DNA of 52,993 nt from positions 69,058-122,050 of IMG/VR virus record IMGVR_UViG_3300019845_000023; one strand, given 5' to 3'. The notes under the pieces are model-generated. The model was given only the letters and a program-made list of their open reading frames with translations, had not been told where the DNA came from and did no database searches. The position numbers and the translations under genes were made by a program. Below, piece by piece: positions 1 to 52,993 of this stretch (positions within the stretch are counted from its first letter, which is position 1; the number at the start of each line of letters is the position of its first letter). The DNA comes from a virus. Lineage: Duplodnaviria; Heunggongvirae; Uroviricota; Caudoviricetes.

Positions 1-1
1 C

Positions 2-232
2 GCCTCTATTTGCGAAGTATCCATAAGTCATACCCCACATCTTCTCATTTTTATTGACTAGCGGCACAGGAGTCTTTGCTGTAGGGAAGGGTTCCCAAGG
101 AAGTGCCGCCGAGATAAAAGGTGCACCGTCTGAATATCCGATATTAGGCCCACCGATATATGATGTTAATCCAGTCGCTCCATCGGTTCCATAGAACTAA
201 GGAGGATTTGGATATATCATTTCTGTACTCAT
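2..232 (-). CDS. 5' part of a gene running off the window edge; possibly glycoside-hydrolase-like (GH113-type N-terminus)
   Basis: GGGAGG RBS then ATG at 232; open to the window edge with one TAG (codon 12): MSTEMIYPNPP[Q]FYGTDG...KMWGMTYGYFANRG. Product call is weak. Confidence 0.6.
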
Positions 233-292
233 TTGCTATATCCCTCCCAAAAAATTTCACTATTTAAATAAGGTATCATACCTTATATTATA

Positions 293-321
293 ATATTAAC
301 ATAAATTTTGAAAAAAGTCAA
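293..321 (-). promoter_or_regulatory. σA-type promoter upstream of the gene starting at 232
   Basis: TTGACT-N17-TAATAT with TG before the -10; a perfect TATAAT lies 6 nt further downstream. Confidence 0.55.
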
Positions 322-324
322 ATA

Positions 325-1428
325 TTAAACTGGTTCGTTGTATATAAATTCTGTTAATGAATTGCCATTATAAATAACTTCTGTCATTTGATTTCCGTCA
401 TAATAAAATGGAACACCAGTTGGAGGTGGTGGCGGATTTTCTGGTATATCAAGCATAACTGGAATATACGGGAATCCGTTATTTCTGTTCGGGTCAATGT
501 GCCAATCTGTTGTTGCAGCTGAGTCAGTGCTGATTATGAAACCTTTGCTGTCAAGGTCGCTTTTGGACTTCATTTCTATTGTAGTTGCGCCAATTGTGCC
601 TGTAGGTAATGTACCGCTGTATTTATCAGTATTAACTAAGACGGAACTCATTTGTCCATAGTCCAAACGGAATCCGCCGGAAATATCGGCATTTATAACA
701 GTCTTTTGAAAAGTAGTAATATAAGAAAATCCAGCTATACCAGATACGTTACCTTCAATATAACAATAGTAAAAAGCACCATATAACTCATAATCATTGT
801 TTTCATAGGTTGCACGAATATTACAATATCTAATTCCAGCTTGCCAGTTCACTCCATTTGTAATCGAGCCGTCACCATTAAATGTTAGATTAAAACTACA
901 TACATCGATATATCCTAACATATATGTAACGTCAATTATAGCATTATATTCTTGACCAACAGAATATTTCTAAGCTGCTTCAAGACTACCTAAAAAACGA
1001 CAATACCTTATAAAAGTTCCACTACCAGAAGTTTGTGCTGAAGCCAATAATGCCACCGAAGCTCTCTATGAAGTATTTCCAGTCATATGTGCTGCAACAC
1101 CATTAGAATCGACTATGAAATCAATGAAATCAAGATATTCAACTCGACCACTGGCTTCATGTCCAGAAATTATAAATCCATAGTAGCTATAAGTGCCTGA
1201 AGTATTAGTAACTTTGGCATTTTTTATCTACCAGCCATTACCGTTGATAAATCCACGCAGCGGTATGTTATGCACTTCTCCATCTGTGTAGTAGTCACGC
1301 ATATCAAATACGCCGCCACCCTCTGGTAATTCAGTATACTTATTATCTGCTGTGGTGCATTGTAGAAATTCTTCCCAAGTCGTAGGCTTGTAAGGGTCTG
1401 CAGATGTGCCGCTGCCCGTTATCGCCAT
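325..1428 (-). CDS. Putative virion/tail protein, 367 aa (GSGT.DPY GLUG-like start, Pro-rich C-terminal linker)
   Basis: ORFs 1228-1428 and 325-921 are in one frame joined by 3 TAG (1228, 1066, 970); ends TAA; start overlaps the upstream TAA (TAATG). Confidence 0.8.
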
Positions 1429-4400
1429 TAATTTCCACCTCCATCGACAAAGTACATAATACCAGGTTCAGTTGCTTCAGAAGCAGACTAAACAACTTGA
1501 ATTGGAATTTGAGTTAATAATGCTTTGAGTGCTTCAAGCTATTTGAAACTAAATGATATTTCTTCATTAGTATTTGGATTACTTAAAGTAATACCACTTT
1601 CACCGCCTACCACTTCTGCTTTAATTCTAATACCATTATATAATCTAAATTCTGAATCATCAGTAATTTCTACAATAGGATTATTAGCATAGCTATTCAA
1701 GTGAGCATTACTATTATAGTAATATCTATATACTATTGTAATAGAATCGTTAGAATTTAAAATAATACTCTCATACTGGTCAACAATCTATCCACTTAAG
1801 AAAGTTTCAAAATCAGCATAGTCAGCACCTGCTTCAAACTGTTTAATAAATTCATATTTATCAGTTAAATCATAAGTCTCAGTAGGAGTAAAAGTATAGC
1901 TCAAATGAGAATATGCTCCTTGGCTCCAACCTTCTCTAAGTACACAGTTAACAGGTCCGTATGCCTGAATAATTGGAGACTAATCCCAAGTCTCAGTACC
2001 AACTCTATCTGCTGTTTGAATTGGACGATACCATTCTTTACCTAAATGTTGTGCCGCGCCCTAATATACAGAAGTTGTTGCTACTTTGTATCTTGGATGT
2101 TCTGCCGCATCATAGGTTCCTGTTTCTGCATTAGAGAAATCATAAGCTCCTACATTATAAGGTTTAGAAGAACTCTGATTTAAGAAGGTTTGAATATCTT
2201 CTGGTAAATCAGCATAAGGAGTATTAGGATAATTAAGTTTGTAATCAGTAGTATTATTTACAGTATTTTTAACTAAATAACTGTCGTATTCTGCAATAAA
2301 ATTCTTTACCTTATAATAATAGTATCCATATCTTTGCTGATAATAAGTAACTGTACAATTAGTTCCAGCAACAACTCGGTCACATTTAAAAGCATTTCTA
2401 AAGAATGCTTGTACTTTACTATTATTAAAGAAAGTGCTTGCGCTGGTTGATATATATGAATCAATATAAACTGTATATTCAGAAGAAACTAAATCTTTAA
2501 CATTTTTAACTTCAAGTGACTCAATGTACTCATATAAGCTAACTTCAGACCAAGAAGTGTAAGCATTTTTTAATACTATCTGATAATTACTATTATCTTC
2601 TCCTCCTACTATATTACGGACTCCCTTCTTAATGCCTGCTTCCGCACCGCTCATATTAGAAGAGCCTATATATTTATAAATATAATCCTTTTTATCAGTA
2701 ACAGTATGAGTTTTTGTAATTGTTATATTAGTAATATCCAAATAATATGAACCTAAATAATAACGATATGTTGTAGAACTACCAGAATAACGTGATAATT
2801 GAGCATCTGATTTAAGGGTAAGAGCAAAATTATTTCCGTATCCAAAAGTATCTCTTATCCAGTCTTTAAATTCTTGTGACTATACTAATGTACTTTCCGT
2901 ATAATAAGTATTAGAATTAAAATACTAAGTTGTATTCCAGTTAATTATTTTAACATTATTAATTGTTAAAGTTTCTGTATATTTTATTGGAAGTTTTGTT
3001 TTAGATGTTCCAGTAAATCTATTCCAAGTGTAATCATCATTATGAGGGTCGCCATTTGGTAGAGTAGTTGCATTTTTTAATTCAGTCGCAAATTGAGTTT
3101 CAATATCAGAAGTTGACATATTGCTTAAATCAGTATCAACAACAATTTCGCCCTAAACAGAAATTTCCTTAGTTGTTTCATACATTTTTGGATAATGCTC
3201 ATATTTAGTTCTACTATACTTTTCAGCTACAGGATTGACTTCGCTATTTCTTAAAATTACAGTACCGCTCCAAGACTCTAAATGAGTATTGCCGTCAATC
3301 TAAATAAAAGAATCATTACCTTCAAATATTCCCTTAAATCTATCCCATTGACAAATAATCTCACTATGTTTTGGTTCTACTGTTAAACCAAAAGCATACT
3401 TAGGGTCAAATTTAATTGCTGTAGTTCCACTTGGTTCAAAAAAGATAGAAGTCTCTGCAGAACTATCTGGACCAAATCGGAAATATGTACTACTTCCGTC
3501 ATTAGGAACAATGTCTCCAATAAGTTTAGAATTTCCTCCAATTCCATATTTAATTTGAGTTGTACTATTTCCACCACAAGAAGCTACAATACCAATAGTA
3601 GAACTATCTCTTGTTGCTAATTGCATACCCAATCTACCTGATTCTGAAGAACAGATATGCATACTAACAGGTCCTTCATAAGCAACTAAAGGATAACCTA
3701 TATACTTTTTCATTATATTTAAATCATCAAACTTAGTATTTATACTACAATGAGGATGGTCATAATCAAAAGTTCCAATCTAACTATGTTCAATACAGTT
3801 AGCTCTTGTACTATAATCTACCCAACTACCATTAAAGAAAATATTTGAACTACCATCCCATCCATCATGGTCTTTTCCATTAGTAATGGCACCACTACCA
3901 AAAACCATCTGTCCTCTATCGACAGAAACACAAGCAGGAAATTCTTCAGTACCTCTCATTCTTACCATAGACCCTGGATGAATATAAACTTGGGTTCTGT
4001 AACCTTCCTATAATTTAATTCCATGATTAGTATCGTGATATCCATTAGAATACTGACCACCATTAATATGAATATCAGCATTACCAGATAAAATTGCTGT
4101 CGCATTATTTCTCATTTGTAAAGTAGCTCTTTCATAAATAGAAACTGTTGCTCCGTCATGAATTTGGAGTATAGGAGAATTATCATTATCTCTGCCACTA
4201 AAAGGATTAATATACTTTCTAATATCTTCTCTGTCGGGATGAGCCTATCCAAGCCAATAATTAGGTCCTGGATTAGCATACATATCAATTAAACAGTTAC
4301 CTCTCATTGAAATAGCCGGAGTGCTACGAGGGTCTGCTCCGCCAAGCATTTCAATTTTTGCAGTTCCTTTAATTTTAATAGTAGGGCTTGTCAAAGTTTC

Positions 4401-4979
4401 TTCAAAGTCTTCTCCGCCCCACCATTTTATACCACTATATACAGTTTCTTTTGTGCCTATTTCAATTTTTGAGTCTCCATAAATTTTAGCTATAGCAGAA
4501 TCTGCACTGCTAAAACCATTTTTTAAATAGGTAATTGGATAATTAAACACGCCCTAAGTTGAGGCAGGTTTTATTGTACCAAAAGCGGTTTCAAATGGAG
4601 GTCCTTCAATCATTCCAATTCCGAAATAAGTTGGTGAAGGAGTTACTCCACCTGTCACAGGAGTTATATTATTATCTTTCCAAAATGGCATACTATAAAG
4701 ATTACAGTCATTTCCTTTTGCCCATTCTTTAGGTTCAACATTTCCAGTTCCAGTAAGTAACTGAGAGTAGCTTGCCTTAATCGGAGGAACATCTGCTCCG
4801 AGTGGATAAAACCGCTCAGTTTCAATGTCATAGCGATAAGGGATATTTGTTTCTTCGACTATATATAAATGGTTCTCTTTCTTATCGGTTAAATCGAAAA
4901 GGTCTTCATAGGCATAGACAGTAGTTACGTCATCTTCTGCTGCACCGAAAGGAATCCCATTACGAAATATAATTCCCAT
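1428..4979 (-). CDS. Large putative tail fibre/receptor-binding protein, 1183 aa
   Basis: Six track ORFs (4554-4979, 4245-4550, 3780-3968, 3300-3713, 2925-3119, 2061-2741) share one frame; 13 TAG, no TAA/TGA until 1428; GGAGG RBS; paralogous to 5057-7186. Confidence 0.85.
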
Positions 4980-5001
4980 TTATTATGACCTCCTATCATA
5001 G

Positions 5002-5036
5002 TGTGCCGCCCCTCAGATTTTTAGAAGGGCGGCGCA
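5002..5036. other. GC-rich intergenic hairpin (terminator or RNA-stability element)
   Basis: tgtgccgccc-N15-gggcggcgca between the two paralogous genes; no clear U-tract on the coding strand. Confidence 0.4.
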
Positions 5037-5056
5037 TTTAATTTATATTATTCTCT

Positions 5057-7186
5057 TTAAGTTTGTGGATGAATTATATTATATAAAGCCTATAAATCTG
5101 CCATACTAAAAGTAACGTCAGTAGTACCATCGCTAAATGTAAATTCAACCTCTGATGTTCCCTATTCAGCTTTAATCGTTGCGCCATCACGAAGACGAAG
5201 TTCTGACTCACCATACATTTCAAATACAGGAGCATGAGTAGATGTAGCTGAAGCAAGTCTTGGAATATCATTTGTAAATTTATATCTAATATGAACGATA
5301 TAACTACTATTATTACTTTCATTATTTATAGTATATGATATTAAAGTTCTATTATATGTAGCAAGTTCATCTAAAAAGTCTTGATATTTAGTAGAAGCCT
5401 CAAAATCTGATTTTGACATTGTTGTATTATTTGTAAAACTATATTCTCCAGTATACTCTCTTGAAATATCTGCCGCCATTGCAAAGTTAGATTCATCATA
5501 CATCTAAAAGACAGGTTCAGAATCATTCTATACAAATACAGTCCAATCTCTTCCTAAATGTGAATTGCTTGGGTGGCCACCATAAATGATATTTTCATTT
5601 GCAGGAGTTGTGGTTCTCATTATAAATGAGCCACCATGTAATTCGCTATGGAAACTTCCTGATGTTTGAATATAAGCATTATCTCCTTCAATTAAAGCAT
5701 CTAATGCACTCCATTGGCAAGTTATTTCAGTCGCTACATTTGGAGTAAAAGATATAGCACAGCTACCCTTTGGTGAGTAATTAATACTTGAAACACCATT
5801 TGGACAATAGTTAAAAACTGTATTACTACTGCCGGCTGGTTCAATGTTGTAAGCTGCGACAGCATTTTTGCCGTGACACATATTAAACATTACTATTGCG
5901 CCGCTATCTGTACCAATCTTAATATCTTCATAACCATATCCACTCCAGTCAATGGATGTATAAGCACCGCCACTTGGAGCTATTTTTGCAGCTAAATATC
6001 CGCTATCACCAATTGATAAATGAGTTTTACCCATGATATTTAATGTAGGCTAAAAAAGTTTTGGCATTAAAGTAGAAGGAAGACTACCTGGGCTAACACT
6101 GGAATTATAAATAAAATTACGATGATTATATAATCTATAGGAAAAACTAATTATACGACTACTTAAAGTGGCACCAAAATCATGGTCACTTGAATTATAA
6201 TCATAAATTCCATTATGAATACCATGCTATGCAGTTATTAAAAGTTTACCAGGACCGTCTCCACTGCTACTACTTTCAAGAGCAATCATTGGTCCATATT
6301 CGCCGCCATAGGTACCTGTTGACCTTGTCATTCTAATCATTGCGCCCGGTTCCATATATAAACCAGTTCTTATTTGACCAGAATTAATCTGTTTACCATT
6401 AAGGTCAGTTAATGCTCCACCACGGATAACAACATCTGCATTACCAGCCATTTCAAGACCCGCACTGTCTGCCATTTTAATAATAGAAGCGCCTTCCATT
6501 ATAACCGTACTTGAATTTGACATATGGAAATATGGAAAAATTTCTGCATCACTTAAACGAGTATAGTTACTACCATAAGGAGAGTAACCTTGATAGGCAT
6601 AATAAGCAACTTCAGACAGACATTTGTCACCAGAGCTATGCCTTGGTAAAGCGCGAGTATAGGTCTTCTAATTATTATGGTCCTAATAGGCATACATTTC
6701 AAAAATACCGGCTCCAAGCATTGAGATGACAGGAGAACTTCCTTCTCTTTTCATCATCTATAGTAATGGAGAACCATACATAAAGAACTTGGCATTATTT
6801 TTATTTTCGCCCCAATATAATTCTGAAACATCAGTTGTACTTCCTATTTCTATTGCTGTCATAGAAGTTTTCAATTTTGCAATGGATGAAACAGCGCCAG
6901 GACTTCCTATTGTCTCTGCAAACCAAAAGCTATGAGGCTTTACTCCACCTTCTCCGTCACCTATTACTATTTCATTCTCATCTGCCGCGATATTAAAAGT
7001 TGCAGACAAAGGAACAAACTCTCTGTTCTCAACATCCCAATAATACTCAGTATTATCAGAAGTAGTAACATATAAATGATTTGTTTCTTTATTTGGCAGA
7101 TTAGTTAAATCCTCAAAATTAGTTACAATAGTAACATCTTCTTTCGCCGCCCCAAAAGGTCTACCATTTCTAAATATAACTCCCAT
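5057..7186 (-). CDS. Putative tail fibre/receptor-binding protein, 709 aa, paralog of 1428-4979
   Basis: ORFs 6758-7186, 6227-6523, 5528-6034 and 5162-5503 are in frame; 8 TAG; ends TAA at 5057. Confidence 0.85.
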
Positions 7187-7443
7187 TAAGTATCAACCTC
7201 CTCTTCTGCATCAGGGTCGAATTCGGGGTGGTCTTCCTAATAAGCTGCGACAAGTTTATCATACTTAGTCATTAATTCATTTACTTTGTTAAGTAAATAT
7301 TCAACAGCATCAGAAAACTCTATATCTGTAACAAAGAATATTTGGTCTTTGTACTAATTCATAAAGTCTGGCTGTTCAGCGAGAGCAACATAATCATCCC
7401 AGGTTATGTCCTACTCATGCATTTTACGCTGTTCATTTGCCAT
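7186..7443 (-). CDS. Hypothetical acidic protein, 85 aa (absent from ORF track)
   Basis: GGAGGTG RBS; MANEQRKMHE[Q]DITWDDYVAL...EEEVDT*; 3 TAG; TAATG overlap with the next gene. Confidence 0.75.
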
Positions 7444-7526
7444 TTCCTTTGCACCTCCGTACAATTTGTTTTCTACATAATAAAGTAGAGATTTGAGTCG
7501 AAACGTCTAATCCTTTACTTATTGAT

Positions 7527-7555
7527 ATTATAGCATAAAAATAGAGAGAAGTCAA
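7527..7555 (-). promoter_or_regulatory. σA-type promoter embedded in the terminator hairpin
   Basis: TTGACT-N17-TATAAT with TG extension on the minus strand; the -35 is one arm of the 7543-7571 hairpin. Confidence 0.8.
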
Positions 7556-7575
7556 GTGTTGACTTCTCTCTTTTT
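7537..7575. terminator. Bidirectional intrinsic terminator
   Basis: 13-bp perfect stem AGAGAGAAGTCAA-gtg-TTGACTTCTCTCT with an A-tract before and a T-tract after. Confidence 0.85.
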
Positions 7576-7579
7576 AATA

Positions 7580-10500
7580 TTAGCTTATATGCTTATCTAT
7601 TCTTGTAATTGTAAGAGCTTCTGTTGGTATATTTGTTGCTTTCCAAGCTGAAGATTGACGTCCAGAGCTCTCATTTGGCCATAAGAATGTATATGGAGAA
7701 TTAGCAATTTTCTTTCCATAGAACATTGGATAATGGAAGTCACAATCTCCATTTGGATTGTCCCAATTATGTCCATTATGGTCTACGTTGCCTTTTCCAG
7801 TAGGCATATCTGCCGCCGCACCAATGATAATATAACCAATAGGAGGACGATTAAATATCCACTCTCCATTACTTACCCAGCAATTATCTATATTATGAGC
7901 TAAATATCTTGCTTCTGTTGAACTTGTTGCAACGTCTTTGGCTATTTCTCCCCAGTTGAATAATATAAAAGCAGTATGACTTAAATCAGCATAAACATCT
8001 TTTTCATAGCTATCATTTTGAGCTTCATAGTCATAACAAATTGGTATAATAAATACCTAACGAGCATGACGTACATTAGAAACAAATGCGTCTCCATAAT
8101 CGGCAATATCAGTCATTACACAAGGTTCTAAAGCCGGATTTACTCTATTTGGATACTAAGCTAATGCAAATGCATTACCATAAATTAATCCAATTGACTC
8201 AATAAAAGCATTAATTTTAGCCATACCTCTTACTTCATTATTTACATCTATTAAGTCTGTCATATAAGAAGTAGCAACTCTTCCACTTGATGCATCGCCA
8301 TTTATATTAATAAAATTAGTGAATAATCCTTGAGTATACCAACCACCAGTTACAGTATAAGATTGTCCATCCCAAGTATAAGTTTGGGCTGCTACTGCGT
8401 TAAGAGGAATAGTTCCATCCTTTACCCCTGAACTTAAAGTTAATCTTCTTGTTCCTTTTAATCCTCCATATCCACTATTTACAGTATCTATAAGATAACG
8501 GAATTGACTTTCATATCCTACACTTGGGTCTTGGTTAGCAGCTGAAGACCAGCACATTCCAGTATTATTGATTCCTTGTGAAATTCTGCCTTGAATCAAT
8601 CCATTTGGACGTGCGCCACCAGAAGTAACATATGTCATTGAGCCACTACTACCAGTTTCTCCAGCTATTGTAAGATAAGAATAGCAGCCAAGACCTGAAC
8701 GGACAATTGTTGTGCTTGCACTTTCACTAACTTCTTTCAGCTCTCCTGTACAAGGTGCTGTTAAAGACTCTGTTGGTTTAAGCATATTTGAAAGCTAAAT
8801 TAAATCTCTATATTTTTCTCCTGATTTATCTGTTAAACTTGGCTATAAATATTGAATACCTATTCCAGTTTTTCTTCCATAAACAGTATCCTTAAGAACA
8901 AAGCTTGGAGAATAACGATATGTCGCTCTTGAGCAACATTCAAGATGCAAATTTAATGGCTAATAATTAGTATAATCACTAACACCGCCAGGCAATGAAC
9001 CATCAATACCTTTAACATATGCCTTATCTGTATTAACTTTAGATGGGTCAAAATTAATCATTATTAATTCTAATTCTGCAACAGAATTATTAGGCATAGC
9101 AAGAACCTTAGTCGCATCATACTTATAAGTAGCTCTACCGCTACTTTTGTTAGAGATAATTATTTCTGCCAAACTAAATTCATTAGAACCAGCTTCTCTA
9201 TAATAAGCATAATAAGTTGGATTATACATAATTATATTTAAATCTTTAATAAATTCAAAATCTGCTCCATTTGCTACCATATTATCTAATGTTTTCAAAT
9301 ACCATCCATCTCTTGTAGAACCAGTATTTGCACTTGAAGCATCTACAGAAATATTATAGAAAAATGGATGTACCATTTTCTTTCCCTATATCTGTGATTT
9401 TGAAGTTGGGTTATCAGCAACATCAAAAGCAACTGTTGATTGATATAAATCCCATAAATTTAAAGATGTTGTACTATTATTTTGGCCGCCATTTGGATAT
9501 GCGCCAGTTTTATTCCAAGAAGAACAAAATGACTCCCAATCAGTATAGTCCAATTCTCTACTATAATTACTTAAATTATTATAAATTGGTACTTTAATTT
9601 GTCTTGCTCCACTACCTTTCTAAATATTAACATAAAGATTTGTTAAAGTATATCCCTGGCACATTGAAGCAAATTTATCTCCAACAAGTTTTACCTAAGT
9701 CTGTCCATCAAGACCAAGTAACAAATTAATCAAATTTACTTCACTGGTAATTTTATTAAGTTGTTTAATAATAGTATTGATAGCATCTACAATACCATCA
9801 TCTCTCCAAACAGCCTCAACTAAAGCGTCGCAAACCTATCCAAGAACCCAAAAATTCTTATCTAAATCTTCTACTTCCACTCTACGAGAGTAGCGAGGCA
9901 TAAGTAAATTCAAATAACTACTGAGTTTAGATAGTCTATTTGAAGGGAAAATACCTGTCTCTTTAACATATGCAATAAAATCTTCTTTAGTTACATATGC
10001 TTTTTGAGTTTCATTTCTTTTATTAATCTAATCTACAATAACCAAAATTTTTGTAGATAGTCTTGCGTCTATTAAAATTCCACCATCATAATGGACGGTA
10101 TCCGCTTTATTTACAAAGTCAGTAGCACATTCAGTAAGAGTCTTTCCCTAAGCATTAAAATAACAAGTATATTCTTCTCTTTCAGGCTATGGAGTACCAC
10201 TTTCTGGATAATATGATGTATCAAAACAACCTAAGTATAATGTTCCATTTGTTCTCTTAACAATAGGAATGGACTAAGAGTGATAATTTATTGAACCATC
10301 TACATAATCTAATAAGACATCATGTCTTCCTTCATTTTCATCCCATATGCGGTCAACTACAGTAGCTATTGAATTGTTCCACTTAACAGGGTCTAATTCT
10401 GTAATTTCCTGTATATCTCCATATTCAAAAACTCTATTGAAAAATCCAACTGGCTAAGTAGCAGAACCTGTTGAATAAACAGCATACATAGCGAGACTAA

Positions 10501-10942
10501 TTCTTGCATCATCTATACCAAGAACGCCATCATTACCGAAATCAAGTAAATCATAAAGCTGTTCGAGAGTAAGATTACCAACAAGGTATTCATCTTCAGG
10601 AATGTCGCCACCTTCTTCAAGAATTTTATTAGTAAAGTCCATATTCTTGATATGCATCGGAATCTCATCGTGGCGTGCTTCTCTATACTCAAGTCCAAGT
10701 TTATTAATTAAAGGTCTTGGATTCAAATAGTCTGGTAGTGTTCCTGTTGCATCAGCCTACAAAAGAGTTCTTCTATACTAATCATCGAAAAGAGCTCTAC
10801 TACCACCTATAGTATTATCACCATTTTTAGTTTCGTCTATGTATAAATTAGTAGTAAGCTAATCAATTATACTATCCCAATCTATCATACCATTCGCATC
10901 TTTTTCAAGAAGGGTAGGCTCTAATATAATATCTTTACTCAT
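7580..10942 (-). CDS. Large putative tail/structural protein, 1120 aa
   Basis: ORFs 10454-10726, 8960-9376, 8156-8785 and 7580-7807 are in frame; nearly all intervening sequence read codon by codon shows only TAG, no TAA/TGA; start overlaps the holin stop. Confidence 0.8.
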
Positions 10943-11258
10943 CTTCTTCCTCCTCCTTCTTTCCTATCACCCTTTCCCAAATCTTCTTTAGGGAATCAAA
11001 GCCATTCATACTAATGAACGCAATAATAAAACCATTAAGAACACTTGCCGCGATAGTAGCAAAACTAATAACAACGCCAGGTGCAAGGAATGGAATTATA
11101 ACAGCAATGATTAGAGCAATAATTAATGTTAATATCTAAGTAGGGAATTTCTTAGGTACTACATTTTTCATAACTTCAACTATAATCATAGTCAAAAATG
11201 CCATAGCACTTATTGAGCCTAAAGTTCCTAAACCTAAAGCTGCAAAAATACTCTCCAT
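10935..11258 (-). CDS. Holin, 107 aa (absent from ORF track)
   Basis: GGAGG RBS; about three hydrophobic segments, a KFPT[Q] linker and a highly charged tail (KKIWERVIGKKEEEEDE); directly downstream of the endolysin; one TAG at codon 41. Confidence 0.8.
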
Positions 11259-11304
11259 TGTTATCCCTCCTTTAAATTAAGGGGAGGTTTAACTCTCCCC
11301 TTTA

Positions 11305-12540
11305 TTATTTCTTAACAATTTTCATTTGAAGTTTATCAATCTTTCTACCATAGATACCTGCATAATCCTAAGTTCCAATTACCCAAGGTAAATAAGGACC
11401 GCCAACAGTAGATACTCTATACTGAACTTCATATCCATTGACGCCAGTGAGATATGCCTGAACTCCGTCAATCATATAAGCAGGAAGTCCTGCATAACCA
11501 TTATACCAGTCATTAGCATTATACTTAGTTATCCAACCAAGCCAGCCGCCACCAATAATGTGAACACGATAATGGAGAACTCCTTCTGAAGCTTTCGCCA
11601 TTAAACATCTTATTGGAGCATAATTAATACCAGCATATCCCATATCATTTGAATCATTACAATTCTTTATTTCTCCAAGCCAAGAATTTGTACGGACTTT
11701 ATAAATTACATCAATCTACTTCTTAGCTGGTGCAGCAGGAGTTGCTGGTTTAGCCGGAGTTGTTGGAGTAGGAGCTGGAGTAGCTGTTGGATATACAGCT
11801 TCACCTTTACTATTATAAATAGTATAACCTTCCTTCCAAGCTTTTTTAGCATTATCAAGAGAAGTATAAGCTCCAATCTAAGACTTAGTATCTGCCCAAC
11901 TCTTACGAATACGGTACATTTCAGATGTTGATGGAGTTGTGCCGCCCTTCAACTTATTCAACTCTGCTATACAATTAGCTTTAAAAGTTGCCCAGTGAGG
12001 GAGGATATAAATTGGACACCACTTGTATGGGTGCTTGCGAGTATTAAGATAATCGTTGCTTCCAGTAACACCATCACGAACATTAAGCCAATGAGTATGA
12101 GTGAAAAGATTATCTTCAACATTGAGATTATATTTGTTAAGTAAATAAGCTACTAACTTCGCACAGTTAGCTTCTGCCTTTGCAGAATTTCCGATTACTT
12201 CTATAGCAATAGTTTTTCTATTACCATTACCGCCGCCGTCAGCTGCGTGCCAACCACTTAAAGTAAGAGGGAGGCCCTACCAAGCACAATAATCATCAAC
12301 GTAGAAATGAACTCTTACGTCATTCATATTGCCGTTAACTGTTGCACGAGTATACTACTCTGCAGGAGTAGTATTTGAAGCTACTGAAATAGCCTCAGTA
12401 TTATGAACAGTAACGCCCAACGGAACAGCAGGAAGATTATAACCCGGCATATCAATACCATAAGGATTATGGTTTGTTAAAAGATATTCATAGACCTTTA
12501 ACCCATTCCAAGTAAAGGTTTTATCCGGTGTAAGTGGCAT
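11305..12540 (-). CDS. Endolysin: N-acetylmuramoyl-L-alanine amidase (Amidase_2 type) with Pro/Ala linker and C-terminal putative cell-wall-binding region, 411 aa
   Basis: Motifs VTVHNT, HFYVD..AW[Q]GLP, GWHAADG, TIAIE, FTHTHW, KWCP; 5 in-frame TAG (12355, 12277, 11878, 11716, 11368); ends TAA. Confidence 0.9.
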
Positions 12541-12591
12541 TATATCAACCTCCTTTATAGGAATAATCCTATTATTTCCTCTTATAAGTAG

Positions 12592-12627
12592 AAAAAGTCA
12601 CAAGGACTTATAATAAATCCCTGTGAC
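12592..12627 (-). terminator. Intrinsic terminator upstream of the endolysin
   Basis: GTCACAGGGA-N11-TCCTTGTGAC followed by TTTTT on the minus strand. Confidence 0.65.
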
Positions 12628-12701
12628 CTCTCTGTATATATAACTATTAATTGCAAAGCGGTTGAAGGGGCGCCGCCTGAGCCAGAGCAATTATATAGTT
12701 T

Positions 12702-13385
12702 TTAATAAGTTCTGAACTGTAGCTTATAAATTGAAGGTGTTGCATTATTTTGGCTTGAAGATGTTTCAATACCAACGAGATACTTACCAGAGTTTGGAAG
12801 TTCTCCGAGCATTATACCCTCAATATCATTTTGACTTGCTGTTCCATTATGAACAAAAGACATTGTGTATACTCCATTCTCTGCACCATTCATATGGTCG
12901 AGGAGCATTGAAATATACTAAGCGGTTGTTTTATTCTAATCATATGGGATAAGATGAACTTTAACTTCTGTACTTGTCCAGTCTCCTTCTGAAAGAGCAC
13001 AGGTTGAAATAACACGGTCTGAAGCAAAGTCAAGAACACGATTAATGAACATTGCTTTTACAGGAGTTAAAAAGTTCTAATTGTTATCTCTTGCTTGTGG
13101 CTGGAAATTAAGACCAGAATGGAAACCAGTCGCACCATTGATAAGGCACATCTTACCATTATTAGTAGTGTCTAAAATTATCCACTCGTAAGAATCAACG
13201 TAGACATTATCCCAATAATACTGAATAACATGAAAGTCATTGTTTGGGTCAATAACATAAGTATATTGACCCAAAGTATCAAGCATTTCCTATACGGTTA
13301 AATCTCCTGACATAAGTGTCTCAGGGATTTGAGAAATGACTTTAATCTGAGCACCGCCCTGCGGCATATGTAAAATTCCACTCAT
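12702..13385 (-). CDS. Hypothetical (putative tail-associated) protein, 227 aa
   Basis: GGAGTG RBS; ORFs 13077-13286 and 12702-12908 are in frame, joined by 4 TAG; ends TAA. Confidence 0.75.
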
Positions 13386-13397
13386 TTAAATCACTCC

Positions 13398-16040
13398 TTA
13401 ATAATATGTAATTTCAAGCATTATATCTCTATTACCTGTAATTACATCTTCTACTCTTACGCAACTATTCCATTCATTATCGTAATGAAGAGTAAAGTTT
13501 GGAGCACCTTCTGGACCAGATGTAGTATCTGTAATTGAAGTTTTATTTGTAGTACCATTACTAATCTATAACCAGAAATAACCTGTTTTAATAACAAGAC
13601 CAGGGCTATTACGACTAATTACAGTATAACGAATTAACATATAATTTTTAGTAGTATCTACAACAACATCTACTTTGTCATGACCACAAATAGTAATAAC
13701 TTTTCCATCATTACCTGCTCTTGCAAAAGTTGCGCCAACAACACTTGCATCGGTAATCATTGGTCGATAAACTCTATCTATCGCACCAGCATCATGAGTA
13801 ACTGAAAATACTAAATTTAAATTAGTCGGTCCAGTAAGGGTAAATGTTGTTTCACCATTATAGTTATCACAAATCTTTGTGCCGCTGTCTCGGTTATAAA
13901 GATTTAAAGCATATGTGGTACTTGAACCACCAGTACATCCTGATAATTTGTAAGTTCCTGCTGGTAAAGCTTCTTTAATTTCAATTGATGCGCTACCAGA
14001 AGAACCATACTATTGACCATTTGTTACAACGTAGACGCTTCCATCCTAACGTTTATAAACAGTATATCCAGTTGCTTCAGTAACAGTACCTAATGTAATC
14101 AAGTTAGAAGAAATATCTGCATTATCACATTTACTCTGTAGCGCCGCAACATCTGCTGCACTTGCTTTATTATTAAGAGCTGCTGTAATAACCTTATTCT
14201 GAACAGGATTTTCAGAAGCTAAACTTAAAGTATCATCAACTGTAATTACAGGAGTTACAGAAGTATATGAACCTTCAACTACAAGTAACATAGGAATATC
14301 AACTGAAGGCTGTTCACCATATGCCTTAAATACGATTGAACCATTATTGATTGCCTGAATAATCATTTTAGCACCAAGCAAACCATTAAGCTGGTTCTCA
14401 GTAATTCCTGCCGCCGGACCAACATCAATAAAGTTTGTTGTATTGATTGCCGCATTGCTATATGTATAATTATATGAACCGTCCTGCTGCTGTACCCAGT
14501 TAGCTGCTGAAAGTACGAAGCTATACTGCTCACTTCTGATTGTTACATCACCCGCATCAACATCTGCGCCCTCACTAAATAAAACAATTAAATGTTTATT
14601 GGCGTTAATTGTTGTACCAGTAATACTAATACCATCAGCACCAGGAGCACCGTCATCACCGTCTGTACCTGCAGGACCAGTCTGACCGTCAGCACCATTA
14701 GTTACTGTGAATGTTGATGTCGTGTTATTACTATAAGTAATAGTGTATGTATTTACAAGGCCAGTTGTATCAGTCTTTGTAACAGAAGTAATACCTCTAC
14801 CGGCAGGACCTGTTGCACCAGTTGCACCATTAGTACCATTTATACCGTTTGTAACTGTAAATGTTGAACTTGAGCCTGATGTGTATGTGATAGTATATGT
14901 ATCAACATTATCAACTGTAGCTGTTTTTGAAATAGAAGCAATACCTCTACCAGCAGGACCTGTTGCACCAGTTGCACCAATAAGTGAAGCTAAGAAATCT
15001 GCTTCTGAACCTTCATTACCTGCATCAAGCCAAATTTCATATGCAGAAGCACCGTCTTCTCCATCCTGACCATCTGTACCATCTTGTCCATTAGTACCGT
15101 CAGTACCATTAGTACCATCAGCACCATTAGTAACTGTGAATGTATCTGAGTTACCATTTGTATATGTAATTGTATATGTATCAACAAGACCAGAAGTACT
15201 GCTCTTTGTAATTGATGAAATACCATTACCGGCAGGACCTTGTAAGTTACCTGCATCAATAAATCCATTTACTGCCGCGGGGTCAGAACTGTTGGTGTAA
15301 ACCCAAAGATGTCCGTTAATTACATAACAATCACCCATCTGCTGACCGCTTGAAGGAAGATTACTTGAACTTGAAAGCTCTCCCTTAATGATAACTGATG
15401 TACCATCTGCGCCCTTTACAACACCTGCATCAAGTGATTGGTTATTGCTAAGAGTGATGATAAGGTGTCCAGAAGCATTAACTGTTGCTCCAGTAATTGA
15501 AACACCATCAGTACCGTTTGTACCATTAATACCATTAGTACCATTAGTACCGTTTGTTACAGTAAATGTTGTTGTGTTTGTATCGGTAAATGTAATTGTA
15601 TAGGTATCTACATTACCTGATGTACTTGTCTTTTCGATTGAAGCGATACCTACGCCATTTGTTCCATTAGTACCATTTGTTCCGTTTGTACCATTGGTAC
15701 CATTTGTAACAGTGAAAGTAGCGTGTCCACCATTTGTATAGTTAATGGTGTATGTATCAACATTACCCTCTGAAACAGGACCAGTAATAGAAGAAATACC
15801 ATTACCAGTTGCACCCGTTGCACCAGTCTGACCAGTAGAACCTTTAGAACCATTGGTTACTTCATAAGTTGAGGGAGAACCGGTTGTATAGTTTATTTGG
15901 TATGTATCAGTTGCACCTTCAATACCTGGCTAATCGCCGCCTGTACTTGAAAGCCAAACTATAGATTCAATACCTTTTCCGTCTTTACCAGCTGGACCTT
16001 GGCCGCCACCGCCACCATTAACGAAAGGATTAAAACTCAT
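13398..16040 (-). CDS. Collagen-like tail fibre protein, 880 aa
   Basis: GGAGGTG RBS; Gly-X-Y runs alternate with beta-repeat units; includes track ORFs 14046-15338 and 13566-13760 in frame; 4 TAG seen; ends TAA. Confidence 0.85.
14620..15990 (-). repeat. Coding repeat array: about 6 copies of G.GI.SI.KT.T.G.VDTYTI.YT.G...TF.VTNG separated by GXY triplets (GTN/GAT/GPA)
   Basis: Read from the translation; at DNA level recurring ccattagtacc and accagttgcacc units. Confidence 0.85.
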
Positions 16041-16055
16041 TTATCTCACCTCCCA

Positions 16056-16340
16056 TTAATATATGAACCATATTTTTTTAGTACATCCTGTTTTAAAAGT
16101 GACTGAATGTATCATCATATGGTTTGCTCCATCATAAGGGGTAATGAATTGTCCAGTAGATGGAACAATATTTGGAACGCCGTTAATTGTCAACTCTTCT
16201 CCGGCTGACTCTTCGAAGGCAATAAACTGAATTTTGCACTATTGACCTGGAGGAACAGTTCCAGTCAATTCCTTAAAAAGTAAAGGAACAATATTCTCGT
16301 CTGCCTAAGCAGTAATTTCAACACAAGCATACTGTGCCAT
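16056..16340 (-). CDS. Hypothetical protein, 94 aa (absent from ORF track)
   Basis: MAQYACVEITA[Q]ADENIVPLLF...KKIWFIY*; 2 TAG; TAATG overlap with the HPr-like gene. Confidence 0.75.
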
Positions 16341-16588
16341 TAGATTTCCCCTCCTAATTCGTTAAAAATTTCTTTTATTTTATCTAAATCATTCTCATCA
16401 TCAAATACAACAGTTATTACATCTCCCATTTTATACTAAGCACTTAATATGCCAATGAGAGATTTACCGTTAATAACTCTTTCACCAGACTGAATATGTA
16501 TTGATGAATGAAGTTGACTTAAATCCCAGTTTAACATAGTAGCTGTTCTTGCTACAATATCTCTATTTAATTTATATTGAAGTTTCAT
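16340..16588 (-). CDS. HPr-family phosphocarrier-like protein lacking His15, 82 aa
   Basis: DIVARTATML aligns to HPr GIHARPATVL, and NGKSLIGILS to NLKSIMGVMS (Ser46 kept); GGAGG RBS; one TAG at codon 51. Confidence 0.8.
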
Positions 16589-16607
16589 TCTCAATTCCTC
16601 CTTTAAT

Positions 16608-16636
16608 ATAATAACATTCTGTACAACAATAGTCAA
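16608..16636 (-). promoter_or_regulatory. σA-type promoter (leftward, HPr-like/fibre operon)
   Basis: TTGACT-N17-TATTAT with TG extension. Confidence 0.7.
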
Positions 16637-16664
16637 CATTTCGATTACAATAGCAATTAAATTG

Positions 16665-16693
16665 TTGACTTTTTACCTCAATTATGTTATACT
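16665..16693 (+). promoter_or_regulatory. σA-type promoter (rightward)
   Basis: TTGACT-N17-TATACT with TG extension; back-to-back with the leftward promoter. Confidence 0.75.
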
Positions 16694-16723
16694 TAGATGA
16701 AAATAAAAAATGAGGTGAAGAAA

Positions 16724-17665
16724 ATGAATGTAATCACAAAAGCTTTGCTCGAAGCAAAACTTGAACATCATAATCTTAACTTGTTCTATCCTATCGGCTA
16801 TGGAAATGAAGCCGAAACAAATATGAGAATAGAACAAAAAATAAGCGAGTTCCTTAACCGATATGGCAAATATGCAGAAACTCATACATTTGTTTTAGAA
16901 TATCACGACGATATCATAAGTGCTATGTGTTACAGAATGTTAAAAGCTATATCTGCTATGTCTACACCTATTAATTTGGTCATATATGGCAAGCGCCGCA
17001 AGACCAAAGATATTGTGAGGGGAGTAAAGAGAATCGGCAATTACCGATTGAAGAAATTAATGAAGCAAGAAAAAGCTATCTATATTTCTCCCTTTAATCC
17101 TCTATATAAAGTAACTGACTCTAAGGACATCTTCAGAGATTTCCCTAATGTTACTTGGTATCCAATGAAAGAATTTACTCCGTATCAATTGAAGGCAATT
17201 AGATTATTTTATCATCTTGGATATATTAAGAATGATATAATTGAAAATGATACTATTATAAATAATCTTCAGCATTGGTGTGAATGTAGCTATTCAATGG
17301 AAAATCACGCTTGGGAAAATATGAGCTTCCACTTTAATGACAATATTATTGAACCTTATGAGAGAGACATAATAGTCCTTTTCTTGACTCCTTCTCTCGA
17401 AAAGAATACAATATTATTGAGGGAAGTTGAGAAAACAGATTCGATTGTGCTCTACAAGTTCCCTGACAATGTAAGTGATGAAATACACGATAAAATAATT
17501 GACCAGCTCAGACAATATTCTATCTTTATTAAGAGTCATTCAAATGCTTACGGCTATTTAAATGACATTGATAAAGGAATTACTATTGAAGAATATCAAG
17601 AATTTTTCGGCAGTCATATAACTATATTAAATGAAAATAGCATAAAGGAGGAAGAAAATGTTTGA
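16724..17665 (+). CDS. Hypothetical protein, 313 aa; weak resemblance to a degenerate NAD-synthetase/PP-loop fold
   Basis: GAGGTG RBS favours ATG 16724; no TAG; product speculative. Confidence 0.7.
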   Translation: MNVITKALLEAKLEHHNLNLFYPIGYGNEAETNMRIEQKISEFLNRYGKYAETHTFVLEYHDDIISAMCYRMLKAISAMSTPINLVIYGKRRKTKDIVRGVKRIGNYRLKKLMKQEKAIYISPFNPLYKVTDSKDIFRDFPNVTWYPMKEFTPYQLKAIRLFYHLGYIKNDIIENDTIINNLQHWCECSYSMENHAWENMSFHFNDNIIEPYERDIIVLFLTPSLEKNTILLREVEKTDSIVLYKFPDNVSDEIHDKIIDQLRQYSIFIKSHSNAYGYLNDIDKGITIEEYQEFFGSHITILNENSIKEEENV

Positions 17666-18161
17666 TATAAAAATTTTTATAGTAAATGGATAGGGCGGCT
17701 CAGGTAAAACTACTTTTGAGAATTTTGTAGCTTAGGCTTGTGAAGGCGATGTCGCCGCCGTCTCAATGATTGATTATACAAAGCAATGTGCCGCCAAGCT
17801 TGGTTGGAATGGAGCCAAAGAAGATAAGGACAGACGTTTTCTTAGTAATTTAAAAGATGCTCTTACAGCTTGGGATGACAGCCCATTCCTTACCACTTGT
17901 GCTATGGCTCATATGGCAATTAAAGAAGGTTGTGAAATTGTCTTTATCGACGCAAGGGAGCCTGATGATATTGACAGATTAAAGGAAGCATTTAGTTGCC
18001 TTACAGTCCTTGTAAAAAGAGGAGGTCAGAAAGACTATGGAAATCATGCTGATGATGACGTTTTTAATTATAATTATGACATCGTTATTGAGAATAATGG
18101 AACGCTCGATGAACTTCGTGCTTCGGCAGAAGAGTTCGTCAAAATGACGAAAGGAGAATAA
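17658..18161 (+). CDS. P-loop nucleoside monophosphate (dNMP-like) kinase, 167 aa
   Basis: Walker A NG[Q]GGSGKTT is present only if TAG 17691 and 17733 are read through; VFIDARE and DIVIENNG motifs; GGAGG RBS. Confidence 0.85.
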
Positions 18162-18162
18162 T

Positions 18163-18669
18163 ATGATATTAAATTATTACACTGATGGCGCCGCAACAAT
18201 GAGAAAGGTCAACAATGAATATGTCCGTGAAGCTGGCGGCTGGGGCGTTATTTGTCTTGATGAGGATATGAAAGAATATAATCGTCTCTCTGGCGGCGAG
18301 AAGGAAACCACAAACAATCGTATGGAGTTAATGGCTATATGGAACGCCCTCAATCTTGCGGAATATGAGACTCGTTTTGAGAAAGGTCCATGCACAGTTA
18401 ATATCTATTCTGACAGCGCTTATTGCATAAATATCTTTACTCAATGGATAAAGGGTTGGATAGCAAGAGGTTGGAAGAAAGCAGATAAAAAGCCAATCGA
18501 AAATCTTATTCTTATTCAGCAGATATGGGACAAGATGAATCAAGTTGCAGGTGAAGGCTCATTTAATTCTGTTAATTTTATTAAGGTAAAAGGACACGAT
18601 GACGTTTACTGGAATAATGAAGCAGATAAATTAGCTGTCGCCGCGAAGGAGGAGATAGCCAATGGGTAA
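18163..18669 (+). CDS. rnhA: Ribonuclease HI
   Basis: YTDGA, TTNNRMEL, IYSDSAY, KVKGH, NNEADKLA. Confidence 0.92.
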   Translation: MILNYYTDGAATMRKVNNEYVREAGGWGVICLDEDMKEYNRLSGGEKETTNNRMELMAIWNALNLAEYETRFEKGPCTVNIYSDSAYCINIFTQWIKGWIARGWKKADKKPIENLILIQQIWDKMNQVAGEGSFNSVNFIKVKGHDDVYWNNEADKLAVAAKEEIANG

Positions 18670-18958
18670 TATGTTTCATCCCGATTTATTACCAGAGTCA
18701 AGCGACCCAGAAGGTTCAAAAAGATATGAAGCTACAATCTTTGTTAATTACTTCCCTGCTGAAAAAGAGGGCGTAAAACATATTGATTTAATATCTACTA
18801 ATAAATTATTTATTGTTCAAGCATACGGTCCTGACTTCAAAAAAATATCATCAAGTGTATTTGATGGTATCGTTCTCAAAGAAAAGAATGGTAGTTATTC
18901 TTGGTGGAGACATATAAAAGCAAAATATCGTTATCCAATAATTAAATATGAAGATTAA
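18662..18958 (+). CDS. Hypothetical protein, 98 aa
   Basis: GGAGG RBS, overlaps rnhA, stop directly before a terminator. Confidence 0.7.
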   Translation: MGNMFHPDLLPESSDPEGSKRYEATIFVNYFPAEKEGVKHIDLISTNKLFIVQAYGPDFKKISSSVFDGIVLKEKNGSYSWWRHIKAKYRYPIIKYED

Positions 18959-19002
18959 GTCAAGAGTAAAATCTTGACTTTTCTTTTTATTTGTGCTATA
19001 AT
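18957..19002 (+). promoter_or_regulatory. Composite terminator hairpin plus σA promoter
   Basis: AAGTCAAGA-gtaaaa-TCTTGACTT then T-tract; TTGACT(18974)-N17-TATAAT(18997). Confidence 0.85.
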
Positions 19003-19033
19003 TATAATATAAATGAGAAAGGAGTAAAGCTTA

Positions 19034-19339
19034 ATGAGCTGTATTAATTGTGAATATGCAAGAAGAGCAGAAAATAAAGAATATGTAGGTTGCTGCTTAC
19101 TTGTAAAACTTTCTTATGCGCATCCTGCGAGATTTGCTTATGAAGGCGACCAGTTATTTGACTTCTATGAAAAAGACAGTATATGTACTGGCTGGGTAAA
19201 TTTAAGTTATAGACCAGATGAAACAGGTAAAGAAGGAATGATAACAAACTATATTCCTTGTTTTAAGAAAGATGACGTTTGTAAACATTTTAAAGAAAAA
19301 GGATATACAGGAGGATTATTAGATGAGTATGATTATTGA
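19034..19339 (+). CDS. Cys-rich hypothetical protein, 101 aa
   Basis: AAGGAG RBS; CxxC...CC...C pattern. Confidence 0.7.
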   Translation: MSCINCEYARRAENKEYVGCCLLVKLSYAHPARFAYEGDQLFDFYEKDSICTGWVNLSYRPDETGKEGMITNYIPCFKKDDVCKHFKEKGYTGGLLDEYDY

Positions 19340-20453
19340 TGGTATCGACTTTGAAAATCTTGAGGCGGAGAAGTATTGGTCTTTCCCCAAGACATACAAG
19401 GGTGATAAGCAGGCGGACACCAAGAATATGATTATGTCTGGTAATTATATTGGTGCAGAGAAAAAGGACGGACATTATGCTCGTTTCATTAAGGATATGG
19501 ACGGCAATATGAGACTTCAGGGAAGAAGCGAGAGCGTAAATGGCGGCTATCTTAATAAGATAGAATGGGTTCCTCAGTGTCAGGATTTCTTCAACAGCCT
19601 TCCTAACGGAACAGTTCTTCTTGGAGAACTTTATTTCCCTACACAGCGCGGTTCTCGTAAGGTTACTACAATTCTTGGTTGTTTAAAGGATAAAGCTCTT
19701 GAACGTCAGGAGAAGGGCGAAAAGCTTCATTACTACGTTTTTGATATATGGGCATATAATGGTAAGTCTCTTCTTGATACTCCATTCCAGACAAGAATTG
19801 AGCAGTATCTTGATTATGAAATACTTGACCTTTTTAAGGGCGAAGATTATGTAGAAGATGCTTGCTACTATGAAGGACAGGAGCTCTGGGATAACCTCGG
19901 TAAGATTCTCAATGAAGGCGGCGAGGGAGTAGTAATTACTCAGAAAACTGCTAAGGCGGCACCAGGTAAGCGTACTGCTCGTAAGACATTAAAGGTTAAA
20001 ATGGAAATTGAGCAGACTATTGATGCTTTCCTTGACGGAAATTACAAGCAACCAACTCGTCTTTATAATGGTAAAGAAATAATGACTTGGCCCTATTGGG
20101 AGAACGAAAAGACTATGGAAAAGTCTAATATTAACCGTTACAAGGATTACAATGACGGACTTCCTTGGGTTCCTGTTACAAAGCCATATTACTATGGTTG
20201 GGCTTCTGCCGTATCAATTTCTGTTATGAAGGACGGTAAGCCATTCCATATTGGCTGGATAAGCGGTATTACAGATGAAATGAAGGAAGGTATTATCAAG
20301 ACTCCTGATAAGTATATCGGTAACGTTTTTGAAATAACCTGTATGGAAGTTGAGAAAATCGACGGCAATTATTCACTTCGTCACGGAAAGTTCGTTGCGC
20401 CGCGCCCCGATAAAAATGCTAAGGATTGCACCTTCGACCAAATAGACTCTTAA
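19323..20453 (+). CDS. ATP-dependent DNA ligase
   Basis: Motif I EKKDG, LGELY, YYVFDI, EGVV, LKVK, SLRHG; no TAG in 376 codons. Confidence 0.88.
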   Translation: MSMIIDGIDFENLEAEKYWSFPKTYKGDKQADTKNMIMSGNYIGAEKKDGHYARFIKDMDGNMRLQGRSESVNGGYLNKIEWVPQCQDFFNSLPNGTVLLGELYFPTQRGSRKVTTILGCLKDKALERQEKGEKLHYYVFDIWAYNGKSLLDTPFQTRIEQYLDYEILDLFKGEDYVEDACYYEGQELWDNLGKILNEGGEGVVITQKTAKAAPGKRTARKTLKVKMEIEQTIDAFLDGNYKQPTRLYNGKEIMTWPYWENEKTMEKSNINRYKDYNDGLPWVPVTKPYYYGWASAVSISVMKDGKPFHIGWISGITDEMKEGIIKTPDKYIGNVFEITCMEVEKIDGNYSLRHGKFVAPRPDKNAKDCTFDQIDS

Positions 20454-20495
20454 AAATCTATAAGAAGTTGAGTACGAAATCACTTAATCTTTAGA

Positions 20496-20525
20496 GGAGA
20501 GACTTTATGTCTCTCTATTTTTTTT
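20496..20525 (+). terminator. Intrinsic terminator after the ligase
   Basis: GAGAGAC-tttat-GTCTCTC followed by a long T-tract. Confidence 0.7.
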
Positions 20526-20540
20526 AAGAGGTGAGTGGTT

Positions 20541-21386
20541 ATGAAAGAGTATTTTCTAACTCCGATAGAAATTAAGGAGCCTCCACGTCATACACAGATT
20601 CATCCTCGTTGTTATACTTGTAAGAAATTCCCTGTTTGTAATCTTAGAGAAGATTACTTAAAAACTGCATTACTTATGCAGAGAATACTTGGTGACCCAT
20701 AGGACGATAGAGAATTGGGTTACTACAATAGCTCTTGGGGCAGAGTGCCTGGATACAAGGGCTATAATTTTGAAAACCCAGGCGAATACTTCCCAGAGAC
20801 TATTACAACAGAAAAGAATACTGGTACTTTCAAAGAAGCTAAGTACCGCAACAAAGATATAGTTCAGTTCATTTATGATATTGAAGGTTACTTTGTTTTA
20901 TTCAATGCTGTATATGATTAGGACGACGGAGTATTTGACTTCAGCGAAGGAAGGGAAATCTATTACGGATTAAAGTATACTCTTAGCGATGACTCTATGG
21001 TAGAGCTTGCCGTTGGTCTTGAATCTTGGCGTCTCGAAATGATAGCACACGAAGAGGATTCAAAAGATTTGGAGGTCATCAACACAACTTATTTCTCCGC
21101 AAAATTAGAATGTGATTTCTATGAATGGGAGAAAGGTTTGACAGAAGAAGAAGGAATCAAGCGTATGATTGCTTTCTTCCCTAACGGTATTCCTTGTAAG
21201 GATGGTACTTATTACCATTTAGCTACTTTCCACATTGAACCACATAAGGTTCCTTGCTATCACCCAGAAAACGGAAAAGTTGCATTTGCTCCTATGCCTT
21301 ATCCTGTATTTATTCCTCCAAGATGTAAAAAAGATTTACCTCGCCCACCAAGAAGAAGAGGCGACATTTGTGAATCAGATTTCTAA
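20541..21386 (+). CDS. Hypothetical protein, 281 aa (N-terminal CxxCxxxxxC)
   Basis: GAGGTG RBS; track ORFs 20715-20921 and 20997-21386 in frame; 2 TAG. Confidence 0.75.
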
Positions 21387-21783
21387 AGGGGAACAAAAGT
21401 TAATTAACTTGTTCCGCCGCGGCGGGATACATTTTGAGCGAGAAGTGTCTTTTGAGGATTTACACGGAAAAGGACAAACGTTACTTCGTTTTGATTTTGC
21501 TTTATATCGTAATAATAAAATATGTTGTCTGGTAGAATATGACGGAATACAACATTTTCAATATACTCCACATTTCCATAAAAATCTTGCTGGTTTTAAG
21601 AAGTAGCAAGAATGGGATAGAAGAAAAAATAGTTATTGCTTAATGCATAAAATTCCTCTTATTCGAGTTCCATATTGGGATTTAGAAGATTTAACCCTAA
21701 AGAAGGTTTTATCTGACCCCTCTTATTAGGTTAAAAGCAAATATCATATAGATGATTTAAAACGACAAGGGGTGAGAAAATGA
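21370..21783 (+). CDS. PD-(D/E)XK/Vsr-like (DUF559/DUF2726-type) endonuclease, 137 aa
   Basis: SKGE..., LRFDF, VEYDGIQH, KK[Q]QEWDRRKNSYC, IPLIRVPYW; GTG start after GAGG; 2 TAG. Confidence 0.8.
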
Positions 21784-22253
21784 GCGAAGTATTAATAGCA
21801 GCTATTTTTGCTGGATTAGGTGGTTTAGTAGGCGCAGTCGGAAAAGTTATTGTTGATGTAATTCGAGCCAAGCACGAGCCTGATTAGGCAGACTTGGAAT
21901 TAAAAGACGAACTACAGCGTGAAAAAGAAAAGAACGACACGGCAATCGCAACTTTCACAGACTTCGGGAAAGACATCAAGAAATGTGTGGAAGATATGAA
22001 AACGGAAATGAATTAGAAATTTGAGGATATGAATGAAAAGATTACTGATTACAGAGAAGAAACTCGTAATATAAATAAATCTGAATTAAGACATTCAATT
22101 ACTCAAATTTATTATGAACGCAAAGATGCAAAAACCCTTGACCTCAGAACAAAAGATGACCTTTGTTCTTTATATGAAGCGTATAGTTCAATCGGTGGCA
22201 ATTCATTTGCACACGAGCTGTATGAAGAAATGATGAGTTGGGACGTCAAATAA
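21780..22253 (+). CDS. Membrane-anchored holin-like protein, 157 aa
   Basis: N-terminal hydrophobic helix, coiled-coil middle, C-terminal YEAYSSIGGNS motif seen in phage proteins often annotated as holins; 2 TAG; ATGA overlap. Confidence 0.65.
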
Positions 22254-22254
22254 T

Positions 22255-22287
22255 AAAAGAGTGGCCACGGCGCCACTCTTTTTTTAT
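22255..22287 (+). terminator. Intrinsic terminator
   Basis: AAAAGAGTGGC-cacggc-GCCACTCTTTT plus T-tract. Confidence 0.85.
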
Positions 22288-22376
22288 ACTTTAACCTGAT
22301 TTTGATAAAATCATTTCTAATTTATTAGATGAACTTGTTGTCAATTTTACTTGTTATTACACTCCAAGTGAATAAT

Positions 22377-22405
22377 TTGACTTTTACAAATTTTTGGAGT
22401 ATAAT
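22377..22405 (+). promoter_or_regulatory. σA-type promoter of the nrd operon
   Basis: TTGACT-N17-TATAAT. Confidence 0.8.
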
Positions 22406-22442
22406 ATTTATAGAATAAATTAGAAAAGGAGTGAGTGCAAGT

Positions 22443-22661
22443 ATGGAAAGTATTACATTGTATTCAACAGGATGCCCAAAGTGTAATGTTCTTGAAAAGA
22501 AATTAACTGCCGCCGGCATTGAGTATGAGGTCGTAACTGACGAGAAAGTCATTGCAGATGTATGCGATACTATTGGTACAGATTTTCTTCCTATTTTGGA
22601 AGTAAATGGTGAATATTATGATTTTGCTGCGGCAATAACATGGGTAGGTGAAAGAAGCTAA
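22443..22661 (+). CDS. nrdH: NrdH-like glutaredoxin/redoxin
   Basis: LYSTGCPKC; about 72 aa; directly upstream of nrdD. Confidence 0.8.
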   Translation: MESITLYSTGCPKCNVLEKKLTAAGIEYEVVTDEKVIADVCDTIGTDFLPILEVNGEYYDFAAAITWVGERS

Positions 22662-24607
22662 TGCAGATAAATATTAAAGTTTCAAAGAATTTCACAACAT
22701 AGTGGAATAAATTACAGAATGAGTTCGGCACTCAACTTGCAGACTTAAATGGTTTTGGGGATGAATAGCTTTCTTACGGTGACTTCATTGATAATTTCGT
22801 TGATGTCCCCGTTGTTGCAGACAGCTCAATTGACTCAAACAGTAATGTAAGAAGAAAAGATATGGTAACTCTCCTTTCTGAAATGCCTAAGCCTCACAGA
22901 AAGCTTATGTCATTCCAGAAGATTTATTACGAAATGCAGAAGGAATATGGTTTTAAGGCTGCTAATGAGTGGTTGCGCCGCGATTGGATGGGAGAAATCT
23001 ATATGCACGATGCAGACACAGCAACATTCAAGTCCTATTGTTTTGCTTATGATTTAAAGGATTTGGCAGAAAAAGGACTATTCTTCCTTGGAGATACCTT
23101 CAATCCTAAGCCTCCTAAGCATTTGACTACTTTTGTTGATTTCGTAAAGGAATATATTAACTTTGCAAGCAATAGAACTTCAGGAGCCGTTGGCTTACCA
23201 AACCTTATTCCTTATATGTATTACTTCTGGAAGCAGGATTGGAACTGTGCTTATCTTGGTATGCAACAGTTTGAAGACTATGCAAAACAGAATATTCAGA
23301 GATTTATTTATGCTGTTAACCAGCCTTGCGTAAGAGATGGTCAGCAGTCAGCATTTACAAATACTTCTGTATTTGATAGAGAATATCTTATGGCGCTTTT
23401 CGGCGGTTCAGAGTTCCCAAATGGTGATATGATGGTTGACCACATTGAAGGAATTATGGATTTCCAAAAGATGTATATGGAAGTTATGGCAGACGTTCGT
23501 CACGAGAATATGTTCACTTTCCCTGTTTCTACCATGTCTATGGTAAGAAAGAATGGTAAGTTCCTTGACGAAGAATTTGCAGAATGGGCTATCAAGCATA
23601 ATATGCAATGGTCTGATAGTAACCTCTTTATTGATGATAACGTATCAAGCCTTTCTAATTGTTGCCGCCTTAAGAGCGATATTCGTGACCTTGGTTACTT
23701 CAACTCTATCGGTGGTACTGCATTGAAGGTTGGTTCTGTTAAGGTTAATACAATTAACTTAGCAAGACTTGCACTTGATACAAATACTAAGGAAGAATAT
23801 CTTGAAGAGCTTAAAGCAAGAATACTTTGTATTGTTCGTTCTCTTCATGTTGTTCGTCATATTATCAAGAGAGATGTCGAAAAGAAGCTTCTTCCGAATT
23901 TCTCTTATGGACTTATTGATTTCGAGCACCTTTACAATACAATCGGCTTCATTGGTATCTATGAAACTATGAAGAAGTTTGGTTGTACATATCAGGATAA
24001 ACTTGGTAATACATATTACACTCAGGAAGCCGCAGACTTCGGCGAGAAGATTTTCAATACTATTCGTGAAGTTGCAGACAATTTCCTTGAAGAGAATGGA
24101 TATGACTATAAGATAAACACAGAGCAAATCCCTGGTGAGAACGCCGCAGCCAAGCTGATGAGAAAGGATATGTTCTTCTATCCCGATGCTGACATTTATG
24201 ACTTACCTCTTTATGGTAATCAGTTTATGCCTCTTGGTATTAAGTCAACATTACAGGAAAGAGTTCGTGTTCAGGCTATGTTCGACGGCTTCTGTAACGG
24301 CGGCTCAATTCTTCACGCAAATATCGACGCTCCATTTAAGAACTATGAGACTGCAAGAAAGATGACAGAATATATTGCAGACCAGGGCGTTACATATTTC
24401 GCATTTAATACAAAGATACAGGCTTGTGAAGACAACCACGCTTTCTATGGTACAACTTGTCCTATCTGTGGTAAGCCTATTGCAACTGAGTACACAAGAG
24501 TTGTTGGTTTCTTAACTCCAATTAATACTTGGACAAGAGAAAGAAAGGCTGAATACAAGTTAAGAAAGTGGGAGCCTGTTAACGTAAACTTTGGAGATTT
24601 AATGTAA
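22661..24607 (+). CDS. nrdD: Anaerobic (class III) ribonucleoside-triphosphate reductase, 648 aa
   Basis: SNCCRL, TRVVGF glycyl-radical motif, CPICG; true start at 22661 (TAATG overlap) needs 2 TAG (codons 14, 36). Confidence 0.93.
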
Positions 24608-24969
24608 TGGAAAATAAAAAATTTTCTGAGGAAGAATTAAATCACCTTGTTGATATAGCAAGACCAGGATATATATTAACAGAAAAAGAAGCTAAAGTGG
24701 GATTAAAGAATCTTAATGATGGCGGAGTTATAACCCAAGAAAAGCTAAATGAACTTATTGAGAGGGCATTACTTCCAGTATGCCCTCCCGCTTTACCTCC
24801 TTCGGATATACTTAAAGTTGTAGATAATTATGCTTATGTTTTCCCTGTTGACCCAGAGAAACCTGTTAAAATTGTCTTTGAAGGTGAACATATGGAGGAA
24901 GAAGAAATCATTAATGCTCTTTATGAGAAGTTAAAGGAGATATGTAATGAAAATAGTAAATCTGATTGA
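24607..24969 (+). CDS. Hypothetical protein inserted between nrdD and nrdG
   Basis: Overlaps both neighbours; 120 aa; no recognisable motif. Confidence 0.7.
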   Translation: MENKKFSEEELNHLVDIARPGYILTEKEAKVGLKNLNDGGVITQEKLNELIERALLPVCPPALPPSDILKVVDNYAYVFPVDPEKPVKIVFEGEHMEEEEIINALYEKLKEICNENSKSD

Positions 24970-25468
24970 TGAAGACTTTTGTCAATATAAGAAGCCTTCT
25001 ATGTTTATAGGTATGCCCAAATGCTCATTCAAATGCGATAAGGAATGTGGAGTACAAGTTTGTCAGAACTCTGCATTGGCTAATGCGCCGCAGATTGATA
25101 TGAACCCAGTAGAAATAGCAACAAGATTTTACAATAATCCTATTTCTGAAGCAATTGTCTTTGGCGGCTTAGAGCCATTTGATAGCTTATTGGATATGTG
25201 TGAGCTGCTTTCTATTCTTTATGCTCTTTATAATTGCTCTTTTGATATAAAACAAGCTCCAGATATAGTTATCTATACTGGCTATTATCCGAATGAAATA
25301 AAAGATAAGCTGGAAACATTGAGAGTATATGAGGATATGAATATCATAATTAAATTCGGAAGATTTATTCCGAACAAACCAAGCCGCTTTGATGAGTTGC
25401 TTGGAGTTGAGTTGGCAAGTGATAATCAGTATGCTATGAGGCTGGAGGATATTACCGATGACGAGTGA
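24947..25468 (+). CDS. nrdG: Anaerobic RNR activating protein (radical SAM)
   Basis: C-SFK-C-(insert)-CQN cluster, GGLEPF, IYTGY, KFGRF, LASDNQ. Confidence 0.88.
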   Translation: MKIVNLIDEDFCQYKKPSMFIGMPKCSFKCDKECGVQVCQNSALANAPQIDMNPVEIATRFYNNPISEAIVFGGLEPFDSLLDMCELLSILYALYNCSFDIKQAPDIVIYTGYYPNEIKDKLETLRVYEDMNIIIKFGRFIPNKPSRFDELLGVELASDNQYAMRLEDITDDE

Positions 25469-25661
25469 TGGAAGATAGCCTGGTGCTCTTTGTCGTATGG
25501 AGAGAATAATAGAGAATAAAGACATAAGAGTACCTTTTAATAATGAAAAAAATGCGTAGATATGTTTCATTGACCCGCATACTATGACGCCATATGAGAA
25601 TGGAACTATCATAAGCGCTGGAACAGCATTTTTTAGATATACGGAGGGAGAACCAGGATGA
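25458..25661 (+). CDS. Hypothetical protein, 67 aa (absent from ORF track)
   Basis: GGAGG RBS; 2 TAG; overlaps both neighbours. Confidence 0.6.
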
Positions 25662-25882
25662 AAATGAAAGTTAATGATGATATAGTTCTTGTTGGCGAAA
25701 TTCGTGCCGCCCTCAAGAAAAATAAAGAGTTGTATGGTAAGTTCTATTGTCCTTGTGTACCTACCTTTAAATATAATACACAGAATGATTAGGACTATGT
25801 ATGTCCTTGCAAAGATTTCCGTGAGAATGTAAAGTGCGGTGATACTTGTCACTGTGGACTTTACGTAAAGGAGGAAGAATAA
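25658..25882 (+). CDS. Ferredoxin:thioredoxin reductase catalytic-subunit-like protein, 74 aa (absent from ORF track)
   Basis: YCPC...[Q]DYVCPC...CHCGLY = CPC/CPC/CHC signature; one TAG at 25790 between the first two motifs. Confidence 0.85.
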
Positions 25883-25992
25883 TGTTTTGGGTAGGATGTG
25901 CTATTTTTATAATTGGTTTTGGATTTGGACTTAGTTGTCGTGATGATTTCTCTGGAGAGAATAAAAAGCCCTGGCAAGATAAAGATGAGTGA
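25882..25992 (+). CDS. Small membrane peptide, 36 aa
   Basis: GGAGG RBS, TAATG overlap, MFWVGCAIFIIGFGFGL hydrophobic helix. Confidence 0.55.
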   Translation: MFWVGCAIFIIGFGFGLSCRDDFSGENKKPWQDKDE

Positions 25993-26003
25993 GGAGAATA
26001 AAG

Positions 26004-26336
26004 ATGAGCGATTTTAAATGTGACCACTGTATATGTAAAACTTGTTTAATTGCAGAAGTGAATGGCGGTGCGCCCGGCTGTGGAGATTGCTATAGATGTA
26101 TGAGCGATAAAGAGAATGACCATCCAGGTCAATGCACTAACTGCCCTGATTATTATAATACAGATACTGCAAAAGGTTTATCATTACATTATTTATTTAG
26201 TAAAATGGCTGGAGACAACGATAAACTTGAAGAAGAATATTGGGCTGAACTTGGTAAAGCCATAGCTGAAGATATAGACAAAAATTTTGTAGATGTAAAG
26301 GAGGCTGCAAATGGTAACAATAGTTCAAGGGAATAA
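26004..26336 (+). CDS. Cys-rich (putative Zn-binding) hypothetical protein
   Basis: CDHCICKTC...CGDCYRC...CTNC; GAGGAG RBS favours ATG 26004. Confidence 0.7.
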   Translation: MSDFKCDHCICKTCLIAEVNGGAPGCGDCYRCMSDKENDHPGQCTNCPDYYNTDTAKGLSLHYLFSKMAGDNDKLEEEYWAELGKAIAEDIDKNFVDVKEAANGNNSSRE

Positions 26337-26577
26337 AAATATATTAAAAGATTACAGATATTTCAAATGTAGGACTTGCGGTTGGGCAGGAAAAGCTGAA
26401 AAAGGTGAATATCATTATGGCGACCAGAGAGAACCTGAATGTTGGATGAAATGTCCTTGTTGTAAAAGTGCTGCTTGTGAGGTTACTGCACAAAGCGAAA
26501 TCCAATTTTTAATGGAGAAAGAAAAAGAAGATAATTATGCACATCAAATTCTCCATTATCCTCCAGGAGCAAGGTAA
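26311..26577 (+). CDS. Zn-ribbon hypothetical protein
   Basis: FKCRTCG...KCPCC; GGAGG RBS. Confidence 0.7.
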   Translation: MVTIVQGNKNILKDYRYFKCRTCGWAGKAEKGEYHYGDQREPECWMKCPCCKSAACEVTAQSEIQFLMEKEKEDNYAHQILHYPPGAR

Positions 26578-26593
26578 TTAAATAAACAAAGCG

Positions 26594-26638
26594 GTCAAGA
26601 TTTAATATCTTGACTTTTTTGTTGATATATGATATAAT
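26594..26638 (+). promoter_or_regulatory. Composite terminator hairpin plus σA promoter of gyrB
   Basis: GTCAAGAT-ttaat-ATCTTGAC then T-tract; TTGACT(26610)-N17-TATAAT(26633). Confidence 0.85.
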
Positions 26639-26669
26639 TATATAGAAATTAAAATAAAGGAGGAATTTA

Positions 26670-28532
26670 ATGAGCTACGGCGTAGAAGATATTAAATCAT
26701 TAAGTGCCGGCCGCGCTTTCAGAGAAAAGCTTGGTATGTACCTCTGTGGTGATAAGCAGAAGGCTATCAATCTTGGTTTGAGAGAGCTGGTAGTTAATGT
26801 ACAAGATGAATATGAAGTATATCAGCCTGCAAATCCTTATTGTAAGTTAACTCTTGACTCTAAGACAGGAATTATCAGATGTGAGGATAATGCGAGAGGT
26901 ATTCCAGTTGGTGTTCGTAGTGACGGCATAAACTCTTTAACTGCGGCATTTCTTATTCCCCATAGTGGTGGTAAGCACACCGAAGGAGCATACTCTTCAG
27001 CAGTTGGTATCAATGGTGAAGGTAATAAAATTGTTTGTCATACTGCGGAATGGCTTGAGGTTGAAGTCCACAGAGACGGAAACATTTACAAGCAGAGATT
27101 TGAGTCAGACGATGAGGGCGCACACCCTACTTCAGACGTTCAGATTATTGGTAAAGCAAATGATACTGGTACAATAATTACCTATAAACCAGACCCAAAG
27201 ATTTACGGAGATATTTTCATTGATACAGAGTCTTTTGAGGCGATGTTGAAGAATATGAGTCTATTCTCTAAGGGATTATCATTCATTTTCATCGTTGACG
27301 GCAAGGAAAAGACATTCTATTCTAAGAACGGTCTTATTGACGGTCTTAGTAAAGACAACGTTATGTTCCGTCCATTTTCATATTTTTATGAGACTCCCGA
27401 TTGTAAGGTTGAATTTGCTTTACAGTGGGTTACAAAGAAGGGTAATTTAAGAGGCTATGCTAACTCACTTTACGTTCCTAATGGCGGTAAGTTTATGAGT
27501 CAGTTTAAGTCCTCTCTTACAAGAACTTTTAATTCATTAGCTAAGTCTAAGTTTGAAGGTGAACAGATAAGAAATCTTCTTGACGGATTCGTTTCAGTTA
27601 AGGTTAAGGTAGGTCAGTGGTCTAACCAGCAGAAGGACTCACTTGAAAACCCTGAAGCTGGTACTGCGACATCAGCAGCTATATCTGCTTGCCTTAAGGA
27701 GTTCCAGATGGCTCGTCCAGAAGACTTCAATAAGGTTGTAGAGCTTTTAACTAAGCTTGATAAAGCAGACCGTGCCGCTGAAAGAGAACGTCAGAAGGTT
27801 CTTAACGCTGGTAAGGAAATTGAGAAAGAAACTAAGAAGAAATCAGTAATGGTTGATAAGCTTCTTGATTGTAGAAATCACGATGAAAATTCAATCATCT
27901 ACATCTGTGAGGGAGATTCTGCGCTTGGTTCTTTCACAAACTCTCGTGACAGTGAATATGTTGCCGCGATACCAGTTCGTGGTAAGATTATCAACGCATT
28001 GAAAAATGCACTTGATGAGGTACTTGAAAATCAAGAGGTTCAAGATATAGCTAAGGCTCTTGGCTGTGGAATCTTGGATAAGGTAAATTTAAAGAAACTC
28101 CGTTATGGTAAAGTTGCTATTGCGGCGGATGCTGACCCTGACGGTTTCGATATTGTATGCTTGCTCCTTGTATTATTCTATGTACTTATGCCAGAAGTTA
28201 TACAGGCAGGTAAGTTATATTGGGCACAGTTCCCACTTTACGAAGTAACTATTGGTAAAGAGTTAGTATTTGCATACGATGATGAAGAGCTCGAACAAAT
28301 AGTAGCAAAACATCCTGGTGCAGTCTATACTCGTAACAAAGGACTTGGTGAAATGGACCCCGATGTATTCGCACTTGCAGCTTATGGCGAAAACGCAAGA
28401 CTCATTCAATTTACTATTGAAGATGCTGAGGAGGCTGCTCGCATTCTCAATGTTCTTCTTGGTACAGAGAATGAAGAGCGTACAGATTACATTTTCAGCC
28501 ACGTTGATTTCTCTGTGGTTGATGGAGAATAA
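26670..28532 (+). CDS. gyrB: Type IIA topoisomerase (gyrase) subunit B
   Basis: GHKL motifs (DNARGIP, GINGEG), EGDSA, PVRGK, DADPDG, KGLGEM; no TAG. Confidence 0.93.
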   Translation: MSYGVEDIKSLSAGRAFREKLGMYLCGDKQKAINLGLRELVVNVQDEYEVYQPANPYCKLTLDSKTGIIRCEDNARGIPVGVRSDGINSLTAAFLIPHSGGKHTEGAYSSAVGINGEGNKIVCHTAEWLEVEVHRDGNIYKQRFESDDEGAHPTSDVQIIGKANDTGTIITYKPDPKIYGDIFIDTESFEAMLKNMSLFSKGLSFIFIVDGKEKTFYSKNGLIDGLSKDNVMFRPFSYFYETPDCKVEFALQWVTKKGNLRGYANSLYVPNGGKFMSQFKSSLTRTFNSLAKSKFEGEQIRNLLDGFVSVKVKVGQWSNQQKDSLENPEAGTATSAAISACLKEFQMARPEDFNKVVELLTKLDKADRAAERERQKVLNAGKEIEKETKKKSVMVDKLLDCRNHDENSIIYICEGDSALGSFTNSRDSEYVAAIPVRGKIINALKNALDEVLENQEVQDIAKALGCGILDKVNLKKLRYGKVAIAADADPDGFDIVCLLLVLFYVLMPEVIQAGKLYWAQFPLYEVTIGKELVFAYDDEELEQIVAKHPGAVYTRNKGLGEMDPDVFALAAYGENARLIQFTIEDAEEAARILNVLLGTENEERTDYIFSHVDFSVVDGE

Positions 28533-28556
28533 GGGAGAAGATAACTTCTCCTTTAT

Positions 28557-28585
28557 TTGATTTTTCAAATAAAATGTGATATAAT
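28557..28585 (+). promoter_or_regulatory. σA-type promoter of gyrA, right after a terminator hairpin (28532-28555)
   Basis: TTGATT-N17-TATAAT with TG extension. Confidence 0.75.
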
Positions 28586-28604
28586 ATAGAAAAGGAGTGA
28601 GAAA

Positions 28605-30995
28605 ATGAAGATAATTTCTAAAGAAATTCGAGAAGCTGTACCTGAAGCTTATCTTCCTTTCAGTGCTTATGTTATTCAGACAAGAGCATTACCTGATGCT
28701 CGTGACTGTTTAAAGACTGGCGGTAGATATATTCTTTGGTCACAGTATCTCCAAAAGAACACTTATGATAAAAATAGAAAGAAAGGTCCTGACGTTGTTG
28801 GTCCTGTATCACACTGGAATCCACACGGTGATGCAGGTATTTGGGATAATATCGTAAGATTTGCAAAGCCATTCTCTATGAGATATTGTCTTGAAGATAC
28901 AAAGGGAAATGTCGGCTCTATGAGACTCGGTAAGGACCACGCAGCTCCCCGTTATCTTGAACTTCGTAGCTCAGAAATTGCAAATGAGTTTACAAAGCTC
29001 ATTAAAAAAGATGCGGTAGAACATTGGAAGTTAAACTATTCTGGTGAAGATAAATACCCTTCCGTATTCCCAACTTTATTCCCTAACTTTGTAAATGGTA
29101 ATACTGGTATTGGTGTTGGATGTGCAAGTAGTATCCCTTGCTTCAATCTATCTGAAGCCATTAATTCTTTGAAGATATTGGTTAATAATAGAGACGCAAG
29201 CTATGATGAGATTTATATTGCACCTGACTTCCCTACTGGAGCTACAATTATAAATGGTGAAGCTGTAAAGGAATCATTACGTACTGGCCGCGGCAGAGCA
29301 GTAAAGCTCAGAGCAGTCATTGAATATGATGAAACAAAGAATGAACTTGAAATTCAGCAAGTACCATATCAGGTTTATACTGGAAGAGTTACTAAGCAGA
29401 TTGAAGAAGCAATAGCTGAAGGTAAGTTGCTTGGTATCAAGAGCTTCTATGACGGTACTGATAGGTCTTGTGGTAAGTATGGTACTAAAATTATAATTAC
29501 TTTAAATAAAGGAACTAATGTTAAGCAGTTAGTTCGTCAGCTTTATAAGGAAACTTCACTTCAATCTACTTTTACTGTTTGTCAGCTTATGCTTGAAAAT
29601 GGTACAAAGCCAAAACAGTATGGTTTGAAAGAAATGATGTTGGCATACCTTGACCATGCTATGGACTGCTTAAAGCGTTCTTATATCTTTGATTATAATA
29701 AGGTTAAGAAAACTCTCAATATCAAAGAGGGTTATCTTATAGCGATTGCTCACATTGATGAAGTTGTCCAGTTAATCAAATCTGCTGAATCAGAAGCTTC
29801 ACTTATCAAGACTTTTGAGGATAAATATGGTCTTAATGAAGAACAATCTAAGGCTATTATTGACCTTAAGTTAAGAAGCTTAATGAAATTAGAGCATATT
29901 AAGATTGAAAAGGAACTTGAAAAATTAAGAATTGAAGCTGAAGGACTCGATACTCTTATTAATGATGAGGCCGCTTTTAAGGCAGCATTTATCGCAGAGC
30001 TCGACAGAATTGATAAGAAGTGGGGAGACTCTCGTAGAACTACTGTACTTAATCTCAATTGTGATGATGAAAAGGAAGATGCAGAGCCTATCGAGAAGAA
30101 GGAACTTCTTATATACTACACTAATCTTGGCAACATTTATACCGTAGAAAGCTCTACTCTTATGAAAACGCGCCGCGGTGGCAAGGGTTCTAAGATTAAG
30201 ATGGCAGATAATGAAGCAATCGTCAAGACAATTAATGATGACAACTTTAGCTCATTAATGATATTCTCTAACCTTGGACAGGCATATGCGTTGTCTATTG
30301 ACGACCTTCCTGTAAATTCAAAGGTTAATGTAGCACAGCTATTCGATTTCAAACCTGACGAAAAGCCTACAACTATTACCTCAGTAAATCGTAGAAACGG
30401 TATCGAATACTATGTCTTTGTAACTAAGAACGGTATGATTAAGAAGACTGCGGGCGAGGAGTACAACTTTAAGAGAGGTAAGGCTCTTAAGGCAATCAAT
30501 CTTAAAGACGGCGATGAAGTTGTAAATGTTCTCTTTATGAAGAACGAACAAGTCGGAATCTTGACAAATAACGGAAATTTTGTTAAAATAAATACAGAAG
30601 ATATAAATGCAATAGGAAGAGCAACAGCAGGTGTCAAGGCTATTAAGCTTAATGACGATGACTATGTAATTGACGCAAAAATAATCGACGAAAAGGATAA
30701 GTATATGATTACACTTTCTGAACGTGGCTTGATTAAGAAAGCTTCTATGAGCGAGTTCCCAGTTTGTGGCCGCCCCATCAAGGGTAAGAAGATTTCTGAC
30801 ACAAGAGACGGAGACAAAATAGTCAAATTCTTGACTTTAAATGAAGAAAGTGATATAATAATTATAGTAAAACGAAAGAACATAAAAATATCAACTTCTG
30901 AGTTAAGAGAGCTCACTCGCAATGCTACTGGCGTAAAAGCTATAAACATTGATGAAGGCGACATAGCTTCAGATTTAGTGAGGGGATAGGAATGA
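28605..30995 (+). CDS. gyrA: Type IIA topoisomerase (gyrase) subunit A, 796 aa
   Basis: RALPDARD, HPHGD-like NPHGD, catalytic AAPRY, beta-pinwheel repeats, TRRGGKG GyrA-box-like motif; apparent TAG stop at 30987 reads on to TAG-GAA-TGA, giving an ATGA overlap with the next gene. Confidence 0.93.
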
Positions 30996-31429
30996 GTATC
31001 GAAACTAAAATCGAAAAGATAAAGGCGGAGAAGGAGAGTGCCATTGAGGCACTCAACCTCTACCTTGATTCTATATACAATATGACTGACAGATTCTTCG
31101 ATAACCAGATATAGGAAGTAGATGGTGAGAAAAAGGTGGTCCGTGTTCTTAAAGAAGGACTGGAACCTGATGAGAAGATTGAAGGATTTGTAAAGGAATT
31201 AAACTCTGATGCAAGTGCGTATGAAAATGTTAGAGGAAAGTTATTGTCTGACGACTTTAATTTGTCCCTCACTGAAATCGCAAGAATAGGACTTGCTTTT
31301 ACTTTCGCAGGAATAGTAATCCAAAAGAGAGTGGAAGAAAGTCAGAGAGCGCTTGCCCAAATCAAGACGACAATTGACGTTTTGATGGAAGGAGAAACTC
31401 AAAATGTTGACTTTTCCAAAGAAGTTTGA
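30992..31429 (+). CDS. Hypothetical helical protein, 145 aa
   Basis: One TAG (codon 41) joins ATG 30992 to track ORF 31136-31429. Confidence 0.75.
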
Positions 31430-31523
31430 TATAATATATATAGAAAATCAAACAAAGGCATAAGACCTTTGAGGAAAAGGAATAAGTTGAAAATTTGACT
31501 TTTAATTCCGATTGTGTTATAAT
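31407..31523 (+). promoter_or_regulatory. Tandem σA-type promoters
   Basis: TTGACT(31407)-N17-TATAAT(31430) and TTGACT(31495)-N17-TATAAT(31518), both TG-extended. Confidence 0.85.
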
Positions 31524-31616
31524 TATTAAGGTAAATAAATAGCAATATGTGGAAAACCCACCTGCTATTTTATTTAATACATTTTAAATTTTAAATTTTT
31601 AAAGGAGTGATTTACA

Positions 31617-31886
31617 ATGGCAACAAAGATGACTGAAGGTTCAAGAAAGGTATTTGAGTATCTCAAGGCAGCAGGCGCAGGTGTCGCTTTCACAACTAAG
31701 TAGGTATAGGAAGCTCTCGGATTCGAGAAGGCTGGTTCTGTAACTGGTTCTGTTACTGGTCTTTGCAAGAAGGGCTACGCAGAGAGATTTACAGAGACTG
31801 TTGAGGATGAGAACGGCAAGAAGACTGAGGTTAAGAAGTTCGCTCTTACTGAGGCTGGCGCTAACTTCGACCCAGATGCTGAATAA
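31617..31886 (+). CDS. Small winged-helix DNA-binding protein, 89 aa (absent from ORF track)
   Basis: AAGGAG RBS; KVFEYLK...FTTK[Q]V[Q]EALG...VTGLCKKGYAER...KKFALTEAG matches a wHTH pattern; 2 TAG. Confidence 0.75.
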
Positions 31887-31907
31887 TTGAAGTCAGACGA
31901 ATTTAAA

Positions 31908-31936
31908 AGGGCGATATAACTATCGCCCTAAATTTT
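31908..31936 (+). terminator. Hairpin/terminator after the wHTH gene
   Basis: AGGGCGATA-taac-TATCGCCCT; weak U-tract. Confidence 0.55.
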
Positions 31937-31971
31937 ACTAAGAAAAAATATCCCAGACGGAGGAAATGTAA

Positions 31972-32877
31972 ATGTTAAATATCGAAAAAACTCAGAGTGA
32001 TAATTCAGTATATATGAGCGGCGTTCTTAATGAACTTGACATAACCACAGGCCAGTCTAAGGACGGCAAAGAGTGGATTCGTGGTACAGCAGTAATTAAG
32101 TGCGATTAGGAGATTAACGGAGTTCCCGTTGAGTGCCTTGGCACAGTAAAGATGTTCTCTATGAGATTGAAGAAGGACGGAGACCTTAATAAGGTTTACG
32201 ACAGAATCCTTGGCTATAAGGAGAAGTTCACCTCAGAGGCAGCTGCTGATGAAGACCATCCAGCTTCTAAGGTTACTGTAACTGGTCAGCTTGAAGAGAA
32301 TATTTGGATTGACAGCACTACAGGTAAGGAGCGCTCTACTTTCCAGATTAGTTCTAACTTCTTAAATGACAAGAGAGAAGGCGACGAAGATGGTATTAAG
32401 TTCCAGCTTTCAGGTGTCGTACTTAATGACCCTACAAATGCTGATGAAATCGACAAGAATGATGAGCCTACAGGCAGAATCCGTATCAAGTTCGGCGTAA
32501 TCGGTTACGGCGGCAAGATTAACGTTCTTGACCTTTATGCTTCTGAAGGTGCAAAGAGCCACATTCAGGACAGCTGGAATAAGGAAGACACAGTTAAGGT
32601 AACTGGTCGTGTTAATGTAACAAAGAAAATTGAGCAGATAGAGGAAAAGCAGGGCTTTGGTGAGTCTATCATCAAGACTCGTACTATTTCTACTAAGGAG
32701 CTTATCATAACTGGTGGTTCTGCTTCTGGTCTTGAGGAAGAGCTTTCATATGACAGCGATTCCATTAAGAAGGCATTAGGAGACCGTAGAGCTAAGATAG
32801 ACGAATTAATTGAAAATAGTAAGAACTCTACATCAAAGGCAGCTCCAAAGAATAAGAGTACTGATTTCGGATTTTAA
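31972..32877 (+). CDS. ssb: Single-stranded DNA-binding protein (double OB-fold type), 301 aa
   Basis: GGAGG RBS; OB-like VTVTGQL and VKVTGRV repeats; C-terminal STDFGF; one TAG at codon 46. Confidence 0.75.
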
Positions 32878-32917
32878 TTAATCCGAAATCTAACTTTATA
32901 TCAAAGGAGTGATTTAA

Positions 32918-33892
32918 ATGCCTATAGATTTACTTAATCTACAACCTCAAGTAATTTCAAAAAATTTAAGAGGTAAATACATAATGCTTTATGGCTTGCC
33001 AGGCGTTGGTAAAACAAGCCTCGCGGCACAGTTCGAGAAAGTTCTTATCGCAGGTTTTGAAATGGGTACTAATGCACTTAATAATGTATATGTTGCCCCT
33101 ATAAAGACTTGGGATGACTGGAAGAAAATGGTAAAGGACTTATGTAGAAAAGATGAACTTAAGGATAAATTCCACGCTATTGCTGTTGATACAGTTGATG
33201 AAGCTTGGAACCTTTGTACAAAATACGTATGTGGACAGGCAGGTGTTGATAACCTTAGCGATGTCGGCTTCGGTAAACTTTATGCAGAAGCTTCTAAGGA
33301 GTTCGCACAGCCATTCAGAGATTTAGCTTATAACGGCTATGGTTTAATCTTTACAAGCCACTCCGCAGAGAAGGAGTTTAAGAATGAGAAGGGTGAGAAA
33401 TACACTCAGATTGTTCCAGCTCTTCAGAACCGTGCATTTGACATTATCAACAAGATGGTTGATATTATTGCATACATAAGAGAAATTTCTCTCGAAGATG
33501 GCGACAAAGTTATTCGTAAGCGTTTTATGTTTCTTCGTGATGAGGTCGGCGATAGATTCTTAGTTAAATCAAGATATCGTTATATTGCCCCTCGTATTCC
33601 ACTCGACTACAACGCATTAGTTGAGGCTATATATAAGGCAATAGACGATGAGTGCGCTAATTCTGGCGGCGCAGCTACGGATGAACATAATCCATATACA
33701 ACCTTAAATTTCGATGAACTAATGGAAGAAGCAAAGATGTTATGGGGCCAGGTTGTCCAAAACAACAAGGTCGGTGAGGCTTCAGCTATATTGGAGTCTG
33801 TCTTTGGAAAACCTAAAAAGTTTTCAGAAATCTTACCTGAAGAGGTTGATGGGCTCAATCAAGTTTTGATTGAGGTACGTGCTATACTTTGA
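32918..33892 (+). CDS. AAA-family (Sak4/AAA_24-like) recombination ATPase
   Basis: YGLPGVGKT, IAVDTVD, FTSH, VDIIAY; adjacent to SSB. Confidence 0.8.
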   Translation: MPIDLLNLQPQVISKNLRGKYIMLYGLPGVGKTSLAAQFEKVLIAGFEMGTNALNNVYVAPIKTWDDWKKMVKDLCRKDELKDKFHAIAVDTVDEAWNLCTKYVCGQAGVDNLSDVGFGKLYAEASKEFAQPFRDLAYNGYGLIFTSHSAEKEFKNEKGEKYTQIVPALQNRAFDIINKMVDIIAYIREISLEDGDKVIRKRFMFLRDEVGDRFLVKSRYRYIAPRIPLDYNALVEAIYKAIDDECANSGGAATDEHNPYTTLNFDELMEEAKMLWGQVVQNNKVGEASAILESVFGKPKKFSEILPEEVDGLNQVLIEVRAIL

Positions 33893-33898
33893 TTATTC

Positions 33899-33929
33899 GG
33901 GGAAAGATTAATTTCTTTCCCCTATTTTT
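33899..33929 (+). terminator. Intrinsic terminator
   Basis: GGGGAAAGA-N6-TCTTTCCCC plus T-tract. Confidence 0.75.
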
Positions 33930-33944
33930 GTAAGGAGGGGCCTA

Positions 33945-35207
33945 ATGCTTGTAATTGATACTAATATTTTATTAGACTTCCCTCAGATTATTGAGGAAGA
34001 AACGGATGAACTTGTTATTGCTACAGATGTTCTTAAGGAGCTGGACGGATTAAAGTTACATCAGAATTTTGATGTTTCCTACAAAGCTCGCCGCGCCGCC
34101 GTTATAATTTCTCATAACTTAGATAAGTTAATATGGGATTGCACTCTTGAAAAAGAAAGATATGACAGTGTTGATGATAAGTTAATTGAAATTACGAAAC
34201 GTAGAGATGCTATATTGGTTACTAATGATGTTTACCTAAAAGTAAAAGCAATAACAAAAGGCGTAAAGACTCAGGCTTATGGTAAGACAGAAGCCTATAC
34301 GGGTGTCAAAGAAGTTCTTATAACACCAGAACATGACACGATGGTTGGTCAAATACTCGAAACTGGAGAGATACCAGATGAACTTGGAAAAGTTTATGAA
34401 AATCAGTTCGTCCTTTTTAAGGATGTAACCTCTCCATTTGTAAATAAACACGGCGAAACTGATTATGCTATCTATGATAGCTTCATCTGTAGCGGTGGAT
34501 ATTTACATCACTTATGTGAAGACTACGAGTTAAGAATTAAGAATGAATGGTGCGAGAAGCCCGATAAGGGAATTGGTCCTCGTAACCCAGAGCAGAAATG
34601 CTTGTTCAATATTCTTAATGACAGAAACATTACCATTGTTTACGCTGGTGGTAAATTCGGAACGGGTAAAAGCTTTATTATGAATAACTTTGCTTTGCAA
34701 GAAGTAGAGAGAGGAAGAATAAAGAAAATTGTCTATGTTCCTAACAACTCATATACAGAGAATACTATTGACATCGGTGCTTTGCCTGGCGAGCTACTTG
34801 ATAAGGTAGCTGGACAAATCGGTCCGCTTGTAGACTTGGTAGGTATCGACAAAGTACAAGATATGATTACTCATAATCAGCTTGAGGTTGTCAATATGGG
34901 TTCTATCCGTGGTCGTAGTTTCAGCGACTCAATCATTATAGTGAATGAGGCTCAAAACTTAACAGAAGACCATATTAAATTACTTATAGGAAGAGTAGGT
35001 GAAGGTTCTCGTATCTTTTTCGATGGCGACTTAAAGCAAGCAGATAGCGCCGTTTTTAGAAACAGAAATGGTTTAAAGTTACTTTTAAATTTAAGAAAGT
35101 CTCCCATTTACTCTCGTATATTTGCGACAGTCCAGTTAAAATTAACAGAGCGTAGTTTGACAGCGCAGGCTGCTTCTTACCTCGACGAATTTACGGGCGG
35201 CATTTAA
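33945..35207 (+). CDS. phoH: PIN-domain/PhoH-family ATPase
   Basis: N-terminal VIDTNILLD...ELD...DD...TND PIN; GKFGTGKS; IRGRSF; VNEAQN; GDLKQAD. Confidence 0.9.
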   Translation: MLVIDTNILLDFPQIIEEETDELVIATDVLKELDGLKLHQNFDVSYKARRAAVIISHNLDKLIWDCTLEKERYDSVDDKLIEITKRRDAILVTNDVYLKVKAITKGVKTQAYGKTEAYTGVKEVLITPEHDTMVGQILETGEIPDELGKVYENQFVLFKDVTSPFVNKHGETDYAIYDSFICSGGYLHHLCEDYELRIKNEWCEKPDKGIGPRNPEQKCLFNILNDRNITIVYAGGKFGTGKSFIMNNFALQEVERGRIKKIVYVPNNSYTENTIDIGALPGELLDKVAGQIGPLVDLVGIDKVQDMITHNQLEVVNMGSIRGRSFSDSIIIVNEAQNLTEDHIKLLIGRVGEGSRIFFDGDLKQADSAVFRNRNGLKLLLNLRKSPIYSRIFATVQLKLTERSLTAQAASYLDEFTGGI

Positions 35208-35209
35208 GG

Positions 35210-35267
35210 AAAAGGGCGACGAAAGTCGTCCTTTTTTATTGACTTTTTAACCAAATAATGTTATAAT
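35210..35267 (+). promoter_or_regulatory. Terminator hairpin immediately followed by a σA promoter
   Basis: AAAAGGGCGAC-gaaa-GTCGTCCTTTT; TTGACT(35239)-N17-TATAAT(35262). Confidence 0.85.
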
Positions 35268-35298
35268 ATTTATAGAATTAAAAGAAAAGGGTGAAGAA

Positions 35299-36009
35299 AT
35301 GGCTAAGCGTATACCTGAAGAAATTATATAGAAAATTCCTATTCTTTATAAAGAGTACGGAGTAAAGAACAAAGTAGCTGAAGAGCTTGGTATCTCCGTG
35401 TCCAGTGTCTCTAAATATTTAACAATATTTGAAGCCGCGCCACAAGAGAAAGAACCTAAGAAGAAAACAAAGATAACTCCAGAGGTAATTGAACAAATCA
35501 ATAAAAGATATTCCGAATGTAAGAATATGTCACAGGTGGCAAGAGAATTAGGAATATCAGCAACGACAGTTAAGAATTATCTTTCAGAAGAAAATCTTCA
35601 GCTAAAACAAATTGAATGTGATGATAGAGATGCTCTCTGGTTTTACATTTTCAGATTGTTTGGTAAGCACTCTGATGAAAAGCCAGTAAGTGATTGGAAT
35701 ATCACACAAATGCAGAAGTTTCGTAAGCAGGGGATGCCCTATAGAGGGCAGCTTCTAACTTTGAAATGGTTCTATGAAGTAAAGAAAAACTCAAAGGAAA
35801 AGTCCAATGGAAGTATTGGAATAATTCCGTTTGTTTATGATGATGCTCGACGTTATTATGAAAAGCAAGCAAAGAAAGCTGATGAAATTGGACAGGCAAT
35901 TCAGAAGCAACTTGAACAAGACAGAATTGAAATCAAGTACAATCCGAGTGACTATATCGGCAAAAAGACCCGTCGTAAGTTAATTGACTTGAACGAGATA
36001 GGAGAGTGA
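35299..36009 (+). CDS. Double-HTH protein upstream of the helicase (possible initiator/loader or regulator), 236 aa
   Basis: KVAEELGISVSSVSKYL and QVARELGISATTVKNYL; the first HTH needs TAG at codon 11 read through. Confidence 0.75.
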
Positions 36010-36013
36010 TATA

Positions 36014-37708
36014 GTGATTTAGGTTGACAGAAGAACAATTATTCAAATTCTCGGCAGTTTGATGTGCCGCCCTGAGCTTTTAAGTGATGTCGATAAATAT
36101 CAGCTTGAGCCGACAGATTTTAGTCAGCAACTTGATAAGATGATATTTTCAGCAATCTATAATTTGTTTGCGGGCGGCGCAGAAAGAATACATACGATAG
36201 ACGTTGATACTTATTTACAGACTAATGAGGTTGCGAAGAATCTTCTCGAAAAGAATAATGGCTTAGCTTTTATTCAAGACTGTGAAGATTTAGCAGACCC
36301 CGCAAACTTTCAGCTTTATTACAATAAACTCAAAAAGATAAATCTTCTTAGAGATTTATAGAAGAACGGCAGAGATATTTCTCCATTCTATTGTGAAGAC
36401 CCATTGAATGAGAAATATGCGGAAATCAATGAGCGTTTTGAGAAGATGACCGCTACTGACATATTTAATAGTCTTCGAGGGGAACTCGCAGATTTGGAAA
36501 ATAAATATGTCATTAATAGCGTTGTTGAAGAAAGTAATGCCGCCACAGGTATTAGAGAATTGATTAAGAACTTGAAGGAGACTCCTGAAATTGGCGTCCA
36601 TCTTCAGGGAGAGATATTCAATACTGTGTGTCGCGGTGGCAGAAAAGGAAAGTTATATCTTCGTTCAGCAGGTTCTGGTGTTGGTAAAACTCGTTCTATG
36701 GTTGGTGATGCTTGTCAAATAGCTTATCCAGTCAGATATGATACTAAGTATCAGAAATGGGTTTATACTGGCGAGCCAGAGAAGGTTTTGTATGTAATGA
36801 CAGAGCAAGACCCTGCAGAAATTCAGACAATGATTCTTGCGTATCTTACGGGATATAATGAAGATATGTTCTTGTATGGTACTTATAAAGAAGAGCATAT
36901 GGATAGAATTATGAAGGCAATAGATATTATGGAACGTTATAAGGATTATATGCTATTTGCTCGTATTCCAGACCCTTGTGCTTCAGTTATCAAGAATCTG
37001 TTTAGAAGATATAGTTTACAGTATAACGTAGAGAACTTCTTTTACGATTATATCTTCTCTTCTCCTGCTATGCTCAATGAGTATAGAGATTTAAAGTTAA
37101 GAGAAGACGTATGTTTAAGACTCTTAACAACAGCAATTAAGAATTTAGCTGTTGAGCTGGACGCTTTCATAATGTCAGCTACGCAGTTAAGTGGAGACGA
37201 TGACCCAAAGGGAGGATTTAAAGACTTTAGAAATATTCGAGGTTCTAAAGCGATTGCCGACCTTGCTGACTTTGCCGCGATACGTAGACGACCAAGTCCA
37301 GAAGAACTCCAGCTTGTTGCTGATTTTGAAAAGCGTTATAACTTTAAACCTAATGCTATTACAGACGTATTTAAGAATCGTCGTGGACGTTGGACGATGA
37401 TAAGTATTTGGTCAGCTGTAGATTTGGGAACGTTAAGAACAGTTGATTTGTTTGTAACAACTCCAGACTATAAACCTATCCAAGATTTCCAAATCGTTAA
37501 TTTTGTATCTGTTGATATGAATAAGAGAAGGGAAATGGAAGAGTTTTATAATGATGGCGTATTAACAGATGAAATGGCAGATGAGCTATTAGCTAATCTT
37601 GAAGCACAAATGCCAAAGACAGTAACAGACTCAATCACCGAAGCATTTGGTGACGTAAAGGAAACTAAAGAAAGGTTGAAGAATTTGGACTTCGATGATT
37701 TATTATGA
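36014..37708 (+). CDS. dnaB: DnaB-like replicative helicase, 564 aa
   Basis: SAGSGVGKT Walker A, FFYDYI, SATQL, IRGSKAIAD, FKNRRG; track ORFs joined by TAG at codons 3 and 116; GTG start. Confidence 0.88.
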
Positions 37709-38775
37709 GAATTGATTTAAAGAAAGTTGAACAGGAGCTAACTCCAGAAAGAATCATTGAGCTGGTAACTGGCCTCGGTGCTGACAGATATGAAGAGAAA
37801 AATGATTACATAATCTTTCCGACTATCTGTCATAACGAGGAAGCCTCCGAAGCAAAAATGAAATTATATTACTATAAGCGTAATCATAAGTTTCATTGTT
37901 ATACAGATTGCGGAGAGAATTTTAACATCTATCAGCTTTTTGAAAAACGTTATGAGCTTCTTGGAATTGAATACGATTTCTATAAAGATATTGTATTAAA
38001 AATAGTTGACGGTATCAGCTTTCATCAATTCCAAGATGGATTTGGTTCTAAATATAAAAGTCTTGAAGATAGATATACAAGACAAGAAACTATCGTTGAA
38101 ATAAAACCCATTAAGAAAAGTTTATTAAATATATATAGTTTCTACGCAACTGTAGAATGGTTGAATGATGGTATTAGCGAAGAAGCTATGAAAGTATTTA
38201 ACATTCTATATGATGTTATTCATAATAAAATAATTATACCACATTATGATGAAAATGATGAGTTAATCGGTATAAGAGGCCGCGCCCTCAATGATGAAGA
38301 TTTGGTATATGGTAAATATATGCCAGTATCAATAGAGGGAAAAATATATGCCCATCCTCTCGGTTATAATCTTTATGGCTTGAATATGAATAAAGAGAAT
38401 ATCCGAAAGAAGAAAATGGCAATTATATTTGAAGCTGAGAAATCAGTTCTTCAATATGAAACTATGTACGGACGTGAAAATAATATTGCAGTTGCAGTAT
38501 GTGGTAGTTCAATTTCATATTATCAAATGCAATTATTATATGACCTTGGTGTTGAAAGAGTAATCGTAGCTTTTGACAGCCCTTCAGTTATTAACTGGGA
38601 GGAGCTGGATAAACATTACAATAAACTGAAGAAGTTATGTGAAAGATTTGTATATAAGTGTAGAATGGGATTTGTTATTGACTATAAGAATATCCTCGGT
38701 GCGAAAGATAGTCCTACTGATTTAGGCAAGACCGCGTTTGAGGAAATTATGAAACGCCCGATTTGGCTAAATTAA
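37705..38775 (+). CDS. dnaG: DNA primase (Zn-finger plus TOPRIM)
   Basis: TICHN...FHCYTDC; IIIPHYD...IRGR; FEAEKS; VAFD; no TAG. Confidence 0.88.
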   Translation: MRIDLKKVEQELTPERIIELVTGLGADRYEEKNDYIIFPTICHNEEASEAKMKLYYYKRNHKFHCYTDCGENFNIYQLFEKRYELLGIEYDFYKDIVLKIVDGISFHQFQDGFGSKYKSLEDRYTRQETIVEIKPIKKSLLNIYSFYATVEWLNDGISEEAMKVFNILYDVIHNKIIIPHYDENDELIGIRGRALNDEDLVYGKYMPVSIEGKIYAHPLGYNLYGLNMNKENIRKKKMAIIFEAEKSVLQYETMYGRENNIAVAVCGSSISYYQMQLLYDLGVERVIVAFDSPSVINWEELDKHYNKLKKLCERFVYKCRMGFVIDYKNILGAKDSPTDLGKTAFEEIMKRPIWLN

Positions 38776-38786
38776 GGAGGATTTGA

Positions 38787-40586
38787 ATGAAGTATATAAG
38801 AAAGACAAGTAAAGATATAACTCATGACTTCTTATCTGAATTACTTGCAGATAGAAATATGAATTTTGGTGAGAACCCCACCTTATTCTTCCATCCAAGC
38901 TGGGAAAATGAACTTCCCTCAACAGATTTGGATAATATATAGGAAGGTTATGAGTTACTTAAGAAGCACATACATAATGGTAGCAAGATGTTCATATGCG
39001 TTGACTCAGACGTTGATGGATTTACAAGTGCCGCCTTAGTATATTGTTTCTTGATGAATACTTACGGAGTTAAGTATTAGATTTCAATTGACTATCACGT
39101 TCCTGAAGGAAAGGAGCACGGACTTCGTACTCTTATGGATATGTTCACAAAGGAGAAGATTTGTGACTTAATCATACTCCCCGATAGCTCAAGTAATGAC
39201 TATGAGGAACATAAGATATTGAAGGATATGGGATATGACATTCTTGTACTTGACCACCACGAAGCTGACCATTATAGTGAAAATGCAATCGTTATTAACA
39301 ATCAGCTTTCAAAGAATTATGAGAATAAGTCTTTAAGTGGTGTAGGAGTTGCATATAAATTCCTTGAATATTTTGAACACGCTTTTGAAAGTGATTTAAT
39401 TTCTACTATGGGTGAAGAAGGAATATATGAAGCAGAAGGCTGGGAACCTCATATTCAGGATTATATTGACCTTGTAGCACTTGGAGAAATAAGTGATATG
39501 ATGAATATGAATACTCTTGAAAATCGTTGGTTCTGTGAAGAAGGACTTTCTCATATAAACAATGGTTTCTTTAAGGAACTTGTTACAAAGCAGTCATACT
39601 CATTGGGTGACGGTCCACTTACACAAATTGGAATTGCTTTCTATATAACACCACTTATAAACGCTTTAATCAGAGTTGGCTCTGACTTAGAGAAGGAAAG
39701 ATTATTTGAAGCATTTCTTATGCCAGAGAAGATAGTTCCTTCTACAAAGCGTGGAGAAAAGGGACAGACTGAAACTCTTGCAACACAGAGTGCAAGAAAT
39801 TGTGTAAATGCTAAGTCCCGTCAGAAGCGTGAAATGGATAAGGCAACTCAGTTACTTGATGTGCAGATTATTAACAATGACCTTGATAATAATAAAATCC
39901 TTATTCTCAATGCAGATGACTTAAATGTTTCAACAACATTAACTGGTCTTTGTGCTATGAACGTTGCAGCTGCACATAAGAAGCCCGTTATGTTGGGAAG
40001 AATAAGTCCTGATGGATATTTAAAAGGTTCAATTAGAGGCCGCGGCGAGTCAGAGTTAAAGGACTTCAGAGCTTTCCTTCTTGAAAGTGGTCTTATGGAT
40101 TACGTAGAAGGACACGGTAATGCCGCAGGCTTCAGCATTAAGCAGTCAAATGTTGATAAACTTACTGCATATGCAAATGAGAAGTTGAAGGACATTAACT
40201 TTAATGAAGGATACTATGAAGCTGATTTCGTAGTTCAAGGCAACTGTTCATATCTTGCTGATATGATTATAGACCTTGAAAGAGGACGTTCTCTTTGGGG
40301 TCAGCAGAATGATGAGCCTATTATCATTGTAAAGGATATTACACTTGATGTAAAGGACATTCAGGCAATCGGCTCTTATAAGGATACATTAAAGTTTTCT
40401 TTCAATGGAATAACATATGTTAAGTTTAAGGCTAAGGCTTTACTTGATGAATTATTCTTGAAGAGCGGCAAGATAAATATCACAATTGCAGGCCGCGGCA
40501 ACATAAATAATTGGGGCGGTAAGTCAACCCCACAGATTTTACTTGATGAAATGGAAATCAAGGAGTGTAGTGAGGAGGACTTTTAA
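38787..40586 (+). CDS. recJ: RecJ-like DHH/DHHA1 ssDNA exonuclease, 599 aa
   Basis: DSDVDG motif I lies between two TAG (codons 52, 98); LDHH, SGVGVAYK, GSIRG, GHGNAAG. Confidence 0.92.
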
Positions 40587-40975
40587 TGGTACTTCTTGTA
40601 GCAGGAAGTCGTGATTATTATGATTACGATGAGTTTAAACAGGTTATGGATTATACCCATAATAAGTATCATATAGATAAAATTGTGAGTGGCGGCGCAA
40701 GAGGCGCCGACTCACTTGCAGAAAGATATGCTAATGAAAATAATATTCCAATTAAAGTATTTCCAGCCAGATGGAGTGTTTATGGTAAATCAGCAGGTTT
40801 TATTCGTAATGAAGATATGCACAATTATTTAAGTCTATATGGAAATAGAATGTGCTTGTGTTTTTGGGACGGAAAGAGCCGCGGCACAGCACATAATTTT
40901 AAACTTTGTAAGAAAAATAACACCAGATTGGTTTGTTATAATTTTAAATTACATAAAGTAATGGAGGGTTTATAA
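40586..40975 (+). CDS. SLOG/DUF2493-family protein
   Basis: VAGSR, VSGGARGAD, AGFIRN, FWDGKSRGT. Confidence 0.8.
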   Translation: MVLLVAGSRDYYDYDEFKQVMDYTHNKYHIDKIVSGGARGADSLAERYANENNIPIKVFPARWSVYGKSAGFIRNEDMHNYLSLYGNRMCLCFWDGKSRGTAHNFKLCKKNNTRLVCYNFKLHKVMEGL

Positions 40976-41190
40976 TGGGAGAATTTGTAGTAGGCGAGCT
41001 TTGCAAAAAGACAGAAGAGTGGAGAGTTAACGACGAGATTGAGGCTAAGGCATTAATTGAAGATGCTAAGAAAAATGAAGCCGTTGAAGGCTATGAGCTC
41101 AAGTCTTATAAAATGGTAAAGAAGGATAAGAAATCTAAGGGCGAGATTATTGATGAATGGGTAATCGTTACACTTGTAAAACAGTGGTGA
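40975..41190 (+). CDS. Hypothetical protein, 71 aa
   Basis: TAATG overlap, GGAGG RBS. Confidence 0.7.
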   Translation: MGEFVVGELCKKTEEWRVNDEIEAKALIEDAKKNEAVEGYELKSYKMVKKDKKSKGEIIDEWVIVTLVKQW

Positions 41191-41197
41191 TAATCTA

Positions 41198-41704
41198 ATG
41201 AAACACGTCATGGAGCCTGAATTTGAAGACCTCAAAAATCCAATGATTGCATATATAGCTATTCAAGCAACAATGCATGAAACTTGGGGCGGTGAAGATT
41301 ATTTCGACCAAGTAGGTCATTATTTTTCAAATGAAATTCTAAATGAATTTGCCGACTATCTTATTGAACAGAATGTCCTCAGTCAAGAAGATAAGAAAGC
41401 AATGATGAATGAGAGATACAAAGAGCTTTTAGATATTCCAAATTTTTTGGAGGATAAATATACTGAAGTCGATACCGATGAAACTTGGGAAGCGAATAGA
41501 GATTTTCGTACAAACATTTGGGATAAAGTATATTATTACTTTGCTAACTATATTTCACAAAAGGATAGAGATACTCTTTTAACTTTCCAACAGACTATTC
41601 ATGAAGATGCTCCATGTCAATGGGATACAAAAGATTGGCTGTTTTGGACAGAAGAATATTATAGATTGAAAAATACTTCATATATAGGAGAGAAAATCGA
41701 ATGA
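41198..41704 (+). CDS. Hypothetical acidic protein, 168 aa
   Basis: Open frame, ATGA overlap with the next gene. Confidence 0.7.
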   Translation: MKHVMEPEFEDLKNPMIAYIAIQATMHETWGGEDYFDQVGHYFSNEILNEFADYLIEQNVLSQEDKKAMMNERYKELLDIPNFLEDKYTEVDTDETWEANRDFRTNIWDKVYYYFANYISQKDRDTLLTFQQTIHEDAPCQWDTKDWLFWTEEYYRLKNTSYIGEKIE

Positions 41705-42018
41705 AAGTGATTATAAGACCAAGGGGATATGGAAAGACTACCCTGCTTGTGTAGACAGCAGCGAAGAATAATTTTCCGATACTTTGTGCACGTGAGTGTA
41801 ATAAAAGAATCTACGAAATAAGAGCAAAATAGCTGGGGCTCCCAGTACCTCAAATCTTTACTGTAAGTGATATGTTAAAAGGAAAAACAAGAGGTACGTG
41901 CTATAAAGATATGTTAGTCGATGAAGCTGATGATGTATTAGCTTAGTTTATGAGGGAAACAAGTTATTGTACACCTTTAATAGCAACAATGACAATCGAG
42001 GAGGAGAAGTTAAAATGA
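41701..42018 (+). CDS. Miniature P-loop protein, 105 aa (absent from ORF track)
   Basis: RPRGYGKTT Walker A and MLVDEAD Walker B; 3 TAG; ATGA overlaps at both ends. Confidence 0.75.
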
Positions 42019-42137
42019 AAATTCACAGAGACGAAAAGGACAATTACAAGAAGAAGATTGACCGTTTCAAGGACGAGATGTCTCGCCGCAACAAGGAAAT
42101 ACAGAAAGAACGAGAACGTAAGAAAAACAGTAAGTAA
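42015..42137 (+). CDS. Small basic peptide, 40 aa
   Basis: GAGGAG RBS; Lys/Arg-rich; stop directly before a terminator. Confidence 0.55.
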   Translation: MKIHRDEKDNYKKKIDRFKDEMSRRNKEIQKERERKKNSK

Positions 42138-42140
42138 GCA

Positions 42141-42187
42141 AAAGGTCAAGACTATGTCTTGACTTTTTCTGTATTTTATGTTATAAT
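42141..42187 (+). promoter_or_regulatory. Composite terminator hairpin plus σA promoter of the dnaE operon
   Basis: GTCAAGAC-tat-GTCTTGAC then T-tract; TTGACT(42159)-N17-TATAAT(42182). Confidence 0.85.
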
Positions 42188-42222
42188 ATATATGTAAGAA
42201 AAATAAGATAGGAGAATTATAT

Positions 42223-42414
42223 ATGGTGAAAATTCTTGAAGAAGGATTGTATGGAAAAGTCCTCTTTAAATGCTCAGAATGTGATTGTGTATTTGAAGTC
42301 GATGAAGAAGAATGTGACCAAGACTGGTCTAACCATAGTATTCCTTGGACACACAAATGTCCTAAATGTAAAAATCTCTGCAAATCTAATAAGGGTTGTA
42401 GAAAAAATAAATAA
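42223..42414 (+). CDS. Small Zn-ribbon protein
   Basis: FKCSECDC...KCPKC; GGAG RBS. Confidence 0.7.
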   Translation: MVKILEEGLYGKVLFKCSECDCVFEVDEEECDQDWSNHSIPWTHKCPKCKNLCKSNKGCRKNK

Positions 42415-42431
42415 AGGAGGGTTTCTACTGA

Positions 42432-45400
42432 ATGAGCTTAAATGATATACCTCGTTTTGATACCCACTCTCATAGTGAGTATAGTAATATTCGTTTAATT
42501 GACTCAATCAATAAGATACCAGATATGATTAAGACAGCACATCGTCTTGGAATGAAGGGTATTGCATTGACTGACCACGAATGTGTCAGCGGTCATTTAA
42601 AGTGGTTACAGACAGAAAAGAAGTTAAAAGAAAAGGGAGAGATACCCGAAGATTTCAAGTGTGCGTGCGGTAATGAGATTTATCTCGTTGATGACAGAGC
42701 AAACATTGAAAGATACTGGCACTATATCTTAATTGCGAAAAATGCAGATGGACATAAGGCAATCAGAGAATTAAGTTCTACCGCTTGGTATCACAGTTTT
42801 ACCTCTCGCGGCATGACAAGAGTTCCGACAGAAAAGAAAGAACTTGAAGCAATAGTTAAGAAGTATCCTCATTCTCTTATTGCAACAACTGCTTGTATTG
42901 GTGGACAGCTTGGAGGAAGAGTTCTTCAATTAGTAAAAGCTGAAGACCACGGCGATATGGAAGAAATTATCCGTTGTAAGCAGGATATAGATGCCTTCAT
43001 TAGATGGAATCTTGAACTATTCGGTGATGATTTCTACATTGAGGTTGCTGCCGGTCAATCAAAAGACCAGATTAGATTTAATAAGAGAATTGCCTCAATA
43101 GCTAATAATTATTTGGTAAGAATGGTAATCGGTTCAGACGCACACTATCTTACTGCGGCAGAACGTCCTCTTCACAAGGCTTATCTTAATTCAAAGGAAG
43201 GCGACCGTGAGGTTGATGAGTTCTACTTTGATGCTCATATGATGGATAATGAAGAAGCCTTTGGAAATCTTCAAGTTGCTTTCTCAGAGGAAGACTTTGG
43301 TCAAATGTGCGTAAACTCAATGGAGATTTACGATAAGATTGAGCCATTCAGTCTTGAACATACATCAATTATTCCAGAGGTTGAGGTAAGAGATTATCCA
43401 CAAATCTTCTCTCCTTATGGAGATAAATATCCAGTAATAAATGGATTATTTATGAGTAATGACATTCAAGAAAGATATTGGATAAATGAGTGTATACAGG
43501 CGCTTATTAATAAGCGTTTAATCACAGAGCCGGAATATCTTGAAAGACTTGAAATAGAAGCTGATGTTATTAAGACAATCGGTGAAAAGCTTAATGATTG
43601 TTTGTTTAAATACTTTAATACCTTCCAGCATTTCATTAACTTGTTCTGGGATTGCGGTTCAATCGTAGGTCCTGGACGTGGTTCAGCAGTATGTTTCCTT
43701 TCAAACTACTTACTCGGTATCACTCAGCTTGACCCATTAAAGTGGGGACTTAAGTATTGGCGTTTCCTTAATAAAGAACGTGTTGAGTTACCTGATATTG
43801 ATATTGACCTTTCTCCTTCAAAGCGTAAGAAAATCTTTGAAGCAATCCGTAAAGAACGTGGTGAGTTAAACGTTATTCAAGTTTGTACTTTCGGTACAGA
43901 AGGAACCCGTTCAGCGATTGCCGCGGCAGGACGTGGTTATCGTTCAGAAGCATATCCTAATGGACTTGAAGTTGAAACTACTCAATATCTTAGTGGTCTT
44001 ATTCCACAAGAACGTGGCTTCTTATGGTCAATTCACGATGTCGTTTATGGTAATCCTGAGAAGGGTAGAGCTCCTATTGGAGCATTTATCGCTGAAGTAG
44101 AGAAGTACCCTGGTCTTCTTGAGATTATTGAGTCAATTGAAGGACTTGTAAATAAAAGAGGTCAGCACGCTTCTGGTGTTATTCTTTATAACACAAATCC
44201 TTGCGATACTGGTGCGATAATGAGAAGTCCTAACGGAGACCTTACAACTCAGTTCTCACTTCACGAAGCTGAGGCAATGGGCGACGTTAAATATGACTTC
44301 CTTGTAACTGAAATTTGTGATAAGATAACAACTTGTATCGAACTTATGCAGAAGGACGGTATTGTTGAAAAAGACTTATCATTAAGAAATATTTATGACA
44401 AGTATCTCCACCCATCTGTATTAAATCTTGAAGATAAGAGAATGTGGGACGCTCTTGGACAGGGAACTGTTCTTGATGTATTCCAGTTCAGTACAGGTGT
44501 TGGTCTTGCAACTGCAAAGCAGGTTAAGCCTCAGAATCCAACCGAAATGACTTCAGCAAATGCGATAATGAGACTTATGGGAGAAAGAGGAAAAGAAAGA
44601 CCACTTGATAGATATTGCCGTCTTAAGGAGGATATTGGTCAGTGGTATAAAGAAGCAAGAGATAGAGGACTTAGCGAAGACGAAATAAAAATCCTTGAAC
44701 CATACTACTTGCCTCGTTTTGGCGTTCCTGCACTTCAAGAAGACCTAATGGAGATTTGTATGGACGACAAGATTGCACACTTCTCATTAAAAGAAGCTAA
44801 CGCGGCACGTAAAACTGTTGCGAAAAAGCATATGGAAGAAATTCCTGCACTCCACGATAAGTTCGTTGATGCTTGTCCGAATAAGAATTTCGGTGATTAC
44901 GTTTGGGAAACTACAATGGGTCCTCAGATGGGTTACTCATTCTCACTTCCTCACTCACTTGCATATTCATTCGTTGGTATTCAAACATTATACTTAGCAA
45001 CAAATTATCCCGCTATCTATTGGAACTGTGCTTGCTTAATTGTTAATGCCGGCGGTGCAGATTTGTTAGATACAGACGACGTTGATACAGATGCTGAAGA
45101 GACAGACACAACAGTCAAGAAGAATAAGAGCGTAAACTATGGTAAAATAAGTGCCGCCATAGGAGATTCTAAGACACGAGGAATTACTGTATTGCCGCCA
45201 GATATAAATGAGTCAGACTTAATCTTCAAGCCTGAGTTAAAGCGTAATGCTATCATCTATGGTATGAAGGGAATTAATCGTATAGGCACAAAACTCGTTT
45301 ATGAGATTTTCAATAATCGTCCTTACACAAGCATTGAAGATTTCTTATCAAAGGTTAAGGTAAATAAGCTGCAAATGTTCTCACTTATAAAGGCGGGAGC

Positions 45401-46352
45401 TTTCGATGAACTTTGCGGAGACAGAGTCGAAGCAATGACTAACTACATTAATGGTATAGCAGACCAGAAGAAGAGAATAACTCTACAGAATATGCAGATG
45501 CTTATAGCTCAGAATATGATACCAGCAGAATTAGACTTTGAAAAGAGATTATTCAATTTCAACAAGTATATCAAGGTTTCTAAGGACGGAACTTACTACT
45601 ATCTTGATGAAATTGCGATGCCATTCTTCGAAGCAAATTATGATACAAATAAGATAGAAGAAATCGTTGTAACAAATGACGGTCCGAAGGGCAAGATTAA
45701 AATGACTACTTGGGAGTCAATCTATAAGAAAGGTATGGACCCAGTAAGAGATTGGATGAAGAAGAATCAGCAGGACATTCTTAATGAACTTAATCGCCGC
45801 CTTGTTCAAGAGGTATGGGATAAGTATGGTAAGGGTTCAGTAGCTGATTGGGAAATGGATAGCTTAGGCTTCTACTACCACGACCATCCACTTGCTAATT
45901 TAAAGGACGATATATATAGTATCGCTGATTTTAACGACCTTTCTCCTGAGCCAGAAGTAGACCGTTGCTTTACTACAAAAGACGGTTCAGAGATTAAGAT
46001 GTTCAAGATATATCGTATCGCAGGAACAGTAATTGATAAGGATAAGAATAAGAGTTCAGTAATGTTATTAACTCCGTCCGGTGTTGTAACTGTTAAGGTT
46101 TGGAAGAACCAGTTCGCTGCTTGGGATAAGCAAATTTCTGAGCGCGGCGCAGATGGTGTAAAACACGTAGTTGAAAAGTCTTGGTTCAGTCGTGGTAATA
46201 AACTTATTATAACAGGCATAAGACGTGATGACACATTCATTCCAAAGAAGTATAAGAATACTGAATTTGATATATTCGAGAAGATAATCAAAATGGACGA
46301 GAAAGGATTTATCTTAGAGTCATTAACTGAAAGACCAGAGGTAGATGAATAA
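42432..46352 (+). CDS. dnaE: DNA polymerase III alpha subunit (DnaE type, intact-looking PHP domain)
   Basis: HSHSEYS, LTDHE, SDAHY, GPGRGSA, PDIDID, GQHASG, GYSFSLPH; no TAG in 1306 codons. Confidence 0.95.
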   Translation: MSLNDIPRFDTHSHSEYSNIRLIDSINKIPDMIKTAHRLGMKGIALTDHECVSGHLKWLQTEKKLKEKGEIPEDFKCACGNEIYLVDDRANIERYWHYILIAKNADGHKAIRELSSTAWYHSFTSRGMTRVPTEKKELEAIVKKYPHSLIATTACIGGQLGGRVLQLVKAEDHGDMEEIIRCKQDIDAFIRWNLELFGDDFYIEVAAGQSKDQIRFNKRIASIANNYLVRMVIGSDAHYLTAAERPLHKAYLNSKEGDREVDEFYFDAHMMDNEEAFGNLQVAFSEEDFGQMCVNSMEIYDKIEPFSLEHTSIIPEVEVRDYPQIFSPYGDKYPVINGLFMSNDIQERYWINECIQALINKRLITEPEYLERLEIEADVIKTIGEKLNDCLFKYFNTFQHFINLFWDCGSIVGPGRGSAVCFLSNYLLGITQLDPLKWGLKYWRFLNKERVELPDIDIDLSPSKRKKIFEAIRKERGELNVIQVCTFGTEGTRSAIAAAGRGYRSEAYPNGLEVETTQYLSGLIPQERGFLWSIHDVVYGNPEKGRAPIGAFIAEVEKYPGLLEIIESIEGLVNKRGQHASGVILYNTNPCDTGAIMRSPNGDLTTQFSLHEAEAMGDVKYDFLVTEICDKITTCIELMQKDGIVEKDLSLRNIYDKYLHPSVLNLEDKRMWDALGQGTVLDVFQFSTGVGLATAKQVKPQNPTEMTSANAIMRLMGERGKERPLDRYCRLKEDIGQWYKEARDRGLSEDEIKILEPYYLPRFGVPALQEDLMEICMDDKIAHFSLKEANAARKTVAKKHMEEIPALHDKFVDACPNKNFGDYVWETTMGPQMGYSFSLPHSLAYSFVGIQTLYLATNYPAIYWNCACLIVNAGGADLLDTDDVDTDAEETDTTVKKNKSVNYGKISAAIGDSKTRGITVLPPDINESDLIFKPELKRNAIIYGMKGINRIGTKLVYEIFNNRPYTSIEDFLSKVKVNKLQMFSLIKAGAFDELCGDRVEAMTNYINGIADQKKRITLQNMQMLIAQNMIPAELDFEKRLFNFNKYIKVSKDGTYYYLDEIAMPFFEANYDTNKIEEIVVTNDGPKGKIKMTTWESIYKKGMDPVRDWMKKNQQDILNELNRRLVQEVWDKYGKGSVADWEMDSLGFYYHDHPLANLKDDIYSIADFNDLSPEPEVDRCFTTKDGSEIKMFKIYRIAGTVIDKDKNKSSVMLLTPSGVVTVKVWKNQFAAWDKQISERGADGVKHVVEKSWFSRGNKLIITGIRRDDTFIPKKYKNTEFDIFEKIIKMDEKGFILESLTERPEVDE

Positions 46353-47299
46353 TGATTATCGGTTTATATGATATAGATTTGTGGCACCGTGGACGTGCGG
46401 TGCCCAATCTTGAATTAATGCAATACTACGCCTATTATCATAAAAGAAATGATAGAGTAGTTTTGATGAAGCCAACTGATGAAGAAAGTCAGTTTGCAAA
46501 GATAATTTATTTCAAAGAAAACCCTAATGTACTACTTCCAAAGACTTTATAGGTTTTCGGAGATAATAAAGAATTTACTGGATATGGCTTTTATAAGAAA
46601 AATGAAAAGCTTCCACCAGAGATTGAAGTGCCGCCTTCCTATGTTCCATATGACCCTTGGGTTAATAAACTTGGAATTTCTGCGGCAGAGTTTGAAAAAA
46701 TGAAACATAATAGCTATGTAAGAATTGAAACAGAAAACTTCGTAGACTTTAAGAAAGATGCAATGCACATTTATATAGCAGATAAAGACCCTCTCAATGT
46801 GAAAGGAGCTCTCGATTTTATTGATGAACATAAGAATAAACGTTTCAACTTTTTACACACGCCAATCTTAAATGATGAAGCAACTGCTTTGAGCTTTATG
46901 CGTTATCGAGCACTTTTTAATAAGAACTGTGTGATTAATTTCCACTGTTCTGAAGATTTCTTCTGTGATTATTATGAGTCAGTTATTTTCAAACTGGATA
47001 AATTTGATAAAGAAACTGAAGAACAATATCAAAAGAGAATTGCTAAAATGGCGATTTGGTATAAAGGTCATAATGCCGCATTGAGATTTCCTTATAACGT
47101 AAAATACTCGCCGTTTACCGAGAAGATTATTATTTGGGCAAAAGATAATAGTGCTAAGGATTCATTCGCAACATTTTACCAATCTTCTAAGATAACTCAA
47201 AAAGAACTCGCCACCCTACCATCTGGATTGAGATTACTTCTCAAACAAAATCCTAAAACGGCAACACGTCAAAGTCTTGACTTAAAATCATCTTTATGA
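46352..47299 (+). CDS. Degenerate phage radical-SAM-like protein, 315 aa
   Basis: IGLYDID...PNLELM..AYYH N-terminus resembles phage Fe-S oxidoreductases, but no CxxxCxxC; one TAG at codon 67. Confidence 0.6.
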
Positions 47300-47305
47300 T
47301 ATAAT
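47277..47305 (+). promoter_or_regulatory. σA-type promoter
   Basis: TTGACT-N17-TATAAT with TG extension. Confidence 0.8.
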
Positions 47306-47333
47306 TAATTATAAAAGTAAGGAGGAGATACTA

Positions 47334-47516
47334 ATGGAAAAGAGAGAAGAATATGCAAAAGTTTGCTTTGAACTCAGAGAACGCCAAGACGAACTTTTAA
47401 AGTTCGATGTAAGCACTTTCGTTCTTAACCCAGAGATTAACACTCTTATAGATGAAATAGCTGAGTTGGAAGTGATAAAGGCAAATCTTGAAAAAGAATT
47501 AGGAGGAGCAAAGTGA
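47334..47516 (+). CDS. Hypothetical coiled-coil protein, 60 aa
   Basis: GGAGG RBS; TGATG overlap. Confidence 0.7.
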   Translation: MEKREEYAKVCFELRERQDELLKFDVSTFVLNPEINTLIDEIAELEVIKANLEKELGGAK

Positions 47517-48247
47517 TGGAAAAAATTAATGTAGATATTTTCAATGAAGATGGTTCTTTAAAGAGCAAAGAAGATTTCCTCAAGACCTTTGATAAGGCTT
47601 ATGATGAAATCGCTGAGGAAATCAAGGGTGCTGATGTTGGTCTTCCCGATACATACTTCGGAATATTAACTGACCCTGAATGTTAGATTGATGTTGAGTC
47701 TACTCTTGAAACATTTGATTTTACAGAGAGAACAATATATTTGACAGAGGAAATTAAGCCCGAACTTGCAGTTAGTATTTTTGAGATAATCCGCTTCTGG
47801 AATAAGGTTGATAAAGAAGACGAAATTCCAATCGAGGAAAGAGAGCCAATTAAGATATACATTAATACTCCTGGCGGCGACCTTGATGGCGTACTAAGTA
47901 TTATTAGTGCAATTCAAGCGTCTGTAACTCCTGTATATACTTACAATATAGGTACAGCCTATAGTGGTGGTTTCTTTATCTGTATCGCAGGTCATAAGAG
48001 ATTCGCTTTAACACACACTTCATTTATGTTCCATGAAGGTGCGGCAATGGACGGTGGAGATGCTCACAAGTTCTTCCAGCACGTTGATTTCTACAGATAT
48101 CAGCTTACAAGACTTAAAGCTCACGTCCTCAATAAAACAAACATTACCAGTGATGTTTATGAGGAACATAAGAAAGACGACTGGTTTATGGACCAGGACG
48201 ACGCTAAGAAATTTGGCGTTATTGATGAAATTATAGAAAAGCTTTAA
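47516..48247 (+). CDS. clpP: ClpP-like serine protease with acidic N-terminal extension, 243 aa
   Basis: YINTPGG, AYSGG (Ser), FMFHEG (His), DWFM...A.KFG.ID; one TAG at codon 57. Confidence 0.85.
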
Positions 48248-48261
48248 GGAGGAAAACATAA

Positions 48262-49053
48262 ATGAAGAAAGAAGTAAATGAAAAGCTCGAAGCGTTATTC
48301 GCATATGATACCAATAATACACTTGACCAGTTACTTTCATTGCTCGAACTTCCCGATGAGCAGTTTGATGCACTTTATCCAAGTATTCAGTAGAAGCTCG
48401 ACCTTGTTTTCGCAAGTGAAGAGTTCCAGCAGGATACATTAAAGGCTCTTAAACTTACAGGTCACGGTTCTATTGAGGAAGAGAGGGCTGCGGCACTTGA
48501 AGTAATTGATGAGATTTCAGCAGATGACACACTTTCTCGTTCAAAGAGGGATTTCCTTACATCTCTTATCGAAGGTTCAGTTGTATCAATCATAAATCTT
48601 ATCGAGGTCCCAAGAGAGCGCGTTAAGGTTCAGATTAAAAAGCTTAGCGAGGATGCTGTTATTCCTCAGTATGCACATAAGACTGATGCTGGCGCAGATG
48701 TTTATGCAATAGAAGATGTTACACTTAAACCACATGAGACACAGCTTATTAAGACTGGTATCTCAGTTGCAATTCCTGTTGGATATGAGATTCAGGTTCG
48801 TCCTCGTTCAGGACTTAGTCTTAAGACAGGTTTAAGAGTTGCTAATGCCCCTGGCACTATCGACTCTGATTATCGTGGTGAAGTATGTGTAATTATGACA
48901 AATACTGCTAATCTTTCTCAGACAATTAATAAAGGCGATAAGATTGCACAGCTTGTAATCTCAGCCGTTCCGATGATTGATTGGGTTGAAGTTGACGAGC
49001 TTGACTCAACAGAGAGAGGAGAAGGCGGCTTCGGCTCAACTGACAAGAAGTGA
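48262..49053 (+). CDS. dut: Trimeric dUTPase with about 120-aa acidic N-terminal domain, 263 aa (absent from ORF track)
   Basis: AGADVY, RPRSGL, GTIDSDYRG, IAQL, RGEGGFGST; the RBS-linked ATG is upstream of TAG 48391. Confidence 0.92.
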
Positions 49054-49059
49054 TGCCAT

Positions 49060-49797
49060 GTGGCAGGAAAGCTTAAGTATGAAGATATAAAATAGGATAT
49101 AGAAAGTAGCGGTTGGCAATTATTGTCAACCGACTACGTTAATCTGAAAACAGATTTAGAGTTGAAATGTCCTGAAGGACACTTGAACTATGTATCCTAT
49201 GAGAAATGGCGCCGCGGCACGCATGAATGTCCAATTTGTAAGGAGAATAAATATTACCATACAGATAATATAGCCGTTAAAAAAACAGGTTTCAGAATAC
49301 TTGCTTTTGACCAAGCTTCAATTACATCTGGTTGGTCTGTATATGACGGAGATAAAATGATTAAATATGGGCATTGGACATCTGATGGCGCACATAGTAC
49401 AGAGCGTATAGCTTAGACAAAATAGTGGGTAGTTTCTATGATTGCTAAATGGAAACCCGATAAGGTAATTTTTGAGGATATTTAGTTATAGACATATAAG
49501 AAGAACCCACAGGAAGTCATTGAAATGGTTACAACATTTAAAAAGCTCGCTCATTTACAAGGAGTTCTTAAAAACTATTGTTATGAAAACGGCATTTTGT
49601 ATAAAATCGCCGCACCTGCAACTTGGAGACATCACTCTTAGGTAAAGGGTAACAACAGAACCGACCAAAAGAAAAGTGCTTAGCTAAGAGTTAAATCAAT
49701 CTATGATATTAGTGTATCATAGGATGAGGCAGATGCTATATTAATTGGTCGCTGGGCTGCATATGATTAGAAAGCAAATGAGATAATTGAGTTCTAA
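49060..49797 (+). CDS. ruvC: RuvC-like Holliday junction resolvase with N-terminal Zn-ribbon, 245 aa
   Basis: CPEGH...CPIC; ILAFDQAS...GW; FEDI[Q]L[Q]; LAHLQG; [Q]DEADAILIG; 9 TAG. Confidence 0.85.
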
Positions 49798-49806
49798 GGT
49801 GATATA

Positions 49807-50184
49807 ATGATAATATAGAGAAATACTTTGCCGATATTATCAAATATCTTTTCAAGAATTTCTGATACTAAATTTGATATAAATACTTAGTATAAGCTCT
49901 TAAAAATAAAGAAAGCGATTGAAGAAGAAGAAGAACTTTATTTAACTTAGTTAGATAGACTTCAAGAATATTGCTTAAGAGATGAGAATGGAAATCTCAT
50001 TAAAAATGAAGATGGCGGATATGCAATTGATACAGAAAAAGCTCAAGAATGTGCTGATATTGTAAAAGAAATAAATTCAATTCAAATACAAATACCAGAT
50101 ATTCAATTCAGTCTTGATGAACTTGCACCGCTTCAATTAACTTTTAAGGAGTTAGAAGTTCTTGACCCATTTATAAAAATATAA
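49807..50184 (+). CDS. Hypothetical protein (DUF1617-like), 125 aa (absent from ORF track)
   Basis: AAGGTG RBS; YKLLKIKK...RDENGNLI...G pattern; 3 TAG; ends at the terminator. Confidence 0.7.
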
Positions 50185-50221
50185 AAAGAAAGAGGTAAGA
50201 TTTATCTTACCTCTTTTTTAT
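50184..50221. terminator. Bidirectional terminator between convergent modules
   Basis: AAAGAGGTAAGA-ttta-TCTTACCTCTTT with an A-tract before and a T-tract after. Confidence 0.88.
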
Positions 50222-52095
50222 TAGTATTGGGATGTAATTCCAAAATATTCTTCTATTGTAGTATTCTTTAATTTATTCGCCCATTCAGTTCCTACATAAC
50301 GAACGTGCCAAGGCTCATAAATATATCCAGTAATACTATCTTTTCCATATGGATAACGTATGATAAATCCATATTCATGACAATGCTAAGCAAGCCACGC
50401 AGATTGATTTGGATATCGAGCAACATATCCAGTTTGTGAATCTGAACTTGCTGATGTTATATCAATCGCATATCCAGTATGATGTTCTGAATAGCCTGGT
50501 CTTGCTGAATATGTATCTCTTGTACTTGAAGGATAGCTATTGTAAATAGACTACTAATCAGAATAAGAACGATAGCCGCCGGTTCCATATAGACTTCCTC
50601 CGGATACAGACATCGGCTCATTACGAATATTATGCTAACTTGCATAAGCTTCCCATCCAGCTTTAAGACTATTATATGCTGCAATTGTTTCACTTCTTAA
50701 TCCACCGACAGCAGAAATCGCCGCCTAAGTCATTGGATAGGATTTATTGACAACAATCAATCCATCGAAATAATGACAGCCGCCCCTCTCTTCATGAGTA
50801 TGAGTCTCTTCATTTGGAATAACAGCAGGATTTGGCTCTCTTCTTGTCTAATCCATATCCCAGTTGGTAGTAAATATCGTATAATACAATCCAGGTAAGA
50901 ACTCTACAACTGTAGCCAAATTAATAATCGTAGCTTCACCTGGCACTGGAGTAGGTCCACTATGATTATTCTAAAATGGACAAGCCTAAAAACCTTCTAT
51001 AGTATGTGCCTAAGTTAAACCATAAGCAGGTCCATATCTAATGTTTTTATAAATTGTCTGTGCTTTTTCTAAATCCCAGTCAGATTTCTACTAAGACTCA
51101 GTAATAACATTATATGAGCCCCATCCTCTTTCTTGCCACCAACGGCAAAATGTTTCCAAAGTTGAACCCTCAGCTCTATAATTATAGGCAGTCTGGTAAT
51201 CAGTTGGAGAACGATATAATATAGTTGCTCTCAATAATTTAGCATATGAGATACCTTCTTCTCCCTCTCCAAATTCGTGAGTACATATTAAATAAGCCAT
51301 CTTTAGTCCTGGGTTAGTACTTAAAGTAGTTAAAGAATCTGGATAAGCTCCCATAAAGGCCTCAGACATTGATAATGAACCATATGAATCGCCATACTCA
51401 GGTACCATTGTTCCTCCCATTGCATTATTGCAAGAAGTTGGGTCATACTCAATACCACCAGGAGGCGGCGTATCAGAGTCACCCTGAATTTTAATATATA
51501 CTGGTTCCTAACTAAAAATAGCATATCCAAGTCTATCTCCAACAGCTTGACCTGCACAAGTTTTACTGCTGTATTCTGCATATGCCGCGGTACCAGTTCT
51601 TATTAATGGTTTAATATCAAGATGTAAATGAACATACTATCCAACAGGACCATCGAACCATTCACTTCCTTCTGTATGTCCGCTACAACCCATACCACCA
51701 ATAAGCTATCCTTTTTTAACTTTATCACCTATGTGCAAAGTAGGGAACTAAGGGTATTCAGATGGATTTACAAGATGACAATGATATATAATTAAATCTC
51801 CATCCAGAATCCCACTTGACTAAGATAATGTATTTTCAGCTAAAATAGTAATATCATTACCACCAGCATAACTTGTATCATATTGAGTAGAGCCATGATT
51901 ATAATGGACATTTGTGACTTCTCCATCACACATGGCGTATATTGGAGTACCAAGTCTATCTCTATAATTATCTGAAGTAGCTATATCCAATGGAGTATAA
52001 CCATGTCCACTATATGTTGTTATAAATCCAGTTGCCTTTGGGGCATTTAACCCCAAAGGATGGACAAAATATTGATTTAAATCTATTTCAGACAT
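50221..52095 (-). CDS. Multi-domain peptidoglycan hydrolase: M23 peptidase, putative SleB-like middle domain, VanY/M15B peptidase; 624 aa
   Basis: M23: PIYAMCDG.V, VKKG[Q]LIG, HLHLD; M15B: GYRSYSD[Q][Q], SARPGYSEHHTG.AID, YEPWHVRYVG; 16 TAG; ends TAA. Confidence 0.88.
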
Positions 52096-52100
52096 TCATA

Positions 52101-52991
52101 TCAACTCCCATAATATCCTGGGTCTAATAATCCATAAGTTTCGATAGAAGTACTACCTCCACCACCTTCACTACCAGTACCAGTATATTCAGTATAAGTA
52201 TTTTGACAGTCTATTGTGTATGGAACTCCAGCAATAGGAAGCTTGTTAGAAAAATAAATTTTCTATTTAGAGCCATAACTTCCTGTTACTTCATACCATC
52301 CTCTATAAAACATTTCAAATATTTCGTGTAAATTTACATATTCTTTATCTGCATTTTGTTTAAGTAGATGCTGAATTACAGTTAATCCCTAAGATGCTCC
52401 TGGTATATTTATTGTGGTAACGAATAAATCTTCCTCTGTTGGTAAATATGCAAATTGTCCTTCTGTACTAAATGAACCAGTAATTTTTTTAATTTCGTGA
52501 TTATGGCGAACTAATTTAATGCTGGCAACTGCGGTAGAAATAGCTTCATCTAATGGAATACCATTCTTATCTCGGATGTTATGGAAATCCAAGTACATTA
52601 CTCCTCGTTCTATCCAAATATCCGCATTTTTGATTTGTATTTCATCAGTAATTTTTGAACTTTGAGTAAGCAAACTGCTTCCAGTCTTATCATAAATATC
52701 TCCTCCCATATACAAAGAACCATCTTTTTTAATTGAGAAAATATTTTTAGCTTTTCCGTCAGTGTCTTTAGCACAGCAGAATAATCTTTCATCACCAGAA
52801 ACCTAATCTTCCAAAGCAATTTTATTGTTAATATATAATCCCGCCGCGCCAGTAACCGGCTGAATAGGAGTCTGCTATTCGCTTTGAGTGATAAAGCCAT
52901 AATTTATATCATTTTTATAATAAAAAGTTGGAAGTGTAGATAAAGATATAGCATTTTGACCCTAATCCTAAATATAACCAGTCTTTTCCAT
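52101..52991 (-). CDS. 3' part of a putative tail/baseplate protein, probably starting beyond the window
   Basis: Frame of track ORF 52389-52715 is open from the window edge to TGA 52101, with 6 TAG only. Confidence 0.7.
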
Positions 52992-52993
52992 CA

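Follow-up and report, generated by a model that had tools for sequence, protein, structure and literature searches.

A cattle-gut phage predicted to decode TAG as glutamine

Sequence comparisons indicate that an uncultured siphovirus-type phage from cattle gut decodes TAG as glutamine and ends its genes at TAA and TGA only (NCBI table 15). The DNA analysed, hereafter the window, is a stretch of 52,993 nucleotides, i.e., the last 53 kb of the 122 kb record IMGVR_UViG_3300019845_000023. This record is ~81% complete, with about 19% of the genome missing, and the window covers the part of the genome with tail, lysis and replication genes. That TAG is translated through, we infer from sequence. Its status as a sense codon, with Gln by far its best-supported meaning, is supported by homolog columns, syntenic relatives, strain comparison and substitution likelihood, as a preliminary description of the window had proposed. 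The joint explanation that accounts best for the data, and in which our confidence is high, is that of a code-15 phage with its own pair of tRNA(CUA) genes, which host enzymes would charge, and with a gate on its late genes.

Results

Reading TAG as sense restores intact genes

Under greedy ORF tiling, the coding density of the window rises from 0.726 with table 11 to 0.948 with TAG as sense, and the median ORF length from 112 to 241 aa; the control readings are weaker (TGA as sense, 0.766; TAA as sense, 0.867). The comparison of gene calls that had been proposed as a check thus favors the reassignment. The rebuilt ORFs carry up to 17 in-frame TAGs each and no in-frame TAA or TGA, and in non-coding frames TAA is two- to three-fold commoner than TAG. 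That is, only TAG interrupts intact conserved genes, and reading it as sense restores full-length proteins as well as density. It had been remarked that all rebuilt genes end in TAA or TGA; this is true, but by construction once TAG is sense. The accompanying overlaps do carry weight: TAATG/ATGA-type overlaps occur at 13 of 49 same-strand junctions, including that of a 1183-aa ORF with 13 TAGs, and these translational-coupling overlaps at gene ends appear only in the TAG-sense reading.

At least one TAG is found in 32 of the 50 code-15 ORFs of the window, and table 11 shortens 25 of the 50 by more than 20%. Seven ORFs, including those of the holin, the dUTPase, a wHTH protein and a 125-aa protein, leave no piece of at least 60 aa; the earlier estimate was that about ten genes go missing in the standard code, and the FTR-like gene named in that estimate is real (25658-25882; PF02943, ~47 bits; one TAG). 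Pfam domains that span TAGs are VanY, Amidase_2, DHH, the N- and C-terminal domains of DnaB, and FeThRed_B. The greedy caller preferred a spurious minus-strand ORF (25187-25852) where the true genes are small and lie on the plus strand, and for some ORFs it runs past TAGs to a start further upstream, so that the TAG counts per gene in the replication block are upper bounds; single TAGs near the N-termini of GyrA, ligase and NrdD may precede the true start.

Every motif quoted in the preliminary description is present where it had been placed, with TAG in frame:

3291-3311, minus strand, SFI[TAG]IDG, motif of the 1183-aa ORF, TAG in frame
5657-5677, minus strand, AYIQTSG, paralog motif with a canonical Gln
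12268-12285, minus strand, AW[TAG]GLP, amidase motif, TAG in frame
21598-21618, plus strand, KK[TAG]QEWD, endonuclease motif, TAG in frame
49474-49491, plus strand, EDI[TAG]L[TAG], RuvC-like motif, TAG in frame
50554-50577, minus strand, GYRSYSD[TAG], VanY motif, TAG in frame
51697-51720, minus strand, VKKG[TAG]LIG, M23 motif, TAG in frame

Gene content of the window

The first block encodes fibre and lysis proteins, and TAG makes up 1.07% of its codons and 36% of its Gln codons:

325-16639, minus strand, TAG-dense late block, 11 ORFs with 62 in-frame TAGs (aa/TAGs: 367/3, 1183/13, 709/9, 92/3, 1120/17, holin 107/1, endolysin 411/5, 227/4, tail fibre 880/4, 94/2, HPr-like 99/1)
1428-4979, minus strand, 1183-aa protein of unknown function with 13 TAGs, contains SFI[TAG]IDG
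5057-7186, minus strand, 709-aa paralog with 9 TAGs, weak tail-fibre-like leads only (Atlas scores <0.85)
7580-10942, minus strand, 1120-aa protein of unknown function, 17 in-frame TAGs, no TAA or TGA
10935-11258, minus strand, holin-like 107-aa protein (phrog_18218, 9e-14; phrog_1299, holin, 8e-5)
11305-12540, minus strand, endolysin (Amidase_2) with 5 TAGs (PF01510, 8e-13; phrog_15001, 4e-83)
13398-16040, minus strand, tail fibre protein with a collagen-like stretch and 4 TAGs (phrog_3904 and other tail-fibre PHROGs)

The 1183- and 709-aa proteins are paralogs (BLASTP E 2e-33). No Pfam or PHROGs match was obtained for the TAG-rich proteins of 367, 1183, 709, 1120 and 227 aa, and an Atlas feature search with TAG-rich proteins gave nothing usable or weak tail-fibre leads. 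The holin-like protein has three hydrophobic segments and a charged C-terminal tail, with TAG at codon 41, between TM1 and TM2.

In the replication and nucleotide-metabolism block TAG is sparse:

16697-49053, plus strand, replication/nucleotide-metabolism block (Pfam and PHROG matches; TAG 0.23% of codons), with RNase H, ligase, HNH, NrdD, FTR-like, GyrB, GyrA, AAA_24, PhoH, DnaB, primase, RecJ, PolIII alpha, ClpP and dUTPase
17658-18161, plus strand, dNMP-kinase-like P-loop protein (phrog_139, 1e-10)
25658-25882, plus strand, 74-aa ORF like the catalytic subunit of FTR, ferredoxin-thioredoxin reductase (PF02943, 47.2 bits, above cut-off)
28557-30995, plus strand, GyrA (PF00521, 2e-96)
36014-37708, plus strand, DnaB-type helicase (PF00772, residues 11-104, and PF03796, 202-464, in one frame)
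38787-40586, plus strand, RecJ-like exonuclease (PF01368, residues 67-199; TAG codon 98 within the DHH domain)
48262-49053, plus strand, dUTPase (PF00692, 1e-30; TAG codon 44)

PolIII alpha and GyrB contain no in-frame TAG. Two TAGs occur in the dNMP-kinase-like protein: codon 12 falls within Walker A, in a column where a plurality of ~100 homologs have Gln, and codon 26 falls in a variable column. The FTR-like ORF, downstream of NrdD, has its one TAG inside the PF02943 match, and TAG codon 116 of the helicase links the N- and C-terminal domains as one ORF. No start codon follows the TAG of the dUTPase for ~167 codons, so that table 11 leaves only a 52-aa piece. As had been described, GyrA ends in TAG-GAA-TGA (30987-30995), overlapped by the next ATG (30992): with table 11 it ends at the TAG (30987-30989), and with TAG as sense it gains Gln-Glu and ends at the overlapping TGA. 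The PDB alignment of GyrA was uninformative, with no TAG at residues 21-802: one TAG of the protein precedes residue 21, and the other is residue 811.

The third block holds the resolvase and the tail lysin:

49060-49797, plus strand, RuvC-like resolvase with 9 TAGs (phrog_159, phrog_827)
49807-50184, plus strand, 125-aa protein of unknown function with 3 TAGs (phrog_1401)
50221-52095, minus strand, M23 and VanY (M15) peptidoglycan hydrolase with 16 TAGs (PF02557, 9e-30; PF01551)
52101-52991, minus strand, C-terminal 296 codons, with 6 TAGs, of a Prophage_tail-type (Tal) protein

The N-terminal part of the resolvase is zinc-finger/endonuclease-like, and a PDB sequence search with this protein gave no match. 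The hydrolase lies at the end of the tail module, and the gene of the Tal protein (~2070 aa) runs off the contig end. In a ~96% identical strain from another sample (L012), TMP is followed by Sipho_tail (14 TAGs), then Prophage_tail (2072 aa, 35 TAGs) and finally M23/VanY.

TAG stands where homologs have glutamine

In standard-code homologs, TAG is found opposite Gln. The VanY site (column 514) is occupied by Gln in 25 of 25 homologs, NCBI bacterial proteins included; the endolysin site is Gln in three solved XlyA-type amidases (PDB alignments 3rdr, 3hmb, 2l47); and columns 142, 144 and 208 of the RuvC-like protein are strongly conserved, with Gln in 48, 41 and 41 of 65 homologs (63-74%; background 4.7%). 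The sites singled out earlier in these proteins therefore hold. Two further sites say less: the M23 site falls in a D/Q column, which is compatible with Gln but not diagnostic, and the site in the 1183-aa protein matches a Gln of its true paralog, but is a single site at 25% identity, with other TAGs of that alignment standing opposite N, S or Y.

Three syntenic relatives without in-frame TAG (L001, L005, L006) have CAA or CAG at 20 of 53 TAG columns (background 3.9%, p = 3e-15). Gln is the sole residue enriched opposite TAG, and an empirical substitution likelihood places it 25 nats above the next residue, Ala, and 28 above Glu. The ~96% identical strain has 31 TAGs in common with the window, and all 8 codon differences that involve TAG are exchanges between TAG and CAG, with none to GAG, AAG, TGG or TAY. 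In the late block, the share of CAA and CAG together drops from 2.8% to 1.9% of codons, and adding TAG brings the sum to 3.0% again. Thus, TAG acts as a synonym of CAG and CAA, in the comparison of strains as well as in that of distant relatives. TAG columns are often variable, and in a 58%-identical relative 39% of all TAG columns have Gln, versus 55% for canonical Gln codons.

Two phage tRNA(CUA) genes lie outside the window

No tRNAs were found within the window, and the preliminary description had accordingly placed the decoding machinery elsewhere or in the host. Two adjacent tRNA(CUA) genes, i.e., phage-encoded suppressor tRNAs, indeed lie ~17 kb before it (genome 51724-51800 and 51804-51879), inside a tRNA array in a TAG-poor part of the genome. 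They were found by ARAGORN, score 55 and 53 bits on Rfam RF00005, and are 66% identical to each other. Both are canonical cloverleafs with a 7-bp acceptor stem, a 5-bp anticodon stem, a normal T-loop, a short variable loop, an encoded CCA and U1:A72. This pair also occurs in the two tRNA-Gln genes of the phage and in few of its other tRNAs; U1:A72 and the tRNA type point to a Gln-like identity. In the E. coli amber suppressor supE (glnV), the anticodon of a tRNA-Gln is changed from CUG to CUA, so that Gln is inserted at UAG. The phage tRNAs resemble it in their apparent Gln type and in an anticodon one base from CUG; supE, however, suppresses weakly and does so where TAG is still a stop codon of the cell, whereas the phage has two dedicated genes for ~120 sense TAGs in the window alone.

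One alternative is that TAG is sense but encodes another residue, through unamidated Glu, a Lys, Trp or Tyr suppressor, or pyrrolysine. ARAGORN calls both tRNAs 'Pyl', albeit from the anticodon alone; E, K or A are common in the many variable columns; and where the host lacks GlnRS, it is Glu that is attached in the first charging step (GatCAB pathway). Nevertheless, we regard this alternative as very improbable, given the exclusive enrichment of Gln, the invariant VanY column and the strain exchanges, all of them with CAG. In addition, the ordinary cloverleafs are unlike tRNA-Pyl, and with such short variable arms they cannot be of the bacterial Tyr, Leu or Ser type.

The genome scan that had been called for thus recovered tRNA-CUA, but neither GlnRS nor RF2, in the 81%-complete record. 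Profiles PF00472, PF03462 and PF00749, searched against this record (control profiles were found), revealed no release factor (RF1/RF2) and no Glu/GlnRS in the 122 kb; that is, a code-switch module with a release factor or synthetase, as in Lak, Jade and some Agate phages, was not detected in this record. Nor is a terminase in it. Around the suppressor tRNAs, Rfam at gathering thresholds and in E-value mode returned only tRNAs, a tmRNA and a sub-threshold YrlA, and no HDV-like or theta ribozyme.

TAG is concentrated in late genes

TAG accounts for 42% of Gln codons in late-class (tail/lysis) genes and 7% elsewhere (TAG to CAA+CAG, 96:135 and 53:715, respectively; odds ratio 9.6, p = 1e-32). 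TAG is present in the majority of tail, lysis and accessory genes and in some replication genes, and the first 69 kb of the genome are nearly free of it. The recoding is therefore biased toward structural and lysis genes, and the standard code suffices to read early genes. Replication genes and a homing endonuclease also carry TAG, at low density. Compared with CAA/CAG or with all codons, the base at +4 after TAG is unbiased, and thus gives no sign of selection for a weak termination context.

This distribution bears on whether decoding is instead the work of the host, as a natural amber suppressor or a code-15 organism, the phage tRNA(CUA) being accessory and infection bringing no switch. The 122 kb without a release factor or synthetase would fit such a host, as would a +4 base like that of an ordinary sense codon. 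However, were TAG usable from the outset of infection, neither the strong grading by gene class nor the TAG-poor first 69 kb would be expected; moreover, the phage keeps two suppressor tRNA genes, and recoded phages have been published for standard-code Firmicutes and Bacteroidetes hosts (bioRxiv 10.1101/2021.08.26.457843). We therefore give host decoding very little credence.

Independent assemblies share TAG sites

Recoded relatives are present in ENA and Logan samples. In cattle-gut runs from at least 15 studies, relatives are ~95% identical, and the differences fall mostly on third positions of the TAG-containing frame. One RNA run contained only a few hundred bases of the stretch. No close relative was found among the 50,697 GenBank phage records searched; in IMG/VR, a single-protein search with the M23/VanY protein gave no match, and an alignment-based search gave two loci.

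That the TAGs are real stops in decayed or split genes, or sequencing or assembly errors, can be set aside as exceedingly improbable: the region is a field of fragments under table 11, and some TAGs, 1-14 codons before the TAA or TGA of TAG-poor genes, could terminate there, but 31 of 39 TAG sites recur in independent assemblies from other samples, TAG columns are common to relatives at 55-71% protein identity, strains differ mainly at third positions across TAG-containing frames with no indels over 3 kb, and neither the absence of in-frame TAA and TGA nor the coupling overlaps fit real stops.

Discussion

Code 15, its late-gene bias and standard-code relatives are already published for gut phages (bioRxiv 10.1101/2021.08.26.457843; PMC10607447; PMC9523058), as the preliminary description had noted for the code itself. 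The code-15 gut and rumen phages of Borges et al. (crAss-like, Lak, Agate, Sapphire, Garnet and others; bioRxiv 10.1101/2021.08.26.457843) resemble the present phage in that in-frame TAG gathers in structural and lysis genes and varies among replication genes, and likewise in phage-encoded tRNA(CUA), standard-code relatives, low GC, TAA-dominated stops and recoded homing endonucleases. RF2 is found in two TAG-recoded Agate and six Lak phages, unlike here. The Agate clade (~154 kb, cattle samples included) is similar in size to this phage (122 kb at 81% completeness), but genome size and cattle origin are merely compatible with membership.

The phage phAss-1 (136 kb; proposed genus Phassvirus; PMC10607447; OQ749652; 'Caudoviricetes code 15 clade' at NCBI) is likewise large, tRNA-rich and uncultured, with a predicted Clostridia host, TAG in tail, lysis and replication ORFs, several tRNA-Sup(CTA), no aaRS and a DnaE-type polymerase. 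It comes from human rather than cattle gut. The present phage does not fall within Phassvirus: the PolIII alpha proteins are only 40% identical, no closer than those of SPbeta or Enterococcus phages, and the M23/VanY protein has no match in phAss-1. Crass-like phages (PMC9523058) have the same TAG-to-Gln reassignment, proven there by peptides, whereas this phage is known from sequence alone; they are Bacteroidota-infecting, podovirus-like Crassvirales of an unrelated lineage.

The host of the cattle-gut lineage is probably a member of the Bacillota, and we assume that it uses the standard code; an endolysin query against genome contigs, aimed at the host, gave no match. Its enzymes would charge the tRNA(CUA) pair with Gln, either by GlnRS or by a non-discriminating GluRS followed by GatCAB, which reads U1:A72, and the charged tRNAs would outcompete host RF1. 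TAG must be read to make the holin, endolysin, tail fibre, tail lysin and resolvase, but not for the early genes or the tRNA genes; accumulation of the suppressor tRNAs could thus be a translational gate that delays late and lytic proteins. The late-gene bias fits the published model of an early/late translational switch.

A more elaborate version, a graded switch by tRNA alone in a Bacillota host, with no release factor or synthetase of the phage's own, seems to us rather unlikely. The TAG share of Gln codons (~7% in early/replication genes, 36% in the fibre/lysis block, 52% in the resolvase/tail-lysin block) may set successive expression thresholds as the two divergent suppressor tRNAs accumulate. 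TAG-ending early genes (GyrA and about six others) may carry close backup stops, which, if so, would limit the change of product after the switch to 1-14 residues, and the phage tmRNA may clear ribosomes that read through host TAG stops.

This code change is well documented in gut phages; the phage described here is a clean further case of it, and leaves the known picture of phage code 15 unchanged. Standard-code annotation wrecks about half of the genes of the window, including the whole lysis cassette and tail module, so that records of such phages need table 15. The phage adds a cattle-gut lineage to the recoded phages, and because this lineage comprises recoded members, members without in-frame TAG (~58% protein identity) and nearly identical strains in which TAG and CAG replace each other, it offers a usable natural series for the drift of a stop codon into sense use.

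TAG as a sense codon in the window

The IMG/VR record is linear and 122,050 bp long, with a CheckV completeness of 81%, and the window corresponds to its bases 69058-122050; GC content amounts to 36% for the window, compared with 39% for the record as a whole. The preliminary description had proposed that TAG encodes glutamine here, with TAA and TGA as stops (translation table 15). All of the motifs cited in its favor were located where it had placed them, with TAG in frame, and the GyrA gene indeed ends in TAG-GAA-TGA, the TGA being overlapped by the following ATG. When genes were re-called by greedy ORF tiling, coverage of the window was 94.8% with table 15 versus 72.6% with table 11, and the median ORF grew from 112 aa (table 11) to 241 aa with TAG as sense. 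In the control tilings, a sense TGA gave 76.6% coverage and a sense TAA 86.7%, with more numerous and shorter ORFs. Two gene blocks and the gene at the start of the first are referred to below:

325-16639 (-): late block; with TAG as sense, eleven abutting ORFs, in which TAG occurs 62 times in frame and TAA and TGA never do
16340-16639 (-): PTS HPr-like protein, 99 aa, one TAG (PF00381, 2e-9); first gene of this leftward block
16697-49053 (+): replication block

A single 1120-aa ORF of the late block contains 17 TAGs. Because non-coding frames contain two to three TAA for every TAG, interruption by TAG only is not attainable by chance. TAATG or ATGA overlaps occur at 13 of 49 same-strand junctions, one of this type directly after a 1183-aa ORF with 13 TAGs. 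TAG is present in 32 of the 50 code-15 ORFs. With table 11, 25 are shortened by more than a fifth, and seven keep no 60-aa fragment. Several N-terminal TAGs of replication genes may sit upstream of the true start codons. The dUTPase is a clear loss, with TAG at codon 44 and no further start codon for about 167 codons. The FTR-like gene proved genuine, namely a 74-codon ORF at 25658-25882 matching PF02943 with 47 bits and with one TAG within the match. On the evidence of the sequence, the reading of TAG as a sense codon for glutamine is correct and well supported.

TAG positions correspond to glutamine

To avoid bias towards glutamine, alignments were made with X at TAG. In the M23+VanY hydrolase, which has 16 in-frame TAGs, TAG 514 of the motif GYRSYSD[TAG] is opposite Gln in 25/25 distant M15 homologues, some of them from NCBI bacterial genomes; likewise, the TAG of the amidase motif AW[TAG]GLP is opposite Gln in the solved structures of XlyA and related amidases. 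Of 65 full-length homologues of the RuvC-like protein, 48 have Gln at TAG column 142, 41 at column 144 and 41 at column 208, over a Gln background of 4.7%; the remaining six TAG columns of this protein are variable. The TAG in the Walker A motif of a dNMP-kinase-like protein was considered as a counter-example and rejected, since that column is variable and Gln is its plurality residue. The match of a TAG to a Gln codon in a paralog, cited in the preliminary description, is genuine but anecdotal.

Because some database homologues had themselves been called with TAG as Gln, which makes the comparison circular, we sought relatives without in-frame TAG in their DNA. Three syntenic fragments (L001, L005 and L006), with about 58% protein identity to the window phage, have no TAG in their M23/VanY and RuvC genes, the window counterparts having 16 and 9. 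In five orthologous genes, these relatives have CAA or CAG at 20 of 53 columns with TAG in a recoded genome, over a Gln background of 3.9% (binomial p = 3e-15). A substitution table derived from these orthologue alignments identified Gln as the window residue that best predicts those facing TAG, by 25 nats over Ala. Gln is found opposite TAG in 39% of columns, and opposite canonical Gln codons in 55%. The fragments are short and none of their genes ends in TAG; they show unambiguous Gln codons, while TAG as a stop in those phages is not proven by the fragments alone.

The strongest single result for glutamine comes from sequence comparison with L012, a strain from another sample with about 96% DNA identity, which belongs to a Logan contig of 101 kb. 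Across six genes, 31 TAGs are common to both, and all eight codon differences involving TAG are exchanges with CAG, five one way and three the other. TGG and TAA, which like CAG are one transition away from TAG, do not occur among these changes. Codon composition agrees with this assignment. In TAG-poor genes, CAA and CAG together account for 2.8% of codons. Their share drops to 1.9% in the late block and is brought to 3.0% there by the 1.07% of TAG; the depleted codon is CAG, not CAA.

Decoding machinery

No tRNA genes were found in the window; the whole record contains 49, plus one tmRNA. The suggestion that decoding genes lie elsewhere was borne out by two tRNA(CUA) genes about 17 kb before the window, 3 nt apart within the second tRNA array:

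genome 51724-51800: tRNA(CUA)
genome 51804-51879: tRNA(CUA)

They score 55 and 53 bits with the Rfam tRNA model, and both have an ordinary cloverleaf, a short variable loop, an encoded CCA, discriminator A73 and a first pair U1:A72. With so short a variable arm, they cannot be of the bacterial Tyr, Leu or Ser type. The U1:A72 pair is recognized by GatCAB and is typical of bacterial tRNA-Gln; in this phage, it is shared by both tRNA-Gln genes and by few other tRNAs. These two features suggest that the pair has glutamine identity, in agreement with the alignments. Neither an RF1/RF2 domain nor a class-Ic synthetase was found in the 122 kb of this 81%-complete record, in a search that did detect the control genomes.

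Inside the tRNA array there is also a sub-threshold match to YrlA, a Y RNA-like family:

genome 52734-52846, equal to L008 7735-7847 (-): YrlA-like match, 33 bits, E 1e-4
genome 45025-46506 (-): Ro-like RNA-binding protein, 493 aa (phrog_850, 1e-113), near the YrlA-like match

Together with polynucleotide kinase, RNA ligase and the tmRNA, these suggest a set of functions for the repair and quality control of RNA.

Relatives, habitat and host

Cattle-gut metagenomes of at least 15 studies contain contigs about 95% identical to the window phage. One of these covers a full 3-kb test stretch without indels and differs mostly at the third position of codons in the TAG-containing frames; in it, codon 194 of the RuvC-like gene is changed from TAG to CAG. 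Short contigs in one bovine-gut metatranscriptome run match window 49067-49455, the 5' part of the RuvC-like gene, which hints at transcription, with DNA carry-over possible.

No close phage relative was found in GenBank, and the M23/VanY protein has only domain-level matches among GenBank phages. The best matches of PolIII alpha are to Enterococcus and SPbeta-type phages (39-40% identity); that of phAss-1 is 40% identical. Because of these affinities and the XlyA-type amidase, a Bacillota host is likely.

Other genes and elements

The FTR-like protein (25658-25882, +; 74 aa) has CPC/CHC motifs, like the catalytic subunit of ferredoxin-thioredoxin reductase. Its ORF closely follows NrdD (22661-24607) and a pair of small Cys-rich ORFs, and the protein may therefore be a redox partner of the anaerobic ribonucleotide reductase. 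The window PolIII alpha (42432-46352) is a single intact 1306-aa ORF, whereas in L012 (15743-20786) it consists of ORFs of 834 aa and 362 aa on either side of a GIY-YIG homing endonuclease gene; the strains are thus polymorphic for the presence of a mobile element in an essential gene. Two large proteins without family matches, encoded at 1428-4979 (-) and 5057-7186 (-), are paralogs with 25% identity (E 2e-33), and a segment of about 60 N-terminal residues is well conserved between them. Together with the neighboring 1120-aa and 367-aa proteins, they make up a 10-kb stretch of TAG-rich coding sequence, unannotatable throughout, that separates the lysis cassette from the early region.

TAG is concentrated in late genes

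In-frame TAG is almost absent from the first 69 kb, where the record has an early-type and RNA-repair set (helicase, thymidylate synthase, polynucleotide kinase, RNA ligase, Ro-like protein, tRNAs and tmRNA). TAG is sparse in the replication block (0.23% of codons) and absent in frame from PolIII alpha and GyrB; certain sense TAGs occur there in DnaB, RecJ, dUTPase, the dNMP kinase and the FTR-like ORF. By contrast, TAG accounts for 36% of Gln codons in the fiber/lysis block and 52% in the resolvase/tail-lysin block. Late-class genes have 96 TAG to 135 CAA+CAG codons, all other genes 53 to 715 (odds ratio 9.6, p = 1e-32). In the holin-like gene, the TAG falls between TM1 and TM2. The L012 tail module, which continues past the window end, is denser still, with 35 TAGs in a 2072-aa Tal and 14 in Dit.

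Among TAG-poor genes, TAGs lie 1-14 codons before TAA or TGA at genome 16669-16974, 17944-18693, 55149-55742 and 60435-60767 and in GyrA (window 28557-30995, +). Seven such near-terminal TAGs were seen, whereas overall TAG density would predict about three, a marginal excess; they could be ancestral or early-phase stops with close backup stops, later read through. Two homing-endonuclease-type genes, HNH (window 21169-21783, +) and GIY-YIG (genome 61932-62963, -), carry three in-frame TAGs each amid TAG-poor genes, resembling the recoded intron endonuclease of the phages of Borges et al.

TAG as Gln, a phage tRNA(CUA), late-gene bias, recoded homing endonucleases, standard-code-readable relatives and TAA-dominated stops have all been described (bioRxiv 10.1101/2021.08.26.457843; PMC10607447), code 15 has been proven by proteomics in crAss-like phages (PMC9523058), and the NCBI taxonomy has an entry 'Caudoviricetes code 15 clade'. 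Because every feature seen in the window phage thus has published precedent, its recoding is ordinary for the field. From the same TAG pattern, Borges et al. proposed that accumulating suppressor tRNAs would gate the production of late and lytic proteins (bioRxiv 10.1101/2021.08.26.457843). Gene order and codon counts suggest that late proteins may be gated in this way in the window phage.

What the first reader, a model, noticed from the sequence alone, without database searches (positions are those of the whole stretch)
1..52993. Strong over-representation of GCCGC/GCGGC (GCSGC) in an AT-rich genome
By hand I count about 110 GCCGC/GCGGC sites. A zero-order model at about 34% GC predicts roughly 15. 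Many are built from otherwise rare synonymous codons (GCC GCA, CGC CGC, GGC CGC GGC; e.g. 21414 ccgccgcggcggg, 29286, 34088, 40491, 43920, 49209). GCCGC outnumbers GCGGC on the plus strand about 2:1. The GCGG core is shared with known Firmicutes Chi sites (B. subtilis AGCGG, S. aureus GAAGCGG), and GCSGC/GCNGC are known restriction-modification targets. The motif could be a Chi-like anti-AddAB signal, a binding site for a phage DNA-coating protein, or a methylation mark. Function is inference.
Basis: partly seen in the sequence, partly recalled or inferred. Interest (0 to 1): 0.7.

Follow-up and report, generated by a model that had tools for sequence, protein, structure and literature searches.

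The report
Iterated GCSGC palindrome in recoded phage
This large gut/rumen-type phage writes the 5-base word GCCGC/GCGGC into its genes and spacers about five times more often than chance or codon usage allows, a strand-symmetric DNA signature that resembles the unexplained 'highly iterated palindromes' of cyanobacteria more than a Chi recombination signal.

Summary
The window holds 74 GCCGC and 39 GCGGC, against about 20 expected. The excess survives the test meant to refute it. With protein sequence and each gene's codon usage fixed, there are 102 sites against 26.8 ± 4.5 expected (z about 16).

- **The word:** all five positions are specified. Every one-base variant sits at O/E 0.4–2.3.
- **Where it occurs:** in all reading frames, on both strands and in non-coding DNA.
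- **Across the clade:** relatives of this TAG-recoded phage down to 39% DnaE identity share it. Some add or switch to true palindromes such as GCCGGC and GCGCGC.
- **Controls:** T4, T5 and SPO1 do not show it, nor does a candidate-host genome, nor the best of 301 related bacterial genomes.
- **No writer found:** no cytosine methyltransferase, Vsr or NgoFVII-type gene is detectable in the phage genomes.
- **Strand excess:** the 2:1 plus-strand excess is mostly gene orientation.

The Chi reading is not supported. The closest known thing is the HIP class of iterated palindromes, where GCsGC and GCCGGC are documented alternates, but here without the cognate methyltransferase. I read it as the site of a sequence-specific double-strand DNA factor tied to the phage lineage. 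Its function is unknown. The scan noted the same phenomenon earlier on another phage genome (e1-3049825).

The parts
1..52993 (.). Whole window: 113 dispersed GCSGC sites (74 GCCGC, 39 GCGGC on the + strand), 2.1 per kb, with roughly Poisson spacing
   Evidence: The synonymous-shuffle null gives 26.8 against 102 in genes. All one-base variants sit at O/E 0.5-2.3 against 5.5 for the word itself.
325..16040 (-). Late, TAG-rich gene block on the minus strand. On the coding strand nearly all sites read GCGGC (GCG-GCA Ala-Ala, GGC-GGC Gly-Gly). On the + strand the count is 26 GCCGC to 3 GCGGC.
   Evidence: All minus-strand window genes, this block plus the 50221-52991 block: coding-strand GCGGC 31 vs 7.3 expected, GCCGC 2 vs 2.9.
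16697..50184 (+). Replication and nucleotide-metabolism block (ligase, NrdD, GyrB, GyrA, PhoH, HTH protein, DnaB, primase, RecJ-like, DnaE, ClpP, dUTPase, RuvC-like). Both orientations are enriched here: GCCGC 37 vs 6.9 and GCGGC 32 vs 10.1.
50221..52991 (-). Second TAG-rich minus-strand block (5 GCCGC to 1 GCGGC on the + strand)
21416..21423 (.). GCCGCGGC, an 8-bp perfect palindrome made of two overlapping motif copies. The same word starts at 29287, 40039, 40492, 40878, 43920 and 49211, seven copies in all, every one in the replication block.
1428..4979 (-). 1183-aa late gene (13 in-frame TAG) with unusually low motif use: 2 of 32 available dipeptide sites (6%)
   Evidence: It contains the longest motif-free gap of the genome, 2.9 kb.
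7580..10942 (-). 1120-aa late gene (17 in-frame TAG) with low motif use: 3 of 37 available sites (8%)

Best explanation
GCSGC is an iterated quasi-palindrome of the HIP type. It is a 5-bp word specified at every position and kept at about 2-2.7 copies per kb in this phage. It sits on both strands, in every reading frame (through the choice of rare synonymous codons) and in non-coding DNA.

Shown here:
- The signal acts on DNA, not on the protein or on translation.
- It is strand-symmetric.
- It is maintained as a word, because rare codons survive better inside it than outside it.
- It is a heritable trait of a whole clade of TAG-recoded phages, in which lineages add or swap related G+C-only palindromes (GCCGGC, GCGCGC, CGGCCG).

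Inferred:
- The word is the recognition site of a sequence-specific factor that reads double-stranded DNA symmetrically, as restriction-modification-type enzymes do.
- That factor travels with the phage lineage and not with any particular host strain.
- Density is kept up by many weakly selected sites or by repair biased towards the word. Individual sites turn over.
- G+C-only, CpG-containing words are the rarest words in an A+T-rich, CpG-poor host, so such a word could mark phage DNA as distinct from host DNA.

What the factor is and what it does remain unknown.
For: Five-position specificity: all one-off words have O/E 0.4-2.3 against 4.8-5.5. Ala codons end in C or G 57% of the time when followed by GC but 11-26% otherwise, and other four-fold families followed by GC stay at 7-21%.

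DNA-level and symmetric: all frames exceed expectation. Non-ORF, non-tRNA DNA has 37 sites vs 6.3, 63 vs 6.3 and 44 vs 17.5 in three genomes. Both orientations are enriched 2-4x against the synonymous null in every gene block of two complete relatives, and the palindrome GCCGGC is enriched 5-15x.

Maintained as a word: rare C/G-ending codons are kept better inside the motif than outside it in 8 of 8 comparisons (L001: 28/48 vs 24/93, p 2e-4).

Clade-wide but not host-strain-linked: O/E is 5-12 in nearly all of 39 related loci, while GATC, CTAG and CATG avoidance differs even between close relatives.

Lineage-specific alternates.

Not generic: T4, T5 and SPO1 have O/E 1.0-1.1. Candidate-host chromosome has O/E 0.31 against 13.4 in the phage contig binned with it. 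The best of 301 genomes of that class reach only O/E 1.6-3.9.

Precedent: GCsGC and GCCGGC are documented alternate HIPs in cyanobacteria at 1000-2000 per Mb (PMC4390886).
Against: No reader or writer was identified. PF00145, PF01555 and PF09565 are absent from the phage genomes searched, three of them at least 97% complete. Vsr (PF03852), searched in this genome only, is absent too. The only methyltransferase-like hit is below threshold and looks like an RNA enzyme.

Spacing is no more even than random use of the available sites, so there is no sign of selection for coverage.

Site conservation is only modestly above background, and sites have largely turned over at about 69% nucleotide identity. 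A neutral biased-repair process would give the same picture.

In this genome, coding-strand GCCGC is only weakly enriched outside the replication block (1.7-2.1x), so symmetry is imperfect here.

The host is unknown. The one candidate rests on metagenomic binning alone.
Confidence: 0.5

Rival explanations
1. Host-imposed epiphenomenon (Elhai's ratchet). The host carries an m5C methyltransferase for GCSGC (M.CglI or M.NgoAVII type) and a methyl-directed or very-short-patch mismatch repair. That repair fixes mutations that create the site, so the word piles up in anything replicating there, without having a function.
For: The same words (GCsGC, GCCGGC) accumulate in cyanobacteria that carry cognate methyltransferases, and the model predicts gain from any one-off neighbour. 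GCSGC methyltransferases exist (PMC4267653; PMC8936443). Sites turn over, spacing is random and all one-off words are equally unenriched. Two tail-fibre-like genes use few sites, as expected if the word accrues with residence time.
Against: No cytosine methyltransferase in any of the five phage genomes searched, and no Vsr in this one. The candidate-host genome has none either and is poor in the word. No genome with phage-level density turned up among 301 of that class. The trait is stable across a deep phage clade whose restriction-avoidance profiles, and hence host strains, differ.
Confidence: 0.2
2. Chi-like signal. The word, or its GCGG core, attenuates the host AddAB/RecBCD nuclease (or a phage-encoded helicase-nuclease). 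This would protect phage DNA ends and breaks and promote recombination-dependent replication.
For: Short, G+C-rich and sharing GCGG with B. subtilis AGCGG and S. aureus GAAGCGG. CCGC/GCGG is the one CpG context enriched in every clade member, with lineage-specific extensions such as GCGGA and GCGGGA. In this genome, coding-strand (replication-co-oriented) GCGGC is enriched 3-4x in every block, and the + strand ratio is 241:85. Chi-rich phages are known (PMC12315714). A bidirectional, even palindromic, signal could protect against breaks anywhere.
Against: Both orientations are enriched in complete relatives, and true palindromes replace the word in some lineages. There is no conserved polarity or terminal clustering in genomes with defined ends. 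Known Chi-rich phages lack recombination modules, whereas this phage has a Sak4-like ATPase, a RecJ-like nuclease, a RuvC-like resolvase and a UvrD-like helicase. The candidate host has 8 sites in 238 kb, too few for a working Chi.
Confidence: 0.12
3. Replication signal read on single strands, for example the template recognition word of the phage DnaG-type primase. It would be kept dense enough in an A+T-rich genome for lagging-strand priming.
For: The phage encodes its own primase and DnaB. The sense strand, which is the lagging-strand template for co-oriented genes, carries GCGGC in both arms of this genome. The density of about one per 375 bp is of Okazaki-fragment order.
Against: Known primase words are trinucleotide-based and asymmetric (established knowledge). 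The symmetry and the palindromic alternates in relatives do not fit. Spacing shows no regularity.
Confidence: 0.05
4. By-product with no DNA-level meaning: codon-pair or translation effects, avoidance of GCWGC sites, or patchy G+C within genes.
For: GCAGC and GCTGC are about 0.5-0.6x against the synonymous null. Most sites fall on Ala-Ala and Gly-Gly dipeptides.
Against: The frame-1 excess (NGC-SGC, 51 vs 10) cannot come from GCWGC avoidance. GCWGC is at O/E 1.1-1.3 overall. Same-tRNA pairs such as GCA-GCA and GCT-GCT are not favoured. Non-coding DNA is enriched too. Local block shuffles keep z at 7 or above. Other G+C-only words are not comparably enriched.
Confidence: 0.03

Closest known systems
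Highly iterated palindromes (HIPs) of cyanobacteria, in particular the alternate HIPs GCsGC (Cyanothece PCC 7822) and rCCGGy/GCCGGC (Oscillatoria PCC 10802); Elhai 2015, PMC4390886; Xu et al. 2018, PMC5861425
   Same: The very same words. They are 100% G+C (quasi-)palindromes at 1000-2700 per Mb. They are written into genes in several frames and into non-coding DNA. They are made of non-preferred codons. Their codons are better conserved inside the word than outside. Different lineages swap one palindrome for another. The function is unknown.
   Different: Here the carrier is an A+T-rich phage clade, not a bacterial phylum. No cognate methyltransferase is detectable in the carrier genomes, whereas Elhai reports one in every HIP genome. 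No periodic or even spacing was seen. Site-level conservation is weaker.
Chi sites, and Chi-enriched phages that lack recombination modules (Zheng et al. 2025, PMC12315714; Chi list in bioRxiv 10.1101/2021.07.08.451572)
   Same: A short G+C-rich word with a GCGG core, high density in a phage genome, and lineage-specific sequence.
   Different: Chi is asymmetric and works in one orientation. Here both orientations and true palindromes are enriched, there is no polarity, the phage has its own recombination genes, and the candidate host lacks the word.
GCSGC/GCCGC restriction-modification systems (M.CglI/M.NgoAVII methylate GCSGC, R.CglI/R.NgoAVII cut at GCCGC, PMC4267653; also NgoFVII and TauI, from memory)
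   Same: Identical recognition word. The related alternates (GCCGGC, GCGCGC, CGGCCG) are also classic Type II targets, from memory.
   Different: Phages normally lose such sites. This phage has lost GATC, CTAG, CATG and GGCC but has multiplied GCSGC. No methyltransferase or NgoFVII-family gene was found in it.
DNA uptake sequences (DUS/USS) of Neisseria and Haemophilus (from memory)
   Same: Short self-identifying words spread at about one per kb through genes and spacers, read by a dedicated protein.
   Different: Those are 9-12 bp, asymmetric and serve transformation. No reader is known here.

Membership tests
HIP class (Elhai 2015) | A G+C-rich palindromic or quasi-palindromic oligomer that is an extreme over-representation outlier | tested here: met
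   Rank 1 of 512 strand-pooled 5-mers, O/E 5.5 (window) and 4.8 (genome).
HIP class (Elhai 2015) | Density of the order of 1000-2000 per Mb | tested here: met
   113 in 52,993 bp is 2130 per Mb; 326 in 122,050 bp is 2670 per Mb. The range is quoted.
HIP class (Elhai 2015) | Present in coding DNA in several frames and in non-coding DNA, not explained by codon usage | tested here: met
HIP class (Elhai 2015) | A methyltransferase predicted to recognise the word is encoded in the same genome | tested here: not met
   PF00145 and PF01555 are absent from this genome and from four relatives, three of them at least 97% complete. The weak Methyltransf_31 hit looks like an RNA enzyme. A host methyltransferase could not be tested.
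HIP class (Xu et al. 2018) | Constituent codons better conserved inside the word than outside | tested here: met
   Odds ratio above 1 in 8 of 8 genome comparisons, significant in three.
HIP class (Xu et al. 2018) | Periodic distribution along the chromosome | tested here: inconclusive
   Spacing is indistinguishable from random use of available sites (CV 1.15 vs 1.17). The genomes are too small to test 10-90 kb periods.
HIP class (Elhai 2015) | Related lineages replace one iterated palindrome by another | tested here: met
   GCCGGC in L002, L017 and G003; GCGCGC, CGGCCG and CGCGCG in L016, L018, L024, L033. L002 and L017 keep only 1 of 30 and 1 of 22 of this phage's sites.
Chi | Asymmetric word acting in one orientation, with polar distribution | tested here: not met
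   Both orientations are enriched in every block of G003 and G004 and in the replication block here; palindromic alternates occur.
Chi | Recognised by the host RecBCD/AddAB enzyme | not testable with these tools
   The host is unknown, and a biochemical or plasmid assay is needed.
Chi | Frequent in the host chromosome | tested here: inconclusive
   The candidate host (by binning only) has 8 sites in 238 kb, O/E 0.31. No phage-like density was seen in 301 genomes of that class. The true host is not established.
Chi-enriched phages (Zheng et al. 2025) | Phage lacks its own recombination module | tested here: not met
   Sak4-like AAA_24, RecJ-like, RuvC-like resolvase and UvrD-like helicase are present.
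Restriction-site avoidance | The target word is depleted in the phage | tested here: not met
   GCSGC is enriched five-fold, whereas GATC (0), CTAG (2), CATG (79 vs 430) and GGCC (40 vs 174) are depleted.

The most novel reading that the evidence does not exclude
The phage lineage encodes an as yet unrecognised protein that reads GCSGC (GCCGGC or GCGCGC in sister lineages) on double-stranded DNA and uses it as a self-tag. G+C-only, CpG-containing words are the rarest words in its A+T-rich, CpG-poor hosts, so a dense scatter of them lets a phage function tell phage DNA from host DNA without any base modification. That function could be protection from a phage or host nuclease, replication, repair or compaction.
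Probability: 0.25. Interest if true: 0.85.

Novelty: new variant of a known kind. Interest (0 to 1): 0.62.

Why it matters
Phages are known for deleting short palindromes to escape restriction. This phage has purged GATC, CTAG, CATG and GGCC yet has multiplied another restriction-type word five-fold, against its own codon preferences. That is a clear sign of an unknown force acting on the DNA.

The same words are the unexplained 'alternate HIPs' of cyanobacteria. A small phage system that lacks the methyltransferase thought to drive HIPs offers a way to test whether iterated palindromes are selected signals or repair by-products.

There are two practical consequences. The signature marks this clade of recoded gut and rumen phages. 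It would also mislead k-mer-based host prediction, because the phage differs sharply from its candidate host.

Tried and rejected
- **Phage database:** megablast of 20 kb found no match.
- **Codon usage or amino-acid sequence as the cause:** rejected by synonymous shuffles.
- **General G+C clustering:** rejected. Other G+C-only 5-mers are not comparably enriched, and runs of 3-6 G/C are at or below expectation.
- **GCWGC avoidance as the driver:** rejected.
- **Junction-dinucleotide or same-tRNA codon-pair effects:** rejected.
- **Even spacing:** not found.
- **Phage-encoded writers or readers:** searches for C5 methyltransferase, N4/N6 methyltransferase, Vsr and NgoFVII-type nuclease were all negative.
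- **The sub-threshold methyltransferase-like ORF (genome 30329-31180):** probably a Hen1/CmoA-like RNA or small-molecule enzyme sitting in an RNA-repair gene set.
- **Host signature:** the candidate-host MAG and 301 genomes of its class show nothing like the phage. Other bacterial classes could not be reached.
- **The 'Methanobrevibacter' bin holding a related phage contig:** I did not use it as a host lead. The phage carries bacterial-type tmRNA and gyrase, so I judged it mis-binned (inference).
- **A stable plus-strand polarity:** not reproduced in complete relatives.
Full report
**Setting.** The window is the last 52,993 bp of a single 122,050-bp virus record with 38.9% G+C, estimated 81% complete. 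The genome carries 49 tRNA genes and a tmRNA, including two tRNAs with anticodon CUA. Reading TAG as sense raises long-ORF coverage in the window from 0.29-0.79 to 0.83-1.0. It also joins fragments into late genes of 709-1183 codons that hold 9-17 in-frame TAGs each. The window therefore has three parts:
- a TAG-rich late block on the minus strand (325-16040);
- a replication block on the plus strand (16697-50184), with ligase, RNase H, NrdD, GyrB, GyrA, Sak4-like ATPase, PhoH, an HTH protein, DnaB, a DnaG-type primase, a RecJ-like protein, DnaE, ClpP, dUTPase and a RuvC-like resolvase;
- a second TAG-rich minus-strand block (50221-52991).

All gene-aware statistics below use ORF calls made with TAG as sense. 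These are my own greedy calls, so a few short ORFs may be spurious.

The window has 74 GCCGC and 39 GCGGC against about 10 expected for each. The whole genome has 241 and 85. GCCGC is the top 5-mer under a zero-order model and under a maximal-order Markov model (74 vs 45.8, z 7.1). No 6-, 7- or 8-mer stands out beyond it, so the 5-mer is the unit. Every single-base variant of the word sits at O/E 0.4-1.3 in the genome and 0.5-2.3 in the window, while GCSGC sits at 4.8-5.5. All five positions are specified, and the centre may be C or G but not A or T. Runs of seven or more G/C are 2- to 77-fold over-represented, and 60 of 70 of them contain the word. Runs of 3-6 are at or below expectation.

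**It is not codon usage, protein sequence or translation.** In genes the word lies mostly in frame 0 (GCG-GCA and GCC-GCN, Ala-Ala) and frame 1 (GGC-GGC, CGC-CGC, GGC-CGC, CGC-GGC). More than half of Ala-Ala dipeptides carry it, although GCC and GCG together are only 17-21% of Ala codons. GGC-GGC is 6-8 times commoner than codon usage predicts.

Shuffling synonymous codons within each gene gives 26.8 +/- 4.5 sites against 102 observed (none of 1000 shuffles reaches it). GCGGC and GCCGC are first and second of all 1024 5-mers against this null. Other G+C-only words are raised only where they overlap it, and GGCCC, CCCGG and GGGCC are depleted. Shuffling only within blocks of 20-100 codons still gives z 7-13.

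The third base of Ala codons is C or G 57% of the time when the next two bases are GC, but 11-26% before GG, GA or GT. Val, Thr, Pro, Ser and Leu codons followed by GC stay at 7-21%. The effect therefore needs GC on both sides. Same-tRNA pairs such as GCA-GCA or GCT-GCT are not favoured. The frame-1 excess (51 vs 10) cannot be a side effect of avoiding GCWGC. DNA outside ORFs and tRNAs is enriched as well: 37 vs 6.3 here, and 63 vs 6.3 and 44 vs 17.5 in two relatives. The signal acts on the DNA.

**Strand asymmetry.** It resolves into 31:4 in the minus-strand gene regions and 43:35 in the plus-strand block. Against their own codon-based expectations, coding-strand GCGGC is enriched 3.1-4.2x in every block of this genome. 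Coding-strand GCCGC is enriched 5.4x in the replication block but only 1.7-2.1x elsewhere.

I fetched two complete relatives with terminal repeats, G003 and G004. In them both orientations are enriched 2.0-3.8x in every block, and no genome-wide polarity or end clustering is seen. So the word is essentially strand-symmetric. Most of the skew here is gene orientation plus a coding-strand preference for GCG-GCA and GGC-GGC. That preference may reflect decoding by the phage's own tRNA-Ala(UGC) and tRNA-Gly(GCC) (inference).

**A trait of the phage clade, with swapping palindromes.** DnaE retrieved 39 related viral loci at 35-95% identity. Nearly all show GCSGC at 5-12 times expectation, usually as the top 5-mer. 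GATC, CTAG and CATG avoidance, by contrast, differs even between 87%-identical relatives. Some lineages add or switch words:
- GCCGGC: 20 vs 0.5 in L002, 14 vs 0.3 in L017, and 10-15x against the synonymous null in G003.
- GCGCGC, CGCGCG and CGGCCG: 14-50x in a deeper subclade.
- GCGGA, GCGGGA or AAGCGC in a few others.

L002 and L017 retain only 1 of 30 and 1 of 22 of this phage's sites, which is below background. Overall CpG is depleted in all these phages (odds 0.5-1.0), yet CCGC/GCGG is enriched 1.6-3.0x in every one.

**Maintenance and turnover.** In close relatives 34-59% of sites are kept against 32-37% for any 5-mer. At about 69% nucleotide identity, retention is near background. I applied the matched test of Xu et al.: with the amino acid conserved, are the rare codons GCG, GCC, GGC and CGC kept more often inside the word than outside? 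They are, in 8 of 8 comparisons (L001 28/48 vs 24/93, p 2e-4; L006 p 0.005; L011 p 0.025). Spacing is no more even than a random choice among the available dipeptide sites. So density is maintained while individual sites come and go. Many weakly selected sites would give this picture, and so would a repair bias towards the word. These data cannot separate the two.

**Not a generic or host-shared signature.** Fifty-kb samples of T4, T5 and SPO1 give O/E 1.12, 1.04 and 1.10, at ranks of about 200-230 of 512. One related phage contig sits in a 'Bacilli bacterium' MAG. That MAG's chromosomal contigs (238 kb, 28% G+C) have 8 sites (O/E 0.31), in line with a general loss of CpG-containing G+C words. 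The phage contig has 41 sites in 19 kb (O/E 13.4). The host link rests on binning only.

I counted the 8-mer GCCGCGGC in 301 genomes of that class, against a reversed control word. This flagged four A+T-rich genomes with scattered chromosomal copies at about one per 60-90 kb. Samples of 100 kb from each gave GCSGC O/E 1.6-3.9, ratios of 0.7-3.0 against the synonymous null, and no GATC or CTAG avoidance. Nothing with the phage's density was found in those searched. Other bacterial classes could not be reached.

**No writer or reader found.** C5 methyltransferase (PF00145) is absent from this genome, from four large relatives (two 100% and one 97% complete) and from the MAG. N4/N6 methyltransferase (PF01555) is absent from all five phage genomes. 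Vsr (PF03852) is absent here. The NgoFVII family, whose target is GCSGC, is absent from all five. One 283-aa ORF outside the window scores below threshold for a generic SAM-methyltransferase domain. Its nearest solved structures are HEN1 and CmoA-type enzymes, at non-significant E-values. It lies in a genome with two RNA ligases, a kinase/HD protein and a Ro60-like protein, so an RNA-repair role is more likely (inference). ThyX and dUTPase suggest ordinary thymine DNA (inference).

**Comparison with what is known.** Elhai (PMC4390886) described 'alternate HIPs' in cyanobacteria that have lost HIP1. [quoted passage not shown] They are 75-100% G+C and occur at 1000-2000 per Mb. Each is accompanied by a cognate m5C methyltransferase. 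He proposed a methyl-directed mismatch-repair ratchet that could make them functionless by-products. Xu et al. (PMC5861425) argued for selection, from conservation and periodicity.

The phage pattern matches this class in the words themselves, in density, in distribution over frames and spacers, in codon conservation and in lineage swapping. It fails the methyltransferase criterion in the carrier genome.

Chi sequences of low-G+C Firmicutes share GCGG, and Chi-rich phages exist, but those lack recombination modules. This phage has such genes. With the symmetry, the palindromic alternates and the poor candidate host, Chi becomes a minority reading. GCSGC is also the target of the CglI/NgoAVII systems. 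A phage that has eliminated GATC (0), CTAG (2), most CATG (79 vs 430) and GGCC (40 vs 174) would be expected to lose such a word, not to multiply it.

**Verdict.** The best-supported reading is a HIP-type iterated quasi-palindrome: a strand-symmetric DNA word tied to the phage lineage and most likely read by a sequence-specific double-strand DNA factor. I give that reading about 0.5. A host-imposed repair by-product gets about 0.2 and a Chi-like signal about 0.12. The mechanism is inferred. An earlier follow-up in this scan (e1-3049825) reached the same HIP-like reading on another phage genome. I saw that note only after my own analysis.

Noticed in passing
window 325-16040 and 50221-52991 (minus strand); tRNAs at genome 51724-51879, outside the window: Late genes carry 3-17 in-frame TAG codons each, while most replication genes carry 0-2. 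Two tRNA(CUA) genes lie upstream of the window. This is TAG-to-amino-acid recoding of the code-15 kind, already noted by the scan.
   Followed up: partly
whole genome (window included): GATC is absent (0 vs about 430 expected), CTAG nearly so (2), CATG is five-fold depleted (79) and GGCC four-fold depleted (40 vs 174). TAG sense codons are therefore essentially never preceded by C. The avoidance profile differs between close relatives, which suggests different host restriction systems.
   Followed up: partly
L005, L006, L009 (DnaE match about 5.0-5.1 kb against 3.9 kb here); L041 likewise: The DnaE gene of several relatives carries an extra insertion of about 1.1 kb that is absent from this phage, possibly an intein or an intron with a homing endonuclease.
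   Followed up: no
window 49060-49797 (+): An ORF in the replication block has 9 in-frame TAGs, unusual for this block. It has a RuvC-like resolvase domain with a weak HNH/endonuclease-like N-terminal part.
   Followed up: no
genome 23318-24475, 30329-31180, 38430-39362, 45025-46506, 56454-57377 (outside the window; loci L076, L077): An RNA-repair-like gene set: Rnl1- and Rnl2-type RNA ligases, a kinase/HD protein, a Ro60-like VWA/DUF2828 protein and a sub-threshold Hen1/CmoA-like methyltransferase.
   Followed up: partly
window 1428-4979 and 7580-10942 (minus strand): The two largest late genes (1183 and 1120 aa, 31-33% G+C) use only 6-8% of their possible GCSGC sites. This is compatible with recent exchange of tail-fibre modules.
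   Followed up: partly
G147 (locus L092-L096), an unnamed 28.7% G+C genome of the class of the candidate-host MAG: It shows a moderate chromosomal GCSGC excess (O/E 3.9; coding-strand GCCGC 17 vs 5.7 under the synonymous null), so weaker versions of the signature exist in some A+T-rich bacteria.
   Followed up: partly
L040 (contig of a bin labelled Methanobrevibacter): A 139-kb relative of this phage is binned with an archaeal MAG. Because the clade carries bacterial-type gyrase and tmRNA, this is probably a binning error.
   Followed up: no

Follow-up and report, generated by a model that had tools for sequence, protein, structure and literature searches.

What might an HPr-like protein be doing in a phage, at the head of tail-fibre and lysis genes, without the histidine that HPr carries at position 15 and with a TAG codon inside its reading frame? 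HPr is the hub of carbon-status signalling in Firmicutes. The DNA analysed here (the window) is a stretch of 52,993 nucleotides, corresponding to bases 69058-122050 of a 122-kb IMG/VR virus record that is an estimated 81% complete. The features of the locus are collected in Table 1.

Table 1. Features of the HPr-like gene and its surroundings (window positions)
Feature	Positions	Strand	Remarks
HPr-like CDS, 82 aa (P0001, TAG read as Gln)	16340..16588	-	ATG 16588-16586, TAA 16342-16340
Codons Val12-Ala13-Arg14, equivalent to HPr His15-Ala16-Arg17	16547..16555	-	His lost, Arg invariant
Codon Ser43, equivalent to HPr Ser46	16460..16462	-	in near-invariant N-G-K-S-L-x-G-x-L motif
In-frame TAG, codon 51, decoded as Gln	16436..16438	-	aligns with HPr Gly54 / Crh Ala54
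Shine-Dalgarno AGGAGG	16597..16602	-	8 nt before ATG; read from sequence
Sigma-A/sigma-70-type promoter match, TTGACT-17 nt-TGn-TATTAT	16608..16636	-	predicted; very short leader
Divergent promoter match, TTGACT-17-TATACT, replication-module genes	16665..16693	+	
p94, 94 aa	16056..16340	-	predicted jelly-roll; translationally coupled by TAATG overlap with HPr-like stop; two in-frame TAG
Collagen-repeat tail-fibre protein, 880 aa	13398..16040	-	next in operon; 4 in-frame TAG
Endolysin (Amidase_2)	11305..12540	-	5 in-frame TAG
Holin-like protein, 107 aa	10935..11258	-	

An earlier note had recognised a phage HPr mimic here, and its coordinates proved right, with the gene on the minus strand. The family assignment was borne out by the Pfam profile PF00381 (PTS-HPr), which scored 38.1 bits against a gathering cut-off of 23 (E 1.6e-9) in a match spanning profile positions 10-78 of 81. 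NCBIfam models scored under their cut-offs, both those for HPr (TIGR01003, 28.1 vs 47.9 bits; NF010352, 28.4 vs 110) and that for Crh (NF010354, 31.3 vs 123). A phmmer search of PDB sequences returned HPr and Crh entries only, the best being 7ff5, a 'phosphocarrier, HPr family' protein of R. cellulolyticum, and a protein-cluster search with the TAG-free homologue P0055 found HPr-family clusters only, one of them viral. The match to HPr is far beyond chance. An alternative start at 16639, giving 99 aa, was rejected because it overlaps the -35 box and homologues begin at the methionine of MK(L/I)xYK.

The structure prediction also agreed with the proposal of an HPr fold. The AlphaFold2 model, made with a 75-sequence alignment, reached a mean pLDDT of 97.8, and its secondary structure (E2-7, H13-24, E30-34, E37-40, H44-50, E57-62, H65-76, E79-81) follows the beta-alpha-beta-beta-alpha-beta-alpha order of the HPr open-faced beta-sandwich. 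The best 39 Foldseek matches in the PDB were all HPr or Crh, with TM values of 0.86-0.88 to B. subtilis HPr (1sph, 1kkl_J); they included HPr chains from complexes with HprK/P and CcpA (1kkl, 1rzr, 2fep).

When aligned by phmmer with Crh (1zvv, 1k1c) and HPr, the protein keeps a constant offset of +3, so that Val12 falls opposite residue 15, Arg14 opposite Arg17 and Ser43 opposite Ser46. Loss of His15 and retention of Arg17 and of Ser46 (in NGKSLIG), which the earlier note had read with the same three-residue offset, are thus both supported. Lys42-Ser43-Leu44 sets Ser46 within a Lys-Ser-[Leu/Ile] context, beside Val12 at position 15. None of the 32 unique phage-clade sequences or of the members found by HMMER has His at position 12, which is held across the clade by V, A, L, T, G, S, E, K, N, Y and others. 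All 32 of these unique sequences have Arg14, as do at least 90% of those in the 75-sequence alignment. Judged from the sequences, the protein takes no part in PTS phosphotransfer, position 15 being Val here, hypervariable in the family and never His; the claim that it cannot carry PTS phosphate therefore stands.

Which parts of the protein are constrained? In the HMMER-derived alignment (A2, 75 sequences), on which the conservation claims rest, the only near-invariant residues are R14, A16, N40, K42, S43, G46 and L48, equivalent to HPr 17, 19, 43, 45, 46, 49 and 51; invariance of NGKSL among loci L010-L140 is partly built in, these loci having been found by pattern scans. The core of the surface through which HPr meets all its partners is kept, namely Leu/Ile14, Arg17, Ala19 and Asn43-Gly-Lys45-Ser46-Leu47-x-Gly49-x-Leu51 in HPr numbering. 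Like the Clostridia HPrs found here, the phage family has Asn43 and Gly49; in E. coli, which is without HPrK/P, both positions hold different residues. Ser46 also caps the N-terminus of helix 2 and is conserved even in bacteria without HPrK/P, so its retention is no proof of phosphorylation.

Around this core the protein has changed. Compared with Clostridia HPrs, the clade has lost the hallmarks Gly13 (now Asp), Pro18, Gly54 and Gly67, and has conserved features of its own, an aromatic residue (Trp/Phe) at HPr position 24 and Asp at position 59. The periphery of the interaction face is remodelled by the same Trp/Phe at position 24 together with Asn/Gln at position 21. Conservation of an exposed face of helix 3, I-K-E-I-F-N-E-x-G (K72, E73, N76, E77, G79), is confined to the phage clade and points to a partner that classical HPr lacks.

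The family forms a distinct, phage-only clade. A word-indexed search recovered 56 clusters, mostly of 82-84 aa, on contigs of up to 190 kb. An exhaustive HMMER search of 1.84 billion representatives gave 78 clusters (50% identity) at E ≤ 1e-3, with 27 at E ≤ 1e-10, and a pattern scan of IMG/VR gave 50 loci, many on contigs of 135-186 kb. Long multi-stretch matches to P0088, P0107, P0126 and P0129 were discarded as spurious, these being repeat proteins. The carriers of the clade are gut contigs of 135-190 kb. PHROGs had no family for the protein, tblastn found no match to it in 50,697 GenBank phage records, and BFVD held only a few auto-annotated metagenomic phage HPr-like models. Literature searches for phage-encoded HPr found no study. 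With a conserved viral His-less HPr, a phage would for the first time be seen to copy the carbon-status hub; the gene is a marker for an entire clade of uncultured gut phages of 135-190 kb, probably of Clostridia.

In a quick tree of 91 columns with 67 Clostridia HPr sequences, the phage sequences formed one group behind a long branch (SH-aLRT 99). Clostridia and Oscillospiraceae HPrs are the nearest bacterial sequences, at 30-46% identity; they share the fold and a nearly identical helix-2 motif (NGKSLLGVLS in the bacteria, NGKSLIGILS in the phage). They differ from the phage protein in having His15, Gly13, Pro18, Gly54 and Gly67, and the phage gene, unlike that of canonical HPr, is not beside ptsI or other PTS genes.

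Two kinds of His-less bacterial relative invite comparison. Crh is reportedly a natural His-less HPr paralogue that is phosphorylated on Ser46 by HPrK/P and serves as a co-repressor of CcpA. Like the phage protein, Crh of B. subtilis is an HPr-fold paralogue without His15 that keeps Arg17 and Ser46 at the +3 offset. However, B. subtilis Crh has Gln at position 15, where the phage protein has Val and its family almost any residue, and the phage protein, which reaches only about a quarter of the Crh model's cut-off, is phage-encoded, heads a tail-fibre/lysis operon and bears the phage-specific helix-3 surface.

The second kind comprises His-less paralogues of Clostridia (e.g. L064 and L066), which resemble the phage protein in being small and stand-alone, in lacking His15 and in keeping Ser46. 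They have Arg, Gln or Glu at position 15 (the 7ff5 alignment did not show residue 15), and differ from the phage protein in being chromosomal and in scoring 76-79 bits against PF00381, compared with 38. In the tree, L064 and L066 nest among bacterial HPrs and are not sister to the phage clade. The two genes (L064:4956-5222 and L066:4962-5228, from Clostridia MAGs) are stand-alone HPr paralogues in which Arg replaces His15, and variants with 'GLQSK' or 'GLESK', similar to PDB 7ff5, occur in other Clostridia. Paralogues of HPr without His15 seem to be common in Clostridia.

The gene comes first among the cistrons of its strand, both in the window and in relatives of as little as 37% identity. 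A match to TTGAC(T/A)-17/18-(TGn)TAnnAT lies 46-56 nt before the ATG in 16/26 relatives, although the flanking sequence has diverged. The gene heads, as far as the sequence can be read, a late tail-fibre/lysis operon behind a host-type promoter, and the earlier proposal of a first cistron behind such a promoter is upheld. Window positions 16589-16723 form a 135-bp divergent intergenic region with back-to-back sigma-A-type promoters, whose AAAAAGTCAA / TTGACT boxes are conserved across relatives. On the opposite strand lies a divergent replication module encoding a ~300-aa protein, RNase H and DNA ligase. The first of these in the window, of 313 aa (16724-17665, plus strand), is conserved in relatives, where it likewise lies divergently beside the HPr-like gene, and has no PHROG match; in one relative (L009:3389-4972) a LAGLIDADG homing endonuclease gene lies between the RNase H gene and the ~300-aa gene.

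Downstream, a p94 homologue of 94-99 aa follows with an overlapping or close start in 26/48 informative IMG/VR loci. In the remaining loci, short coiled-coil proteins or tail-fibre N-termini take its place, followed by tail-fibre/lysis genes. The model of p94 (pLDDT 90.7) is a small jelly-roll; p94 has no sequence match in Pfam or the PDB, and its fold matches are weak, generic jelly-rolls (Z ≤ 5.1). Complex prediction for the TAG-free HPr-like and p94 orthologues of locus L008 (alignments A4 and A5) gave an ipSAE of 0.01, which weighs neither for nor against binding. The tail fibre that follows in the window contains long Gly-X-Y collagen-like repeats with interspersed 'TYTITY(T/S)' modules.

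If the protein engages a classical HPr partner, where would that partner come from? HPrK, LacI/CcpA, PRD, EI and Hanks-type kinase are all absent from the genes encoded in the 122-kb phage record, and a classical partner would therefore have to be the host's. The nearest bacterial homologues come from Oscillospiraceae, Ruminococcus and other Clostridia, and three full-length copies on contigs of 32-184 kb (L061, L062 and L063) were binned with Fimenecus, Oscillospiraceae and Ruminococcus MAGs. HPrK/P is present in each of the three MAGs (~240 bits), which is weak evidence on the host. The three contigs look like clade phage genomes binned into MAGs, and their placement may be a host hint or a binning artefact. 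From metagenomic binning and sequence similarity, the host probably belongs to the Clostridia, family Oscillospiraceae.

Our tentative reading, to which we give a probability of roughly 40%, is that the HPr-like protein acts as a Crh-like substrate or decoy of host HPrK/P, with binding to CcpA possible. We favour it because the constrained residues coincide with the classical HPr partner surface and a phage partner of known type was not found. An abundant small phage protein would engage host HPr partners through this kept surface in a Clostridia host. The likeliest partner would be HPr kinase/phosphorylase, with Ser43 as a Crh-like substrate or decoy site, and the Ser-phosphorylated form might in turn bind CcpA. 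In both cases carbon-status signalling would lose its link to the PTS in the late phase of infection. Host HPr might then stay unphosphorylated on Ser46 and free for sugar uptake; alternatively, a 'glucose-replete' signal might be imposed on the host. Such a protein would provide a compact natural tool in which the regulatory role of Ser46 is split from the transport role of His15.

Several observations count against this HPrK/P reading. The gene is always found in the late structural module and not among early host-takeover genes, and the lost hallmarks, the remodelled positions 21 and 24, the phage-only helix-3 face and the NCBIfam scores below cut-off all weigh in the same direction. A pure analogy with Crh is strained by the tail-fibre/lysis placement, the loss of Gly13, Pro18, Gly54 and Gly67, and the phage-specific surface.

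The next alternative is re-use of the HPr scaffold for a partner within the phage, for example in assembly or as a chaperone, or in regulating the tail-fibre/lysis module; host PTS and carbon catabolite repression would then not be the target. The gene heads tail-fibre/structural genes in all relatives, which share only 37-99% identity, and p94 begins at or near its end in about half of the informative loci. The exposed helix-3 residues and the aromatic at HPr position 24 are phage-specific, a long and well-supported branch separates the clade from bacterial HPrs, and in recoded members translation occurs only under the late TAG=Gln code. However, about half of the loci keep the HPr-like gene but have something else in place of p94, so that the former cannot depend on p94. 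Moreover, the most constrained residues are exactly those of the classical partner surface, and no phage structural protein with an HPr fold was found in PDB or BFVD, where all significant matches were HPr or Crh. We regard a phage-internal role as rather unlikely on this evidence, but the constant placement in the structural module, together with the phage-specific surface of helix 3 and position 24, keeps it or a sensor role in play.

As a variant of the phage-internal role, the protein would be a sensor module with its output through the helix-3 surface. A bolder reading takes the protein for a sensor owned by the phage and not for a decoy: host HPrK/P would phosphorylate Ser43 at high FBP/ATP and dephosphorylate it at high Pi, and the helix-3/Trp24 surface would pass this signal to a phage partner from the same operon, acting in tail-fibre assembly or lysis timing. 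We consider such a phage-owned sensor improbable; if it were true, the virus would time its late functions to the energy state of the host.

Similarly doubtful is a dead-end competitor, which would occupy the EI N-domain, an EIIA or some other host protein under HPr regulation and so stop PTS phosphotransfer or sugar uptake, in place of acting through HPrK/P and CcpA. The Leu14/Arg17/Leu47/Ile48/Leu51 patch, which in established structures is the surface used by EI and EIIA, is retained, and without His any such complex would be non-productive. On the other hand, Pro18, Gly13 and the helix-1 residues 21 and 24 are changed, and stopping sugar import would bring the phage no obvious gain. At 82 aa the protein is defined and easily expressed, and suits the study of how recoded phages manipulate or monitor host metabolism late in infection.

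There remains the TAG at codon 51, where the HPr-like frame ends when read with table 11. When TAG is read as Gln, the fragmented minus strand of window positions 1-16640 opens into long ORFs, each holding 1-17 in-frame TAGs; these ORFs include the collagen-repeat tail fibre, the Amidase_2 endolysin, the holin-like protein and several proteins of 700-1200 aa. In-frame TAG occurs only in structural and lysis ORFs (window 1-16640, minus strand, and 49060-52991). The plus-strand replication genes from 16724 to ~46352, which include those for RNase H, DNA ligase, NrdD, topoisomerase II and DNA polymerase, contain none in their table-11 ORFs. Gut phages recoded from TAG to Gln (code 15) are documented (bioRxiv 10.1101/2021.08.26.457843; PMC10607447). 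As in the window, their in-frame TAG is limited to structural and lysis genes, their replication genes are TAG-free and they carry a suppressor tRNA(CUA); unlike in the window phage, an HPr-like gene does not appear in the text of either article, of which the first concerns stop-codon recoding and the second phAss-1.

The 122-kb record likewise carries two adjacent tRNA(CUA) suppressor genes, at record bases 51724-51879 and thus outside the window. Both have a U1-A72 pair and an A73 discriminator, as does the phage's own tRNA-Gln(CUG), to which they also show their best identity (67-68%). TAG and Gln codons interchange between close homologues. At codon 51, SA-TAG-YK of the window corresponds to SAQFK in the close homologue L011; conversely, L011 and L013 have IH(L/I)-TAG-S where the window has IHIQS, and L006 has LS-TAG-LHSS where the window has LSQLHSS.

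The earlier note had held that read-through of TAG at codon 51 is needed to complete the fold. That the codon must be passed for the full fold is correct, but gene-specific read-through is contradicted by the two tRNA(CUA) genes and by the exchange of TAG and Gln codons: this is ordinary sense decoding of TAG as Gln. Programmed read-through specific to codon 51 was rejected as well, since there are relatives with TAG at codons 8, 9, 18, 25, 33 or 54, or with none. The TAG at codon 51 is common to the closest relatives. The HPr-like family is present also in relatives without in-frame TAG in their long frames.

Selection acts on both sides of the codon. Against six relatives, dN/dS was 0.11-0.27 for codons 1-50 and 0.10-0.37 for codons 52-82, and the purifying values of the latter indicate that the stretch beyond the TAG is translated. 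That TAG might be a true stop, leaving a pseudogene or a mere 50-aa fragment, agrees with the table-11 frame and with the fragment held in some databases (P0049-P0054), but is exceedingly improbable given that TAG=Gln opens all long late ORFs of the window, that the record encodes two tRNA(CUA) with tRNA-Gln-like acceptor features, that homologues have Gln codons at TAG positions, and that codons 52-82 are both under purifying selection and required for the complete HPr fold. The pseudogene reading is effectively refuted. We conclude that the gene is genuine and under selection, that it encodes a His-less HPr-fold protein belonging to a phage clade, and that its full-length product is made only when phage tRNA(CUA) reads TAG as Gln. 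A tryptic peptide across codon 51 would test this decoding directly by proteomics. Two arrays on the 122-kb record (record bases 2862-13975 and 47522-53251) together hold 49 tRNA genes, and a tmRNA lies at bases 17539-17884 (tag ADYAIAA), all of them outside the window.

Follow-up and report, generated by a model that had tools for sequence, protein, structure and literature searches.

Code-15 gut phages with suppressor tRNAs are known from the crAss-like, Lak, Garnet, Amethyst, Jade, Sapphire and Topaz groups (Borges et al., bioRxiv 10.1101/2021.08.26.457843; Yutin et al. 2021, PMC7886860). In the model of Borges et al. the code switches from standard to alternative during infection (bioRxiv 10.1101/2021.08.26.457843). 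A sequence-only reading of the DNA analysed here had pointed to the same hypothesis, and this agreement holds (bioRxiv 10.1101/2021.08.26.457843). The timing pattern is one already described for recoded gut phages, and the present phage is a clean, well-controlled further case. It has in common with them the concentration of in-frame TAG in structural and lysis genes with variable use in replication genes, early and code-change genes written in the standard code, a phage-encoded suppressor tRNA and close standard-code relatives. It differs in being a separate lineage, in having no detected release factor/synthetase 'code-change module', and in temporal classes that can be read from unusually sharp perfect sigma-A-type promoters.

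Two other systems invite comparison. TAG-recoded human-gut phages include phAss-1 and the proposed Phassvirus (Babkin et al. 2023, PMC10607447). To the extent covered by that account, and compared by description only, phAss-1 is likewise a large (~136 kb) uncultured gut phage, in which 41 ORFs, hallmark phage genes among them, contain TAG and which has several suppressor tRNA genes (PMC10607447). T4-like phages with large tRNA arrays, whose codon-use timing is discussed by Borges et al. (bioRxiv 10.1101/2021.08.26.457843), resemble the present phage in that it carries 49 tRNA genes and has a late GC3 of 0.19–0.20 against 0.39 for early genes. In the present phage, however, the codon is assumed to be a host stop, so the effect per codon would be all-or-none, unlike the rate change in T4-like phages.

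A recoded phage and its suppressor tRNAs

The window, 52,993 nucleotides long, covers the 53 kb at the right-hand end of a phage contig of 122 kb that is ~81% complete. Five genomes were compared: the present phage (G000), three TAG-recoded relatives (G001–G003) and one relative with the standard code (G004). Genes were called with a simple custom caller, a program that was not benchmarked, followed by RBS-based refinement of starts. The DnaE protein is ~40% identical to its counterparts in SPbeta and Enterococcus Schiekvirus, the closest cultured relatives by DnaE being phages of Enterococcus and Bacillus, and no near match to the phage was found among GenBank phages. Shine–Dalgarno motifs and promoters are of the sigma-A/Bacillota type. 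This is probably a large phage of the bovine rumen or gut that infects Bacillota.

TAG is read as glutamine (code 15). Treating TAG as sense raised coding density from 0.70 (code 11) to 0.81 and was the only change that restored long ORFs, while TGA or TAA as sense brought no gain in density. When proteins were aligned with those of the standard-code relative, glutamine was the residue most often opposite in-frame TAG (16 of 29 conserved-context sites), with K and E next; both TAG codons of an 89-aa ORF aligned to Q in standard-code homologues. In a sister phage, TAG is the stop codon of 24 of 180 genes; this, the Bacillota-type promoters and Shine–Dalgarno motifs and the hosts of the closest cultured relatives are indirect indications of a host that would read TAG as stop. 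Two tandem tRNA-CUA genes (genome positions 51724–51879, minus strand) lie inside the TAG-free early block, with one perfect promoter ~95 nt upstream, and both resemble tRNA-Gln, including the U1 start. One tRNA-CUA gene is present in each of the three recoded relatives and none in G004. Searches of the five genomes, aimed at release factors (PF00472 and PF03462), gave no match while positive controls were matched, and no tRNA synthetase gene turned up in them either. A Jade-type code-change module, that is a release factor and/or synthetase beside the suppressor tRNA, was not found by these searches.

In-frame TAG along the genome

The late block B (325–16639, minus strand) comprises 11 genes with 61 internal TAG in 5265 codons and a GC3 of 0.19. 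Its TAG-bearing genes are ORF367 (3 TAG), an 1183-aa ORF (1428–4979; 13), ORF709 (5057–7186; 9), ORF92 (3), ORF1120 (7580–10942; 17), a holin-like gene (10935–11258; 1), an Amidase_2 endolysin (11305–12540; 5), ORF227 (4), a tail-fibre gene (13398–16040; 4), ORF94 (2) and an HPr-like gene (16340–16639; 1). The replication and nucleotide-metabolism block C (16697–49053, plus strand) contains 34 genes with 23 internal TAG in 9876 codons, and 19 of the 34 have none. It includes dNMP kinase, RNase H, ligase, NrdD, topo II B/A, a Sak4-like ATPase, PhoH, a DnaB-like helicase, primase, a RecJ-like exonuclease, DnaE, a ClpP-like protein and dUTPase. The late genes are contiguous, and function and genome position are thereby confounded. 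Per 1000 codons, internal TAG numbered 0.6 in early genes, 2.3 in replication genes and 11.6 (block B) and 25.6 in the two late blocks. The difference between blocks in out-of-frame TAG was less than 3-fold, and the gradient is far outside chance.

The sequence-only reading had given TAG counts for ten genes, and all ten were reproduced when we recounted them in the ORF list with TAG as Q. Its interval for them, 19323–52095, was wrong for two, the 1183-aa ORF and the endolysin, which fall outside it. PHROGs and Pfam support the labels RuvC, endolysin, ligase, primase, PhoH, topo II and DnaE. The DnaE-type DNA polymerase III alpha gene (42432–46352, plus strand, 1306 codons) has no TAG among its 37 Gln-type codons (P = 3e-9 at the pooled late rate TAG/(TAG+CAA+CAG) = 0.41), and its orthologues in G001, G002 and G003 likewise have none. 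TAG is also missing from the GyrB-like topo II gene (26670–28532, 620 codons; P = 4e-5 at the same rate), primase (37705–38775, 356 codons), PhoH (33945–35207, 420 codons), the Sak4-like AAA ATPase (32918–33892, 324 codons) and ligase (19323–20453, 376 codons). A TAG at 19320–19322 lies just 5' of the RBS-supported ligase ATG.

This TAG-free list was accurate but selective, since other replication and nucleotide genes contain TAG, and the proposed immediate production of the core replisome does not stand. The DnaB-like replicative helicase (36014–37708, plus strand), aligned to phrog_19 over residues 10–507, has TAG at codons 3 and 116, the latter facing Q/E in orthologues. The anaerobic ribonucleotide reductase NrdD (22661–24607, plus strand) has TAG at codons 14 and 36, both facing Gln in the 78%-identical orthologue of standard-code G004. 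The RecJ-like exonuclease (38787–40586, plus strand), covered by a profile alignment over residues 1–593, has two homology-supported TAG at codons 52 and 98. Further carriers are dNMP kinase (2), dUTPase (1) and the ClpP-like gene (1).

The TAG-rich genes lie both inside and outside block B. The cell-wall hydrolase at 50221–52095 (minus strand, 624 codons) contains 16 TAG; its VanY domain is firm (103.6 bits), and an M23 match stayed below the Pfam cut-off (25.1 vs 28.7). Beside it lies the 3' part of a large ORF cut by the contig end (52101–52991, minus strand, 6 TAG), which is orthologous to 1653–1942-aa virion-module proteins of the relatives. The 1183-aa ORF gave no family match, its 'fibre' label coming from size and neighbourhood only. 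The RuvC-like Holliday-junction resolvase (49060–49797, plus strand, 245 codons) has 9 TAG, one of them in the final 12 codons, and is followed by orf125 (phrog_1401; 49807–50184, plus strand) with 3. The view that TAG is graded by function was right in that the gradient is real; temporal module fits it better, RuvC being TAG-rich despite its role in DNA metabolism. The grading is better stated as following temporal module, not function.

Position within genes also differed between the classes. Of the 23 TAG in block C, 22 fall in the first half of the gene (mean relative position of replication-gene TAG 0.22 vs 0.42 in the null, P < 1e-5), while late-gene TAG are spread uniformly. This 5' bias suggests that suppression is incomplete while the replication genes are translated. 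Only the present genome has it strongly; G002 and G003 show it weakly, and G001 not at all. In the papers on recoded gut phages that we consulted we found no description of replication TAG confined to 5' halves.

Late blocks are also the most AT-rich (GC3 0.39 early, 0.32 replication, 0.19–0.20 late), and when all genes are taken together TAG fraction and GC3 are correlated (rho −0.44), as would be expected if the TAG fraction simply tracked local third-position AT. With AT content controlled, the test by which the sequence-only reading said it could be refuted, the effect of gene class survived: the likelihood ratio was 63.6 for class given GC3 and 0.6 for GC3 given class, and none of 500 GC3-stratified permutations reached the observed value. 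Within classes there was no significant negative correlation (rho −0.09 early, 0.05 replication, +0.48 late, p = 0.07). In GC3-matched bins a more than 5-fold difference persisted, with TAG fractions of 0.41–0.42 for late genes, no more than 0.11 for replication genes and no more than 0.03 for early ones. As a neutral yardstick for CAG->TAG we used the Leu TTG/CTG analogue; TTG/(TTG+CTG) ranged from 0.60 to 0.90 across blocks, a 1.5-fold variation, and TAG/(TAG+CAG) from 0.03 to 0.83. RuvC combines a replication-level GC3 (0.32) with a late-type TAG fraction (0.62). The Leu analogue, the GC3-matched tests and RuvC refute pure base composition, to which we give practically no weight.

Relatives, promoters and the RuvC operon

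The module-level TAG pattern is repeated in the three recoded relatives. TAG density of orthologues correlates between genomes (rho 0.42–0.67), and individual sites are rarely common to them. In the close pair G002/G003, CAR<->TAG and CAA<->CAG exchanges stood at 4:47 in genes with a TAG-free G001 orthologue and 29:30 in those with a TAG-rich one (P = 2e-6), an ~11-fold suppression of CAR<->TAG exchange in the TAG-poor class. The gradient is maintained by ongoing selection. A mosaic origin, in which the TAG-free blocks were recently gained from standard-code phages and have not yet built up TAG, would fit the block-wise differences in GC3 and the standard-code relative within the clade. However, TAG is scarce in the same blocks of four genomes that share just 30–76% identity between orthologues, and at equal codon divergence the TAG-poor class has plentiful CAA<->CAG and few CAR<->TAG exchanges, which makes this origin very improbable.

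Host-type promoters served as a sequence proxy for early versus late. Genome-wide we found 43 perfect promoters of the form TTGACW-N17-TGNTATAAT, against 0.05 expected, all of them co-oriented with genes and divided 34, 8, 1 and 0 among the early, replication and two late blocks. The sole one in a late block (7527–7555, minus strand) overlaps a bidirectional terminator (7543–7571), and in G001 no perfect promoter was found across the 43-kb structural module. By this criterion, which is independent of TAG, the predicted early genes are TAG-poor and the predicted late genes TAG-rich.

The last host-type promoter of block C (47277–47305, plus strand; TTGACT-17-TGATATAAT) heads a predicted unit of orf60, the ClpP-like gene, dUTPase, RuvC and orf125. 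A bidirectional intrinsic terminator (50186–50219), with a 15-bp stem and a T run behind it on both strands, separates the convergent plus- and minus-strand units. RuvC has a GTG start 6 nt past the dUTPase stop and no Shine–Dalgarno motif, so the two genes are probably translationally coupled. Across this 6-nt gap, within one predicted operon, TAG load rises 10-fold. In the relatives a regulator-like gene heads the structural module. It has 6–7 TAG in three of them and none in G004, and a sigma-A-type promoter lies upstream of it in G001, G002 and G004; none was found in G003, where the gene call is over-extended.

TAG reached 68–92% of the neutral expectation from the Leu analogue in late genes and 14% of it in replication genes, against 5% in the 103 early genes, where it is thus depleted 20-fold. 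Late genes showed no excess above neutrality; purifying selection acting on early and middle genes, together with late drift, is therefore enough to account for the pattern, and selection of TAG as a regulator gains no positive evidence from it. Suppression might accordingly rise during infection while late TAG accumulates passively by neutral, AT-biased CAG->TAG drift, leaving a footprint of timing with no switch. The late ratio of 0.68–0.92 fits such drift, as do the fast turnover of TAG, only 3–4 of 39 sites being common to G000 and G001, and a +4 context that is the same for TAG as for CAR codons. The late blocks are short of host-type promoters, so transcription alone could set late timing. 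RuvC and orf125, however, with 12 TAG together, lie behind a host-type promoter with no intervening terminator, RuvC is apparently coupled to dUTPase, and the 6–7-TAG regulator-like gene follows a sigma-A-type promoter in G001 and G002. We consider drift under passive tolerance unlikely, at about the level of one chance among several. It keeps the temporal premise of timed suppression and differs from it on adaptiveness alone.

Proposed timed suppression and its meaning

We favour, with a probability of roughly 0.7, a timed suppression that follows a standard-code start, keeps TAG from early genes and leaves it near-neutral in late genes. Infection would begin with the standard code of the host, in which TAG is assumed to be a stop. 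Strong sigma-A-type promoters would let host RNA polymerase transcribe the early block and most replication genes, together with the suppressor tRNAs. Because these tRNAs are under an early-type promoter, any delay would have to arise through their accumulation. From genes needed before full suppression TAG would be removed by purifying selection, and replication genes would tolerate just one or two, close to the 5' end. Later, with the suppressor dominant, read-through would become almost complete, as the relatives' ORFs with up to 85 TAG suggest. Late-phase genes (tail and fibre genes, holin, endolysin, VanY hydrolase and RuvC resolvase) could then treat TAG as an almost neutral Gln synonym. 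If yield is p^n for n TAG, TAG number would set a steep threshold of suppressor activity and would in effect be a translational lock on late proteins, one that we infer to be used as a regulator rather than tolerated. That read-through rises during infection is suggested by ORFs with 13–85 TAG taken together with strict early avoidance.

Suppression could instead be partial and constant, with TAG avoided where truncation or lower yield costs most, as it might in catalytic replication proteins. The putative major capsid protein of the relatives' late module and its neighbour have 0–1 TAG, suggesting an effect of expression level, and the 5' bias of sparse TAG fits the lowest cost of premature termination. 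But ORFs with 13–17 TAG here, and one with 85 in G001, demand near-complete read-through, and were read-through always efficient, the 20-fold early depletion and the 11-fold suppression of exchange would lack a cause. Constant suppression also predicts that abundant structural proteins avoid TAG more than enzymes do, and the reverse was observed. We regard it as improbable.

Timed suppression could be carried further, to a graded, ultrasensitive translational timer set by TAG number and position over host-promoter transcription. Genes with no TAG would be made immediately, and one or two TAG in the 5' half of sigma-A-transcribed replication genes would make aborted translation cheap and would delay or throttle the yield. 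RuvC, with 9 TAG in a host-promoter unit, would stay locked until suppression was nearly complete, and the sigma-like 6–7-TAG regulator of the relatives, with its sigma-A-type promoter in G001 and G002, may be held in the same manner. The code change, rather than a transcriptional cascade, would then set off the late programme as its master trigger. We put this forward tentatively, as a possibility that we would not presently bet on.

Annotation of such contigs with code 11 breaks up precisely the tail, lysis and host-range genes. Controls of the kind used here, namely the Leu TTG/CTG analogue, GC3-matched classes and the comparison of CAR<->TAG with CAA<->CAG in a close genome pair, part selection from composition without expression data and are transferable to any recoded phage clade. 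Stop-codon recoding as a timing device of phages is a published hypothesis for which a direct test is still awaited. For such a test this clade is an unusually clean system, with recoded and standard-code sisters that have orthologous genes, promoters readable from sequence, the 10-fold TAG jump at RuvC in one operon and a TAG-laden regulator-like gene in the structural module.

Glutamine at TAG codons and the relatives of the phage

The window spans bases 69058–122050 of one viral contig of 122,050 bp, which is linear and 81% complete according to CheckV. The standard code (code 11) fragmented the big minus-strand genes at window positions 325–16639 and 50221–52991, and reading TAG as sense regained ORFs of 1183, 1120, 880, 709 and 624 codons. 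Coding density rose from 0.70 under code 11 to 0.81 with TAG as sense, and no gain came from treating TGA or TAA in the same way. The 49 tRNA genes and the tmRNA of the contig fall entirely outside the window; two tandem genes of this set (genome positions 51724–51879, minus strand) encode tRNA-CUA, the suppressor reading TAG, and are similar to the phage's own tRNA-Gln genes. No capsid, portal or terminase genes were found on the contig, which ends inside a large TAG-rich ORF (window 52101–52993) and lacks the structural module with head, portal and terminase genes seen in the relatives. The main structural genes thus lie off the contig, and the TAG gradient reported here was measured without them.

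The nearest cultured phages by DnaE were Enterococcus Schiekvirus-type phages and Bacillus SPbeta (about 40% identity), and a megablast search of GenBank phages with 13 kb of the window gave no nucleotide-level match. A search of sequencing runs showed that bovine gut metagenomes hold related sequence only, with about 0.3 of words shared. From these comparisons the phage appears to have no close cultured relative. As relatives we took four IMG/VR genomes whole. Three of them (G001, G002 and G003) are TAG-recoded, with one tRNA-CUA apiece. The fourth, G004, is a contig of 167,201 bp (loci L054–L062) whose DnaE is 74% identical to that of the window; it is a standard-code genome without tRNA-CUA, ends 24 of its 180 genes with TAG and provides a natural control for comparison with the recoded ones. 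At 16 of the 29 conserved-context TAG sites of the phage under study the G004 orthologue had Gln, with Lys and then Glu next in frequency, and both TAG codons of NrdD stood opposite Gln in a 78%-identical orthologue. TAG therefore encodes Gln in this phage. None of the five genomes contained the release factor families PF00472 or PF03462.

In eight genes a TAG stands at most 12 codons before the next TAA or TGA, with sites at window 30987–30995 and genome 16669–16974, 17944–18693, 48722–48970, 55149–55742 and 60435–60767. The orthologue alignments stop at the TAG for several of the eight, and in these genes TAG may have remained a stop, followed by a short tail added by read-through.

Distribution of in-frame TAG and base composition

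Genes were called with a simple read-through caller and their starts were refined by the Shine-Dalgarno motif. Early block A (genome 1–69307, minus strand, 103 genes) encodes RNA ligases, polynucleotide kinase, a Ro-like protein, ThyA, a helicase, HNH nucleases and all tRNAs, and has 0.6 internal TAG per 1000 codons. Block C (window 16697–49053, plus strand), with 34 genes for replication and nucleotide metabolism, has 2.3. The densities in the two late blocks were 11.6 in block B (window 325–16639, minus strand; 11 genes, among them fibres, holin and endolysin) and 25.6 in block D (window 49060–52993), which consists of RuvC, orf125, the VanY hydrolase and a truncated large ORF. The late minus-strand block begins with the gene for a small HPr-family-like protein (window 16340–16639, minus strand); the gene carries one TAG, and the NCBIfam matches of the protein fall under the cut-off. 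The sole block A gene with three internal TAG is GIY-YIG homing-endonuclease-like (genome 61932–62963, minus strand, outside the window); its orthologues have 7, 2 and 2 TAG, and Borges et al. (bioRxiv 10.1101/2021.08.26.457843) noted a parallel case, a recoded intron endonuclease.

A sequence-only reading of the window had given in-frame TAG counts for ten genes, and recounting reproduced all ten, although the interval assigned to these genes leaves out the 1183-aa ORF and the endolysin. PHROG and Pfam searches supported DnaE, the topoisomerase II B and A subunits, ATP-dependent ligase, primase, PhoH and a Sak4-like ATPase, as well as the RuvC-like resolvase, the Amidase_2 endolysin, a holin-like protein and the VanY hydrolase; for the M23 part of the earlier 'M23/VanY' label the match was under the cut-off. 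Neither Pfam nor PHROGs gave a match for the late ORFs of 1183, 709, 1120, 367, 296 and 227 aa. The 1183-aa ORF had been called a fibre and has no family match; this label is supported for the 880-aa protein only and is putative for the other large late ORFs. The list of TAG-free replication genes was correct in its entries but selective, as other replication genes carry TAG: the DnaB-like helicase at codons 3 and 116, the RecJ-like protein at codons 52 and 98, NrdD at codons 14 and 36, the dNMP kinase twice, and the dUTPase and the ClpP-like protease once each. Nearly all of these TAG codons lie inside orthologue or PHROG alignments. With two TAG each in the DnaB-like helicase, the RecJ-like protein and NrdD, the proposal that the core replisome could be made at once did not hold.

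TAG codons of block C were concentrated towards the 5′ ends of genes. In this block 22 of 23 TAG, with support from orthologue alignments, were in the first half of the gene, and their mean relative position was 0.22 versus 0.42 under a null that placed TAG at random among the Gln-type codons of the same gene (P < 1e-5); late-block TAG positions were uniform, with a mean of 0.47. The bias fits translation under incomplete suppression, since early aborts are cheap. It is ruled out as a clade-wide rule, as G001 lacks it and G002 (P 0.01–0.03) and G003 (P 0.02–0.13) show it only weakly.

Third codon positions are richer in AT in the late blocks (third-position GC, GC3, of 0.19–0.20, compared with 0.32 in the replication block and 0.39 in the early block), so the confounding by composition is real. 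Local third-position AT content had been named beforehand as what might fully explain the TAG fraction, TAG/(TAG+CAA+CAG), and this was tested. In a per-gene binomial model of TAG against CAA+CAG, class given GC3 had an LR of 63.6 (2 df) and GC3 given class an LR of 0.6, so that GC3 adds nothing once class is known. The observed value was not reached in any of 500 permutations made within GC3 quintiles, no significant negative correlation of TAG fraction with GC3 was found within classes, and in GC3-matched bins the TAG fraction was 0.41–0.42 in late, 0–0.11 in replication and 0–0.03 in early genes. As a further control we used the leucine pair TTG/CTG, whose C/T difference at the first position is that of TAG/CAG. 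TTG/(TTG+CTG) was 0.60, 0.85, 0.88 and 0.90 in blocks A, C, B and D, and TAG/(TAG+CAG) was 0.03, 0.12, 0.60 and 0.83, giving observed/expected TAG of 0.05, 0.14, 0.68 and 0.92, respectively. Out-of-frame TAG trinucleotides varied less than 3-fold among the blocks. Strand asymmetry is not the cause either, because blocks A and B have strand and skew in common and differ 19-fold in TAG density. RuvC has a GC3 of 0.32, as in its replication neighbours, yet its TAG fraction is 0.62, and that of the upstream dUTPase is 0.08. Composition does not explain the TAG gradient.

TAG in late genes was not above its neutral Leu analogue, and the base following TAG did not differ from that following CAA/CAG (+4 context, p = 0.45); there is thus no direct evidence of positive selection for TAG as a regulator. 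CAG exceeds CAA in early genes and CAA exceeds CAG in late genes. Among all in-frame TAG of the four recoded genomes, the preceding base was T in 54% versus 41% before CAA/CAG, with C and G halved (p = 5e-14), which might reflect either the mutational context or avoidance of CTAG.

Promoters and the RuvC transcription unit

The contig has 43 perfect extended −10/sigma-A-type promoters (TTGACW-N17-TGNTATAAT), where shuffles give 0.05, and all 43 are co-oriented with the local genes. Block A has 34 of them, block C eight, block B one and block D none. The −10 elements of the block C promoters end at window positions 19002, 26638, 30859, 31435, 31523, 35267, 42187 and 47305 (plus strand), and that of the block B promoter at 7527 (minus strand). 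The 20 kb of late blocks thus contain one promoter versus about 7 expected (Poisson P ~0.007). The relatives showed the same pattern across blocks, and no perfect promoters were found in the 43-kb structural module of G001. The motif TGATATAAT was present upstream of 62 of the 213 TAG-free genes versus 2 of the 53 TAG-rich genes. The tRNA-CUA pair has a perfect promoter approximately 95 nt upstream, which places the suppressors in the host-RNA-polymerase regulon, and it lies within the TAG-free block; such early-type placement is a requirement of the model published by Borges et al. A search for a late-promoter motif by k-mer enrichment of late-type upstream regions gave the Shine-Dalgarno motif only, and GCGCCG/CGGCGC sites were not enriched in any block.

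Two strong bidirectional intrinsic terminators are located at window 7543–7571 and 50186–50219, the former overlapping the sole host-type promoter of the late block. RuvC and orf125 belong to a unit that runs from the promoter at 47277–47305 to the terminator at 50186–50219, with no terminator found between the two. RuvC starts with GTG, 6 nt past the dUTPase stop and without a Shine-Dalgarno motif, an arrangement suggesting that its translation may be coupled to that of dUTPase. TAG density is about 4 per 1000 codons before this 6-nt gap and about 37 after it. A resolvase cutting branched DNA would plausibly be harmful before packaging.

In the relatives a PHROG-annotated sigma-factor-like gene was found (L045:3376–4590 in G001, with orthologues in G002, G003 and G004). 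Its product of 394–404 aa (phrog_5767, E = 4e-20) is encoded at the head of the structural module in G001–G003, with 6, 6 and 7 TAG in these genomes and none in G004. A TTGACT-17-TATAAT or TATACT promoter precedes the gene in G001, G002 and G004, and none was found upstream of it in G003. Pfam, NCBIfam and PDB sequence searches with the protein were negative, and Foldseek against PDB returned nothing at E ≤ 0.001. VIA-align of its AlphaFold model (pLDDT 80) gave recurring middling matches of residues ~254–354 to sigma region 4 (Z 5.7–6.4), which is weakly suggestive of a sigma factor. The gene, for which 685 homologues were found, is absent from the contig under study. In G001–G003 the gene of the putative major capsid protein contains 1, 0 and 0 TAG, respectively, a hint that expression level matters within the late class.

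Selection against TAG in early-translated genes

The block pattern was seen again in the three recoded relatives, with 0.95–3.2 TAG per 1000 codons in replication orthologues and 7.4–14.4 in late orthologues. TAG densities of orthologues were correlated among genomes (rho 0.42–0.67), the TAG sites themselves were seldom common (3–4 of 39 between the phage under study and G001), and DnaE had no TAG in any of the four recoded genomes. Codon exchanges were then counted in the close pair G002/G003, with genes classed by an independent criterion, the TAG status of the G001 orthologue. When that orthologue was TAG-free, we detected 4 exchanges between CAA/CAG and TAG versus 47 between CAA and CAG; when it was TAG-rich, the numbers were 29 and 30 (Fisher P = 2e-6, with similar overall codon divergence). 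These ratios indicate that TAG is actively excluded from the TAG-poor class and freely exchanged in the TAG-rich class.

The contig has ORFs with 13–17 TAG, and one G001 ORF has 85, so read-through in the late phase must be nearly complete. Such late ORFs, combined with the 20-fold TAG depletion in early genes, argue that the efficiency of read-through changes during infection. If yield is proportional to p^n, the number of TAG would set a steep threshold. The interpretation put forward in the sequence-only reading is supported in part.

The agreement claimed with a published hypothesis for recoded gut phages was confirmed, as the same picture was described by Borges et al. (bioRxiv 10.1101/2021.08.26.457843) for eight clades. 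There the alternative code is used in structural and lysis genes, its use in replication machinery is variable, and early and code-change genes are in standard code; suppressor tRNAs, close standard-code relatives and a model of time-dependent code change were also reported. To this the present analysis adds a control set and a promoter map, together with the RuvC case and the 5′ bias. We did not find the last two described in the part of the recoded-phage literature consulted, which does not by itself prove their novelty. The phage under study is a further lineage fitting this picture. In it, selection keeps TAG out of early-translated genes and TAG is neutral in late-translated ones, from which we infer that TAG may act as an early/late switch.
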